Positions 1 through 64,000 of a DNA stretch of 64,000 nucleotides are shown here, one piece after another; within the stretch, counting starts at the first letter, position 1; each line of letters begins with the position of its first letter. The stretch covers positions 248,001-312,000 of the forward strand of contig OZ251247.1 of NCBI GenBank assembly GCA_965240325.2, given 5' to 3'. A program made the position numbers and the translations under genes. The DNA is from Rebecca billardiae RCC1528 (taxonomy: Eukaryota; Protista; Haptophyta). A model generated the notes under the pieces. That model was not told where the DNA came from and did not search any database. It was given only the letters and a program-made list of their open reading frames with translations.

Positions 1-409
1 GTTCCCCGGTGTCCTCGTCCAGCACCTGCTCCTGGCCGCACGTGTGCAGCCCGCCCTCCGCGTCCACAAACGCGCTGAAGCCACCGCCGGCAGCTGCGGC
101 GGCGGCGTGTGCGCGAGCCACTGCGAGCACGCCCTCGCGGGCGAAGAGCTCTTCTACCCACGTGTGCACGCCCGCGGGCAGCGTCCGCGGCAGCGCACGC
201 TCGTGCCCTCGCGCGCGCGCGCGCTCACGCAGCGCGCGCTCGACGGCCGAGCACCCGCCGGGCGGCGCGGCGTGGAAAAGGCGCGAGGTGGCGTTGGCGG
301 CGGCAAGCTCGCACGCGCGGTCGAGGTGGTCGACGATGCGCTGGATCAGCTCGGGCGGCAGGTCGGTCAGCCGCTTTGCTCCCGAGTGCGCGTCGTCGCC
401 GGATGCCAT
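1..409 (-). CDS. F-box/RCC1-repeat protein, short family member 1 (5' part; runs off left edge)
   Basis: ATG at 409 reads MASGDDAHSGAKRLTDLPPELIQRIVDHL...AAANATSRLF...FSAFVDAEGGLHTCG, collinear with the neighbouring paralogues; LxDLPxELxxxI is an F-box-like start. Confidence 0.85.
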   Translation of the reverse strand, partial: MASGDDAHSGAKRLTDLPPELIQRIVDHLDRACELAAANATSRLFHAAPPGGCSAVERALRERARARGHERALPRTLPAGVHTWVEELFAREGVLAVARAHAAAAAAGGGFSAFVDAEGGLHTCGQEQVLDEDTGE

Positions 410-462
410 CCCGCTTGGAGCCGGCCCGCCCGGCCGGCGTGGTGGCCGTATTGTAGTACTGT

Positions 463-543
463 GGCGGTGATGACAGTTGGCGGGCCGGTCAATCTCGCCT
501 GCCTACAGTCATGATCAGCTGTAGTGTGCGTCTCTTATTCTTA
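463..543 (-). promoter_or_regulatory. Conserved non-coding motif upstream of family genes (putative promoter or TE end)
   Basis: GTCAATCTCGCCTGCCT...GTGTGCGTCTCTTATTCTTA recurs at 52357-52400 and 53601-53643, and partly (inverted) at 29346-29365. Confidence 0.4.
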
Positions 544-875
544 ATAGTTACAAACTGTAGTCGGTCTAGCTAACGATGGCAGCCGTCGGCGCCTCTGCGG
601 GCGTCGCCCCACACTCTGGATCAGTGGATGACTCAGTCTCATGGCCGCGCAGCAATCGCGCATATGCCTCATGATCGCCGACATACTGTCAGTCGATCAG
701 ACAGTAGTCAGGAAGATGAATGTTTAGTGCAGCTAGTCCTTGCCCAATCCCATGGACGGCGTCCGGGCTGCCGGGCGTCGGCCGTGGCACAGCGTGCTGG
801 CAGCGTCTGCCTCTGGGCATACGCAGTCAGGAAAGGTGGCTGACAATCGAGGCGCACTGGCACGCGCGCGCGTAC

Positions 876-2345
876 TCAGCGCAGCGTGCCTGCAAGGGGC
901 GGCAGCTGCGCCACGCGCTCCAGCTCCGGCCGCATCTCCTCCGTGCCGTGCACGTCGAGGCCGAGCGCGGCCACCTCCATGCCGCACGCGTACACACTGC
1001 CGTCAGCGGTCACAAACAGCGCGTGGTAGGGGCTCATTGAGCACCCCAGCACGCGCTCACCTGCGAGGGCGTGCACCGGCTCGGGCAGACCAGACTCGTC
1101 GGGCCACCGGCCGAGCTGGCCGGAACCGTCCTCCCCGAACGTGTGCACGCTGCCGTCGGCGCCCAGCACCGCGCTGCTGTCATCACATGCACACGCGCGC
1201 ACCGCACGCACACCCGCCAGCGCCTCGATGCGCCCTGGCAGCAGGCGGCTGTAGGGGGCACCTTGGCCGAGCTGCAACGCGATCCCTGATCCGAACGAGT
1301 ACACCGCCCCCTCGCTGTCCACCACCAGGCTGTGCATGTGGCCAGCGCTCACGTGCACGGCGCACACGCCCCTGAGCTCCTCGATGCGCCTCGGCGTGGG
1401 GTGAGAATGCTGGTCGCCGTGGCCGAGACGGCCAAACTCGCCATGGCCGCACGAGTAGACAGCGCCGTGCGTAGACAGAAGCAGCGTATGCTTCTCGCCA
1501 GCTGCCATCCCGCCCACGCGCACGCCGTCCAGTGCCTCGATGCGCGTCGGCTCACACCGGTCCTCCTCGTCGCCGTGGCCGAGCTGGCCCCAGCTGTTGC
1601 GGCCCCAGCTGTACGCGCGCCCAGCGGCGGTGAGCGCGAGGCTGTGAACCCCGCCAGCAGCGATGCCCACGAGCATTTCGTCGGCCAGCGCGTGCAGACG
1701 GGCGAACGAGCGGCGCACGGCAGTGTCTCCCAGCCCGAGCTGGCCATACCCGTTGCTGCCGCAGCCGTACACGGCGCCGGCCTCGCTCAGCGCGAGCAGG
1801 TGCAAGCTGCCAGCGGCCACCGCGATCACACACACCGCGTTGAGGGAGGTGACGTGCGTCGGCACGCGCGCCACCTGCACGCCCGAATGACCAACAGCCA
1901 TGTGCGCTTGATACGCCCGCCCGTGCTCGTCCCGCACCTCCTCCTCGCCGCACGTGTGCAGCCCGCCCTCCGCGTCCACAAACGCGCTAAAGCAAGCGCC
2001 GCTGAGCCCACCCCTTCCGGAGACAACGACGGCGACGTGCGCACGCGAAACCTCAAGCACGCGCTCGCGCGCGAGAAGCTCCGCCGTCCAGGTACCCACG
2101 CCCGCCGGGAGCGTCGGTGGCAGCGCGCGATCGTGCCCGCGCGCGCGTGCGCGCTCGCGCAGCACGTGCTCGACCGCCGAGCGCTCGCCCGGCGCGCCGC
2201 GGAAGAGGCGCGAGGCGGCGTTGGCGGCGGCGAGGTCACGCGCGGTGCCGTCGATGTGGATGAGGATGCGCGCGACCAGCTCGGGCGGCAGGTCGGCCAG
2301 CCGCCGCGCTCCCGGCCTCGCCGCGGCGGCACGCCCGCGCGCCAT
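876..2345 (-). CDS. F-box/RCC1-repeat protein, short family member 2
   Basis: Intact ORF (track 876-2393, likely ATG 2345, MARGRAAA); LADLPPELVARIL F-box followed by about 7 RCC1 repeats (AAGxxHxLAL...YxWGxNxxGQLGHG). Confidence 0.9.
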   Translation of the reverse strand: MARGRAAAARPGARRLADLPPELVARILIHIDGTARDLAAANAASRLFRGAPGERSAVEHVLRERARARGHDRALPPTLPAGVGTWTAELLARERVLEVSRAHVAVVVSGRGGLSGACFSAFVDAEGGLHTCGEEEVRDEHGRAYQAHMAVGHSGVQVARVPTHVTSLNAVCVIAVAAGSLHLLALSEAGAVYGCGSNGYGQLGLGDTAVRRSFARLHALADEMLVGIAAGGVHSLALTAAGRAYSWGRNSWGQLGHGDEEDRCEPTRIEALDGVRVGGMAAGEKHTLLLSTHGAVYSCGHGEFGRLGHGDQHSHPTPRRIEELRGVCAVHVSAGHMHSLVVDSEGAVYSFGSGIALQLGQGAPYSRLLPGRIEALAGVRAVRACACDDSSAVLGADGSVHTFGEDGSGQLGRWPDESGLPEPVHALAGERVLGCSMSPYHALFVTADGSVYACGMEVAALGLDVHGTEEMRPELERVAQLPPLAGTLR

Positions 2346-2814
2346 CACCGGCTTGGCGGTCTGGCGCCGCGCGGGGGAGCCCGGAACTCTCAACTCGGGC
2401 CTTGCGAACTCCGGATCGTCACTCCGGCCGGTCGTCGCTCGGCACCGGGATCACTGCTCGCACGGCTGGGCCTAACGACGACAGTGAGCAGCGCGGCGGC
2501 GGGCTTGCACGCTGCCCTTGGCGCGGGCATCCCCGACAGTTCTGCGAGTGCGCTACTGATGTCTGACGAGAGCGCGGGGGCGTACGGCCGTGCGCTCGTC
2601 ACGCGGCACTGCCGCACGCCTGCTGCCATCTGTACTCGGCAGGCGGGTGCACACAGTCACAGTCACAGACACAGTCACAGACACAGACACAGACACACTA
2701 CACAGGCCGTCTGTCTGTCAGGCCGAGGCCGTTGGCGTGACGTGCCCGGATCGCAGCGGCCTTGGCAGTCGTGCTTGCGGTGCAGGGCGACAGACGGCCG
2801 GCCGGCGCGTGTGC

Positions 2815-4323
2815 TCAGCGGAGTGTGCTGGCAAGCCGTGGCAGCCGCTTCAGGCGCTGCGGCGTCGGGTCCGTTTCCCCGTCTTCCGTTTCGCCGTCGC
2901 CGCGGCCGAGCGCGGCTGACACCCTGCCGCACGAGTACGCGCTGCCGTCTGCACCCACAAACAGCGCGTGCGTTTCGCAGAGCGCGCACCAGAGCACGCG
3001 CACACAAGCGAGGGCGGTCACGCGCCTAGGCGGGGCAGACACGCCAGGAGATAGATCGAAGTAGTTCGCGTCACGCAGCTGGCCATTGCCGTTGTTACCG
3101 AACGTGTACACGCTGCCGTCCGCGCCCAGCACCGCGCTGCTGTCATAGCCACAGCTGGTGCGCACAGCGTTGACGCCAGCCAACGCCTCGATGCGCCCTG
3201 GCAGCGAGCGGTAGCCATGGGCGCCAACGCCAGGCGCATAGCCCAGCTGGTCATCCAACCCGGAACCGAACGACGACACGCCGCCCCCCACGTCCGCCAC
3301 CAGGCTGTGATCACTGCCTGCGCTCACGTGCACAGCGCGCACGCCCGCAAGCGCCTCGATGCGCCTCGGCGTGTGCTGATCCTGCTCGTCGCCGTGGCCG
3401 AGACGGCCTAAGTGGCCAGCGCCGCAAGAGTAGACGGCTCCACCGATCGAGAGCAACAGCGTGTAAGAATCCCCAGCCGCCACTCCGCCGATGCGCACGC
3501 CGTCAAGCGCCTCGATGCGCGTCGGCTCCCATCGCGCCTTCTCGTCGCCGTGGCCGAGCTGGCCGTAGTCGTTGTCGCCCCAGCTGTACGCACACCCAGC
3601 GGCGCTGAGCGCGAGGCTGTGGCTCGCGCCGGCCGAGATGCCCACGACACACGCAGCACGTAGGCGATCGATCAGCGCGAAGTACCGCCGGTCCTCCGTG
3701 TCCCCCAGCCCGAGCTGGCCGTAATCGTTGTAGCCGCAGCCGTACACCGTCCCGGCCTCGCTCAGCGCGAGCAGGTGGGACCCGCCGGCGGCCACCGCGA
3801 CCACGCGCACCGCGCTGAGGGAGGCGACGTGCGTCGGCACAAGCACACCCGGCCCATCGTGGTGGCCGATCGCCACGTGCGCTCGAGACTCGACCATCAG
3901 CTCCCCGTCCTCGTCCTCCTCCTCCACCACCTCCTCGCCGCACGTGTGCAGCCCGCCCTCCGCGTCCACAAACGCGCTGAAACCGTAGCCGGCCGCCACG
4001 GGAGGCGAGTGCGCGCGCGCGAGCACGATCACGCGCTCACGCGAGAACAGCTCCTCAGCCCAGGTGCCGACGCCCGCGGAGAGCGTCGACGGCAGCGCGC
4101 ACTCGTGGCCGCGTGCGCGCGCGCGCTCGCGTAGCGCGTGCTCGACTGGCGAGCACCCACCAGGCGGCGCGGCGTGGAAGAGGCGCGAGGCAGCGTTGGC
4201 CGCGGCGAGGTCACGTGCAGTGCCGTCGAGAAGGACGAGGATGCGCGCGACCAGGTCGTGCGGCAGGTCGGCCAGCCCTCGGCGCGCCGCGGCGGCCCGC
4301 CTGCGCGTCAGCATCGTCGTCAT
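2815..4323 (-). CDS. F-box/RCC1-repeat protein, short family member 3
   Basis: Intact ~500-aa ORF; LADLPHDLVARIL plus RCC1 repeats; ATG at 4323 or 4314. Confidence 0.9.
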   Translation of the reverse strand: MTTMLTRRRAAAARRGLADLPHDLVARILVLLDGTARDLAAANAASRLFHAAPPGGCSPVEHALRERARARGHECALPSTLSAGVGTWAEELFSRERVIVLARAHSPPVAAGYGFSAFVDAEGGLHTCGEEVVEEEDEDGELMVESRAHVAIGHHDGPGVLVPTHVASLSAVRVVAVAAGGSHLLALSEAGTVYGCGYNDYGQLGLGDTEDRRYFALIDRLRAACVVGISAGASHSLALSAAGCAYSWGDNDYGQLGHGDEKARWEPTRIEALDGVRIGGVAAGDSYTLLLSIGGAVYSCGAGHLGRLGHGDEQDQHTPRRIEALAGVRAVHVSAGSDHSLVADVGGGVSSFGSGLDDQLGYAPGVGAHGYRSLPGRIEALAGVNAVRTSCGYDSSAVLGADGSVYTFGNNGNGQLRDANYFDLSPGVSAPPRRVTALACVRVLWCALCETHALFVGADGSAYSCGRVSAALGRGDGETEDGETDPTPQRLKRLPRLASTLR

Positions 4324-4509
4324 CACACAGCAGCAGCAGATGAGAATCGCCGGGCGGGCGGCGCGTTCCCCCCGCCGCCTTGGGCCGGGGTACAGTCGCA
4401 GAGCGCTACTGTTAACTGTACCGCCCGCCTTAATGTACGACGACTACACGTACTGATGCTGCCAGTGTATACGTATAGCAGGACTGCAACAGTGCAACAC
4501 ACGCACGAC

Positions 4510-5855
4510 TACGGGTGGAATTCCCATTTTCTGGCGCACTTCCGCACTGGGGAGGCGGAAAAGCGGCATTTAATACGCGAATAAGGAATAAAATAATAAG
4601 AAAGGGAATAAAGCGCACGCAGTGCGAAGACATTTTTTCGGGTAGTAGTACCAGCGTAGTTATTATGCGAAGCACCAAGTGCTGCGAGGCGGCCTGCTTG
4701 CGCACGCGGCGTCCCGAGCACCCTCGGGGCTCAGCTGCGGCTCGGCCTGCGCACGCTCAGCAAGCTCGCGTGCGGCCTGCACCTTGCCCGCCGCCTCGAC
4801 TCTCGAGCAAGAGGATCGACGTATGAGTGAGCGTGACGCGTGTGCCGCCGAGCTGCTGTCCGGCAGCTACCCGCGACTGCAGCCGCTGGCCGCGGTGCCT
4901 GGCCTCGGCGCGGCCCCACAGGCTCAGCGCTGGGAGCTCATCCTCCTCCTGCGCTCCTCCTCCAGGCGTTTGAGCCGCCGCCGCCTTGGCCGCCTCGTCC
5001 TCGTCGATCAGCTGAACGGCGGGAGTGATGTCTCTGCTCAGCTGAGTGTGACGTGACAAGCGAGGCGACGAGCGACAGCAGCCCGATGACCAAGCCGACG
5101 AGCTCATCGTACGAGCCGTCACGCGTGCGCTCGTGCCGTGTCTGAGCTGGCTCGCGCTCGTACGCCGACCAGGCTTTGCTCGGACTGAACGCGTGTGCTC
5201 AGGCGTCCTTGCGTGTGCGCTTGGACGGCCGCGGGCCGTCATCTGGTCCGACCGCGCGCAGCTCGATCTCGGAAGCGTTGAGCTGCTCCGCGGTTGACTC
5301 ACCCTCTGCCTCAGGCTCGACCACGGCAGCAGGCCCCGCAGCAGCCGCCAGGTAGCATCGGCAGGAGCCCCTGCGCCACCCGACGCCGTCCGCACATCGG
5401 CCAGCTTGCCGCACACGCGCTGGACCACGGCCTCGCCGCGCTTGACGCGGATGTGGTGCCAGGTCGTCGTGCCAATCGTTTGGCTATCGACAACGGGCAA
5501 GGGCACCTCGATCACGACAACGCCTGTCGCGTAGGCTGTGTAGCGATGTCCGTCCACGACTCCGTCGTGGGTGGACGGCGCACGCCATCGCGGCCGTGGG
5601 CGCAAGTGTCTCGTGAATTGTTTTTTAATTCACTAATTCGCCCAGCCGCTACATCGAACTCGACAACGGTTGCTTTTACACCCGCGGTCTTTTGACTGTG
5701 CAAATGGGGCGCCGCCCCATGCTCAAATCCGAAGAGAACGAAGATGTAAAAGTGTCTGGTCCCTAGATACTGTGCTGTCCGGGTCCCGGTCCGGTCAGAT
5801 CTGAGCAGCCGGATTTTCCGCCCGGACAGGCCAGAAAATGGGATTTTCACCCCTA
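4510..5855 (-). mobile_element. Internally deleted hAT-like DNA transposon
   Basis: Imperfect 25-bp TIRs TACGGGTGGAATTCCCATTTTCTGG / CCAGAAAATGGGATTTTCACCCCTA. Minus strand has a BED-finger-like remnant (TWHHIRV...RVCGK) and a frameshifted hAT dimerisation-like remnant (ELPALS...PGTAASGCSR). No clean TSD. Confidence 0.6.
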
Positions 5856-6198
5856 TACTGCTACAGTCGTTTACGTGCGCACTCGACTCTACTACACTGT
5901 GTCTGTGACACTCTGCTACTTTCATCTAGACAGGCTGCGCGCGGTAACAGCCGGTGTCTGCCAGCGCTGGCAGCACTGCTGCTGACAAGCAGAGCGGGGC
6001 GCGCACACTCGCTGCGCCACCCATCATGCTGCGCCTGCTGTGAGTGCTGATCAAGTGATGCGATCCCGTATATGGCGCGGGCACACGCGCCAAGGGCTCC
6101 GGAGTGGCTCGGAGTGGACGAGTGCCTTGATCACAGCGGCCCTGGTCAGTGCTGGCTGTCTTGCGATGCGTGGCGGGGGACGGCCGACCGGCGCGTAC

Positions 6199-7683
6199 TC
6201 AGCGCAGCGTGCCTGCAAGCGGCGGCAGCTGCACCACGCGCTCCAGCTCCGGCCGCATCTCCTCCGTGCCGTGCACGTCGAGGCCGAGCGCTGCCGACTG
6301 CTTGCCGCACGAGTACGCGTTGCCTTTTGCGGTCACAAAGAGCGCGTGCGACTCGCCGAGCGCGCACCAGAGCACGCGAGCACGGGCTAGGGCGCCCACG
6401 CGTTCTGGAACCTCTGACCCATTGGCGCCCTCGCCGAACTGGCCGTAGCTGTTGTCCCCGAAGGTGTGCACGCTGCCGTCCGCGCCCAGCACGGCGCTGC
6501 TGCAGTAGCCAGCAGACGCGCGCACTGCGCGCACACCAGTGAGCGTCTCGATGCGCCCTGGCAGCAAGCCCCAGTCGCGGGCGCCATGGCCGAGCTGCCC
6601 ACCAAATCCACAGCCGAAGGAGTGCACGCCGCCCACTGCGTCCACCACCAGGCTGTGCATGTGGTCCGCGCTCACGTGCAAGGCGCGCACGCCCGCGAGC
6701 GCCTCGATGTGCCTCGGCGTGTGCTGATCCTGCTCGTCGCCGTGGCCGAGACGGCCGTAGTAGCCATGGCCGCACGAGTAGACAGCACCATGCGTAGACA
6801 GAAGCAGCGTGTGCTCCTCGGCAGCGGCCATCCCGCCCACGCGCACAGCGTCCAGCGCCTCGATGCGCGTCGGCTCCCACCGGTCCTCTGTGTCGCCGTG
6901 GCCGAGCTGGCCGTGCTCGTTGTCGCCCCAGCTGTACGCGCACCCAGCGGCGGTGAGCGCGAGGGTGTGGGACCAGCCAGCGGCGATGCACACGGCGTGC
7001 GCACTCGCGGGCAGCCCGGCGAGAGCAAACGACCGCCGCTCCTCCCTGTCGCCGAGCCCGAGCTGGCCGGAGCCGTTGTAGCCGCAGCCGTACACGGCGC
7101 CGGCCTCGCTCAGCGCGAGCAGGTGGGACCAGCCAGCGGCTACAGAGCGCACGCGCACCGCGGCTAGGGAGGCGACGTGCGTCGGCACAAGCACCGCCCC
7201 CCGTGCGTCCGAGTGCCCGATGGCCCTGTGCACTTCAAACTCGCCCGTCAGCCCGGTCTCGTCGTCCAGCACCGCCTCCTCGCCGCACGTGTGCAACCCG
7301 CCCTCCGCGTCCACAAACGCGCTGAAGCCGTAGCCGGCCGCGACCGGAGGCGAGTGCGCGTGCGCGAGCACCATGACGCGCTCGTGCGCGAAGAGCTCCT
7401 CCGTCCACGTGCCGACGCCCGCGGGCAGCGTCGGCGGCAGCGCGCGATCGTGCCCGCGCGCGCGCGCGCGCTCGCGCAGCGCGTGTTCGACCGGCGAGCG
7501 CTCGCCCGGCGCGCCGCGGAAGAGGCGCGAGGCGGCGTTGGCGGCGGCGAGGTCACGTACGGTGCCGTCGAGGTGCACGAGGATGCGCGCGACCAGCTCG
7601 GGCGGCAGGTCGGCCAGCCGCCGCGCTCCCGGCCTCGCCGCGGCGGCACGCCCGCGCGCCATCGCCGGCATTGGCGGCATCAT
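6199..7683 (-). CDS. F-box/RCC1-repeat protein, short family member 4
   Basis: Intact ORF; ATG candidates 7683/7662; same architecture as neighbours. Confidence 0.9.
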   Translation of the reverse strand: MMPPMPAMARGRAAAARPGARRLADLPPELVARILVHLDGTVRDLAAANAASRLFRGAPGERSPVEHALRERARARGHDRALPPTLPAGVGTWTEELFAHERVMVLAHAHSPPVAAGYGFSAFVDAEGGLHTCGEEAVLDDETGLTGEFEVHRAIGHSDARGAVLVPTHVASLAAVRVRSVAAGWSHLLALSEAGAVYGCGYNGSGQLGLGDREERRSFALAGLPASAHAVCIAAGWSHTLALTAAGCAYSWGDNEHGQLGHGDTEDRWEPTRIEALDAVRVGGMAAAEEHTLLLSTHGAVYSCGHGYYGRLGHGDEQDQHTPRHIEALAGVRALHVSADHMHSLVVDAVGGVHSFGCGFGGQLGHGARDWGLLPGRIETLTGVRAVRASAGYCSSAVLGADGSVHTFGDNSYGQFGEGANGSEVPERVGALARARVLWCALGESHALFVTAKGNAYSCGKQSAALGLDVHGTEEMRPELERVVQLPPLAGTLR

Positions 7684-7976
7684 GCGGGACGGGCGCCGCG
7701 CCGGCGGCGCGAGCCCGGAAACTCCGCCTCCGATGGTCACTCCGGCTGCGCACTTTAACTTGTTAGCAATAGCTACTGCTATGTCGGATGAGAGCGGGGG
7801 CACGCGTCACGCGGCACGGCTGTGACACGCTGCTTGCTGCGATCTGAACTGGGCGGGCGCACAGGCACACAGCCGGCGTGTGGCACAGGCCGGTTGCAGT
7901 GACGTGCGCCGATTGCAGCGGCCCTGGCAGTCGTGCACACGATGCAGCGCGACAAATGGCCGGCACGCGCGCGTGC

Positions 7977-9437
7977 TCAGTCGAGCGTACCTGCAAGCGG
8001 CGGCAGCTGCGTCACGCGCTGGACCGGCACTAGCTCTGTCGGGCGTGGCTCGCGCCGCACGCCGAGGCCGAGCGCCGCCGACTGCTTGCCACATGCGTAC
8101 GCGTTGCCTTTTGCGGTCACAAACAGCGCGTGCGACTCGCCGAGCGCGCACCAGAGCACGCACTCATGGGCGAGGGCGCCCACGCGTTCGGGAACCTCTG
8201 GCCCACTGGCGCCCTCCTGGCCGTACGCGTTGTCCCCAAACGTGTGCACGCTGCCGTCCGCGCCCAGCACAGCGCTGCTGTAGTAGCCAGAGCACGCACG
8301 CACAGCGCGCACGCCCACCAGCGTCTCGATGCGCCCTGGCAGCGAGATGGGGTCGCCATGGCCGAGCGGCCCACCGGATCCACAGCCGAAGGAGTGCACG
8401 CCGCCCACCGCGTCCACCACCAGGCTGTGCATGTGGTCCGCGCTCACGTGCACGGCGCGCACGCCCGCGAGCGCCTCGATGCGCCTCGGCGTGTGCTGAT
8501 CCTGCTCGTCACCGTGGCCGAGACGGCCAAGCTGGCCATAACCGCACGAATACACGGCGCCGCCGTGCGCAGATAGCAGCAACGTGTGCTCAGCACCCGC
8601 CGCCACACCACCCACGCGCACACCGTCCAGCGCCTCGATGCGCGTCGGCTCCCACCGGTCCTCTGTGTCGCCGTGGCCGAGCTGGCCGTGCTCGTTGTCG
8701 CCCCAGCTGTACGCGCAGCCAGCGGCGGTGAGCGCGAGGGTGTGGGACCAGCCAGCAGCGATGCACACGGCGTGCTCACTCGCGGGCAGCCCGGCGAGAG
8801 CAAACGACCGCCGCTCCTCCCTGTCGCCGAGCCCGAGCTGGCCGGAGCCGTTGTAGCCGCAGCCGTACACGGCGCCGGCCTCGCTCAGCGCGAGCAGGTG
8901 GTGCACGCCTGCGGCCACAGAGCGCACGCGCACCGCGGCTAGGGAGGTGACGTGCGTCGGCACAAGCACCGCCCCCCGTGCGTCCGAGTGGCCGATGGCC
9001 TCGTGCACTTCAAACTCGCCCGTCGGCCAGGTCTCATCGTCCAGCGCCGCCTCCTCGCCGCACGTGTGCAGCCCGCCCTCCGCGTCCACAAACGCGCTGA
9101 AGCCGTAGCCGGCCGCGACCGGAGGCGAGTGCGCGTGCGCGAGCACCATGACGCGCTCGTGCGCGAGGAGCTCCTCCGTCCACGTGCCCACGCCCGCGGG
9201 CAGCGTCGGCGGCAGCGCGCGATCGTGCCCGCGCGCGCGCGCGCGCTCGCGCAGCGCGTGCTCGACCGGCGAGCGCTCGCCGGGCGCGCCGCGGAAGAGG
9301 CGCGAGGCGGCGTTGGCGGCGGCGAGGTCACGTACGGTGCCATCGAGGTGCACGAGGATGCGCGCGACCAGCTCGGGCGGCAGGTCGGCCAGCCGCCGCG
9401 CTCCCGGCCTCGCCGCGGCGGCAAGTTTGCGCGCCAT
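7977..9437 (-). CDS. F-box/RCC1-repeat protein, short family member 5
   Basis: Intact ORF; ATG 9437 (MARKLAAA); stop codon 1778 bp from that of member 4. Confidence 0.9.
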   Translation of the reverse strand: MARKLAAAARPGARRLADLPPELVARILVHLDGTVRDLAAANAASRLFRGAPGERSPVEHALRERARARGHDRALPPTLPAGVGTWTEELLAHERVMVLAHAHSPPVAAGYGFSAFVDAEGGLHTCGEEAALDDETWPTGEFEVHEAIGHSDARGAVLVPTHVTSLAAVRVRSVAAGVHHLLALSEAGAVYGCGYNGSGQLGLGDREERRSFALAGLPASEHAVCIAAGWSHTLALTAAGCAYSWGDNEHGQLGHGDTEDRWEPTRIEALDGVRVGGVAAGAEHTLLLSAHGGAVYSCGYGQLGRLGHGDEQDQHTPRRIEALAGVRAVHVSADHMHSLVVDAVGGVHSFGCGSGGPLGHGDPISLPGRIETLVGVRAVRACSGYYSSAVLGADGSVHTFGDNAYGQEGASGPEVPERVGALAHECVLWCALGESHALFVTAKGNAYACGKQSAALGLGVRREPRPTELVPVQRVTQLPPLAGTLD

Positions 9438-9755
9438 CGCGCCGGCGTTGGCGGCCTGGCGCAGCGCGGGCGGCGGGCGGCGAGCCCGGAAACTCCGGAT
9501 GGTCACTCCGGCTGCGCACTGTTGGCTGACTACTACTACTGCTAATCAGTGTCGTCGGATGAGAGCGGGGGCACGCGTCACGCGGCACGGCTGTGACACG
9601 CGCTGCTTGCTGCGATCTGAACTCGGCGGGCGCACAGTCACACAGCCGGAGTGTGACACAGGCCGGTTGCGTATGCAGTGACGTGCCGATTGCAGCGCTG
9701 CCCTGGCAGTCGTGCGTGCGATGCAGCGCGACCGATGGCCGGCACGCGCGCGTGC

Positions 9756-11180
9756 TCAGTCGAGCGTGCCTGCAAGCGGCGGCAGCTGCGCCACGCGCTC
9801 CGGCGTCGGCCAAAAACAATCCAGGCCGTACACGCCGAGGCCGAGCGCGGCCGACTGCTTGCCGCACGAGTACGCGCTGCCGTCTGCACCCACAAACAGC
9901 GCGTGTGATTTGCAGAGCGCGCACCAGCGCACGCGCGCATCAGCGAGGGCGCCTACGCGTTCGGGAACCTTCGACCCATTGGCGCCCTGGCCGAGCTGGC
10001 CGTACGTGTTGCTCCCGAACGTGTGCACGCTGCCGTCCGCGCCCAGCACCGCGCTGCAGTAATCACATGCACACGCACGCACCGCACGCACACCCGCCAG
10101 CGCCACAATGCGCCCTGGCAGCGAGCGGTCGGAGGCGCCATGGCCGAGCCGCCCACCGGATCCGCAGCCAAAGGAGTGCACGCCACCCACCGCGTCCACC
10201 ACCAGGCTGTGCGCAGCGCCCGCGCTCACGTGCACGGCGCGCACGCCCACGAGCGCCTCGATGCGCCTTGGCGTGTGCTGAGACTGCTGGTCGCCGTGGC
10301 CGAGACAGCCACTGCTACCGTCGCCGCACGAGTACACGGCTCCGCCAATCGAGAGCAGCAACGTGTGATCAGCCCCAGCCGCCAGCCCGCCCACGCGCAC
10401 GCCGTCCAGCGCCTCGATGCGCGTCGGCTTCCACCGCTCCTTCTTGTCGCCGTGGCCGAGCTGGCCGTACCAGTTCCAGCCCCAGCTGTACGCGCACCCA
10501 GCGGCGGTGAGCGCGATGCTGTGGTCGTCGCCAGCGGCGATGGCCACGACAAAAGCAGCACGCAGGTGATCGATCGGCGCGAAGGACCGCTGAACCTCCT
10601 TGTTCCCCAGCCCGAGCTGGCCTTGGTAGTTGTGGCCGCAGCCGTGCACGGTGCCGGCCTCGCTCAGCGCGAGCAGGTGGGCACGGCCAGCGGCCACCGC
10701 GACCACGCGCACCGCGCTGAGGGAGGCGACGCGCGTCGGCACGCGCACGGCCGGCGCACCGTGGTGGCCGATTGCCGCGTGCGCCCGATAAACGCCCGTC
10801 TGGTGGCCGTCCTCGTCCTCCAGCTCCACCTCGCCGCACGTGTGCAGCCCGCCCTCCGCGTCCACAAACGCGCTAAAGTCGTAAGCGGCCGCCACGGGAG
10901 GCGAGTGCGCGCGCGCGAGCACGAGCACGCGCTCACGCGAGAACAGCTCCTCCGCCCAGGTGCCGACGCCCGCGGAGAGCTTCGACGGCAGCGCGCGCTC
11001 GTGGCCGCGTGCGCGCGTGCGCGCACGCAGCGCGTGCTCGACTGGCGAGCACCCGCCGGGCGGCGCGCCGTGGAAGAGGCGCGAGGCGGCGTTCAAGCTG
11101 GCCAGGTCCGATGGCGACAGGCCAGCGGAAAGCACGCGCTCGATCACCTCCACGGGCAGGTCCACGAGACGGGTGGCCAT
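9756..11180 (-). CDS. F-box/RCC1-repeat protein, short family member 6
   Basis: Intact ORF; ATG 11180 (MATRLVDLPVEVIERVL); stop codon 1779 bp from that of member 5. Confidence 0.9.
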   Translation of the reverse strand: MATRLVDLPVEVIERVLSAGLSPSDLASLNAASRLFHGAPPGGCSPVEHALRARTRARGHERALPSKLSAGVGTWAEELFSRERVLVLARAHSPPVAAAYDFSAFVDAEGGLHTCGEVELEDEDGHQTGVYRAHAAIGHHGAPAVRVPTRVASLSAVRVVAVAAGRAHLLALSEAGTVHGCGHNYQGQLGLGNKEVQRSFAPIDHLRAAFVVAIAAGDDHSIALTAAGCAYSWGWNWYGQLGHGDKKERWKPTRIEALDGVRVGGLAAGADHTLLLSIGGAVYSCGDGSSGCLGHGDQQSQHTPRRIEALVGVRAVHVSAGAAHSLVVDAVGGVHSFGCGSGGRLGHGASDRSLPGRIVALAGVRAVRACACDYCSAVLGADGSVHTFGSNTYGQLGQGANGSKVPERVGALADARVRWCALCKSHALFVGADGSAYSCGKQSAALGLGVYGLDCFWPTPERVAQLPPLAGTLD

Positions 11181-12031
11181 CGACGATATCGATATGCTGA
11201 GCAACGCGACGGCGTGGCGTGCCGCGCGTGATGCGAGAGCAGCCGCCGCCCGAGCGCGGTTGGGCGATCGACGACGGCGGTTGGCTACTGCTTGCTTATT
11301 GGCTCGCGTTCATCCGCGCCGCGCCCCCCCCCGGCCCGGGCCGGGGGGTGCCGGGGCGGTCCGGTGATCAACATCGCCGCCGCGCCCGAGTCCGGGCCCG
11401 GAGTCAGTGCCCCTGACTACCAGTGATCGGGCCGGACACTGCGGCCGTGATGATGTGATGACGATGATCGACGTGCTGCTGACGATGATGCCGCCGGGGC
11501 GGCCGGGACCGGGCCATGCGCACGGCCGTTAGGGTCACGGAGTGCGGCACTCCGCGTCCGTGTCTGCCGGCAGCATGCTGGGCGCTGGCCGCGTGCTGCC
11601 GCGCGAGTCGTCGGTCAGCACGAGTACTCGTCACTCACTGTCTGGCAGTCATGCTCGGTACGCTCGGCAGACCTGCGCCTGGGCCGACCGCAGCCCGGGC
11701 CTCGTGAACATCCCAGTGCGGGCGCCACGCGCGACCAGCCCGCGGCGGGGCCGAGCACGCCGCCGCGCCTTGGCCAATGGCAAGGCGCCGCCACGGCCGC
11801 CGCCGCGCCAGCCGCTACTCGCCGCCCCGCCCCCGGCGCCGGTGGCGCGTCATCTCGCCCGCTCGCCGCGCGCGTTCGAGCCGCCGGCAGCGGGGTCGGC
11901 GCGCGAGCCCTCCCTCTATCCATCCATCGCCCGGGCGCCGGAGACAGCGAGCTCCCAGCCCCGGAGATTGCGATCTCGCGGGCGTGCTCAGTCGGCGTGC
12001 CAGGTGGGAGATTGCGATCTCGCGGGCGTGC

Positions 12032-14208
12032 TCAGTCGGCGTAGGTGAACGCCCACTTGGCGCCGAGCTCGGCGGGCGCGGGCGGCGGCCCCTTGCCGAA
12101 GAGCCACGGCATCGTCGCCTCCATCGTGCCGTACAGCCGCTCAGCCCCGCCCCGCCCCGGCCACGGCGGCTGCGCCCCGGAGCGCAGGTAGGCGCGCACC
12201 CCGGGCAGGGCCGCCACCCTGCGCACGTACGCGGCAAGCAGCGGGTGCGAGCGGCCCAGCTGGATGGACCCCGTCTCCTCGAGGCGGCAGAGCGCCTGGT
12301 ACAGCTGCGGGGGGGGGGGCGGGTGGTGGGCGTAGGGGCGGGCGTGCGCGGCCGGGCGGGCGGGAGGGGCGCGCGGCGCAGCGCCGGCAGCGCGTGAGCG
12401 CGGCCGGCAGGCACGCACGCGCGCGCGCGCGCGCACGGCGCCGCGCCACTGCGCCAACTCGCGCCACGCGGCGCGCGGCGCGAGGCGCCGCAGCGCCGCG
12501 CGCGCGGGGGCGGGGCGGGAGCCGGGCATGCGCGCACCTGCGCATCGACGTACGAGAAGCGCTGCCCCACGAGGAAACAGCAGCCACCCGCGCAGCCAGC
12601 GGTGGCGCACACGGGCGCCACCGCGCCGTCGGCGGCGGCGCCGCCATCGGCGGCGGGCGCGGCCGCGCGCAGCCGCGTGGCGCAGCCCGCGCACCCTGCA
12701 GCCGCGCGGCGGGTAAGGGTTAGGTTAGGGTTAGGGTTAGGGTTAGGGTTACCGCGGCCGCGCGGGGGACGGCGCACGGTCGGCGGTGCGCGGGCCGCGC
12801 GCGGGATCAGCCCGTCGGCGCGCGGGCGGGCGGCGGGGCGGACGGGCGCGGCGCGCCGGGCTGCGCCGAGCACGCGGCCTCGCTGCCCCCCGCAGGGCCG
12901 CACCGCCACCTTCGCACGCGCAGCACGGCCGCAGCACGGCTGCGCGCGCGCAGCGCGCCCCGCACGCGCGCGCGGCGCGGCGCGGCGCGCACCGCGGCCG
13001 CAGCCGTTCTCCAGCGCGTTGCTCAGCAGCGCGCGGCCGAAGCGGCCCAGGTACTTGGCGTGCCCCGCCTCGGGCGCGTCCGCGGGCAGCCCGCGCAGCA
13101 GCGCCCAGATCGGCCGCCAGTCCTGCGTGATGGCGTCTGACAGAAGGTCGATGGCGGCTGGGGGTAGGGTTAGGGGGTAGGGTTGGGGGGAGGGGGTAGG
13201 GTGAGGTGAGGAGAGCAAGCGGGGCGTAGGCGTGCGTGCGTGGAGCCCGCTCGCGCGCGCCGCGCGTGTCGCGCGCGGCGCGCGCGCACCCGCCTCCGCG
13301 GGCGTGTCGCCGTATGCGCGGCGCGTGCGGCCGAGGTGGCGAAGGATGGCGGTGGGGTGGCAGAGGCACAGCCCGTCGAGCAGCAGCAGCGGCACCTGGT
13401 CCATCGCGAGCACGCCCGCGCTGAGCAGCGCGCGCATCTGCGCCTCGCACCGCAGCGGGCCGGGCGAGTACACCGACGCGGGTAAACCGGGTAATCCGCC
13501 CGCGCGCGCGCGGCGCGGCGGCGCGGCGGCGGCGGCGGCGGCGGGGCTGACGGGCGAGACCGGCGGCGGCTCGAGCAGGGACGGGTCGTACCGCCCGTAC
13601 CGCGACGCCTCCGGACCGAGCGCCGCCGCGAGCCCGCCGCCACCGCCGCCGCCGCCGTTGGCCGCCGGCGGCGCCACCGTCGGCGTCTCGGCGACGGCGG
13701 CGGCGGCGGCGGCGGCGGCCTCGGCGGTGGGCCCGCGGCCGAGCGGGACGGCGTCGGTCCAGGGCACGCCAAGCGCCGCCATCATCAGCCGCACCTGCGC
13801 CCGCCCGGCGCGCGCCGCGCGGCGTGAGCGCGCGACCGCGCGACCGTCCGCGCCGCGCGGCGCGCGGCGCGCTGGCGGCGGCGCGCCGCGCGGCGTCGCG
13901 TCGCTTCGCACCTCCTCGCAGCCGCCGTGGGCGTCAAAGTAGCAGAGCACCGCGCCGTCGCGCTTGCGCCGTGCCGCGCGCGCGCGCCCCCCAGCGCGCG
14001 CGCCGCCGCGCCCGCCGCGGCCGAGCGCGCGCGCGGCGGCGCAGCGCGCGAGGGCGGCGGCCGCGGCCGCGAGCGCCGCCGCGGCGGCCAGCAGCAGCAG
14101 CGCGGCGTCGGGCTGGGCGGCGAGGCGCGCGAGCGCGTCGGCGGGCGTGTCGTCCGTCGCGGTGGCGAGCCACGCGCCCACGCGCGCGAGCACCGCGTAC
14201 TGGGCCAT
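12032..14208 (-). CDS. Glutathione S-transferase-like protein with N-terminal hydrophobic anchor, 5 exons
   Basis: GST motifs LCYFDAHGGCEEVRLMM, DQVPLLLLDGLCLCHPTAILRHLGR, FLVGQRFSYVD, HPLLAAYVRRVAALPGVRAYL. Frame-consistent GT-AG introns at 13795-13911, 13158-13289, 12696-12992 and 12305-12537. Confidence 0.8.
12711..12751 (+). repeat. Interstitial telomeric repeat (TTAGGG)n in GST intron 3
   Basis: gggtaagggttaggttagggttagggttagggttagggtta; a degenerate copy also lies at about 13160-13205 in intron 2. Confidence 0.9.
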
Positions 14209-14676
14209 GGCGCGGGCGCGCGAGGCGTCGGCGGCCCCGGGCTGCTCGGTGGCGGCGGCGGGCGCAGCCGCTGCTGGCGTGGCCAAGCTGCGCCTTGGCT
14301 CGTTTTGAAAGCGAGCACAGCGCGGCCACCATCGTGCGGCGAGTCCGGCCGGCCCCCGGCCCCTTTGAGGCTTTGACGGCGCCGTCTCTTCGTCGTCCGT
14401 CGACTGCGGACAGCACGGGCGGTAGCGGGACGTCCTTGGGTGTGCATGCGGCACTCCGACCATTTGAAGCTCTTGGCACCGTCCACGGGAACAGTGTCCC
14501 GCCCACGTGGCCTGCCACTCCGTGCCCTCAGCCGCTACGCTGAGACAGTATAGTGGAGTTAGCTGCGCGCTACGCCATCGTCAAGCCGAGTAGACGCGCG
14601 GCTCCGCGGTGAGCCGTCAGGCCGACGCCTGGCAGTGGCGCGGATCGGACGGCGGATAGATTCATCAGTGACATCA

Positions 14677-17261
14677 CTACATCGTCATGCTGCATGCATC
14701 ATCTGACGCCGCAGCAGCGGCATCTGATTCTGATGACCCGTCTGCATCTGCCGCGCCAGCGGCAGCGGCAGCGGGCGCGGCACCGCTCGCCGCGTGCGCT
14801 CGCGCCGGCAGCGGCGCCGCCGGCCGCGCGCCGCGCGGCGGCTGCGCCCCCTTGCCGGGGCCACGTACGACGCCACCGCCGGCGGCGCCGCGCGCGCCCG
14901 AAACCAGCGGCGCCGCCGCCGCGCCGCTGGCCGTGGGCACCGGCGGCGGCGCGCGCTCCGGCGTCGGCGGCGCGGAGTCGCGCGCCGCCGCGCCCGCCGC
15001 CGCCGCCGCGGGCGAGGGCGGCGAGGGCGGCGACCACACGCGCAGCGGCGAGACACCGGCGGCGGCCGCTGCCGCGCCGCGCATGCCGCGCTCCACGCCA
15101 CCCTCCGCGCTCGCCGCGCGCGGCGAGCGCGCGCGCGCCGGCGCACGCGGCGGCGCGCGCGAGCGCTGCGCGGCAGTGCCGGTAACGGTGGCGCCAGCGC
15201 CGCGCCGCCGCCGCCCGCCGCCGCCAGCGCCACCACCGCCGCCATCCTCCGCGTCGGCGGCGGCGGCCGCGTCGTCGCTCAGCGCGGCCAGCATCGCGGT
15301 GGCTGCCGCCTCGGCGCGCGTGCGGTGCGCCGGCCGCGCGCTCGGCGGCAGCGGCGGCGCGAGCCCCCGCGCGCGCGGCCGCCACGCCCACGCCGCCGCC
15401 GCTCGCGCCGGCGGCGGCGGCGTGAAGGCGCGGCGGCGGCGCAGCGGCGCGCGCTCAGCCGCCTCCGCGCCGGCGGCGGCGCGCGAGACGCGCTTGGCGG
15501 AGCCAAGGGAGAAGCGCTCTCCCGGGGCGGAGCCCAGGGAGATACGATCTCCCCTGAGGGAGATACGATCTCCCCGGGCGGAGCCGCCGCCCGGCTCGAG
15601 GCTCAGCCTCAAGAGTCCGGGGCGGAAGAGTCCGGGAGCGCTTCCCGCCGAGCGCGCGCGCGCTCCGCTGCTGCCGCGCGGCGCAGAGCCGGCAGCGCGG
15701 CGCCGCGCCCGCCTTGCGAGCGCGCTCGGCGGCGCCGCCCCCGCCGCGCCGTCCGCCCACGCCGCCGCCCAGCCGGGCGCGTCGGCGTGCGCGCGCGCGC
15801 GCGGCGGCGCGCGGCCGCTGCTGTGTGCACGCGTGAGGCGGTGGCGGTGCCGCAGCCCGGCGGGCGGCGCCTCCGCCTCGCCCAGCCGCAGCGGCGCGGC
15901 GCCGCGCAGCGGCAGCGGCGGCAGCGGTGGCGCGCTCGCAGCGCGCCGCGGCCGGCGGCGCGCGCCGCCGGCGCGCGCCGGCGCGGCGCGCGGCGCGCGG
16001 TGCGGTGCGGCGGCTTGCGAGGGCGGCGGGCCGTGTGGCGGCGCGGCCGCGCGCGCATCTGCCGCGCACGCCTCGCACGCCAAGCCGCCGTCGGTGCTGG
16101 CCGCACCGCCGGCACTGCCGCCGCCGCCAGCAGTAGCAGCCATGGCCGCGCCGCCGCCGCGCCCCGTAAAGCCGCCGCCGCCGCCGGCGGCGGCGGGCTC
16201 GGCGCGAGCCGGCGACAGCGGCTGCAGCGGCTGCGCACCACACGACGCGGCGCGCGCGCGGCGCGGCGCGGCGCCATCGAGCGCGCGCGGCCACGGCGAG
16301 GTCGGCGCCGCCGTCGTCACGCTCGTCGCGCGGGAGCGCGCGGGCGAGGTCGGCGCCGCCGGCGGCGGCGCGGGCGGCGGCGCGGAGGGGGGGCACGCGG
16401 GCGCGCGCGCGCCGCCGGGCTGCGCGTGTGCGCCAGCCGCCGCCGGGGCCGGCGGTGCGCCGGGCGGCGGCGGCCATGCTGGCGGCGGCCATGCTGGCGG
16501 CGGCCATGCTGGCGGCGGTGGCGGCGGCTGCGCCCACCCGTCCAGTAGCGCCGAGGCGGGCCCCGCGCGGGGCGGTGCCGGCTGCTGCGGCGGCTGCCAG
16601 AGGTGGAGCGCCGCCGGCGGCTGCGGCTGCTGCGGCTGCGGCTGCGGCTGCGGCTGCGGCTGCGGCTGCGGCTGCGGCTGCGGCTGCGGCTGCGGCTGCG
16701 GCTGCGGCTGCGGCTGCGGCTGCGGCTGCGGCTGCGGCTGCGGCTGCGGCTGCGGCTGCGGCTGCGGCTGCGGCTGCGGCTGCGGCTGCGGCTGCGGCTG
16801 CGGCTGCGGCTGCGGCTGCGGCTGCGGCTGCGGCTGCGGCTGCGGCGCCGGCGCCACAGGCGCAACCCCCAGCCACAGCCCTGCGGCGGCGCGGCGCGCG
16901 CTCGGCGCGGCCCAGCCGGAGAGCAGCCCCGAGCCGCCCGGCGCGCGGGCGCAGGCCTCGCCACCGGGCGGCGGCGCGGCCACTTGCGCCGCGCCGCCGC
17001 CGCCGCCGCCGCCGACACGCGCGCCCCTGCCGCCCCACGGGAGAGCGGCGGCGTGCGCCGCCGCCGCCGTGGCCAGCGCGGCTGTGGCCGCGGCAGGGGC
17101 GGCCGGGCGGCGCGCGGGCGGCGCGGGCGTGTGTGCGCTCGGGAGCGTCGACGCGGTCTCGACCGAGCACGGGCGCGTGGCGAGGGCGTCGCCGACACTC
17201 TCATCACCAACGCCGACGCCATCGTCGCAGACGCCATCGCTACGGACGCCATCGCCAAAGA

Positions 17262-17309
<48 letters not shown>

Positions 17310-17649
17310 GCGCCGCAGGGCCGGCCCACGCGGTGTGCGGCGGCGCTCGCGCGGCGCGTGGCGCGTGCAAGGAGTGCACGCCCGGCGTGATGTACGGGCG
17401 GAGGCGCAGGCCGAGCCCGGCCGGCGAGCGGCCCGCCACGCTCTGCGCCGGGGCGCCCGCTTGCGCCCAGGCTTGCGGCGAGGCGGCGGGCGGCGGCGGC
17501 GGCGGCGGCGGCGCGGCCACGGGCGGGGCCGGCGGCGCGACGCGGCGGAGGGAGGCGCCTGCGAGCGCTCGCGCCGACGCCAGCCGCGCCTCGTGCCGCC
17601 CAAGCAGCGCGTGCTCGTCGGCCGTGAGCACGGGCCGAGTGGCGCTCAT
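14677..17649 (-). CDS. Hypothetical Pro/Ala/Gly-rich low-complexity protein with (PQ)n tract
   Basis: 990-codon ATG-initiated ORF with no recognisable domain; the opposite strand is also open, so the ORF evidence alone is weak. Confidence 0.5.
16618..16845. repeat. (GGCTGC)n hexanucleotide microsatellite
   Basis: About 36 near-perfect copies; encodes poly-PQ on the minus strand. Confidence 0.95.
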
Positions 17650-18361
17650 GGTTCAAAAGTAGGCCCAGCGGGCGCCTCCGCCGCCATCCTCCCGCCAGGG
17701 CCGACCGACCAACGGCCGCTTGGCGGCGATCGAGCAAGCGGGGATCGGCTGCCACTGGCCCGGGCCGGGGCAGCCTGACGCACGTGCGTCCGGGGACCGG
17801 GAAGCTGACGAAGCTCTGCACTTTCATCGAACAGGCAGGATGAAAAGTCGCGCCGAACATTTTTCGATGGCCATTAGGGAACCCTTATTGCCATTTAGAG
17901 GTGCGAATCCATGCGATTCTAACGTATGGGATGCAAAGGCATCCTCAATCCGCTCATTCGGTCAGTTGGCGTGCCCCCCTATTGCCATTGGTGATGAATA
18001 CACGAAATCTTTGTTGGCTCCGGTTCGCGTGAATTTTTCGTCCTACCCCTCGGCCGCTCAGACACGCATCTGCGCCAGCCCGCGGTGTTCGACCAAACCG
18101 CGGTGAATATAAGGCCCAGTGCGAATCTTCATCAAGGGCTGGTAGTTTGTCCTATCACGCGGTTTGAGAGACAGATGCCACAAGTAGGGGTAACCAAGGG
18201 GGTAACTCAGTACTGTACTGGTAGTCGTAACCCGCCATTCCTATGTGCAGCACCACAAGCCGAATGTCGAGCACCGAAAACAAAGATACAATCATGGCCC
18301 ATGGGCCGCGCCGTAGCGTCATCTTCAAACGCAGCAAATGAGATTCAAATGTCTACCAGGG

Positions 18362-19491
18362 CAAGGGCGGTAAGGGCTGTCAACTCCCAGTGGCGCCGAG
18401 TGGCGGAGGTTGGTTGCCCCTCAACTCGTGCGGCCTCGCGGCGCAGCGGCTAAGTCTCCTGGGGCGCCGCCCAGGAGGGCGCGTGGGGTGCGCACGCCGC
18501 GGGCTCCTGCGGCCGCGGCAGCGGCCGCGGACACGGCGCGCGTGGTTGGTCGCATGCTAGACAGTATGTAGTACCCTCCCACGCCGCGCGCCGTGCTCGC
18601 CGGTGCCCTCGCCGTGCCTCAGGCCAGCCGCGCACGCGCGCCGCACCAATGGCCAGCCGTGGCCACGCGCCAGCCGCCGGCGCGCGCGCGGTGCGCGGTG
18701 CGGTCGGCGCGGGTCGGGCGCGCGCCCGGGGCGAGGCTTGTGTATGATGGGCGCGCGTCATGCCGCCTCGCGCCGCCGCACACGAGCTTGATCACGTTCC
18801 ACGCGGCTGCTGAAGGGTGCTCGTCGAGCATTCCTCGGCCATCAGAAATGAGCTTGGACAAGCGGCTGTGAGCGCACTGAGTGCGAGGAACGCGAGCACT
18901 TGGGGGCTCGCGTGCCATAGTATGATGCTAGTCGTGCTCATATCAGTGGTCTGCGCTTGTCTATCACGCGTCGCTGCCTTCCCATGATCGTCTCAACATG
19001 AGCATTTTCAAACATGGCAATGCACACTCGACAGCATGAGAACGCGTGCGCGCCGACCCATGCGGGCTCCAGCGCGGCGGCGCGAGGCGGCATGACGCGC
19101 GCCCAACATACACAAGCCTCGCCCCGGGCGCGCGCCCGACCCGCGCCGACCGCACCGCGCACCGCGCGCGCGCCGGCGGCTGGCGCGTGGCCACGGCTGG
19201 CCATTGGTGCGGCGCGCGTGCGCGGCTGGCCTGAGGCACGGCGAGGGCACCGGCGAGCACGGCGCGCGGCGTGGGAGGGTACTACATACTGTCTAGCATG
19301 CGACCAACCACGCGCGCCGTGTCCGCGGCCGCTGCCGCGGCCGCAGGAGCACGCGGCGTGCGCACCCCACGCGCCCTCCTGGGCGGCGCCCCAGGAGACT
19401 TAGCCGCTGCGCCGCGAGGCCGCACGAGTTGAGGGGCAACCAACCTCCGCCACTCGGCGCCACTGGGAGTTGACAGCCCTTACCGCCCTTG
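18362..19491. mobile_element. Foldback MITE (long TIRs, P-element-like CAAGG termini), copy 1
   Basis: About 420-bp near-perfect inverted arms (18362-18779 / 19074-19491), about 295-bp spacer, 7-bp TSD ACCAGGG (18355-18361, 19492-19498). Confidence 0.9.
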
Positions 19492-19653
19492 ACCAGGGGT
19501 TATGAACCTCCTGCATCCGGAGCAGTGGAAAGTGTAGGGGCGCCAATCGCGTGCGCCTTCGACTCGAGTCTCGTGGCGCGTGACCACACGGCGCGCGCGG
19601 TCGGCGGCGCGCCCGAGACCGTGTGCGCGGCGAGCGCCGAAGCCAGCGCACCG

Positions 19654-21661
19654 ATGAGCACGCCGATCGACGCCGACGCGCTGCCCCCCGCCGCCGGCGC
19701 CGCCGACGCCGCCATGCGCGTCGACGACGACGGCGCCGCCGCCGCCGCCGACGAGCGCAGCCGGCGCGTCACGGCGCTCGCGCCGCCGTGGTCGCGCTCG
19801 CGCGTGGCGTCGGCCGAGGCGTGCGAGGACGTGGAGATGGCGGAGCCGCCGCCGCCGCCGCTTCCAGAGCCCGCGCCGCTCACGCTCGGCGCGCTCCCAC
19901 CCGAGCTCCTCGCGCGCGTGTTTGGCTGCTTGGAGTCCGTCCATGACCTTAGCTACCTGGTCGCGACGGCGACGTGGCTGCGCGCGGCGGTGGACGCGGC
20001 GCTGCGCGAGCGGATCGCAGCGCGCGGGCACGCGGCGGTGCTCCCGCCGATGCCGCCGCCGCCACGCCGCCACGCCGCGCCCGAGCACCACCGCTCGCAC
20101 GCCGACGCGTCCGGCGCGCCGCGCGGCGCACGGGTCGCGACGCCTCTGCTGCTGGCGCTTGAGCGCGTGGCGACGGGCGCGGCGCGGCACTCGTGGTCGG
20201 TGGCGGCGGGCGGGCACGTCGCGCGCGGCTGCCTCGCCCCCTTCTCCGCCCTCGTCGCGGCGGACGGCTCGCTCTACGTCTGCGGCGACGAGCAGTACGT
20301 CGCGAAGCATTTCGCGCCCGCCGCGGCCGACGCGCCCGAGGGGCGGTGGGGCGGCGGCGGCGGTGGTGGCGGTGGGCACGCGGTGCACGGCGGGGCGCAC
20401 GGCACGCCGAGTGCGCATGCCGTGCCGATGGCTGTCGAGCCCTCAGCGCAGCAGCCCGCCGCCTCGTCGCCGCGCGGCGGCGGCGGCGGCGGCCGCGGCG
20501 GCCGCGGCCTTGGCGGCGGAGCGCGCGTCGGCGCCGGCAGCGCGTCCGTGCACCCCGAGCTGCCGCACCCGCCGCCCGCGGCCGCGCCCGCGGGCAGCCA
20601 CTCGCGGCTGCAGGCGAGTCCTGCCACCGCCGTCGCCGCGGCGCGCGCGAGGCTGCTGCGCGCGCGCGACGGGCCGGCGCAGCCTTCGCCCCACCACTTG
20701 TGGCAGCGGCAGCCGCAGCCGCAGCAGCCGCAGCAGCCGCAGCCGTGGCAGCAGCCGCAGCCGTGGCAGCAGCCGCAGCCGTGGCAGCCGGTCCAGCAGC
20801 AGCACCATAGCCTGCCGCTGCGCGGGTCGGCGCCGGAGGGCCCCGAGGGCGCGGACGGCGGCGCGGGCGCACCCGCGCACGCGCCACACGGGCACTTCAG
20901 CGCGCAGCAGCTGTGGCAGCAGCAGCAGCAGGCGCAGCTTCAGGCACACGACCCGTTCGCGCTCGGGCACGGCGCGCTCGTGCCCGCGCGGCACGGCGCG
21001 CTGCGCGCCGTGCGCTTCCTCTCCGTCTCGGCGGGGCGCTCGCACCTGCTCGCGCTGAGCGACGTGGGCGCCGTGTACGCGTGCGGCGAGAACGCGCTCG
21101 GCCAGCTCGGGCTGGGGGACACGGCGCGGCGGGACGTGCCGACGCAGGTGGGCGCGCTGGCGGGGCCCGAAGTGATCGCGTGCGTGGCTGCGGGCGCGGG
21201 CGGGCACAGCCTCGCGCTCTCGGCGCGCGGCTGCGTGTACAGCTGGGGCGGCGGCGGCTCGGGCCAGCTCGGCCACGGCGACCGCTCGTCCGCGCGCGCG
21301 CCGCGCCGCATCGAAGGGCTCGCCCGCTCCGCCGTCATCGTCGGCGTCACCGCCGGCGGTTTCCACAGCCTCGCGCTCACCGCGGGCGGCACTGTCTTGG
21401 GCTGGGGCTCTGCGCACGACGGGCGCGTGGGCGTGGGCGCGGCCGCGCTCGGCGCCGCGGCGGGCGCGAGCGGCGGCGACGCCCGCTGTCTCACCGCGCC
21501 CACGCCAGTCCCGGCCTTCCGCGCCGCGTCCGCGCCCATCGTGCAGCTCGCCGCGGGCGAGGCGCACAGCCTCGCCGTCGCGGCGGACGGCAGCGCGTAC
21601 GCGTGCGGCACTGGGCTGCAGGGGCTGGTGCTCGGGCCGTGCCTCGCGCCAGAGATCGAGA

Positions 21662-21692
<31 letters not shown>

Positions 21693-22551
21693 GGGCGCGG
21701 GCGGCGGCGCGGCCTGCGACACCGCGGGCGGCGGCGGTGCCGGCGGTGCCATCGGCGGCGGCCGCGGCGGCGGCGGCCCGGGCAGCCACGCCGCGGGCCG
21801 CGCCGTGTCCTCCGTGTTTGGCGGCCGGGGCGCCCATCGCGCGAGCCACGGCGGCGCGGGCGGCGGCGCCGCCGCCCCGGCCGCGGCCGTCGGCGGCGGC
21901 TCGGTGCGCGGTGCAGTGCTCACGCCTCGGCGCGTGCTCGGCAGTGTCGCGCACTCGCGCGTGGCGCGCGCCGTCGCGGGCTCGTCTGTGTCGCTGCTGA
22001 TTGACGAGGCGGGGCGCGTGCACGCGTTCGGCCCGCGCGACGAGACGGCGCTGAGCCGCGCGACGGCGTGCGCGCAGCCCGCCGCGCCCTCGCCGAGCGG
22101 CGCGGCGCACGGCCTCGCGCCGATGCGCATGGCGCCGGGCGTCGCGTTCAGTGCGACAGACGCCGCGGTGGGCTGGGTGCACGCCGTCGTCGCTGGACGC
22201 GCCGCGCCCGAGCCGCCGCAGCCGGCGGCGCACGCGCACGCGCACGCGCCGGGCCAGGCGAGCGCGTGCGCGCTCGCCGCCGCGGAGTGGGCCGCCCTGC
22301 ACGCCGGCCCACACGGCGGCGGCGGCGGCGGCCATGCTGGCGGCGGCCATGCTGGCGGTGTTCTCTTCAGCTGGGGTGTCGCCTCCGGCGCGCTCGGCCA
22401 CGGCGAGCCGATGCGCAGCTCGCGCGCGACGGTCGGCTGGCGGCCGCGCGAGGACGGCGCGCTGCGGCCGCGGCCGCCGTGCGCCGTGCTCGGCGCGCCG
22501 CCCGTGCGGCTCTCGGCGGCGGGGCCGCCCAGCCCGCGCGCGGGGACGTAG
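19654..22551 (+). CDS. Long F-box/RCC1-repeat protein with Gln/Gly/Pro-rich insertions, copy A
   Basis: LGALPPELLARVF F-box; RERIAARGH linker homologous to the short family; RCC1 repeats (YACGENALGQLGLG, YSWGGGGSGQLGHG). ATG 19654 aligns with the start of copy B. Confidence 0.85.
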
Positions 22552-25500
22552 CGGCTCACCGCGGATCCTGCACCCGGATCGCTCCCGGATCGTGTTCTGA
22601 TATCAGAGTTTCAAGCTGCGCACGCAAAACGCGAGTCGGTTCAGTCGGTCGTTAAGTCACTGCTATAAATAGAATGAGTACAGCAGTAGTTATATTTACT
22701 ACTAGATATATATATATATAGTAAATATATATATTGGCCCGCGGTGCAGGGCGGAGCGCGCAGCGTGGAGCCCGCACCAGCGGGCCCGAACAACGTTTCA
22801 AAAAGATCTTTGATCAAGAAAAAAGGGACGGGGGACGATTTTCATGGCTGGAGGAGACCGAGTTTCGAATTTTGAGACCCTCTCTAACATGCATCACGGC
22901 CGAAAAAGGTCGCGCCCACGGCAAGTTCATAGTAAAGCGTGGAGTGACGCCCGTCCTGAAAAAACTTCACGCCCTTTAGGATCCCTAACGTAACGAACCG
23001 TTACACGCGATTTTTCCGGCGGCCAATGAGATTGCAGCAAGGTCCAAGGAGCGATGACGTATCTAGATGGAGATTGCCGCGAACCGATGTGACCATGTAC
23101 GTCCCTTGAATCAGTTGAATCAACTATTCAATCGCGCCGTGTCTGTATCAGGAGCCGACGAGGCAAGGGTCAGTAGCCGATGGGCCAACCTCGGCGAATC
23201 TCAATACTATCTGACACGAGTGGAGCCGGCTGCCCCAGCAAAGCCAAACCTTGGTTGCCGCGGCTGCGGCGAGACTCACTGGCTCCGCGAGAGGGGGCGA
23301 GCTCGTGCGGCCGCTCCGAGCTCGTGCGGCTCGGAGCGACCGACGGGTGAGGACGGCGATGGGCACTCGTGCGCCGGCGGCGAGTTGCGCCTGGAGCGCG
23401 CGGCTGCGGCGGGTCCCGACTGCCGTCGACATCGCGTTCGTGCCCCCGCTCACTCCGCGCGCCCCCGCCGCCCCGTGTCGATGCCTGCGCGCGGCCGCGC
23501 GCCGGTCGGCGCCGGATGCCTGCGCGCGGCCGCGCGCCGGTCGGCGCCGGGGCGCCCCGCGGCCGCGCCGCGGCAGCCGCCCTGTATTCGGGCTCTCGCA
23601 AGCTCGGGGGCAGCGGCGCCTGATGCCGGACTGTTGAGCTGACGAGGCCAGGGGCGCGCATCTCAGCAGATGGCGTCGCCGGCGGTGAGTCAGGGCCGGT
23701 GCTGCAGCAGGCAGACCGGCGGCGCAGCTGCTGCAGAGCAGCAGTGCGGATGAACTGGCACAGTCTGGGGCACGCATCTCAGCAGATGGCGTTGCCGCTG
23801 GGGTGTCAGGGCTGGCGCCGCATCAGGCGGGCCGGCGGCAGCAGCTGCTGCGGAGCAGTGGCTGGCAGCGCGCGCGTCCAGGACGCGCGCGGCAGCAGAC
23901 GCGCGAGCGCGGAGCAGCGCGGGCGCAGCGGCGCGGGCGCGGAGCAGCGCGGGCGCAGCGGCGCGGGAGCGCGGAGCAGCGCGGAGCAGCGCGGAGCAGC
24001 GCGGAGCAGCGCGGGCGTCATGCTGGTACACTGGATTTGTCCAAGGAAAGCAGGTGAGCAGCACCGGACATGGACGAGAAGCAGTGGTACAAAGTTGAGC
24101 GGCAACAGGACGGACGGTGCGATCGCCGATTGGCTGATCGCGGCAAAATCTGGGTAAGTCGGCACGGCGATGATACTACCGCCCCGAGCCCAGGAGCGAT
24201 CGGAGCTCGATCGCTGTTTTGGCCCGGCGCAAGAGCGCCGGAAATAAGGGCCAGGTTCAGAGGCTTGAGAGCTGATGAGATCGCGAGGCATGTGATCCTC
24301 GCGGTGGCGTCCGTCCTGTCGTGCGCGGTGAGCTTTTAGCAGGGCTCGAGACGCTCGGAGCTTGCGGTAATCCCAATATGCGCGCAGCAACCCCAGGGAG
24401 GGCGTTGTCCGCACTGTCCTTTCTCATCGATTGGGCTGATGGGCACGAGCGGCCGCGGTTGCAGGATGGGCGGAACGAGGAACTCTGGCGTCGCATGGAA
24501 TGCAGCAGAGGTTCCTGGCCGAGAGCGCGGGCAAACTGGCGACGCTCTCGATGGGGCATGGCGCTACGATGCCAGGGATCATCGGCATCATCTTCGCGCA
24601 TGGCCCGGACGCGGAACTCGCGTCGATTGGGAGGAACAGTACCTGTCGGTGATGAGCCCGACACGACAGCCTCCCGGAAGCTCACGATTGGATCTGAGCG
24701 GATGCAGCTGGTGCAGGAGAACTACTGCGTGCAGCGGCGGATGACTGAGCAGCGCTACTGGCACGATCGGCGCGAGCACGCACCCCGAGCGCCGGGTGGC
24801 TGCACGGCAGCTGACGGCGGCGACGGCGGGCTCGGCGATCTACTCGGAGGGGCTGGCTCATCAACCTGTCCGGTGGTCTAGGGCACCGGATGGCGGCTGG
24901 CAGCTGGACTGGGTTTTGCGGTCCGGCTGGCACGGCTGGCACGACCGGACTGGACACAGGTCCGGCGGTTGGCACACCCGGATCTATCGGAATCGTCCGG
25001 GTGGAATCTGGCGACACGAGCGCCGTTACGGCGGCGGGCAGTGCTTGGCACTGGTCCTACGCCGGCAGCTGACGCGAGGCGCAGCTGGCAGTGCCACCGA
25101 GATGGCGGCGCTGGCGCGACTGTTGAGTCGCGGGAATCGCGCGCGCGCGAGGCGCGAGCGCGGGACCATGACGGGGCGGCGCAGCGGTGCCGAGACTACG
25201 TCTGCAGCTGACGCGAGGCGCAGCTGGCAGTGCCGCCGAGACGGCGGCGCTGGCGCGATCTTTGAGTCGCGGTATCCGCGCGCGCGCAAGGCGCGAGTGC
25301 GGGGTGACGGCGGGGCAGTGCATGGCACTCGGCCCACGCCGGGAGGTTCAGCTCGATTCCATGCTGCGGGCCGAGATCATTCGGCGGCAGGTGGGGACCC
25401 GACGCTGAGGCGTCGGAAGCACACGCACGGCGCAGGACGCCGGTGCGGCGTGTGTGCGCGCAGCAGCGCGCGGCAGTGGCTCGGCGGCGCTGGGCGCACC

Positions 25501-26978
25501 GAACCAGGTGGTCGTACGCCCGGTGGTGGCGGCGGCACCCACACGTCCACGCACGAAGCTCATCGCCTGGCTCAGGCGGCGGTGGCGACGGCGGGGATCG
25601 TGGCGGCGGCCAAGACGGCGGAGAGATACCGACTGGCTGCGAGGGCGGAGGAGGCAGCGGCGGCGGCGATCAGCGCGCGCCGCGCGCGGAGCAGCTCCGT
25701 GGCTTCAACGTACTCTGGTACGTATGTCGTGTAGACGACGGACGTCTCTTCACTTGCGTGACGTACGCATCGACGAGACCGACCTGGTCGAGGGGGGGCA
25801 CTCGTCGCTGGGCGCACCTGACGGTGGCGCGTACGTGGGTGATGGTGACGGCGCCGCGGTAAGCGGCGGACATCGTCCGGTCGGCGGTGACGCCGACGGT
25901 GAGGACGAGGACGGCGACGGCGGCGAGCAGCCAGCCGACGCCGGGAATGACGACGCGACAGAGTTCGACGTCGGGTACGACGACGACGCAGATGCGTCAA
26001 CGTCGGGGCGCGGGCGCAGCAGCGTGGACGCGGGACAGCGCGGGTGCAGCAGCGCGGGCGCGGATGACGGCGACGGCGGCGAGCAGCCAGCCGACGCCGG
26101 GAATGACGACGCGACAGAGTTCGACGTCGGGTACGACGACGACGCAGATGCGTCAACGTCGGGGCGCGGGCGCAGCAGCGTGGACGCGGGACAGCGCGGG
26201 TGCAGCAGCGCGGGCGCACAGCCGTCGACGCCGACGCCGCAGGGCGGGCGTGGCGGGACAGGCGCGTCGATGACGCAGCCGGGTCGGCAGGGTCAGATAC
26301 CGCCGGCGGAATCACGGCGCGGGGCCGCAGCAGATGCTGGCGGGCCGCCGCGCGGCGCAGGACGATGACGGCGACGGCGGCGAGCCGCCGGCCGACGCCG
26401 GTGACGACGACGCGACGGAGTTCGACGTCAGGAACGACGGCGACGCAGATGCGTCGGCGTCGGCGCGCGAGCGCGGCAGCGCGGACGCGGAACAGCGCGC
26501 GGGCGCGGCAGCGCGGGCGCGGAACAGCGCGCGGGCGCAGCAGCGCGGGCGCGGAACAGCGCGCGAGCGCAGCAGCGCGGGCGGGGAGCGCGCAGGCGCG
26601 GCAGCGCAGGCGCGGAACAGCGCACGGGCGCGGCAGCGCAGGCGCGGAACAGCGCGCGGGCGCAGCAGCGCGTGCGCACAGCCGTCGACGCCGACGCCGC
26701 AGGGCGGGCGTGGCGGAGCAGGCGCGTCAGTGACACAGCCTGGGTCGGCAGGGTCGGATCCCGCCGACGGAATACCGGCGCGGGGCCGCAGCAGATGCTG
26801 GCGGGCCGCCGCGTAGCACAGGTGCGCGGGCGCAGCAGCGCGGGCGCGGGTCAGCGCGGGCGCAGCAGCGCGGGCGCACAGGCGCACAGCCGCCGATGCC
26901 GCAGGCCGGCGATCGGGGCGGTGCGGGCGCGCCATGGGCGCAGTCGCACTGGTGGTATGAGATACCACCGGCGCAACT

Positions 26979-27420
26979 TTGGCGCGGGACCGCCGCGCAG
27001 ATGCGGGCGGGTTGCCGCGGGTCGCAGAGGCGATCGATGGCGGGCTCGAGCGATTCGGCACGAACGCGAGCACGCGGATACGGCTGCCAGAGGCAGCGGC
27101 GCGCGCGAGGCTGACCGACGCGGACAAGGCGTTGGTCCAGCGCGCGGAGATTGACGAGCTCGACGACTTGCTCACTTTGGGTGACTCTGTTTGGTCTAAC
27201 AACCCAGGGGAATCCGGGTGGAGGTCGACGGGTGGCTGCATCATTGTCTTCTACAATGGATCGCCGGTGTCGTGGCACAGCAGCGGGCTGCAGGTTATGG
27301 CCCAGCTGAGCTCGACGGAGGCGGAGTACGTGGCGTGAGGTCAATGTACCACGCCGACATCATGACGAAGGCGACGGACGACGCTGCTACGTTTGAGTGG
27401 CTCGTCGACGCCATCATGGT
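26979..27420 (+). pseudogene. Copia pol remnant (RT start fused to RNase H)
   Basis: QRAEIDELDDLL joined directly to GDSVW...RSTGG...SSTEAEYVA*; the RT core is missing. Confidence 0.8.
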
Positions 27421-27826
27421 GTGCGACACCCGACGCGCGCGCGATGAGCGGTGCTACTCGCTCGCGGCTATGGCTGTCGAGGGGGGGTGTTGAGCTGACG
27501 AGGCCAGGGGCGCGCATCTCAGCAGATGGCGTCGCCGGCGGTGAGTCAGGGCCGGTGCTGCAGCAGGCAGACCGGCGGCGCAGCTGCTGCAGAGCAGCAG
27601 TGCGGATGAACTGGCACAGTCTGGGGCACGCATCTCAGCAGATGGCGTTGCCGCTGGGGTGTCAGGGCTGGCGCCGCATCAGGCGGGCCGGCGGCAGCAG
27701 CTGCTGCGGAGCAGTGGCTGGCAGCGCGCGCGTCCAGGACGCGCGCGGCAGCAGACGCGCGAGCGCGGAGCAGCGCGGGCGCAGCGGCGCGGGCGCGGAG
27801 CAGCGCGGGCGCAGCGGCGCGGGAGC

Positions 27827-28135
27827 GCGGAGCAGCGCGGGGCGCGCGGAGCAGCGCGGAGCGCGCGGAGCAGCGCGGAGCAGCGCGGAGCAGCGCGGAG
27901 CAGCGCGGAGCGCGCGGAGCAGCGCGGAGCAGCGCGGAGCAGCGCGGAGCAGCGCGGAGCAGCGCGGAGCAGCGCGGAGCAGCGCGGAGCAGCGCGGAGC
28001 AGCGCGGAGCAGCGCGGAGCAGCGCGGAGCAGCGCGGAGCAGCGCGGAGCAGCGCGGAGCAGCGCGGAGCAGCGCGGAGCAGCGCGGAGCAGCGCGGAGC
28101 AGCGCGGAGCAGCGCGGAGCAGCGCGGAGCAGCGC
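27827..28135. repeat. 10-bp minisatellite (GCGGAGCAGC)n in 3' LTR
   Basis: About 30 copies, versus about 4 at 23971-24010 in the 5' LTR. Confidence 0.95.
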
Positions 28136-29447
28136 GGGCGTCATGCTGGTACACTGGATTTGTCCAAGGAAAGCAGGTGAGCAGCACCGGACATGGACGA
28201 GAAGCAGTGGTACAAAGTTGAGCGGCAACAGGACGGACGGTGCGATCGCCGATTGGCTGATCGCGGCAAAATCTGGGTAAGTCGGCACGGCGATGATACT
28301 ACCGCCCCGAGCCCAGGAGCGATCGGAGCTCGATCGCTGTTTTGGCCCGGCGCAAGAGCGCCGGAAATAAGGGCCAGGTTCAGAGGCTTGAGAGCTGATG
28401 AGATCGCGAGGCATGTGATCCTCGCGGTGGCGTCCGTCCTGTCGTGCGCGGTGAGCTTTTAGCAGGGCTCGAGACGCTCGGAGCTTGCGGTAATCCCAAT
28501 ACGGACTGATCGATCTCTGAGTCTTCGACTTCACCACGCGCCGCCCTTGCCATGCCTTTCCGGGGAGCGCCGACGATCCGAGTCCATCGTCGACGGTCGA
28601 CTCTGAGCGAGGGCTACGCCTCGGAACTGAACGGTACTCTACGAGGAGGACGAGCTGCGCGGGCGACGGTGGTGCGTGACGTCCCCAGAGCTGGCTGTGC
28701 CTCTGCAACGCGTGCCGAGCCTGATCGAGGTGTGTCAGCCCGTGCACGCGCGGCGTGCGCGAACGATCCGTGACTGGTGCCCAGTCGCACCTCCGACCTC
28801 GGCACCGTGCTCCCTCGGGCTGTCAGCTCCGCGTGGCCTGGCGTGCACGTCGAGTTGCGCTCATGCGTCGATCACGCCTCGCGCCCGCCTGTCGGCCGTC
28901 GCGCAGGCGCTGGTCGAACCCTACTCGGACCAGTGCAAATCATCTAACTATCCTGGCGCTCGGCCGGTGCGCGGTGACCCGCGGCGGGACAGCGGTCAGT
29001 CAGCAGCAGCGGCCCGAACGAATCCGCGGCCCCGCACCGTGCTCCCTGGCTGTCAGCTTCGCGTGGCCTGGCGTGCACGTGGAGTCGCGCTCATGCGTCG
29101 ATCACGCCTCGTCGCATCCGCCTGTACACAATCGGCGCCGCGCCGGCGGCTGCGAAGTGCGCCGATGGGCCCGCGCCCCGGGCGCGGCGGGCGGCGGCGC
29201 GCCGCTGGAGTCTAGTTGTACGGGCATGCAACTCCGGGTCTGTCAATAGACGACTGCGATGGAGGGTGCACCGCCACCGCGGGCCCTGAACTACGTTCGT
29301 TCTACGGAAAAGGACCGCGGAACGCGGTCAATATATACTATACGCTAAAAATAAGAGACGCACACTGACACTGTCTGTCTGTCACTGAGTCCGGGACACA
29401 GTCAGAGTCAGTGAGTGAGTGAGTCAGCATGACACAGCTCAACCGCT

Positions 29448-31171
29448 TAGGGGGGCCAAAGTGGCACTGTGACGTGACTGACGGCTACGAGCGCTGGTCC
29501 TAGCGAGTGTTTAGCGCTGATTTCGGGCTGGATCATTTGCCCTCTGGAGGGGTCTGGGCCAGCCAAGTAAAAATATCAGGTGCACATACCCTGAATATAG
29601 GGCGTAACGGCTAGCATATTTACTTATTAGAATGAGCCTGAACTTATTGGAAACGGCATGTAACGGCCGTCTTGTATGTGACATATAGACCATGTCGACC
29701 TCACTTTGATAGAGCATCTCAGCGAGATTGTTCTGAGTCCCCAGCAGCAGCAGGTCCCCGAACATGCGATATAGGCTGTGTACTGGCAGGCTGTCAAACA
29801 CGTAGTTTCCCGGAAGCCACTGGTCGTTACATACCCACCGTCGTGTATATAGCCGCCATGCTGATGAATACAGTCTCGTCGGATCTCGAGCTGCGAGATA
29901 CGTTTTCAGACTGTGTATACGGCCACGCGTACGGCGTATTGCAGACATGATGGACTCAAAGCACCGGCCCCATGTCCTCAGCCCGGGAGTACTGTCGGTC
30001 ATAGTCAATAAGGTTTAAAGTCACTCGAGCCAACCGTCACCGCTCCCTGGCCGAGACCTACGAGGCAGGTCAAATCTGTCGTCGTCGCAGTGCGGCACAG
30101 TGCAGAGCATGCGATTCGGCAGCAAACGCCTGCTCCAGGTGGTGGCTGGCGTCTCTGCACCAAACCAGGCTGCATAGGATCGGTCCATATAGGTACGCCC
30201 TACCCTGTTCCGCGCTATTTCTGGGCTTTGGGGCGGATATTCGGCCTACAGAGGCTGATCCGGCGCTGTTTGGTGCTCCTGGCTGGCTGCGCGGGGCCCA
30301 ACGGCAAGCGCCGGCGTGTGCAAGGTGTCAAGATTGCGACGGTCTCTGACGCTCCCGCCGGTCTTGGGCGCACCAGGGTGCATGGGGGCCCATCTGCATC
30401 TGCTTCTGCAGGCATGCGCGTCACAGGGGCGCGCTTGCAGGCACGGTCGAGTGCACGTCGGACCTGTCGAATGAGCCATCCGCTGCCTGCGAGCACGTCC
30501 GCGACGTCCTGAGAGGCGAATGGGAGGCGCCCCGACGCCATCTGGGGGCACGTGTGACCCATACCCAACGTGCTGACCATCGCAAGTGCCACGGCAGGTG
30601 CAAACACGGGCCCTACGAGCGGAACATGACAGTTGCGGGCTCCGTGGAGGTGTTGTGCGCGAGCTCGCGCCGGTCTGCTGACGGCGATTCCGGCCCAGCA
30701 GGGCAGGTTAGGCGAGCTGGGCATCCACGGATACACACAAACACTTGGGGCGAGTATCGATCTCGCCGGGGCGAGTTGATCTTGAGCCACAAGGAGCGGT
30801 AGCGTGACGGGCGTACGCAGCGCGACAATGCAATCCGGCCGACGCGCGCCGCGCACGGCGCGAGGTGGCCAAGAACCGGGTGGTGAGCCGCTGGTGGCGC
30901 AAAAGCAAGGGTCAGAAGCGCCCACCAGCGTCACGCGCGCGCGCGCCCGAGACCATCTCGGCGTCTCATGGGACGCGAGCGCGCGGCGGTCCAATGCCTC
31001 CGGCCGCTCGTGCTCGAGCGAAACCGAGCTCTGAGCGCCCGAAGGCGTCGGAGCTCGATTTCGAGCGAGGTCCGAGAAAAAGGCTCCGCGCCACCCCAAA
31101 AGGCCGAGGGTGGAGCGAAAATGCGCCGCGGCTTTGATTTTCTTTTTCAAATGGGCGGTTTGGCCCCCCTA
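29448..31171 (-). mobile_element. 1.72-kb non-autonomous TIR element (TAGGGGGGCCAAA family), copy 1
   Basis: 13-bp TIR, 7-bp TSD AACCGCT; reverse-complement homologue of 48386-50103 and 56139-57864. Confidence 0.92.
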
Positions 31172-32984
31172 AACCGCTCCTCGACGCGCCGCGCGCCGTC
31201 AAGGTCAAGGAACGCCACGGGCGCGCAAGGCGGCGGCGCCTGGCACCGACCGCTCACGCTGTCACCGACCCACGCCAGTCCCTGCTGCCCCGCTCCACGA
31301 GGACCGAGACTCGCCCCCGGGTCTGCGACGACTAAGCTAGTCGGGACCGGACGAGGAGCTGTCGGCCGCGAGGCAGCGGACAGAAGCGCACCCTGCCCCT
31401 GGTCCTGGACGACGCCGCAGCGCCAGCCGCCGCCAGCCAGCCAGCTGGCTCGAGCGGCAGGCGCGTACGCGACCGCCCGGGGAGCACGGGGCAGGCTCGA
31501 CCAGCCGGCTACCAGGGGCTGAGACTGCCAGCTGACATCCGGACCTGCGCCATCGCCCTCGCTCGGGGCACAGCAGGGCCGCATGCGAGCCGCGCAGCGC
31601 AGGTGGATCGCGCTCCTAAGCAGCTCAAAGTCAAGGCCGCGCTCAAGCAATCCGATCGCAGGGTGCAGGCTATGCTCTGCTGCTCACCACCAACGCCGAC
31701 TTCGTGTCGACGATCGTCGATCGGGCACTGCCGCCGACGAATCAGGATACCCGCGTCGTCCTACCGGTGTATCATAGTCGTTAATGCGGGTCGTAGCTTT
31801 CCAAAACGATATGACGAAAACCGCGCGCGATGATGACGGACGGCGGTGCGCCCTCCTGACCGACCCGGCGCTGCCTCGCCGCTGCCTTCGAGGCATGGGG
31901 CGGGCTGGTGCACGCTCTGAGGGGCGACGATGAGGGTGAAATGTATCGTCTGGCCGTACGGTGCGGCCGTGCTTCCGCCAGCTGCCGTGGCGCGCTCTTG
32001 CAGCCGGCCGCGGCAGCTGTTTGCGAGATCTCTCGGCGACGGATGCGGGGCCGCGCCGGTGGGCACATTCGCGAGAGCGTGAGCGGTGGGTGCCAGTGGA
32101 TTGCTCGGACGGGCATTCGTGGATCGGGACGCCACGTCCCGTCCAGTCCAAGCACCTGGGCTCGACACTGCCCCGGCAGGAGCTGCACTTGGCGCAGCTG
32201 GTGCAAGGCCAGTTCGCAAGCTTTGTATTCAACAGTGAGGGGCCCAAAGGCGGTGGGTGCGGAAGCCTGTCGACGTGCGCGTCTGTCCCGATCAGGTATG
32301 ATATGTGAGTCACAACGCGATGGCGCCTTGCTGCTGGCACGGCGCTGACATGGGCGTGTTGAGACTGCCGACACGAGCGAACAAGCTGAAGCTAGGCGTG
32401 CATGCGCGGCCTGAGGTCCATTAGCAGCACGTGGTCCGATGCTCAACCCGGCAGCACTGCCTGGTCGGGAGCCCGAGCGGGACGTGGCGGCGCCGTGGGG
32501 GCACGCGTCACTGGTACAAAACTGCTGCACACAGCGTAGGCTGTGCTCAGCCGGGCGCGAGTCAGACATGGCTCGCCGACGCTGGCGGCGGTGCGCCCCG
32601 CAATTAAGCACAGTCAGGTCAACTGCAAGCATCATGGGCTGCGTGGAAGACGGCACGCTTGGGAGTGCATATGCCTGGCCGGGAAGTCGGGCGCTGTTGA
32701 CGCCACGCGGTGGTGCTTGGGTAGTGTGACACGTGACGCGGCAATAAGCGGCGAGGCCAAGCAGTTCACGGGCCGCACGAGCGGCACAGGCACTGTGCTA
32801 GCGGCTGCCATGAAGACTCACGGCTCAGTCAGCTGGCGCTAGCCCTGCCGTAGCAGCAGCCGATCATCGTTTCAACTATTGGGCAGCGCTCGTACCCGCG
32901 TGCTGCTCTCAGAGCTGCGAGGTGGAGTCGTATACCTCGTGGCGGCGAGTCCGTTACCAAGATTCAGTCGCAGCGTCTGGACGC

Positions 32985-33168
<184 letters not shown>

Positions 33169-33877
33169 CGGAGATCAACCACACGCAGCGGGTCCGGGAT
33201 AGGCACTGGCACCCTCTTTCTCCAGCCGGCCGCCGGCTGCATCGCCTCGGGGGGCGATGCAGCAGGTGGACGCCGCTGCACCCATCTGGCCCTTGGCGCT
33301 GGCCTCCTCCGTGCCCTTCGCTCCACCCTAGGTGGGGCAGGGGGTGCGGGGTGTGACGCGCCCAGGGGCCAGGTTCCCCAGCATCAAGCACTGCATCTGC
33401 AGCAGCCCGCCGGCGGGCTGGGCTGCGACATCGACTACCACCTCATCTGCTTCATCACCCAGAGCGCGCTAGGCGGCGCGCTCACTCTCCAAGCCCCTCT
33501 TCTGCAGCTGCGCGCCGCTTGGCCGGCGCGCGGCGACGCGTACTACGACCTCATCCTCATCCAGGCGCCCACGCGGGCGCACGGGGGCGACAGCCGCGGC
33601 TGCCGCTTGCCGGAGCTGCTCGCCGCTAGGTCGGCGGGCGGCGACATCGACTACGACCTCACCCTCATCCAAGTGCTCCGGAAGGCGCTCGGCCGCGGCG
33701 GCATCTGCCGTCGCCGCCGCGTGCCCCAGGCCGAGGCGGTGCTCCATCCCGGCCCCGCTCCCGTAGGGGGGCAGGGCTGCGGGTGGCGCACTGTCTGACC
33801 TGGCCGGAAGGCGGGGACGCATTCTATGTGTCTGTTGCACTCTGAGCCTGACGCTTGTCCGATGCTGCCACGTCGGT

Positions 33878-33959
33878 AAATATATATTATATATATATAT
33901 AATACATTATATAATATATATAATATAATATATATATTATATATATATTATATATATAT

Positions 33960-33990
<31 letters not shown>

Positions 33991-34034
33991 ATATATATAA
34001 TATATATATATATATATATGTGTATGTATATATG
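33878..34034. repeat. Degenerate (TA)n tract
   Basis: Nearly pure A/T alternating tract. Confidence 0.95.
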
Positions 34035-34182
34035 CAATTATTATTTGCTGCCACGCTAGCACGCTACAGTATCGCTGATACCGACCCAGCAGAATAACGG
34101 CACAGTAGACGTTGAGCTGGTCGATCTGACTGGCCACTCGCCAGCCCCAGCAGCGCAGCCGTGCGCTCGGGGCCCACTCCGT

Positions 34183-36119
34183 TAGCCTGGTCCATCCCGA
34201 TTTTCGCCAGTGAAAAAGCCTTTTCGGATTTTGGGCGCCTCATTTCTCCCGATTTTTCTCGTCGCTCGTCGCGCTCGTCAAAAATCGCCACCGGCCGTCC
34301 GACGGCTCGCCGCGACGAAGGTGGGAAGGGGCTCGAGAGCCTCGACTGGACGACTGCGCCGCCTCATGTCAGGTGAAGTGCTGGACACATCGTTCGGGTG
34401 CCCCGGTGGTGTGCGTGCACACCTTGAGCGACATGTCTGCGTTGCTTCCGCCGCCCGCGGTCCGTCGCCAGGTCGACTTCTCGCCCGACGGCGCGCGTCG
34501 AACGCTCAGCTGCTGGGTTGCGCCGCGCCTTCGAGCCGGGCCAGTTTGGGCCAGATGCGGGCCACGCGACCGCTCGTGTCGGCCTAAGCCTACCCCTAGC
34601 GTGCACTCGATGCCTTCACCAACGTTGGGCGCGCTGCGCATCGCCAACGCTTCATCCGGCCAGTCCCGTCACGTTTGCGCATGGGTCGCCCAGGGCGGCG
34701 GCAGTCGATTTGTGCTGCTCGTGGAGCTGTATGACGGGCTGGGGGCGATCAGGATGGCTCGCCTTGCGGGGCTGGGTATATACAGTTACATTGTAGTGGC
34801 TGCCGGCTGACTCCAATCCCCTGGGTGCTGCTTTACCGTCATGGCCTTTGCTGCGAGCACAAGGTCGAGGATCGTACCGTGGTCTGCGAGGCAGAGTCGA
34901 CGGAGTCGTCGCTTGGAGATGGTTGAGAGCGCTCATACGTCTTCCTTGGTGTCGTGCGGCTACTTCAGCACGCAAGGCTCGCGCTTTGGCAGGTGTTTGG
35001 TGTCCATGGGTGGCACATTGTGCCATTCGGGTGGCTCGGAAGCACGTGCTCGGGTGTCTTTCCCGTTTACGCGCGGTGGGCCAAGTCACCACGCACGGCC
35101 AGAGCATGTCATGGCACGCAGAGGGTGCCCATGAACGATCCCCACCCCGGTGGTGGCCGTAGGCGCACTCGAAGCGGTCGCATCGTCACCCGCGGATCAC
35201 ATCAGTCCGCCGTTGAGGCTGTCGGGCGAGCAAAGACGTGCGATCTGACCCTTGGACGGGCAGCTAGAATCGCGATTATGCCTCATCTAAGGACGCACAT
35301 GTCGTCGTTGTAGGCAGTACTGATGCCCCAAGTGAAAGGGCGGGCGTGGCACGCGACTTGACAGCTTGAATGACTCGATGCACGCCGCCATGGACACTCG
35401 ATCCGGATCCATTGCGAACCTGCCGTGTGGCTCACGGCGGCGCGCGTTGTGCCGCAGATCGGCCAGTTGCCACGCAGGAGATGGTCTCCAGACCAGGTCC
35501 AGCACCTGACCGACTGCCGCAGGCCTGGCCGGGTGGGAGTCCGGCCCTCTTCTTGTCTGCAGGAGTGCGCGGAAGGCCAGGCGGAGCCTCGTCCGACCAC
35601 TGCACCCCGAGCGCCGCACTAATCGTGCAGCCTGGGACAGCTACCCACCTATGGCGAATATGTAACGACATAGTGGCATTTTAACTATACAGGTCCAGAA
35701 CTCATACTTATGCGGGTACATTGCCCATAATATGCGGGTATAAATGGGTAATATAGTCGATCTTGCAGTAGTTGAGTACGGCCACTTGCGCACAGACCAC
35801 AGCCCATCCTAATGGCCTGTACCAGGGTTCATGCTCGCCTCGACGTACGCCAATAAGTAAGTTCGTGCGTTTGGGCTCATTTCGGCTAATTACTTACCCA
35901 CATTCAGACTGACGATTCTCTATGTGTCCGTAGTTGTCCGCGGCGCGCGCGCGCACGCTCACGACGGGCCACGGATGCGATTTTTAGGCCGAAACTTTTG
36001 CTGCGCCCGGGCTGGGCCCATTTGTTACGCTGTTTCCGGGTGTGAGCGCGTGCCTAGGGGCCCGCGTTCATTTGGCGATAAAATCCCCGAAAGTGCTCCA
36101 GTGCGTTTGGACCAGGCTA
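34183..36119 (+). mobile_element. 1.94-kb non-autonomous TIR element (TAGCCTGGTCCA) with decayed coding sequence
   Basis: 12-bp TIR, 7-bp TSD ACTCCGT (34176-34182, 36120-36126); distant homologue of 45658-47608. Confidence 0.88.
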
Positions 36120-37263
36120 ACTCCGTACCTACTCCTCTGACTAGGCGATGCAATCGTAGTATTATTCGGCCAAGCCGACTGTTGGCTGTTGCCGGTGCGC
36201 TCGGATTGGCCGAACGAGCTCGACAGCAGGCTGGCCATGGCGTGGGTCGACTAGCCGAGCCCACTACCTGAAGCAGCGCGGTGCCGCCATATGGAAGTGC
36301 CCGCGCGTGCGGAGCCCACTGCGGGCGCCGACTGCGAGCTCGTAAGTGCGCGGCGCGGGTGCGCGAGTGCTGCGCACTGTAGCCAGCCTCTGGCACTGGC
36401 TGCCCCGCTGTTGTGCTGCCGTCATGAGCTCCTGAACGTGACCGAGAGGCCGGAGTGGCGGGTTAGGTGAAAATGGCGCTGCAGTAATAAGCGCACGCTG
36501 TCCTCCAGCACATGTTGCCCGGCCGAGCAGGCTGGTCGGGCGAGGCGGCCGCGCGCAATTCCGTAAACTAGTGCGCCTTTATAATAAATGGCACGGTCGC
36601 TCGGCTGCCAATTCTGAACGGTGCCACACCGTCCTCGTTTCGGGAGCACTGGTTCCGACAGAAGCCCAGCGCGCTCGGAGTGCTGCGCACTCACAGCTGC
36701 CACGGCCTTCGCGCCAAAAGGACGACTGCTATCCGCTGCCACGGTCCCGCTGCTGGCGGCAGAGGCATGTCCGAGGCGGTGACGGTGACCACTGCCAAAG
36801 TCTGCACTCTACTAAAGCGCGACTCGGCAAAAGTGACCCGGACTCAAAAAATCTGGCGAAATCTGCCTCCTTTCAGACTTTTTCGGGACTAAGCACCAGA
36901 TCGACATCTGCCAGATCGTCGACATCTGCCGCGCTCCCCGGTTTGTCCGTGTCCGGACTGTGGTTGGGCGCGACGAGCGCAAAGCGATGGCGGGCGTGCC
37001 TTGCGCCCCGCGCGCTCAACCTTTGGGTGATGGCGTGCTCGCGACGTCGGCGTTGTCGGGGCGGTCGAGCCGGCGGGCACAGGGAGGCCGTCGAAGTCGA
37101 CGAGCGTTCGCTCGCGCGACGCGGCCGCGGGCGTTCGGATGGTCCAGCCAGCACTCGTCCCAGCGCCGCGGCGTGTCGTCGTGCGTCGGCGTCGGCAGCG
37201 GCCGGCCCGCCGCAGAGCACGGCCAGCTCTGCAGGGACATGCACTGCTCCATGAGCGTCCAGC

Positions 37264-37561
37264 TGGCATCGGACCATCTCGCTGCACATCCGCTGACGTT
37301 CGCCTCGGATGCGGGCCGCGCGCCGCCGTCGTGCTCGCCCTTCGGCTGCCGGCAAGACAGCGGGACGATGGCAGCTGCATGAGATGACGACGCCGCAGCT
37401 CGAGCACGTGCTGGCATCGTACCGTCTCGCTGCACATCCGCTGACGTTCGCCTCGGATGCGGCCGCGCGCCGCCGCTCGAGCTCGCCCTTCGGCTGCCGG
37501 CAAGACAGGGACGATGGCAGCTCAGCATGAGATGACGATGACGCCGCAGCTCGAGCACGTG
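37264..37561. repeat. Tandem duplication of about 148 bp
   Basis: tggcatc...ctcgctgcacatccgctgacgttcgcctcggatgc...ctcgagcacgtg present twice. Confidence 0.85.
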
Positions 37562-38090
37562 CAGGGCGCGCGGGTGGCTTGCCCACCGCGTGCTATGACC
37601 GGCGTTGGCCTTGCCAGCTGCATTATCTATGACAACGCGCCGACCTCGAGCGCACGGTCGCGCGGGGCCGAACAACACTTTGCAGCACTCTTCCAAGCCG
37701 CCTCACAGCCGGTGGCGAGCGGGGCTCCAAGGTGTCCTTGTCAATGCGGTGGTGCCCGCATGCCATCCTTTGCCCGAAGGTCCTGGCGCCCCCACCCGGG
37801 ACGAGTGGGGCCGAACAACACTTTTAGCAGCACTCTTCCGAGCTGCGCGCCTCACGGCCGTTGACCCGGAACGCAGGCCGCCCCGGGCGACCCGGGACGC
37901 GGAGCCGGTGCCCGGTCGAGTGATGTGACTCTCAGACTTGACAGACATGACTGCCACGGGCGGGGCTCCGAGTTGCTGCCCTTGTCAATGCGCGGTGGTG
38001 CCCGCATGATCGGCTTTGCCCGATGGGCCGGCCGCGCCCGCCCGGGACGAGCGGGGCAGAACAACCTAGTGTCGTTTTTTATTAATACTA

Positions 38091-40336
38091 CACAGTGAAC
38101 ATATCAGAATGACCTGCTCAAAATGTGTACTTTAGAAGCCCCCCTCGAGCGGACACGAAGGGCACAATGGCGGATTGCGGCGGCCCGCCGCCATCCCTCA
38201 GTGCCCGCCCATCAGGTGTCCATGACCGACGTCACACTCGATCTCGAGAGAGCAGACCAAGACGGCGAGGCGGGTGACACGACCCACTGCATCCCCGAAC
38301 TCGGTCGAGAAGACGAAGCGGCGCTACAACGCGCGTGGCAGCAAGCTGCTGACGATGCCCGCGGTGAGCGGCTGTCATGCCACCTCGCACGCGCAGATGC
38401 GCGGCGTCCCGAAAGCCTTCGGTCGATGTCTCGCGAAAGGGGCCGAATGGGAGGGAGACACATGCTCGCATCCTCCCTTGAATTTGGAACCGGCATTGAC
38501 CGGCCAATCTCGCGCGATGTCCCCTGCTGCGCAACCTCTCCGGCGCGCTCGCGCAGAGGTGATATGGTGCAGTCGCCGCAACTCAAGCTGAAGCACCAGC
38601 AGGAGGCGCCGAAGGCCGCGGCGGGTGACAGAATGCTGCCGGAGTAGTACCAGGTGCGATACGAGGCCGCGCCGTTCGCTCGGCAGTGCAGCTCTCTCTT
38701 CTCTTTCGTTGCGCGCCGGATCAATCTGAGGGTGGGCGCGTGGTGAGCAGCGCAGCTCGACACTGGCCAGTGCTCGCAGAGCACCAGATCCCGAGGATGG
38801 ACAGCGGCGTGGCGGCGAAGCTGGTGGCAGCGATCAGCGCCCTACCGGGCTACATCGTACCGCCGGGGTGAGCGTCGGGAGTGATGCGCTCTCTGATGTG
38901 GGCGATCGCGAGCGCGCACTTTCTGATGTGCGCTCGTGGATGCAGCTCGAGGCGGGGAGGGCCATCAGCGGGTGTGACCCTAAGCCGTGCCCTGCTGCGA
39001 CAGGGGCGGGAGCTGATGGAGGATCCTGTCGCCGACGCAGTAAGCGCGCCGTTGAGCACCTCGGCCTGCAGGAGTCCGTGCTTCGTTCGTCATCATGGCG
39101 AGCAGCGCGCGGAATCTGGGCGCGACGAGCAGCGTGTTCGGATGCGCGCGTCCGGACGAGCCAATCATGTCTTTCGACTTTCACCCTCCGCGGGCCCGTG
39201 CGCTTCGGGCAGGAGGCCTCGTCATCAGTCGTCTGATGCCCTGCATGACGCTGCCATACTCCTACGACACACGTACGCGTGAGTCGCTGTGAGTCATATA
39301 TCGATGCGATCGTCGCACAGCAGTGGCGCTGCACGGCCGCGGAGCCCAGGGCTGACGATCAGTCGGTGGACCGAGCCGTCGGCAGACGCAAAGTGGACAC
39401 GACGAGGTCGTAGTGCGCGCCGCGTGCGGCCAGGTACCGCCAGGGCCAGGGCCACGCCCAGCAGAGGATGCAGCACGCGCGTGACGCCATCGTGCCGTGC
39501 GAGGGCTACGCCAACGCTGCTCCGAGGCACCGCAGCAGCAGCAGCTCACGCGCGGTGCGCGAACTCGTCGGCGGCGTCCGACGACCGCCGCGGAGGTGAA
39601 GGTGATGGTGCTTGCTGCGCTCAATGCCTGGTGCGCCTATGCGCGCGAGCTCAAGCGGTGGACGAGCACGGTCGCGTGCTACCCGCACGTGGTCGTCGCC
39701 ATCGCCCTTCGCGCCATCGTGCGACTCGGCGGCGCGCTGCACCGCGCGAGCACACAAGGTTGGGTCTGAGCACGACGGCAAGATCATCGGCAACACGTTC
39801 CGCGACCGCGCGTGCCGGCCGGGCGGGCTGAGCTCGAACAGACGCGGCACGAGCATGCCGCGAGCTGGCCGCGTCGAGCAGGCCGCCAAGCAGGTGATCG
39901 TGGGCAAGATCATGAAGAAGCGCACCAACACCGTCGACAAGAACGGCCGGCTGCGACTGCGCGCAGCAAGACGGTGCAGCCGGGCGCATCCAGTGGCAGC
40001 GGGCCTGCGAGCGAGGTGCGTCTGCGCGAGATCGTCCATGCGCGTCGCACCGCATCTCCACCTCCGCCATCTGACGCCTGCGCACCGCATGCGCGCGCGG
40101 CCGCGCGGTCGCGCGACGCAGGGCGGATTGAGATGACATTTGCGCGTGTCGCGGGCAGTAACAGACGAGGAGACGAGGTGGCAGGGGCTGGTGAGCGGTG
40201 TCTGAAGCATGTATTGGGTGGTTGCGCACCTGTCAGTGCCCGTCCGCGCCGGCTCAGTGTTCTTACTAGGCCGCCGGCCCGCGTCGCGCGGCGGCCACCC
40301 TAAAGCACACATTTGGCCGCCATTCTGTTCACCGTG
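38091..40336 (+). mobile_element. Decayed Transib/RAG1-like DNA transposon
   Basis: TIRs CACAGTGAAC..AGAATG..AAATGTGTACTTTAG and (reverse complement) CACGGTGAACAGAATG..AAATGTGTGCTTTAG, flanked by TA. Internal frameshifted motifs GCDPK, DALH and YPHVVVA...ASTQG/SEHDGK. Confidence 0.75.
38222..40000 (+). pseudogene. RAG1-core/Transib-like DDE transposase pseudogene
   Basis: Motif order and spacing match RAG1 GYDEK, DALH and YFHKTLAH...SEGNESGNK; multiple stops and frameshifts; end coordinate approximate. Confidence 0.65.
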
Positions 40337-41250
40337 TAGTTCGGCGCCGTCACGCGTGCAACTGGTCAGTTGCGTCCCCGAGCAAGGCACCGTGGGTCGT
40401 TCCAGGACTCTCAGCGCGCTCGCGCCTGCGTGGCGAGCGGCTTGATGCAGATGGAGATGCGCGCTGACGCGTGCGTACGCCGTTCGGCGGTGCCGTGGGT
40501 GCGAGTGTGGCACGCATCCTGTAGTAGTCTACGCCTAGGAGGCTTGAAAATCCAGCCAGCCGACCTGCCGCAATCACGTTCACGTCGTTCAAATGCAGGC
40601 GGCAGGCTGCATGCGAGCGCACCTAACGGAAGCAGTCTCAATACTAGCTCGACAGGTAGCGGCGGAGCGTGCCATGGAGCTCAGAGGAGTTCCGGTCAGA
40701 TGGCAGACTGTGTTTCTATCAACTGGCCTTGGTCGTCACATGGCACCGGCTAGACGCAGCCAACACAAAGTGCTTGCAGCTTGCAGCGGGCCCGCCGCTG
40801 CCGGCATCAGGCGCCGCAGCTCGTCGCGCACGTGCGCCGCGAGTAACCCCATGTGACATGTCAAGTCGAAGCACCTCGGCAAGTGGAAGCAGCATGTCAC
40901 CCGCCCCGCGGTATCATACAACAAAGTATCTTCCTGGATCCCGCCACGATGTTTATCATATCATCGCTGCTCTTGTTCATCATACAAGGGCGTTCCCGGG
41001 ATCCTGCCACACGCTCGCGAAAAGCAAAGCCCCCGCTGCGGGGCTTTGCCTTTTCCCGTATTCAAATGTACCCGCTTCAAATGAAGGAAGCTCGTTGCAA
41101 TAGGAAGGTGGTTCAATTTGGCGTATGACCAATGCGGGGAACGCCCCTTTTTCGTGATTTGGCTGCCGCACGCAATCTCACACAATCATCCTGCTTCGTC
41201 AAGAAATATTCGATCCCGGTTTGCGCTCTTATCAATATTTTGAGAATTTC

Positions 41251-41549
41251 CCAAAAGCTCGGCAATTGTAGTATTATGATGTCTAATAAGAGGCGGTATC
41301 ATGCACTCAAGTATCTATCATATACTTGATTTCGGTGATGAACTACGGTTCATCGCAGATGAGAAGGAGGACAAGTATACGGTCCACCTTCTTCCCCAAA
41401 GCTCGGCAATTTGTAGTATTATGATGTCCATCTACTAAGAGGCGGTATCATGCACTCAAGTATCTATCATATACTTGATTTCGGTGATGAACTACGGTTC
41501 ATCGCAGATGAGAAGGAGGACAAGTATGTATGTATACGGTCCACCTTCT
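41251..41549. repeat. Tandem duplication of an AT-rich about 145-bp hairpin-rich unit
   Basis: 41251-41392 repeated at about 41395-41549 with small insertions. Confidence 0.9.
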
Positions 41550-41705
41550 CATTCGCAGGCAATCGCCAATAGGGTGCCGCGACGTCATCGTCATCATCGA
41601 ACGCAAAGAATATAATGGGATGAAATCACATCAATAGGGTTTTAGAATTTAGATAGAGGCCCGAACGGAAAGGGGCACGCACCGGTCGGTTCGGCGAGCG
41701 CCCGA

Positions 41706-43671
41706 ATGCGCACGCAGATCGGCGCCGACGCGCTGCCCCCCGCCGCCGGCGCCGCTGACGCCGCCATGCGCGTCGACGACGATGCCGCCGACGACGACGA
41801 CGAGCGCAGCTGGTGCGTCACGGCGCTTCCGCCGCCGTGGCCGCGCTCGCGCGCGGCGTCGGCCGAGGCGTGTGAGGACGTGGAGATGGCGGAGCCGCCG
41901 CCGCCGCCGCCTTCCGAGCCCGCGCCGCTCACGCTCGGCGCGCTCCCGCCCGAGCTCGTCACGCGCGCGTTTGGCTTCTTAGGGTCCGTCCGCGACCTCA
42001 GCCACCTCGTCGCGACGGCGACGTGGCTGCGCGCGGCGGTGGACGCGGCGCTGCGCGAGCGGATCGCAGCGCGCGGGCACGCGGCGGTGCTCCCGCCGAT
42101 GCCGCCGCCGCCAAGCCCGCACGCCGCGGCCGGGCATTTCCGCGCGCACGCCGATGCGTCCGGCGCGCCGCGCGGCGGGTGGGTCGCGACGCCTCTGCTG
42201 CTGGCGCTTGAGCGCGTGGCGACGGGCGCGGCGCGGCACTCGTGGTCGGTGGCGGCGGGCGGGCACGTCTCGCGCGGCTGCCTCGCCCCCTTCTCCGCCC
42301 TCGTCGCGGCGGACGGCTCGCTCCACGTCTGCGGTGACGAGCAGTACGTCGCGAAGCACGCGCCCGCCGCGGCCGACGCGCCCGAGGGGCGGTGGGGCGG
42401 CGGCGGTGCTGCCGACGGCAACTCCGGCGCTGCGCACGGCGCTTTCAGTGCGCACGCTGTGCCGATGGCCGTCGAGCCGCCGGCGCAGCAGCCCGCCGCC
42501 TCGTCGCCGCGCGGCGGCGGCGGCGGCGGCGGCGTCGGGCGTGGCTTTGGCGGCCGAGGGCGCGTCGGCGCCGGCAGCGCGTCGGTGCACCCGGCGCCGG
42601 CGCACCCGGCGCCCGCGTCCGCGCCCGCGGCCAGCCACCACCTGCGGCTGCAGGCCAGCCCCGCCGCCGCCGTCGCCGCGGCGCGCGCGATGCTGCTGCG
42701 CGCGCGCGACGGGCCGGCGCAGCCTTCGCAGCACCAGCTGCCGCCGCTGCAGCCGATGCAGCAGCAAATGGTGCAGCAGCAGCAGCTGCTGCTGCTCCAG
42801 CAGCGCAGCCTGCCGCTCCGCGGGCCGGCGCCGGAGGGCCCCGAGGGCGCGGACGGCGGCGCGGGCGCGCCCGCGCGCGCGCCCGCGCACGCGCCGCACA
42901 GCCACTTCAGCGCGCAGCAGCTGTGGCAGCAGCAGCAGCAGGCGCAGCAGGCGCACCCGAGCCCGTTCGCGCTCGGCCAGGGTGCGCTCGTGCCCGCGCG
43001 GCACGGCGCGCTGCGCGCCGTGCGCTTCCTCTCCGTCTCGGCGGGGCGCTCGCACCTGCTCGCGCTGAGCGACGCGGGCGCCGTGTACGCGTGCGGCGAG
43101 AACGCGCTCGGCCAGCTCGGGCTGGGGGACACGGCGCGGCGGGACGTGCCGACGCAGGTGGGCGCGCTGGTGGGGCCCGAGGTGATCGTGTGCGTCGGGG
43201 CGGGCGCGGGCGGGCACAGCCTCGCGCTCTCGGCGCGCGGCTGCGTGTACAGCTGGGGCGGCGGCGGCTCGGGCCAGCTCGGCCACGGCGACCGCTCGTC
43301 CGCGCGCGCGCCGCGCCGCATCGAAGGGCTCGCCCGCTCCGCCGTCATCGTCGGCGTCACCGCCGGCGGTTTCCACAGCCTCGCGCTCACCGCGGGCGGC
43401 ACTGTCTTGGGCTGGGGCTCTGCGCACGACGGGCGCGTGGGCGTGGGCGCGGCCGCGCTCGGCGCCGCGGCGGGCGCGAGCGGCGGCGACGCCCGCTGTC
43501 TCACCGCGCCCACGCCAGTCCCGGCCTTCCGCGCCGCGTCCGCGCCCATCGTGCAGCTCGCCGCGGGCGAGGCGCACAGCCTCGCCGTCGCGGCGGACGG
43601 CAGTGCGTACGCGTGTGGCACCGGGCTGCAGGGACTGGTGCTCGGGCCGTGCCTCGCGCCAGAGATCGAGA

Positions 43672-43702
<31 letters not shown>

Positions 43703-44594
43703 GGGCGCGGGCGGCGGCGCGGCCTGCGACACCGCGGGCGGCGGCGGTGCCGGCGGTGCCATCGGCGGCGGCCGCGGCGGCGGCGGCCCGGGCAGCCACG
43801 CCGCGGGCCGCGCCGTGGCCTCCGTGTTTGGCGGCCGGGGCGCCCATCGCGCGAGCCACGGCGGCGCGGGCGGCGGCGCCGCCGCCCCGGCCGCGGCCGT
43901 CGGCGGCGGCTCGGTGCGCGGTGCAGTGCTCACGCCTCGGCGCGTGCTCGGCAGTGTCGCGCACTCGCGCGTGGCGCGCGCCGTCGCGGGCTCGTCTGTG
44001 TCGCTGCTGATTGACGAGGCGGGGCGCGTGCACGCGTTCGGCCCGCGCGACGACACGGTGCTGAGCCGCGCGACGGCGTGCGCGCAGCCCGCCGCGCCCT
44101 CGCCGAGCGGCGCGGCGCACGGCCTCGCGCCGATGCGCATGGCGCCGGGCGTCGCGCTCAGCACGACAGACGCCGCGGTGGGCTGGGTGCACGCCGTCGT
44201 CGCTGGACGCGCCGCGCCCGAGCCGCCGCAGCTGGCGGCGCACGCGCACGCGCACGCGCACGCGCACGCGCACGCGCCGGGGCAGGCGAGCGCGTGCGCG
44301 CTCGCCGCCGCGGAGTGGGCCGCCCTGCACGCCGGCCCGCACGGCGGCGGCGGCGGCGGCCATGCTGGCGGCGGCCATGCTGGCGGCGGCCATGCTGGCG
44401 GTGTTCTCTTCAGCTGGGGTGTCGCCTCCGGCGCGCTCGGCCACGGCGAGCCGATGCGCAGCTCGCGCGCGACGGTCGGCTGGCGGCCGCGCGAGGACGG
44501 CGCGCTGCGGCCGCGGCCGCCGTGCGCCGTCCTCGGCGCGCCGCCCGTGCGGCTCTCGGCGGCGGGGCCGCCCAGCCCGCGCGCGGGGACGTAG
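41706..44594 (+). CDS. Long F-box/RCC1-repeat protein, copy B
   Basis: 962-aa intact ORF; RCC1 half nearly identical to 19654-22551. Confidence 0.85.
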
Positions 44595-44904
44595 CGGCTC
44601 CGCTCTCTCTCTCTCTCTCTCAGCTCTGGCAGCTCTCCGCGCGCGCGCGCGCCGAGGGCCACGCCGGGGCTCTGGCCGATCGAGCCGCGGCGTCACCCGC
44701 GGGCCCGACGGGCTGCCCGCCACTGCCGCGCTGGCGGCCATTACTGGCGGCTGCCGCGTCGCCCGGCGGCGCGGCGGGCGCGGTCCGCTGCTCCGCGATG
44801 TGTAGAGCGGCTGGCTGGCGGCACAGCGAGTTCTGCGCCGTCATCAGATCGCGCGATCATCTGCTATCGATGACCCGATATGCGCGGCCGCACCGTGCCC
44901 GCGC

Positions 44905-47900
44905 CGCAGCCGCAACTGCGCGCGCGCCGTGCGCGGCGTGGTCGGGAAGGAACGGGGGGTGCTGCCGGGCGAGATGACGACATCATGTGCGCACGCCATG
45001 CCGCCCCGCGGCGCCGCGAAAGGGCACGATAACGGATCCGCACAGCTGTTGACGAGTGCTGATTTCTTGTCGTGCCTGAAGCCAGACCTCGGAGCTCGAA
45101 GAAGATGATGAAAGTGCATCCACGCGAGGAAAGCGTCGCACCCAGCACTTCTACACGACCACGCGGTGATGAACATTCATGTAAGAGTATCCCGCGTGCC
45201 CGCTTGGCACTGTTCTGTGTCTCAATGATCGTCCCGACAAGGGTCACGACCGCGAGGCCGTGGCACACCATTCATAGTGTGACAACTCGAAGAGGCGTGC
45301 AAACGGACCAGCGACACGCTCGGCAAGGCGTGGCGGGGCGGCATGGCGTGCGCACATGATATCGCCATCTCGCCCGGCAGCCGTGCCCGTTCCTTCCCGA
45401 CCACGCCGCGCACGGCGCGCACGCGGTCGGCTGCGGCGCAGGCAAGGCTGGCCTTGAGGCGACGCGCCGCGTGCGCGCTGCCCTGAGCCGAGGCGAAAGA
45501 GGCGTGGCGCAAGTCGCGCGGTGCAGGAGGGCGGCAGATACTCTCCCGCAACAGCCCGTCCACGCACGCCGGCTCCGCAAGCACATCCGCGCCCGCAGCG
45601 CCCTGGCCCGGGCGCGGCCCCCAGCGGTCACGACCGCGAGGCCGCGTGCACACCATTTAGGTGGGTCCCTCCCAACTGGGGCGATATTCTGGCGCACTCA
45701 GAATGACGTCCTAGATTTTGTCTCTCACCCAGAATCGACGCTATAAATGCGTCCCATCGGGGCGGAGCAAAAGTTTCGACCTCAAAACCTACTCCGCGTG
45801 CCGTCGCGCGGCCGAGCGTGCGCGCGCCGCGCCAGTAGTGTCACATAGAGATTTTGCGAAGCGTTACTTCATGGTTATGGTGGCTAGATGGCGACATGCG
45901 ATCGGAAGTACTTATTGACAACCGTTGACACCCGACCGAACCATTCTATGAAGCAAAGAGTGGGGCTCTATGCTGTGCGCTGATACCTCCAACAAACTAC
46001 AGCAAGATCGAGCATATTACCCACTTCATATATAGCCACTTACCCGTATATAGTATGATTGTTACCCACTTTATATTGACCGTGGATGCGGTTCACTATA
46101 TATTCAAATTCGTTCCGATATGTGGGTACGTTTGTTGGGTCATCGAATAGGCGCCGAGCGACGCGGACACACAGGCAACCCGGGCCGCAACCGGACTGCC
46201 TGCGAGTGGCAGTGTTTGTGGCGGGCTGCGTGCCGAGGCACACACCATCGCCCGCCACCGAGCATGCCACCGTCGTCACACGGGAGCCCTCCGCCGTCGA
46301 CGCTGGACTATCAGCCAACGCCACCGCCGGAGCTTGCCGCGTTCGGCGGCTTCCGTGCTCGTACTCCGCGTGTCACCGGTCGTCGTATGCCCACCCGCGT
46401 GAGGCCGCCACCAGTCCATGACTACCGCAGCTGCAGCCCATGCCGCCGACGATGCCTCCTACCATCTTCTCGCCAGGCAGCAATACATAGGTTCACCGAC
46501 GCTGCTGCTAGGCTGAGAGCACTCAGCCAGTTGGCCGGCGAGACGAGATGGTTGAGCTGCTGGCCTAGCCATCACGTTGCGGCTTCCGTTCGCTCAAGTA
46601 CACCCAACGTGACGACGAGAACGTGCCGGGCAATCATCAGACATGCGTCTGAGGGGTCTACTACGCCTAGCCGTAGAGTTGCTGAGTACGAGTCCTCGCA
46701 GACCACAAGCGGAACGAGTGGGACCACCCAATGGCAGGAGCAACAGCGTGGGGTGGCACCCGCGCCTGTCAACGCGACCGCGTTCTGTCAAGAATGGACC
46801 CATATCCTGCGACCACCCTCGAGCACCGCATACTATGCCCACACTCGGCATAGGGAAGGATCGCTGAGCGCCTGCTGCCGCTGTCAAAGGCCCTGCTGAT
46901 CTTCCTGGCGCTGGATCGTGCACACGGATGGCAAGTCGGCGTGCTCGCCGCACATCGCGGCGGCTTCTCAGCATCCCAAGTCCTCAGTGCACCCATCCTA
47001 GGCCTGCTGGTCGACGACTGGTACCAACCCCCACCAAACACGCCCTCTCGGAAGTCGCCAATCGCTTACATGGCTCCCCGAGAGCCCGGGGCTGGCTGTC
47101 GTGCGTTCTCACGAGCAGCTTGCGCACAGCCCAAATGTCACCTTCACGGTGCGTAGAGCTGCTCAAGACGGCGGGGACGCCAAGAGCATGCCCATGCCTG
47201 ATGGTGGCCCATGCCTCCCGTCACCTGACCCGCCTGTAGCGAAAAGTGGCCCTGCTCGAAGGCACGGCTCGAACACCCGCCGATCGATTCAAGTTGTCTG
47301 TACGCGTCTAGCCGGGCGAGAGTCAAACATGCGGGCACGTGCCAGGCGGGGGATGTGTGACCACGGATCCCATCCGTGAGCACGCGCAAAGCGCTGGAGC
47401 GCGCGATAGGTGTTGGCTGTGGTCTACCCGACACACGGCGGCTCGGTCGCGCTGGAGAGGCGCTCCGACATCGTCGGGAGCGTTCAGATCGGAACCTCGG
47501 CCGGCGGCCCGGCGATTTTCCCGAGCCGCGCCCCGCGCGAAAGAAATCAGGCCAGAAAACCCGGTAAATGTTTAAAAGACCGCTGGAAAATCGCCAGGGA
47601 CCCACCTACTGACCATTTGTGACAACTCGAAGAGGCGTGCAAACGGACCAGCGACACGCTCGGCAAGGCGTGGCGGGGCGGCATGGCGTGCGCACATGAT
47701 GTCGTCATCTCGCCTGGCAGCACCCCCCGTTCCTTCCCGACCACGCCGCGCACGGCGCGCGCGCGGTCGGCTGCGGCGCAGGCCGAAGGCTGGCCCCGGA
47801 GGCGGCGCGCGCGTGCGCGCTGCCCTGAGCCGAGGCGAAAGAGGCGTGGCGCAAGTCGCGCGGCGCAGGAGGGCGGCAGATACTCTCCCGCAACAGCCCG

Positions 47901-47935
47901 TCCACGCACGCCGGCTCCGCAAGCACATCCGCGCC
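44905..47935. repeat. Complex inverted/direct repeat block interrupted by a TIR element
   Basis: 44905-45008 is the reverse complement of about 45333-45436 and about 47673-47776; 45278-45595 is directly repeated at 47618-47935. Confidence 0.75.
45658..47608 (-). mobile_element. 1.95-kb non-autonomous TIR element (TAGGTGGGTCCCT)
   Basis: 13-bp TIR; flanks ACCATT / CTG-ACCATT; empty-site analogue at about 45264-45285. Shares subterminal TGGGTAATAT..CGATCTTGC.GTAGTT with 34183-36119. Confidence 0.85.
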
Positions 47936-48385
47936 CCCCAGCGCCGGGCCAGCTGCATCAGCATCGCACTCGCCGCCCGGCCGCAGGGCCAGGGGGCGGG
48001 TCAGAATCGGTGCTCCGCACCCGCGGGAGGGCTCCCGCCTCCGCGGTTGCACGCGAAGAACTCATTTCCAGCGCCTCGATTTCGTGAGCGGACTATCGCT
48101 GACGAGGCTGATTACTGCGTTCCACGGCTTTGCCGCGCTCGGGATTTGGGTTCTCTAATGGATGGATGTACTTTCGTCATTTTCAATTGGAAACCTCGAT
48201 TAGATCGTTCAAGTGGTCTGATAGAGCAAGCGGAAGACTAAATCTGCGTTGCTATGCCGCGGCCTCGTGCTCTGAATAGTGCGAAACCGCGGATTCCCAG
48301 TGCAGGGGGAACGACCTGGTAATACTGCGCGCTATAGCTAGATCTCAGCGCAGCTATAGCATATATCATCGTCATATGCATGACA

Positions 48386-50103
48386 TAGGGGGGCCAAACC
48401 GCCCATTTAAAAATGAAAAGCAAAGTCGCGTCGCATTTTCGCTCCGCCCTCGGCCTTTTACGGTGGCGCGGAGCCTTTTTCTCGGACCCCGCTCGAAAAT
48501 CGAGCTTCACGCCTTCGGACGCTCAGAGCTCGGTTCCGCTCCAGCGCGAGCGGCCGGAGGCAGTGGACCGCCGCGCGCTCGCGACCTTTGAGACGCCGAG
48601 ATGGTCTCGGGTGCGCGCGCGCGTGACGCTGGTGGGCGCTACTGACCCGTGCCTTTGCGCCACCAGCGGCTCACCACCCGCTTCTTGGCCATCTCGCGCC
48701 GTGCGCGGCGCGCGTCGGCCGGCTTGAATTGGCGCGCTGCGTGCGCCCGTCACGCTACCGCACGGTGTGGCTCATGATCAACTCGCACAGTTGAGATCGA
48801 TGCTCGCACCAAGTGCCCATGTATGTATGTGGATGCCCAGCTCGCCTAACCTGCCCTGCTGCGCCGGAATCGCCGTCAGCAGACCGGCGCGAGCTCGCGC
48901 GCAACACCTCCGCGGAGCTCGCAACTGTCATGTTCCGCTTGTAGGGCCCGTGTTTGCACCTGCCGTGGCACTTGCGATGGTCAGTACGTTGGGTATGGGT
49001 CACGTGTGCCCTCTGATGGCGTCTGGGCGCCTCCCATTCGCCTCTCAGGACGTCGCGGACGTGCTCGCAGGCAGCGGTTGGCTCATTCGACAGGTCCGAC
49101 GTGCACTCGACCGTGCCTGCAAGCGCGCCCCTGTGACGCTCATGCCTGCAGAAGCAGATGCAGATGGGCCCTCATGCACCCTGGTGCGCCCAAGACCGGC
49201 GGGAGCGTCAGAGACCGTCTCAATCTTGACACCTTGCACACGCCGGCGCTTGCCGTTGGGCTCCGCGCAGCCAGCCAGGAGCGCCGAACAGCGCCGGATC
49301 AGCCTCTGTAGGCCGAATATCCGCCCCTAAGCCCAGAAATAGCGCGGAACAGGGTAGTGCGTACCTATATGGACCAATCCCATCCAGCCTGGTTTGGTGC
49401 AGACACGCCAGCCACCGCCTGGAGCAGACGTTTGCTGCCGAATCGCATGCTCGGCACTGTGCCGCACTGCGACGACGACAGATTTGACCTGCCTCGTAGG
49501 TCTCGGCCAGGGAGCGGTGACGGTTGGCTCGCGTCACTTTAAACCTTGACTATGACCGAGAGCACTCCCGGGCTAAGGACGTGGGGCCGGTGCTTTGGGT
49601 CTACTATGTCTGCAATACGCCGTACGCGTGGCCGTATACACAGTCTGAAAACGTATCTCGCAGCTCGAGATCAGACGAGGCTGTATTCATCAGCATGGCG
49701 CCTATATACACAGTGGGTATGTAACGATCGGTGGCTTCTAGGAAACTACATATTTGACAGCCTGCCAGTACACAGCCTATATCGCATGTTGGGACCTGCT
49801 GCTGCTGGGGACTCAGAACGATCTCGCTGACAGATGCTCTATCAAAGTGAGGTCGACATGGTCTATATGTCACATATAGGACGACCGTTACATACCGTTT
49901 CCAATAAGTTCAGGCTCATTCTAATAAGTAAATATGCTAGCCGTTACGCCCTATATTCAGGGTATGTGCACCTGATTTTTTTACATGGCCGGACCAGACC
50001 CCTCCAGAGGGCAAATGATCCAGCCCGAAATCAGCTCTAAACACTCGCTAGGACCCGCGCTCGTGGCCGTCAGTAACGCTACAGTGCCACTTTGGCCCCC
50101 CTA
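48386..50103 (+). mobile_element. 1.72-kb TAGGGGGGCCAAA element, copy 2
   Basis: TIRs intact; nearly identical to 56139-57864. Confidence 0.92.
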
Positions 50104-50563
50104 CACTAGAGTCTAGTGATGACATATCGTCTGATTATCGTCGTCAGTCATCGTCTCTCTGTCGTCTGCTCTATCCAAGGGGCTTACAAAATACCACTGG
50201 GGGCGAAAGCGCCAGTGAGGAGCCCCGTCGGATGCGACGGCTCCTGAGACGGATAGTGTCCGGGAGCTCGTATGAAAAAAAGACCGGAATGCCTTGAAAG
50301 AATACGAGATGGCTACTCGACAGATTACCCGCTTTCCCGGATTCAAACTTCCCCCACAGTGTTTTCCACTGACCGGACTCACTGTCCTGTCTCAGTCAGG
50401 AGCCTCGCATCCGACAGCTGTGTTTCGCCCCCAGTGGTATTTTGTAAGCCCCTTGCTCTATCGATCTCCGGTCTGCTACTCTCTCTCCGTCTCTCTCTGA
50501 GTCTCCGGTGCCCAGCGGAAACCACCAGACGAACAGCCACGCGGCCAGCTCGTCGACCGCCGG

Positions 50564-52087
50564 TCACTGCTCGGACCGGCGGGGCCACTCGACGCGGGTG
50601 GGCTCGAGCACCGCGCCGCCCGGCCCCGCGGGCGCGGCGCGCAGCCCGAGGCCGAGCGCCGCCGAGTGCGCCCCGCATGCGTACACACTGCCGCACGCGG
50701 TGGCAAACAGCGCGTGCTGCCCGCCAAACACGCAGCTGGCCACGCGCGCGTGCTCGAGCGCGCGCACGCGCGTGGGCGTGCGGACGGCGGGGGACGTGCG
50801 CCCCAGCCCGAGCTGGCCGTACCGGTTGCCCCCGAGCGTGTGCACGCTGCCGTTCGCGCCCAGCACCGCGCTGCTCTGCCGGCCGGCGCACGCGCGCACC
50901 GCGTGCACGCCCGTCAGCGCTTCGAGCCGCCGCGGCGCGGCCTGCGCCGCTTCGTCGGCTTCGCCCCAGCCGAGGTTAGGGTTAGGGTGGTTAGGGCTAG
51001 GGTTAGGGTCAGAGCCGAGGCCGTACGCCGCGCCGTGGCCGAAGGCGTGCACGCCACCCTCCGCGTCCACCACCAGGCTGTGCGCGTAGCCCGCGCTCAC
51101 GTGCACCGCGCGCACGCCCGCGAGCGCCTCGACACGCCTCGGTGTGTGCAGCCCGCGGCAGTCCCCGTGGCCGAGCTGGCCGCGCGCTCCGTTGCCGCAC
51201 GAGTAGACGGCGCCTCCGGTCGAGAGCAGCAGCGTGTGGTGGAGCATGGCGGAGACGCCGCACACGCGCACGCCGCACAGCGCCTGCACCCGCGCCGGCG
51301 CCCACCGCTGCCGCCGGTCGCCGTGGCCGAGCTCGCCGTGGGCGTTGTCGCCCCAGCTGTACGCGCACCCGGCGGCGCTGAGCGCGAGGCTGCAGTGGTC
51401 TCCGGCGCCGATGGCGACGATGAGCTGGTCGGCGAGCGCGTCGACGCGGGCGAAGGCGGCGGGCGCGGGCGCGGGCCCGAGGCCGAGCTGGCCGCACTCG
51501 TTGTCGCCGCACGCGTACACCGCCCCACCCTCGCTCAGCGCGAGCAGGTGCGCCCAGCCGGCCGCCACCGCGAGCACGTGCACACTGCACAGCGAGGCGA
51601 CGCGCGTCGGGACGGTCGCGTTGAGCTCGGCGGCGTGGCCGGTGGCGACGTGCGGGCGGTACTCGCCGGTCGGCTCGCCGGTCTCCTCGTCCCACACCAC
51701 CTCCTCGCCGCACGTGTGCAGCCCGCCCTCCGCGTCCACGAGCGCGCTGAAGCCCGTCTCGTCTCGCACGCCCGCAGCCACGGCGCTGCGGTGCGCGCGC
51801 GCGCCCTCGAGCACGCCCTCGCGCGCGAGCAGCTCCGCCGTCCACGTGGGCACGCCGGAGGGGAGCGTGGGCGGCAGCGCGCGCGCGTGCCCCCCCGCGC
51901 GCGCGCGCTCGCGCAGCTCGTGCTCCACCGGCGAGCGCTCGCCGGGCGCGCCGCGGAAGAGGCGCGCGGCGGCGTTGGCAGCGGCGAGGTCGCGCGGACG
52001 CAGGTGGGCGAGCACGCGCTCGAGCACGTCGGCCGGGCAGTCGGCGAGCGTGCGCCGCGGCGTGTGCGCCGTCCAGGCCGTGGCCAT
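50564..52087 (-). CDS. F-box/RCC1-repeat protein, short family member 7 (with telomeric in-frame insertion)
   Basis: ATG 52087 (MATAWTAHTPRRTLADCPADVLERVL); RCC1 repeats; SDPNPSPNHPNPNLG insert. Confidence 0.88.
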   Translation of the reverse strand: MATAWTAHTPRRTLADCPADVLERVLAHLRPRDLAAANAAARLFRGAPGERSPVEHELRERARAGGHARALPPTLPSGVPTWTAELLAREGVLEGARAHRSAVAAGVRDETGFSALVDAEGGLHTCGEEVVWDEETGEPTGEYRPHVATGHAAELNATVPTRVASLCSVHVLAVAAGWAHLLALSEGGAVYACGDNECGQLGLGPAPAPAAFARVDALADQLIVAIGAGDHCSLALSAAGCAYSWGDNAHGELGHGDRRQRWAPARVQALCGVRVCGVSAMLHHTLLLSTGGAVYSCGNGARGQLGHGDCRGLHTPRRVEALAGVRAVHVSAGYAHSLVVDAEGGVHAFGHGAAYGLGSDPNPSPNHPNPNLGWGEADEAAQAAPRRLEALTGVHAVRACAGRQSSAVLGANGSVHTLGGNRYGQLGLGRTSPAVRTPTRVRALEHARVASCVFGGQHALFATACGSVYACGAHSAALGLGLRAAPAGPGGAVLEPTRVEWPRRSEQ

Positions 52088-52680
52088 CGTGGGGTGGGGC
52101 AGCCGTGCGCCCTGCACCGGCTGCAAGAGCGCCGTCGCGCGCGCGTCGATCCTCGAGCAGGGGCCGTCCGCACGAGCCCGCGGCGGCGGGAGATTGCTAC
52201 GGAGATGAGGCCGTTGACGCCCGTTCAGTTGCGCCGCCGAATATGTGGCCGCGGGAAACGGCGCGGGCTTTCTCCTTTTGCGCTCCTTGGGGAGAAAGCC
52301 AACGTTTCGGCGGAAACGTCGTGTTTGATGTCTGATCATGAGTCTTTGACCGATGCGATCTCGCCTGCCTGAGCTGTGTGCGTCTCTTACTGTATTCTTA
52401 GTACTGTATCCTCTGATCCTGTCGGCGCGCTGTCGCATCGGCGCCCAGTCGGCGAGTTCGGACGACGACGTTTTGTGGCGGACGACGGTGGGGCGAGGAC
52501 GACGGGCGCTGCCGGCGCGCCGCGAGGCCGGGCCGCAGCCCTCATCCAGGCCTTGCAGGCGGACGGGCAGTGCCCGGAGTGAACGTGAACTTTATTAATT
52601 TTCCGGCGGCGGCGCCGCCTACGTTTCGGTACTACGTACCGCCATCATTGGCGACGGCTTCATGGGCGGTGACAGTTTAG

Positions 52681-53590
52681 GGCCTGTTTTATTTCTACCA
52701 GATTCCATTTCCTATGTCACGGCGACAAACCCCTGCCCGCCAGTGGGAATCGGTGTCACGCCCCGTTGGATGTACCTCTCACGGCCGATGGCGGCCCCCA
52801 CGTGCGCGAGGAACGCGATTCCTGCACTCCTCGGTGACCGGTGAGTGCAGGAATCCAGTTGCGGCGCTCGTCCGCCTCGTCGTTGTCGCACACGAGGTAC
52901 ATCCAACACCATGGGTCGTATCCCAAAACTCTCCGCGCGCTCTGCGCCCGCGCGGCGAGCGATTGCAGGCTTGTTCTCATCATCTTGGCCAAGACTGCAG
53001 CCTGCCAGATGCGCCAGGAGACGTGTGCACGCCTTTCCGCGCGTCATGGGTGCGCGTGGCACGCACCTTGTCATATTTTACGCCGAGGAGGCCTGAGCAT
53101 CCGGCCTACCAACCGTCCACGCTCACGTTCAAATGAAGGCGGCAAGCTGCATGCAAGCGCACGCCGAACGGAAGCATCTCAAGCTCGACAAGGTAGTGGC
53201 GGCGGAGCGTTTAGAGCTGGTGGCGATTGCAGTCCATCTGGCTGTGAACTGGTCGCTAACTGACACGGGTGCGATGCAGCCAAGGCAGAGTGCTTGCAGC
53301 TTGCAGAGGGCCTGCAGCTGCGGCGGTTTGCCCGCCGCTCGCCGGCTGCATCGTACACACTGCCGTGCACCGCGAGTGACCCCTGTGTCAAGGCGAAGCA
53401 CCACGGCAAGGCGAGGCAGCATGTCTGACAACATTCTTCGCTACAGCGCAGCGCATCAACACGAGAATGCGCGAATGACGTGCCATCACTACTCCGGACT
53501 AGCTCCGGCGCCCGCACCAGCGGGCAAGCCGCCATTGTTCCGCGTTTTGGCGAATGTCGCCTTTGGGCTCTCGTAGAAATAAAACAGGCC
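52681..53590. mobile_element. Tourist/PIF-Harbinger-like MITE
   Basis: 18-bp TIR GGCCTGTTTTATTTCTAC flanked by TTA(G) on both sides; removing it restores the motif seen intact at 463-543. Confidence 0.85.
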
Positions 53591-53710
53591 TTAGGCGGGC
53601 GTCAATCTCGCCTGCCTGAGCTGTGTGCGTCTCTTATTCTTATAGATATTATTATTTCTACTACTTGCGGCGGATGCGCTGCGACGTCGCCTTGTCGAGC
53701 TACTGAGCGA

Positions 53711-55297
53711 CTATGGCACAGCCGGCGCCGGCGCTGCGGCTGCGCGGAGGCAGGCAGCATCGCTGCCAGTGGGCAGCACACCGTCACCGGGCGCATGCAC
53801 TCGGCCCGCTGAGCCGATGGCACGGTGGCTCTCGAGTTGAAGCCCGTCGATGCGCGCAGGGGCGGCCACGGGGGCGCCGGCCGGCCTGACTGCTGCGCTC
53901 AGCCCGAGGCCGAGCGCCGCCGAATGCACGCCGCACGCAAAGACCGCGCCGTCAGCAGTGGTGTACAGCGAGTGCAAGTTGCCAAACGCGCAGCCGCTCA
54001 CCCGCGCGTGCGCAAGTGAGTGCACAGGCAGGGGGGCGGACGCCTCGTCCGAGGTGTGCCCGCGCCCGAGCTGGCCATGCTCGCCAAACCCGCACGTGTG
54101 CACGTCACCGTCCGCGCCCAGCACCGCGCTGCAGTAGTTGCCAGCACACGCGCGCACAGCCGTCACACCTGCCAGCGCGGCGATGCGCTTGGGCGATGGC
54201 TGAACAGCAGAGCCTGCGCTGTAGCCAAGCTGCCCGCGACTCCCGTCCCCGAACGAGTGCACGCCACCCTCCTTGTCCACCACCAGGCTGTGCCGTAGGC
54301 CCGCGCTCACATGCACGGCGCGCACGCCCGCAAGCGCCTCGATGCGCCTCGGCGTGCGCTGATGCTGATGGTCGCCGTGGCCGAGCTGGCCAAACTGGCC
54401 ACGCCCGCACGAGTAGGCGGCCCCGCAAGCCGAAGACAGCAGCGTGTGAGATTGCCCAGCTGCAACGCCGCCCACACGCACCCCGTCCAGCGCCTCGATG
54501 CGCGTCGGCTCCCACCTGTCCTTCTTGTCGCCGTGTCCGAGCTGGCCCCAGACGTTCCAGCCCCAGCTGTACGCACAGCCAGCGGCGCTGAGCGCGAGGC
54601 TGTGCAGAGCGCCAGCAGAGAGGCCCACCACCACGACGTCGGCCAGCGCGGTGATCGGAACGAACTCGCGTCGATCGGGCTCACGCCGCGCCTCCGCGTC
54701 CCCCAGCCCGAGCTGGCCGAAGCTGTTGTTGCCGCAGCCGTACACGGCGCCGGCCTCGCTCAGCGCAAGCAGGTGGCCACGGCCTGCGGCCACAGAGCGC
54801 ACGCGCAGCGTGGACAGCGAGGGTACGCGGGTCGGCACGCGTACGGTCGACACACGCGAGTGACCGGTAGCCACGTGCGCTACATACTCGCCCGTCGGCT
54901 CCGCGGTATCCTCGTCCCCCACCTCCTCCTCGCCGCACGTGTGCAGCCCGCCCTCCGCGTCCACAAACGCGCTGAAGCGGAGGCCGGCCGCAACTGGAAG
55001 CGCGTGCGCCTGCACCAGCACGAGCAAGCGCTCGCGTGCGAAGAGCTCCTCCGTCCAGGTGCACGCGCCCGCGGGGAGCGTAGGCGGTAGCGCGCGATCG
55101 TGCCCGCGCGCGTGTGCGCGCTCGCGCAGCGCGTGCTCAACCGGCGAGCGCTCTCCGAGCAGGCCGCGGAAGAGGCGCGAGGCGGCGTTCAAGCTGGCGA
55201 GGTCCGACGGCGCTTCGACGTACGCGAGAACGCGCGCGATCAGCTCCGGCGGCAGGATGTCTCCCAGCGCATGCGGCGTCTCGCAGCCGTCGCTCAT
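53711..55297 (-). CDS. F-box/RCC1-repeat protein, short family member 8
   Basis: ATG 55297 (MSDGCETPHALGDILPPELIARVL); intact RCC1 repeats. Confidence 0.9.
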   Translation of the reverse strand: MSDGCETPHALGDILPPELIARVLAYVEAPSDLASLNAASRLFRGLLGERSPVEHALRERAHARGHDRALPPTLPAGACTWTEELFARERLLVLVQAHALPVAAGLRFSAFVDAEGGLHTCGEEEVGDEDTAEPTGEYVAHVATGHSRVSTVRVPTRVPSLSTLRVRSVAAGRGHLLALSEAGAVYGCGNNSFGQLGLGDAEARREPDRREFVPITALADVVVVGLSAGALHSLALSAAGCAYSWGWNVWGQLGHGDKKDRWEPTRIEALDGVRVGGVAAGQSHTLLSSACGAAYSCGRGQFGQLGHGDHQHQRTPRRIEALAGVRAVHVSAGLRHSLVVDKEGGVHSFGDGSRGQLGYSAGSAVQPSPKRIAALAGVTAVRACAGNYCSAVLGADGDVHTCGFGEHGQLGRGHTSDEASAPLPVHSLAHARVSGCAFGNLHSLYTTADGAVFACGVHSAALGLGLSAAVRPAGAPVAAPARIDGLQLESHRAIGSAGRVHAPGDGVLPTGSDAACLRAAAAPAPAVP

Positions 55298-56138
55298 CAC
55301 CACCAGGCCGCCGTCTCCTTCCCGCTTCGGTCACCATGGCGGTCCGGACACTGTGGCCCGGACTGTCCTCGGCGCGCGGGCAGAGCGCCCAACCGGCACC
55401 GCCTATCTATGTGCGAATCAAGGCCTATATGGCCGGCCATGAACGATGATATTGGCCGCTAGGCGGCCATGGCCGATGGTTAGCGGTCGACCATCCATCT
55501 CTGGCCGATGGGTATTGGCCGATGGCCGTCCGGCGGCCGGACCGCCGTACTCGTAGGCCGCGCCGGACGGCACGGCCACGGCGCCGGCGCGTGATGGCCG
55601 CGTGAGCACGCCGCGCGGGCTGCAGCACTGTCCGACTCTGCACGGTCGTAGTTCGAGAGGGCGGCCCCGGGGCTCGGCCGACCCATCTGGTGGACTTGTT
55701 GAGCCCCAGTGGCGGTCTCGACCGAGCTTGGCAGGTGTGTGTCTGTGCCTGTGTGTGTTAATCTGATATACTATATCAGTACAGGCGACTATGTCTATTG
55801 CGATGTATTTGCCGATTCTGCGCGCCGGCCCGGCGAGTGAAGGACGCGTGGTGCAGCAGGTGGCGAGCCCGGCGAGACTCCGAGGGCGAGTCAGCGGCCG
55901 CACCCGCGCCCGCGACCGCGCCCACGCCCGCGCCCACGACCCCTACTTCTGCCACGGCTCGCGCTTGCACTGCCAGCAGCGCTGCGGCATCGTCTCACGC
56001 AGACCACGTCTGCCGACGCGGCGACTGCGGCAGTCTCGCGGCGAGCGGACGAGCGGTGGCTGCCGCAGCACAGTAGTCGGCTGCAAGCAGCTTGTGCGAC
56101 AGAGATCATGCCCACAGACAGAGTCAAGCCGACCAGTC

Positions 56139-57864
56139 TAGGGGGGCCAAACCGCCCATTTAAAAATGAAAAGCAAAGTCGCGTCGCATTTTCGCTCCGC
56201 CCTCGGCCTTTTAGGGTGGCGCGGAGCCTTTTTCTCGGACCCCGCTCGAAAATCGAGCTTCACGCCTTCGGACGCTCAGAGCTCGGTTCCGCTCCAGCGC
56301 GAGCGGCCGGAGGCAGTGGACCGCCGCGCGCTCGCGACCTTTGAGACGCCGAGATGGTCTCGGGTGCGCGCGCGCGTGACGCTGGTGGGCGCTACTGACC
56401 CGTGCCTTTGCGCCACCAGCGGCTCACCACCCGCTTCTTGGCCATCTCGCGCCGTGCGCGGCGCGCGTCGGCCGGCTTGAATTGGCGCGCTGCGTGCGCC
56501 CGTCACGCTACCGCACGGTGTGGCTCATGATCAACTCGCACAGTTGAGATCGATGCTCGCACCAAGTGCCCATGTATGTATGTGGATGCCCAGCTCGCCT
56601 AACCTGCCCTGCTGCGCCGGAATCGCCGTCAGCAGACCGGCGCGAGCTCGCGCGCAACACCTCCGCGGAGCTCGCAACTGTCATGTTCCGCTTGTAGGGC
56701 CCGTGTTTGCACCTGCCGTGGCACTTGCGATGGTCAGTACGTTGGGTATGGGTCACGTGTGCCCTCTGATGGCGTCTGGGCGCCTCCCATTCGCCTCTCA
56801 GGACGTCGCGGACGTGCTCGCAGGCAGTCAGAGGCAGCGGTTGGCTCATTCGACAGGTCCGACGTGCACTCGACCGTGCCTGCAAGCGCGCCCCTGTGAC
56901 GCTCATGCCTGCAGAAGCAGATGCAGATGGGCCCTCATGCACCCTGGTGCGCCCAAGACCGGCGGGAGCGTCAGAGACCGTCTCAATCTTGACACCTTGC
57001 ACACGCCGGCGCTTGCCGTTGGGCTCCGCGCAGCCAGCCAGGAGCGCCGAACAGCGCCGGATCAGCCTCTGTAGGCCGAATATCCGCCCCTAAGCCCAGA
57101 AATAGCGCGGAACAGGGTAGTGCGTACCTATATGGACCAATCCCATCCAGCCTGGTTTGGTGCAGACACGCCAGCCACCGCCTGGAGCAGACGTTTGCTG
57201 CCGAATCGCATGCTCGGCACTGTGCCGCACTGCGACGACGACAGATTTGACCTGCCTCGTAGGTCTCGGCCAGGGAGCGGTGACGGTTGGCTCGAGTCAC
57301 TTGAAACCTTGACTATGACCGAGAGCACTCCCGGGCTAAGGACGTGGGGCCGGTGCTTTGGGTCTACTATGTCTGCAATACGCCGTACGCGTGGCCGTAT
57401 ACACAGTCTGAAAACGTATCTCGCAGCTCGAGATCAGACGAGGCTGTATTCATCAGCATGGCGCCTATATACACAGTGGGTATGTAACGATCGGTGGCTT
57501 CTAGGAAACTACATATTTGACAGCCTGCCAGTACACAGCCTATATCGCATGTTGGGACCTGCTGCTGCTGGGGACTCAGAACGATCTCGCTGAGATGCTC
57601 TATCAAAGTGAGGTCGACATGGTCTATATGTCACATATAGGACGATCGTTACATACCGTTTCCAATAAGTTCAGGCTCATTCTAATAAGTAAATATGCTA
57701 GCCGTTACGCCCTATATTCAGGGTATGTGCACCTGATTTTTTTACATGGCCGGCCCAGACCCCTCCAGAGGGCAAATGATCCAGCCCGAAATCAGCTCTA
57801 AACACTCGCTAGGACCCGCGCTCGTGGCCGTCAGTAACGCTACAGTGCCACTTTGGCCCCCCTA
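56139..57864 (+). mobile_element. 1.72-kb TAGGGGGGCCAAA element, copy 3
   Basis: TIRs intact; nested in 55407-62592. Confidence 0.92.
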
Positions 57865-58099
57865 AGTCCAGTCGTTGGGGTACCATACGTTCTGCCCGAG
57901 TGGTGAATAATCTTTTGCCGAAAAAGAAAAAGGGATGATGAATGAATGTATATATACCATTCAGGCGGGCATTGCCGGGTTGCACCCGGCAATGCTGCAT
58001 TCACCCCGGTCCTACCGGAATGCAGGGCTCGCCCCGCTGGCCGCTCCGTGACCGTCAGCGCCGCGCGCCACACAGGCCACCACGACTTCATTATCATCA

Positions 58100-59995
58100 A
58101 TACTGCTGCACGCATGATGGTAGTGACAGAGTACTGGCGGTACTGCTGCGCGCATGGTATGGTACTGCTGGGCGCGTGGTATGGCACTCACATGGTCGTA
58201 TGGTATGGTACTGCTGCACGCATGATGGTATGGTACTGCTGCGCGCATGGTAGCAGTATGGTAAGTACTGCTGCGCGCATGGTATGGTACTGCCACGTGC
58301 ATGGTACAGTATGGTACTGCTGCACGCATGTTGGTATGGTACTGGCGGTACTGCTGCGCGCATGGTATGGCACTGCTGTGCGCATGGTATGGTACTGCTG
58401 CGTGCATGGTATGGTACTGCTGCACGCAAGAAACAAACAAGCGCGCAGGTGGTGGGAGCCAAGCAAGCAGACGCAAGCGCGCAGGTGGTGGGAGAAGCAA
58501 GCGCGCAGGTGGTGGGAGTGCTCGCAGGTGGTGGGAGAAGCAAGAACCAGCAGCTCGAAGCAGCAGGCACTCCGATGCGGCACCTCCCGAAGCTGCTGCA
58601 TCCTTCTGACCGCCCGCGGTTTGCAGACGAAGCGTGGCCGCGACTACGAGCCGCACGCGCACGCGGTGCGCGCAGCGGTCATGGCGCTGGGTCCGGCGAG
58701 CAGCCGGGGTGAGGTTCAGGTACGAGGGGCACACACTATTCCGCATGCGCCTTGGCACCGACCACGCGCCGCATCCACTGGGAGATCTGCGGCCGCAAGA
58801 AGCGCGCGCCTTGGCGAGGGCGAAGCATCGTAGACCCGCCACCCGCCTGCGCAGTGCTTCCGCACCGCCGGCCGGGGCGGTCCGGCACTGCTTGCTTGGT
58901 ATTTGTCCGGCTTCCTCAGCTCATACATCATCAGTCCTCACTCCTTCACCGATCACTGCGCACCGATCTCATGAAGGGAGCGAGCAACGGAGGAAGCTGA
59001 AGCACCTTCACAGGTCCTTGCTCTCTTGAAACAGTGAGGAACCGGAAGCAACCGAGAGGAAGCTGAACTGAGGAACCTTCACAGGTCCTTGCTCTCTCCG
59101 CAGCTTCATACTGTACGGTGTACCATGCACACAGCAGTACCATTGCCATACCGCATGCGCGCAGCAGTACCATACCATGCTCGCAGCTGAGTACCATACC
59201 ATCATGCGCGCAGCAGTACGGCCATCATGCGTGCAGCAGTACCATACTACCATGCGCACAGCAGTACCATACCATGTGCGCAGCAGTACCATACCATGCG
59301 CGCAGCAGTACCATACCATCATGCACGCAGCAGTACCATACGACCATGCTTGCAGCGCAGTACCATACCATGCGTGCAGCAGTACCATCCCTACCATGCG
59401 TGCAGTAGTGCCATATGGTACTGCCGGCACACATGGTATGGACTATGGTACTGCTGGGCGCATGGTATCCATGGCACTCACATGGCATGGTATGGCACCG
59501 CTGTGCACATGGTATGGTACTGCTGCAAGCATGGTAGTATGGTACTGCTGCACGCATGATGGTATGGTACTGCTGCTCGCATGGTATGGTACTGCGGCGC
59601 GCATGGTATGGTACTGCTGCGCGCACTGTAGTGTGGTACTGCTCGCTCGGTGTGCATGGTATATGGTACTGCATGGTATGTTATGGCCTACTGCTGCGCG
59701 CATGGTATGGTACTGCTGCATGCATGGTAGGTACTGCTGCGCACATGATGGTATGGTACTGCTGCGCGCATGGTATGGTACTGCTGTGCGCATGATGGCG
59801 GTATGGTACTGCTGCACACATGGTGGTATGTACTGCTGCTGCGCGCATGGTATGGTACCGTGCCGCGCGGCATGGTATGATACTGCTGCACGCATGATGG
59901 TATGGTACTGGCGGTACTGCTGCGCGCATGGTATGGCACTGCTGTGCGCATGGTATGGTACTGCTGCGTGCATGGTATGGTACTGCTGCACGCAA
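58100..59995. repeat. About 22-bp minisatellite (TGGTATGGTACTGCTGCGCGCA) arrays with an internal inversion
   Basis: Forward arrays at about 58100-58425 and 59415-59995; inverted array at about 59110-59412. Confidence 0.9.
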
Positions 59996-60442
59996 GAAAC
60001 AAGCGCGCAGGTGGCGGGACGGCCAAGCAAGCAGACGCAAGCGCGCAGGAGTGGTGGGAGAAGCAAGCGCGCAGGTGGTGGGAGTGCTCGCAGGTGGTGG
60101 GAGAAGCAAGAACCAGCAGCTCGAAGCAGCAGGCACTCCGATGCGGCACCTCCCGAAGCTGCTGCATCCTTCTGACCGCCCGCGGTTTGCCACGAAGCGT
60201 CCGCAGACTCGGCGAGCCGCACGCGCACGCGGTGCGCGCAGCGGTCATGGCGCTGGGTCCGGCGAGCAGCCGGGGTGAGGTTCAGGTACGAGGGGCGCAC
60301 ACTATTCCGCATGCGCCTTGGCACCGACCACGCGCCGCATCCACTGGGAGATCTGCGGCCGCAAGAAGCGCGCGCCTTGGCGAGGGCGCCACGAAGCATC
60401 CGGTAGACCCGCCTGCGCAGTGCTTCCGCACCGCCGGCCGGG

Positions 60443-61093
60443 GCGGTCCGGCACTGCTTGCTTGGTGTTTGTCCGGCTTCCTCAGCTCATACATCATCAG
60501 TCCTCACTCCTTCACCGCGATCACTGCGCACCGATCTCATGAAGGGAGCGAGCAACTGATGTAAGCACCTTCACGGGTCCTGCTCTCTTGCCGAACCGTG
60601 GCGGTCCGGCACTGCTTGCTTGGTGTTTGTCCGGCTTCCTCAGCTCATACATCATCAGTCCTCACTCCTTCACCGATCACTGCGCACCGATCTCATGAAG
60701 GCAGCGAGCAACTGATGTAAGCACCTTCACGGGTGTAAGCACCTTCACGGGTCCTTGCTCTCTTGCCGTGAACCGTGGCGGTCCGGCACTGCTTGCTTGG
60801 TGTTTGTCCGGCTTCCTCAGCTCATACATCATCAGTCCTCACTCCTTCACCGCGATCACTGCGCACCGATCTCATGAAGGGAGCGAGCAACTGATGTAAG
60901 CACCTTCACGGGTCCTGCTCTCTTGCCGAACCGTGGCGGTCCGGCACTGCTTGCTTGGTGTTTGTCCGGCTTCCTCAGCTCATACATCATCAGTCCTCAC
61001 TCCTTCACCGCGATCACTGCGCACCGATCTCATGAAGGGAGCGAGCAACTGATGTAAGCACCTTCACGGGTCCTTGCTCTCTTGCCGAACCGT
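60443..61093. repeat. About 160-bp tandem repeat, 4 copies
   Basis: ggcggtccggcactgcttgcttggtg...gctctcttgccgaaccgt at about 60443, 60599, 60777 and 60935; another copy at about 58875. Confidence 0.92.
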
Positions 61094-61112
61094 GAGGAAC
61101 GAGCCGGTGGAG

Positions 61113-62197
61113 CAAGGGCGGTCAGGGCTGCTAACTCCCAGTGCCGCGAGTGAGAGGAGGTTGGGTATCGATCAACTCGTGCGCCCTCGCGGCGCAGCGG
61201 CTATGTCTCCTGGGGCGCCGCCCTGGAGGGCGCGTGGGGTGCGCACGCCGCGTGCTCCTGCGCCCGCGGCAGCGGGCGCGGACACGGCGCGCGTGGTTGG
61301 TCGCATGCTAGACAGCACGTAGTACCCCCCCACGCCGCGCGCCGCGCTCGCCGGCGCCCTCGCCGTGCCTCAGGCCAGCCCGCGCCCGCGCGCCGCACCA
61401 AGATCCAGTTGTAGCCACGCGCCAGCCGCCGGCGCGCGCGCGGTGTGCGGTGCGGTCGGCGCGGGGCGGGCGCGCGCCCGGGGCGAGGCTCGTGTACGAT
61501 CGGCGCGCGCCATGCCGCCACGCGTCGCCGAACACGAGCTTGATCACGTTCCACGCGGCTGCTGATGGGTGCTCGTCGAGCATTCCTCAGCCATCAGAAA
61601 TGAGCTTGGACAAGCGGCTGTGAGCGCGTCAGTGCGAGGAATGCGACGACTTGGGGACTCTTGCGCCATCATAGGATGCCAATCGTTCACACATCAGTGG
61701 TCTGCGCATGTCTATCGCGCTTCGCTGCCTTCCCGTGATCGTCTCAACATGAGCATTTTCAAACTTGGCCAATGCACACTCGACAGCATGAAAACGCGTG
61801 CGCCGACCCATGCGGGCGCCAGCGTGGCGGCGCGTGGCGGCATGGCGCGCGCCGATCGTACACGAGCCTCGCCCCGGGCGCGCGCCCGCCCCGCGCCGAC
61901 CGCACCGCGCACCGCGCGCGCGCTGGCGGCTGGCGCGTGGCCACGGCTGGCTCTTGGTGCGGCGCGCGGGCGCGGGCTGGCCTGAGGCACGGCGAGGGCG
62001 CCGGCGAGCGCGGCGCGCGGCGTGGGAGGGCACTACGTGCTGTCTAGCATGCGACCAACCACGCGCGCCGTGTCCGCGCCCGCTGCCGCGGGCGCAGGAG
62101 CACGCGGCGTGCGCACCCCACGCGCCCTCCAGGGCGGCGCCCCAGGAGATCGATACCCAACCTCCTCTCACCGGCGCGGCAGAGTTCGCAGCCCTTG
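61113..62197. mobile_element. Foldback MITE, copy 2 (diverged)
   Basis: CAAGGGC...GCCCTTG termini; arms and spacer homologous to 18362-19491; flanks GGTGGAG / CGAGGAG (degenerate 7-bp TSD). Confidence 0.85.
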
Positions 62198-62908
62198 CGA
62201 GGAGGGATCCGACACTCCGGACCCTTGATCCGACCTTTGAATCATCATCATCACTACATCTCTTGCTGTTCCCGGGGACGTAGCTGGGGGAGTTGACTGA
62301 CAGATTGCACGAAAAACCGTTGGCCCCAATTGGGATCTGACTAAACTGTATTCCTCGGGATACCTATTGGAAGGCCATCAACCTTGTAAGAATCACCGGA
62401 CTTCGCGTGTCCTACCGGAAAACTCGCTCCGCTCGCATGCTTGTTCTTACAGAACAACCAATGCGAGCGGGGCTCGCGATTAATTTATTCATTTATTCGT
62501 CGTAGTCGGCCACTGGCCGATGAACGGGCAAAAGTGGGCATCCTGTGGCCGACGGGTTGGCCGACGCCCGTCGAGGCTTGATTCGCACACAGCCGCCTAT
62601 GCGTCCGATCTTCTGGAGAGCATATTCGCCGGCACGTAGTGCGCGGGCATTGATGGCGGTGCATCGCGTGGCGATATATATATTGATGATGCTGCGATGC
62701 GTCCGCGCAGACACCGAGTAGCTGCGGCAGCGCTACGGCAGCACCGAGCAGGCGCGGCGGCTCGGCGGTCGGCCCGCCACCGTCAGTCGTCACCGTGGGC
62801 GGCGGCGCCACTCGGCCGCACTCGGTGCGGCAGTGGGCAGCACTCATCACCGCCGCCCGTGCGGCTGGCACCCAGACGCAGATCACCGCCGACGAGCCGA
62901 TGACACGT

Positions 62909-64000
62909 TCAGCGTTCGCTCGCGAGTTGGAGCCCGTCGATGCGAGCAGGGACGGCCCAGATATAAGCACCGGCTGGCGTGGCTGGCGGCATTGCTAGGC
63001 TCAGCCCGAGGCCGAGTGCCGCCGAGTGCGCCCCGCACGCGTACACGCTGCCGCACGCGGTGGCAAACAGCGCGTGCTGAAAGCTCAGGGCGCAGTGCAC
63101 CACGCGAGCTTGGGCTAGCGCACCGACACGCATGGGCAGCAGCGATTCGTCAAGGCCATCGTGTCCCAGCTGGCCGTCTTCGTTGTCCCCGAACGTGTGC
63201 ACGCTGCCGTCCGCGCCCAGCACCGCGCTGCAGCGGAGGCCAGCGCACGCGCGCACGATGCGCACAGCGGCGAGGGCGTCAACCCGCCTCGGCGTGAGCT
63301 GGTCGTCTGTGTCTCCGTGCCCGAGCCTGCCCTCCCCACCCGCCCCAAACGAGTGCACCCCACCCGCTGCGTCCACCACCAGGCTGTGCAACCAGCCCGC
63401 GCTCACGTTCACGGCGCGCACGCCTTCGAGCGCCTCGATGCGCCTCGGCGTGCGCTGATCCTGTTGGTTGCCGTGGCCGAGCTGGCCGTAGTAGCCCCAG
63501 CCGCACGAGTAGACGGCGCCTTGCGCAGCGAGCAGCAGCGTGTGCGCCTCGCCAGCTGCCATCCCCCCCACGCGCACGCCGTCCAGGGCCTCGATGCGCG
63601 TCGGCTCCCACCGCTTCTGAGTGTCGCCGTGGCCGAGCTGGCAGTAGTAGTTGTTGCCCCAGCTGTACGCGCAGCCGGCGGCGGTGAGCGCGAGGCTGTG
63701 GTAGTCGCCAGCGGCGATGCCCATCACCACGACGCCAGCGAGCGCCACGATCGGCTCAAACTCGCGCCGCTCCTCCGCGTCCCCCAGCCCGAGCTGGCCG
63801 GAGCCGTTGTAGCCGCAGCCGTACACGGCGCCGGCCTCGCTCAGCGCGAGCAGGTGGGCACGGCCAGCGGCCACAGCGGCTACGCGCACCGCGCTGAGCG
63901 AAGGCACGCAAGTCTGCACGCGTACTGCCCGCACGCCCGCGTGACCGATGACGAAGGGCGTTCGAGCCTCGCCCGTCCACACCCCGTCCTCCTCGTCATC
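62909..64000 (-). CDS. F-box/RCC1-repeat protein, short family member 9 (3' part; 5' end beyond window)
   Basis: Open frame with six RCC1 repeats; C-terminus PARIDGLQL shared with member 8. Confidence 0.88.
   Translation of the reverse strand, partial: DDEEDGVWTGEARTPFVIGHAGVRAVRVQTCVPSLSAVRVAAVAAGRAHLLALSEAGAVYGCGYNGSGQLGLGDAEERREFEPIVALAGVVVMGIAAGDYHSLALTAAGCAYSWGNNYYCQLGHGDTQKRWEPTRIEALDGVRVGGMAAGEAHTLLLAAQGAVYSCGWGYYGQLGHGNQQDQRTPRRIEALEGVRAVNVSAGWLHSLVVDAAGGVHSFGAGGEGRLGHGDTDDQLTPRRVDALAAVRIVRACAGLRCSAVLGADGSVHTFGDNEDGQLGHDGLDESLLPMRVGALAQARVVHCALSFQHALFATACGSVYACGAHSAALGLGLSLAMPPATPAGAYIWAVPARIDGLQLASER

Follow-up and report, generated by a model that had tools for sequence, protein, structure and literature searches.

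Tandem F-box/RCC1 propeller genes with diversified loops in Rebecca billardiae: a candidate repertoire of recognition modules

A tandem array of F-box/RCC1 genes in the haptophyte-type alga Rebecca billardiae combines a constrained scaffold with loop sites that are under positive or diversifying selection. We consider it probable (at roughly 0.6) that this array represents a germline-encoded repertoire of recognition modules, in which a constant scaffold with a diversified face would mark targets for ubiquitination through putative SCF docking and target binding. The window, meaning the whole stretch of DNA that was analysed, comprises 64,000 nt of strain RCC1528 (GCA_965240325.2, contig OZ251247.1, positions 248,001 to 312,000 of the forward strand).

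Results

The gene array and its surroundings

An earlier note on this DNA had counted nine intronless paralogues with a shared set of framework motifs. All nine are present on the minus strand (seven complete, A to G, and two cut by the window ends, H and I), each as a single uninterrupted open reading frame, and two plus-strand members (J and K) come in addition to that count. The copies share one layout, in which a helical linker joins an F-box-like N-terminus to an RCC1 propeller of seven blades. As the genome has 70% GC, long open frames are weak proof of an intact gene. The features are:

1..409, minus strand: copy I, N-terminal part only (F-box-like motif, linker and first portion of blade 1), truncated by the window start
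876..2345, minus strand: copy A, complete intronless coding sequence, 489 aa (F-box-like motif, helical linker, 7-blade RCC1 propeller)
2815..4323, minus strand: copy B, complete coding sequence, 502 aa
6199..7662, minus strand: copy C, complete coding sequence, 487 aa, used for the structure model
7663..7976, minus strand: D/C spacer, homologous to its E/D counterpart at 9438-9755 and serving as baseline for non-coding divergence (K=0.17)
7977..9437, minus strand: copy D, complete coding sequence, 486 aa
9756..11180, minus strand: copy E, complete coding sequence, 474 aa
19489..22551, plus strand: member J, divergent long relative with the same F-box-like/linker module, RCC1 blades split by Gly/Gln/Pro low-complexity inserts
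41706..44594, plus strand: member K, divergent long relative, segmental duplicate of J at 22 kb distance, same N-terminal module and low-complexity inserts
48386..50103, no strand assigned: interspersed repeat adjoining copy F
50564..52087, minus strand: copy F, complete coding sequence, 507 aa, from the ATG at 52087
53711..55297, minus strand: copy G, complete coding sequence, 528 aa, with a longer C-terminal tail
62909..64000, minus strand: copy H, propeller and C-terminus, the N-terminus lying beyond the window end

Copy I starts with an ATG at 409 and reads ...LTDLPPELIQRIV...FSAFVDAEGGLHTCG before it runs off base 1. The closest pair is C and D (92% nucleotide identity), and their loop codons nonetheless differ. 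The two long members appear weakly constrained (pN/pS of 0.70 for J against K). The blade-5 loop of copy F holds an in-frame telomere-like (CCCTAA)n stretch at about 50975-51010.

The cluster had also been described as TE-rich. Interspersed repeats are indeed present: near-identical blocks of the repeat beside copy F recur at 56139-57866, where they adjoin copy G, with a further copy in inverted orientation at 29446-31048. The transposon part of the description was not supported, as Pfam detected no transposon domain in the 20 other ORFs of at least 200 aa in the window (ORF 39506-40513 included); these ORFs gave no Pfam family at E<=0.01 and one sub-threshold match to DUF3645.

In a look at sequencing runs of any kind, not RNA alone, the contigs from one run (share 0.06) yielded short fragments that are mostly 90-95% alike and probably represent paralogues or a relative, together with one identical piece of 210 nt. 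No poly(A) tails were found on the homologue contigs L003 and L004.

The N-terminus

An F-box motif covers about 40-50 aa and shows a conserved Leu-Pro pair and a hydrophobic helix pattern. By homology, and at the level of the family profile only, the N-terminus of the copies is an F-box, in line with what had been claimed earlier. A profile of 31 N-termini was compared with the PDB and all 9 matches are F-box proteins: FBXO31 (E=2.5e-3) comes first, followed by Legionella AnkB, FBXW7, FBXL5, cyclin F, FBXL2, FBXO3 and FBXO4. PF12937 is matched by 26 of the 31 N-termini (best E 3e-8), and L5, L8 and P9, which include the Leu-Pro pair, are kept in at least 90% of these diverse homologues. Taken singly, the window copies reach 16-20 bits and stay below the Pfam F-box-like cut-off of 24.3.

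An F-box folds as three helices. The structure model of the N-terminal module (pLDDT 90) predicts helices at module residues 10-19 and 24-33, followed by a brief turn of helix at 35-37 and, in the linker, two more helices. Foldseek ranks Fbw7, Fbs1 and FBXO31 chains from Skp1 complexes on top, though at non-significant values (no match below E 0.78, these chains at E 0.8-1.8, probability <=0.6), and the model lies nearest to Skp1-bound Fbw7 over its F-box and linker (TM 0.54-0.57, likewise non-significant). The Skp1 gene lies outside the window.

Propeller fold and variable face

RCC1-like domains consist of seven RCC1 repeats of about 51-52 residues each, which fold as a seven-blade propeller. 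The copies belong to this class: Pfam RCC1 and WD40_RLD matches range from E 1e-62 to 1e-82, with scores for PF25390, PF00415 and PF13540 far over the cut-offs. In the AF2 model of copy C (pLDDT 92, pTM 0.91) seven blades of four strands each are predicted. Foldseek relates this model to UVR8, HERC2, RPGR and RCC1 at E 1e-24 to 1e-40. UVR8 is the best structural match (TM 0.93 by target, rmsd 1.8 A, 29% identity) and RCC1 itself a weaker one (TM 0.71-0.75 by target, 22% identity). A search of AFDB clusters returned generic RCC1/UVR8 folds only.

The S1-S2 and S3-S4 loops of a beta-meander blade lie on the same side, and it is these loops that the two variable motifs occupy in the AF2 model. 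Both motifs align to W233/R234, W285/R286 and W337/R338 of UVR8 and to W198, W250 and W302 with their neighbours. Alignment and modelled loop topology thus bear out the proposed equivalence to the GWRHT and SWGW face positions. Given this UVR8 alignment and the strand topology, rather than measured geometry, the variable loops are suggested to share one propeller face. The UVR8 photoreceptor is recognised by a triad of GWRHT tryptophans, one in each of three neighbouring blades (W233, W285, W337), together with R286 and R338. A UVR8-type UV-B photoreceptor was rejected: the aligned positions read SL, GS, WS, VH, RA and so on, and none of the copies shows a W-R pair or a run of Trp over three successive blades. 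In UVR8 itself, W233/R234, W285/R286 and W337/R338 are located at the dimer interface (PMC4501546). Since the would-be contact face is hypervariable, a single conserved GTPase partner seems disfavoured, in contrast to RCC1, the Ran exchange factor, which contacts Ran through its beta-wedge and catalytic face.

Where the copies differ

Variation is concentrated in 35 blade-periodic loop codons within the AAG-xx-H and G-x-N-xx-G motifs. These 35 positions have a mean column entropy of 1.88 bits, compared with 0.63 for all other propeller columns (Mann-Whitney p=2e-15), and identity between copies is 11-31% in loops and 68-79% in the framework. The per-site entropy therefore agrees with the claim that changes accumulate at two motif positions per blade, and every residue string that the earlier note listed for the two motifs was recovered in the alignment (blades 2, 3, 4 and 5). 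Tyr, Trp, Ser, Asp and Glu are over-represented in the loops, as the description of Tyr/Trp/charged loops had implied. In distant homologues the same loop positions are the most variable (entropy 3.30 against 1.69). Within one subgroup of these (P0023, P0031, P0045 and P0072) the loops are 63-80% identical and the frame 58-67%; loops as conserved as the frame point to a function of the loops.

Recombination between copies

AU tests reject the trees of neighbouring partitions (p 1e-4 to 6e-3), and hence a single tree, which indicates that the copies exchange segments. Some blocks are invariant at the DNA level, e.g. a 42-nt stretch of blade 1 (AGCGCGTTTGTGGAC...TGCGGC). The AU topology tests were used in place of a permutation test on the longest identical run, as the latter is confounded by blocks common to all copies.

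Selection on loops and scaffold

Rate tests were run on 8 sequences (28 pairs) with codon-model code written for this analysis. Pairwise loop dN ranges from 0.2 to 1.6 and framework dS from 0.17 to 0.57. The ratio of the two amounts to 1.3-4.3 and exceeds 1 in 28 of 28 pairs; it is inflated because silent divergence of the framework is low in some blocks (the share of same-residue codon pairs that differ runs from 2% to 52%), and if gene conversion keeps resetting the framework, a ratio above 1 indicates selection preserving loop diversity and not necessarily faster change.

In the site models M2a is preferred over M1a (LRT 43.7, p=3e-10), and its positively selected class comprises 7.3% of sites at omega 7.3. 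About 60% of codons sit at omega near 0.06, which indicates purifying selection on the scaffold. The preference stays significant in three partitions, each with its own tree, and all three require a class at omega of about 7. Of the 11 sites whose P exceeds 0.9, seven belong to predicted loop motifs, and selected sites are enriched in the loops defined a priori (odds ratio 23, p=5e-6). For the window copies, the dN/dS check that had been proposed comes out in favour of diversifying selection on the loops over a constant scaffold.

The silent sites give no hint of a regional mutation hotspot, since those that flank the loops are not raised: the difference at four-fold sites is 0.24 beside loop codons and 0.25-0.35 in other places. 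Where copies have the same residue at a loop position, they spell it with different codons in 26% of cases, which equals the background level. We accordingly rejected targeted hypermutation or a diversity-generating system (four-fold sites within 1-3 codons of the loop codons at 0.24-0.25, those farther off at 0.26-0.35; same-residue loop codons at background). Nei-Gojobori estimates put loop-codon dS as high as dN, but the direct counts of same-residue codons and flanking four-fold sites identify this as a path-averaging artefact. In the closest pair and in the A/B comparisons, spacer K (0.17 and 0.43-0.55) is close to framework dS, but it lies below the D-E framework dS of 0.28; loop dN for D-E is 0.73 against the spacer K of 0.17.

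Discussion

Proposed mechanism

The family appears to have been tandemly amplified and expanded in this genome, with relatives in other haptophyte-type algae. F-box, helical linker and propeller would together form an SCF adaptor of the Fbw7 layout, with a propeller of the RCC1/UVR8 type instead. Diversifying selection acts on some 30-35 residues of the S1-S2 and S3-S4 loops, among which Tyr, Trp, Ser and acidic side chains are frequent and which are predicted to lie on one face. Gene conversion or recombination among copies holds the framework DNA near-identical in blocks, while loop codons are kept different. The F-box would dock each protein on Skp1/Cul1, and the variable face may bind a different protein target per copy, candidates being proteins of viruses or other parasites, non-self determinants and endogenous proteins.

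Relation to known systems

The idea of a positively selected F-box receptor repertoire is already known. Precedents for the family are the F-box expansions of nematodes and plants, the WD40 propellers of fungal NLRs, and FBXO24. As cited in PMC8120010, F-box expansions in Caenorhabditis and plants show positive selection in the substrate-binding domain and were proposed as a recognition repertoire (Thomas 2006, Genome Res). Their recognition domain is FTH, FBA, LRR or Kelch, whereas here it is an RCC1 propeller in a haptophyte-type alga, with selected sites that are strictly blade-periodic on one predicted face. For the HNWD NLRs of Podospora (het-d, het-e, het-r), PMC11761791 cites Paoletti 2007 for WD40 repeats that are highly similar by concerted evolution, with few hypervariable codons on the propeller interaction surface. 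HNWD proteins have a WD40 fold, NACHT and HET effector domains, and shuffling among repeats within a gene; the window copies have an RCC1 fold, an F-box, and shuffling among paralogous genes. NACHT/NB-ARC is absent upstream of the repeats, as Pfam finds F-box-like and RCC1 families only in the copies. The resemblance to fungal NLR propellers is therefore one of evolutionary pattern only.

The two-domain architecture is that of mammalian FBXO24 (0.94 by features in an Atlas search), which joins an F-box to RCC1 repeats, binds SKP1, CUL1 and RBX1 and mediates substrate ubiquitination (PMC10932545); unlike the window copies, it is a conserved single-copy gene without a hypervariable face. UVR8 (PDB 4dnw, 6xzm) is the closest solved propeller, and the hypervariable positions align with its GWRHT and G-W-G interface residues (PMC4501546). 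Nonetheless, its Trp triad and Arg286/Arg338 pattern are kept by no window copy, and it has neither the F-box nor the multigene repertoire seen here. In the Fbw7/beta-TrCP class (PDB 2ovr, 7t1y) the F-box leads through an alpha-helical linker to a beta-propeller, as in the window copies, but that propeller is WD40 with a conserved degron pocket. Full-text literature searches gave no description of such a diversified F-box/RCC1 family.

Alternative explanations

It might be argued that no adaptive repertoire exists, and that relaxed constraint at exposed loops with concerted evolution elsewhere ('genomic drift'), or a mutational hotspot confined to the loops, created the pattern. The variability of the same positions in distant homologues, the lowered silent divergence of framework blocks (which inflates the loop/frame ratios) and the weak constraint on J and K are compatible with this. 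Yet the class at omega of about 7 is required in all three partitions, loop dN lies above non-coding spacer divergence for D-E, and loop-flanking silent sites are not raised. Moreover, gene conversion alone would homogenise loops along with their identical flanks, the skew to Tyr and Trp is non-random, and one homologue subgroup conserves its loops; we therefore find this explanation very unlikely. A role outside SCF, with the F-box-like helices as a structural cap or a site for another partner and the proteins acting as scaffolds, inhibitors or sensors, is likewise unlikely, if less so. It would fit the sub-threshold Pfam scores of single copies, the non-significant structural match to F-box chains and the many settings in which RCC1-like domains work without ubiquitin ligases (e.g. 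UVR8, RPGR and RCC1), but it has to face the N-terminal profile, which reaches F-box proteins only, the retention of L5, L8 and P9 and the PF12937 matches.

If the array is a recognition repertoire, its targets can be read in several ways. In the proposal of the earlier note the propellers would recognise pathogen or transposon proteins and deliver them to the proteasome as an intracellular antiviral or anti-parasite system, with loops in an arms race. Positive selection on one binding face, the abundance of Tyr, Trp and Ser in the loops, a feature shared with antibody binding sites, and amplified and shuffled copies all agree with this, and like reasoning was put forward for nematode F-box families (Thomas 2006, as cited in PMC8120010). 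The same signature nonetheless fits allorecognition or fast-changing endogenous targets, and Pfam recognised no transposon or viral protein domain in the 20 other ORFs around the genes in the window; we hold this reading as a tentative possibility. Self/non-self or mating recognition can be modelled on plant S-locus F-box arrays and on het-d/het-e of Podospora, in which hypervariable propeller sites set allele specificity. The pattern is the same as in fungal HNWD WD40 repeats (PMC11761791), with a framework homogenised in patches and a single tree rejected by AU tests; the copies are, however, devoid of NACHT or any other death-effector domain, and such a function strikes us as improbable.

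Implications

Returning to the repertoire of recognition modules, a more speculative version, which we regard as rather doubtful, would have haptophyte-type algae maintain a continually reshuffled germline repertoire of framework and 'CDR' loops on an RCC1 propeller, wired by the F-box to ubiquitin. DNA-identical framework blocks would be the homology anchors for exchange of loop cassettes, and the system would provide innate defence against large DNA viruses or other parasites. Loops and framework are clearly delimited, with about 35 loop positions placed on a model predicted at pLDDT 92, so that the layout can be tested directly, and the RCC1 propeller may serve as a scaffold for engineered binders. 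If true, the array would be another independent case in which a constant propeller, a hypervariable face and concerted evolution come together, as otherwise in fungal NLRs, here joined to the effector logic of nematode and plant F-box proteins. Intracellular antiviral defence in haptophyte-type algae is poorly understood; should the proposed function hold, the array would represent a diversified family of recognition proteins within a major group of marine phytoplankton.

Gene array and repeats

Motif scans and six-frame translation yielded nine F-box/RCC1 propeller paralogues (A to I) on the minus strand, each in one unbroken reading frame, in agreement with the nine intronless genes read from the sequence in the earlier note; every XX and X-N-XX string quoted there was recovered in the alignment of the copies. 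Two divergent long members (J and K) lie on the plus strand. G+C across the window is 59-81%, and the consecutive copies C, D and E recur every 1.78 kb or so.

Family members and repeats in the window
1-409, minus strand, copy I, cut by the window start
876-2345, minus strand, copy A, complete
2815-4323, minus strand, copy B, complete
6199-7662, minus strand, copy C, complete
7977-9437, minus strand, copy D, complete
9756-11180, minus strand, copy E, complete
50564-52087, minus strand, copy F, complete
53711-55297, minus strand, copy G, complete
62909-64000, minus strand, copy H, cut by the window end
19489-22551, plus strand, long member J, N-terminal module as in A-I plus RCC1 blades
41706-44594, plus strand, long member K, N-terminal module as in A-I plus RCC1 blades
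48386-50103 and 56139-57866, with an inverted copy at 29446-31048, interspersed repeat of roughly 1.7 kb, three copies flanking family genes
23632-24260 and 27488-28383, LTR-like direct repeats, two blocks at 99-100% identity
18356-19497 and 61206-62149, fold-back element, two copies, arms of 324-432 nt

J and K, whose RCC1 blades are broken up by Gly/Gln/Pro-rich low-complexity inserts, form a segmental duplication with 22 kb between them: the 3' halves are almost identical and the 5' halves 87-91% identical. Given their pN/pS of 0.70, both appear weakly constrained and may be decaying.

The cluster had been described as rich in transposable elements, which its surroundings bear out only in part. 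Interspersed, LTR-like and fold-back repeats do lie between the genes (copies 48386-50103 and 56139-57866 of the interspersed repeat share near-identical blocks, with four 270-300-nt matches at 99-100%), but no transposase or reverse transcriptase domain is recognisable in the repeats' ORFs of at least 200 aa. The 20 other ORFs of at least 200 aa in the window gave no Pfam match at E<=0.01 except for one sub-threshold DUF3645, and the minus-strand ORF at 39506-40513 is without a match at the same cut-off. A perfect interstitial (TTAGGG)4 is found at 12725-12748, within an 81% GC region (11.8-17.7 kb) that holds long ORFs on both strands without Pfam match. Copy F carries a degenerate telomere-like repeat, gaCCCTAACCCTAgCCCTAACCaCCCTAACCCTAACC (50975-51010, minus strand), which encodes DPNPSPNHPNPN in frame in the S3-S4 loop of blade 5; the frame remains open.

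Protein architecture

Every copy matches the Pfam families RCC1, RCC1_2 and WD40_RLD (E 1e-62 to 1e-82). The AlphaFold2 model of copy C, built from a 37-sequence alignment (mean pLDDT 92, pTM 0.91), consists of five helices followed by seven blades of four strands. Among solved structures, UVR8 chains match it best (29% identity, rmsd about 1.8 A, by-target TM 0.89-0.93); the RLDs of HERC1/2, RPGR and RCC1 come next.

The first ~100 residues comprise an F-box-like motif (L-x-D-L-P-x-E-L-x-x-R-I-L ... A-S-R-L-F) and a conserved helical linker (V-E-x-A-L-R-x-R-A-x-x-R-G-H ... W-x-x-E-L). The F-box named in the earlier note stays below the Pfam threshold in single window copies (16-20 bits against PF12937, cut-off 24.3 bits), and is better supported at the level of the family profile: all nine PDB matches of a profile of 31 N-termini at E<10 are F-box proteins, FBXO31 being the best (E=2.5e-3). 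PF12937 is matched by 26 of the 31 N-termini (best E 3e-8) and PF00646 by 12. A separate model of the module (pLDDT 90) is nearest to the F-box and linker of Fbw7 in Skp1 complexes, and also to Fbs1 and FBXO31, at Foldseek E-values that are not significant. As judged from these profiles, F-box homology of the N-termini is well supported; that they bind Skp1 is what we infer.

Variation is concentrated in the propeller loops

Using the blade register, we set beforehand 35 loop sites over the seven blades (the two variable residues of A-A-G-x-x-H and the three of G-x-N-x-x-G). Entropy is 1.88 bits at these sites against 0.63 at the other 322 propeller positions (p=2e-15), so that the clustering of substitutions noticed at first reading is borne out. 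Identity between copies is 11-31% at loop sites and 68-79% in the frame, and Tyr (12% against 1.7%), Trp (4% against 1%), Ser, Asp and Glu are over-represented at the loop sites.

In the model of copy C the sites fall in the strand 1-2 and strand 3-4 loops of each blade, except for the second motif of blade 1, an atypical blade. In an antiparallel meander, alternate loops share one side of the propeller. An alignment with the UVR8 sequence pairs the loop sites with W233/R234, W285/R286 and W337/R338, and with W198, W250 and W302 plus the two residues past the next glycine. The UVR8 dimer interface includes the GWRHT tryptophans and R286/R338 (PMC4501546). Strand topology and UVR8 homology, rather than measured geometry, suggest that the loop sites share one propeller face.

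In 30 distant homologues, too, variability is highest at the loop positions (entropy 3.30 against 1.69). In a subgroup of metagenome homologues (P0023, P0031, P0045 and P0072), loop identity is 63-80% and frame identity 58-67%, with loop residues such as MY/xTL, EY/YGL and xC/YGS kept. Judging from these sequences, they probably form an orthologue group of conserved specificity inside the family; loop positions can thus be constrained, as a binding site would be.

Selection and homogenisation

In 28 pairwise comparisons (Nei-Gojobori), loop dN is 0.21-1.63, framework dS 0.17-0.57 and framework dN/dS 0.27-0.57; loop dN relative to framework dS is 1.3-4.3, exceeding 1 in 28/28 pairs. Site models were fitted with our own GY94/F3x4 likelihood code to 339 gap-free codons of eight copies. 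M0 gives lnL -6057.4 (omega 0.30), M1a -5760.5 and M2a -5738.6 (omega 0.06 at 60% of sites, 1 at 33% and 7.3 at 7.3%), so that M2a is favoured over M1a (LRT 43.7, p=3e-10). Of the 11 sites with a posterior >0.9, seven coincide with a-priori loop codons, 30 of which could be analysed (odds ratio 23, p=5e-6). Because recombination inflates such tests, we reran M2a against M1a on three consecutive partitions with their own trees: LRTs are 23.2, 36.0 and 8.5 (p=9e-6, 1.5e-8 and 0.014), so that the site-model dN/dS analysis proposed in the earlier note favours M2a in all three.

Silent-site constraint is conceivable, since GC3 of the copies is 0.82-0.95. Divergence of non-coding spacers (K=0.17 for C/D against D/E; 0.43-0.55 for A/B against the others) is similar to framework dS for C-D (0.17) and the A/B comparisons and lies below that for D-E (0.28), so dS is not deflated. 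A regional mutational hotspot, or local hypermutation, might be read from the high loop 'dS' by Nei-Gojobori. However, at a distance of one codon from the loop codons, four-fold sites show differences in 23.9% of comparisons (24.9-34.6% farther off), and same-residue loop codons use a different codon in 26%; there is thus no such hotspot, and the loop 'dS' is an artefact of path counting.

The three partitions yield differing trees: AU tests reject the tree of the middle partition on the first (p=0.001) and last (p=1e-4), and that of the last on the first (p=0.006). Loop 'words' with identical codons cross subfamilies (blade-2 Y-N-G-S in C, D and H; R-A in E and H). Silent change is patchy as well: codon pairs for the same residue differ in 22.8% of cases overall, in no more than 1.6-8% within blocks such as FSAFVDAEGGLHTCGEE, ALSEAGAVYGCG and AYSWG-x-N-xx-GQLGHG, and in about 52% in other 15-codon windows. 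In blade 3 three hypervariable codons stand between flanks that are DNA-identical in 8/8 copies. Codon preference does not account for this, as codon choice is blade-specific and shared by nearly all copies: GQLG ends with GGG in blade 2 (7/8 copies) but with GGC in blade 3 (7/8 copies).

The simplest reading would be that frequent short-tract gene conversion homogenises the framework and that selection preserves or renews loop diversity against it. With such conversion, the ratio of loop dN to framework dS may in part reflect diversity that is retained despite homogenisation, in addition to faster substitution; either process counts as diversifying selection.

In blade 1 of A-G and I (e.g. 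7300-7345 in C) a block of about 42 nt (AGC GCG TTT GTG GAC GCG GAG GGC GGG CTG CAC ACG TGC GGC) shows silent change in one and a replaced codon in one of the eight copies, in which silent sites elsewhere differ by ~23-50%. Either a gene-conversion anchor or a functional element at the nucleotide level, for instance a small-RNA target common to the copies, might explain it.

Distribution and known systems

The nearest protein in a database of 5.8 billion sequences (P0001) is only 50% identical, and lies on genomic contigs of 67-70% GC adjoining unrelated genes. Searched against 1.84 billion representatives, the profile of the N-terminal module reaches 270 clusters (50% identity) at E<=1e-10; their full-length members measure ~470-540 aa. 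The ESM Atlas holds haptophyte clusters with RCC1 and F-box families, auto-named 'putative F-box domain-containing protein', and chordate FBXO24 (score 0.94). Consequently, the F-box and RCC1 layout is widespread in haptophyte-type algae and relatives.

In mammals FBXO24, which unites an F-box with RCC1, binds SKP1 and CUL1 (PMC10932545). Positive selection in the substrate-binding domain is established for nematode and plant F-box families (Thomas 2006, cited in PMC8120010), as are hypervariable propeller-face sites for the Podospora het-d/het-e WD40 repeats, which concerted evolution keeps alike (PMC11761791). Selected F-box families, hypervariable propeller faces and F-box/RCC1 proteins are already known, then; the family itself is undescribed in full-text literature searches combining F-box, RCC1 and haptophyte, or RCC1, hypervariable, propeller and diversifying selection. 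An immune or arms-race function, as proposed in the earlier note, is one of several compatible readings of this family, and taken by itself a rather unlikely one (a chance of roughly one in four or five).
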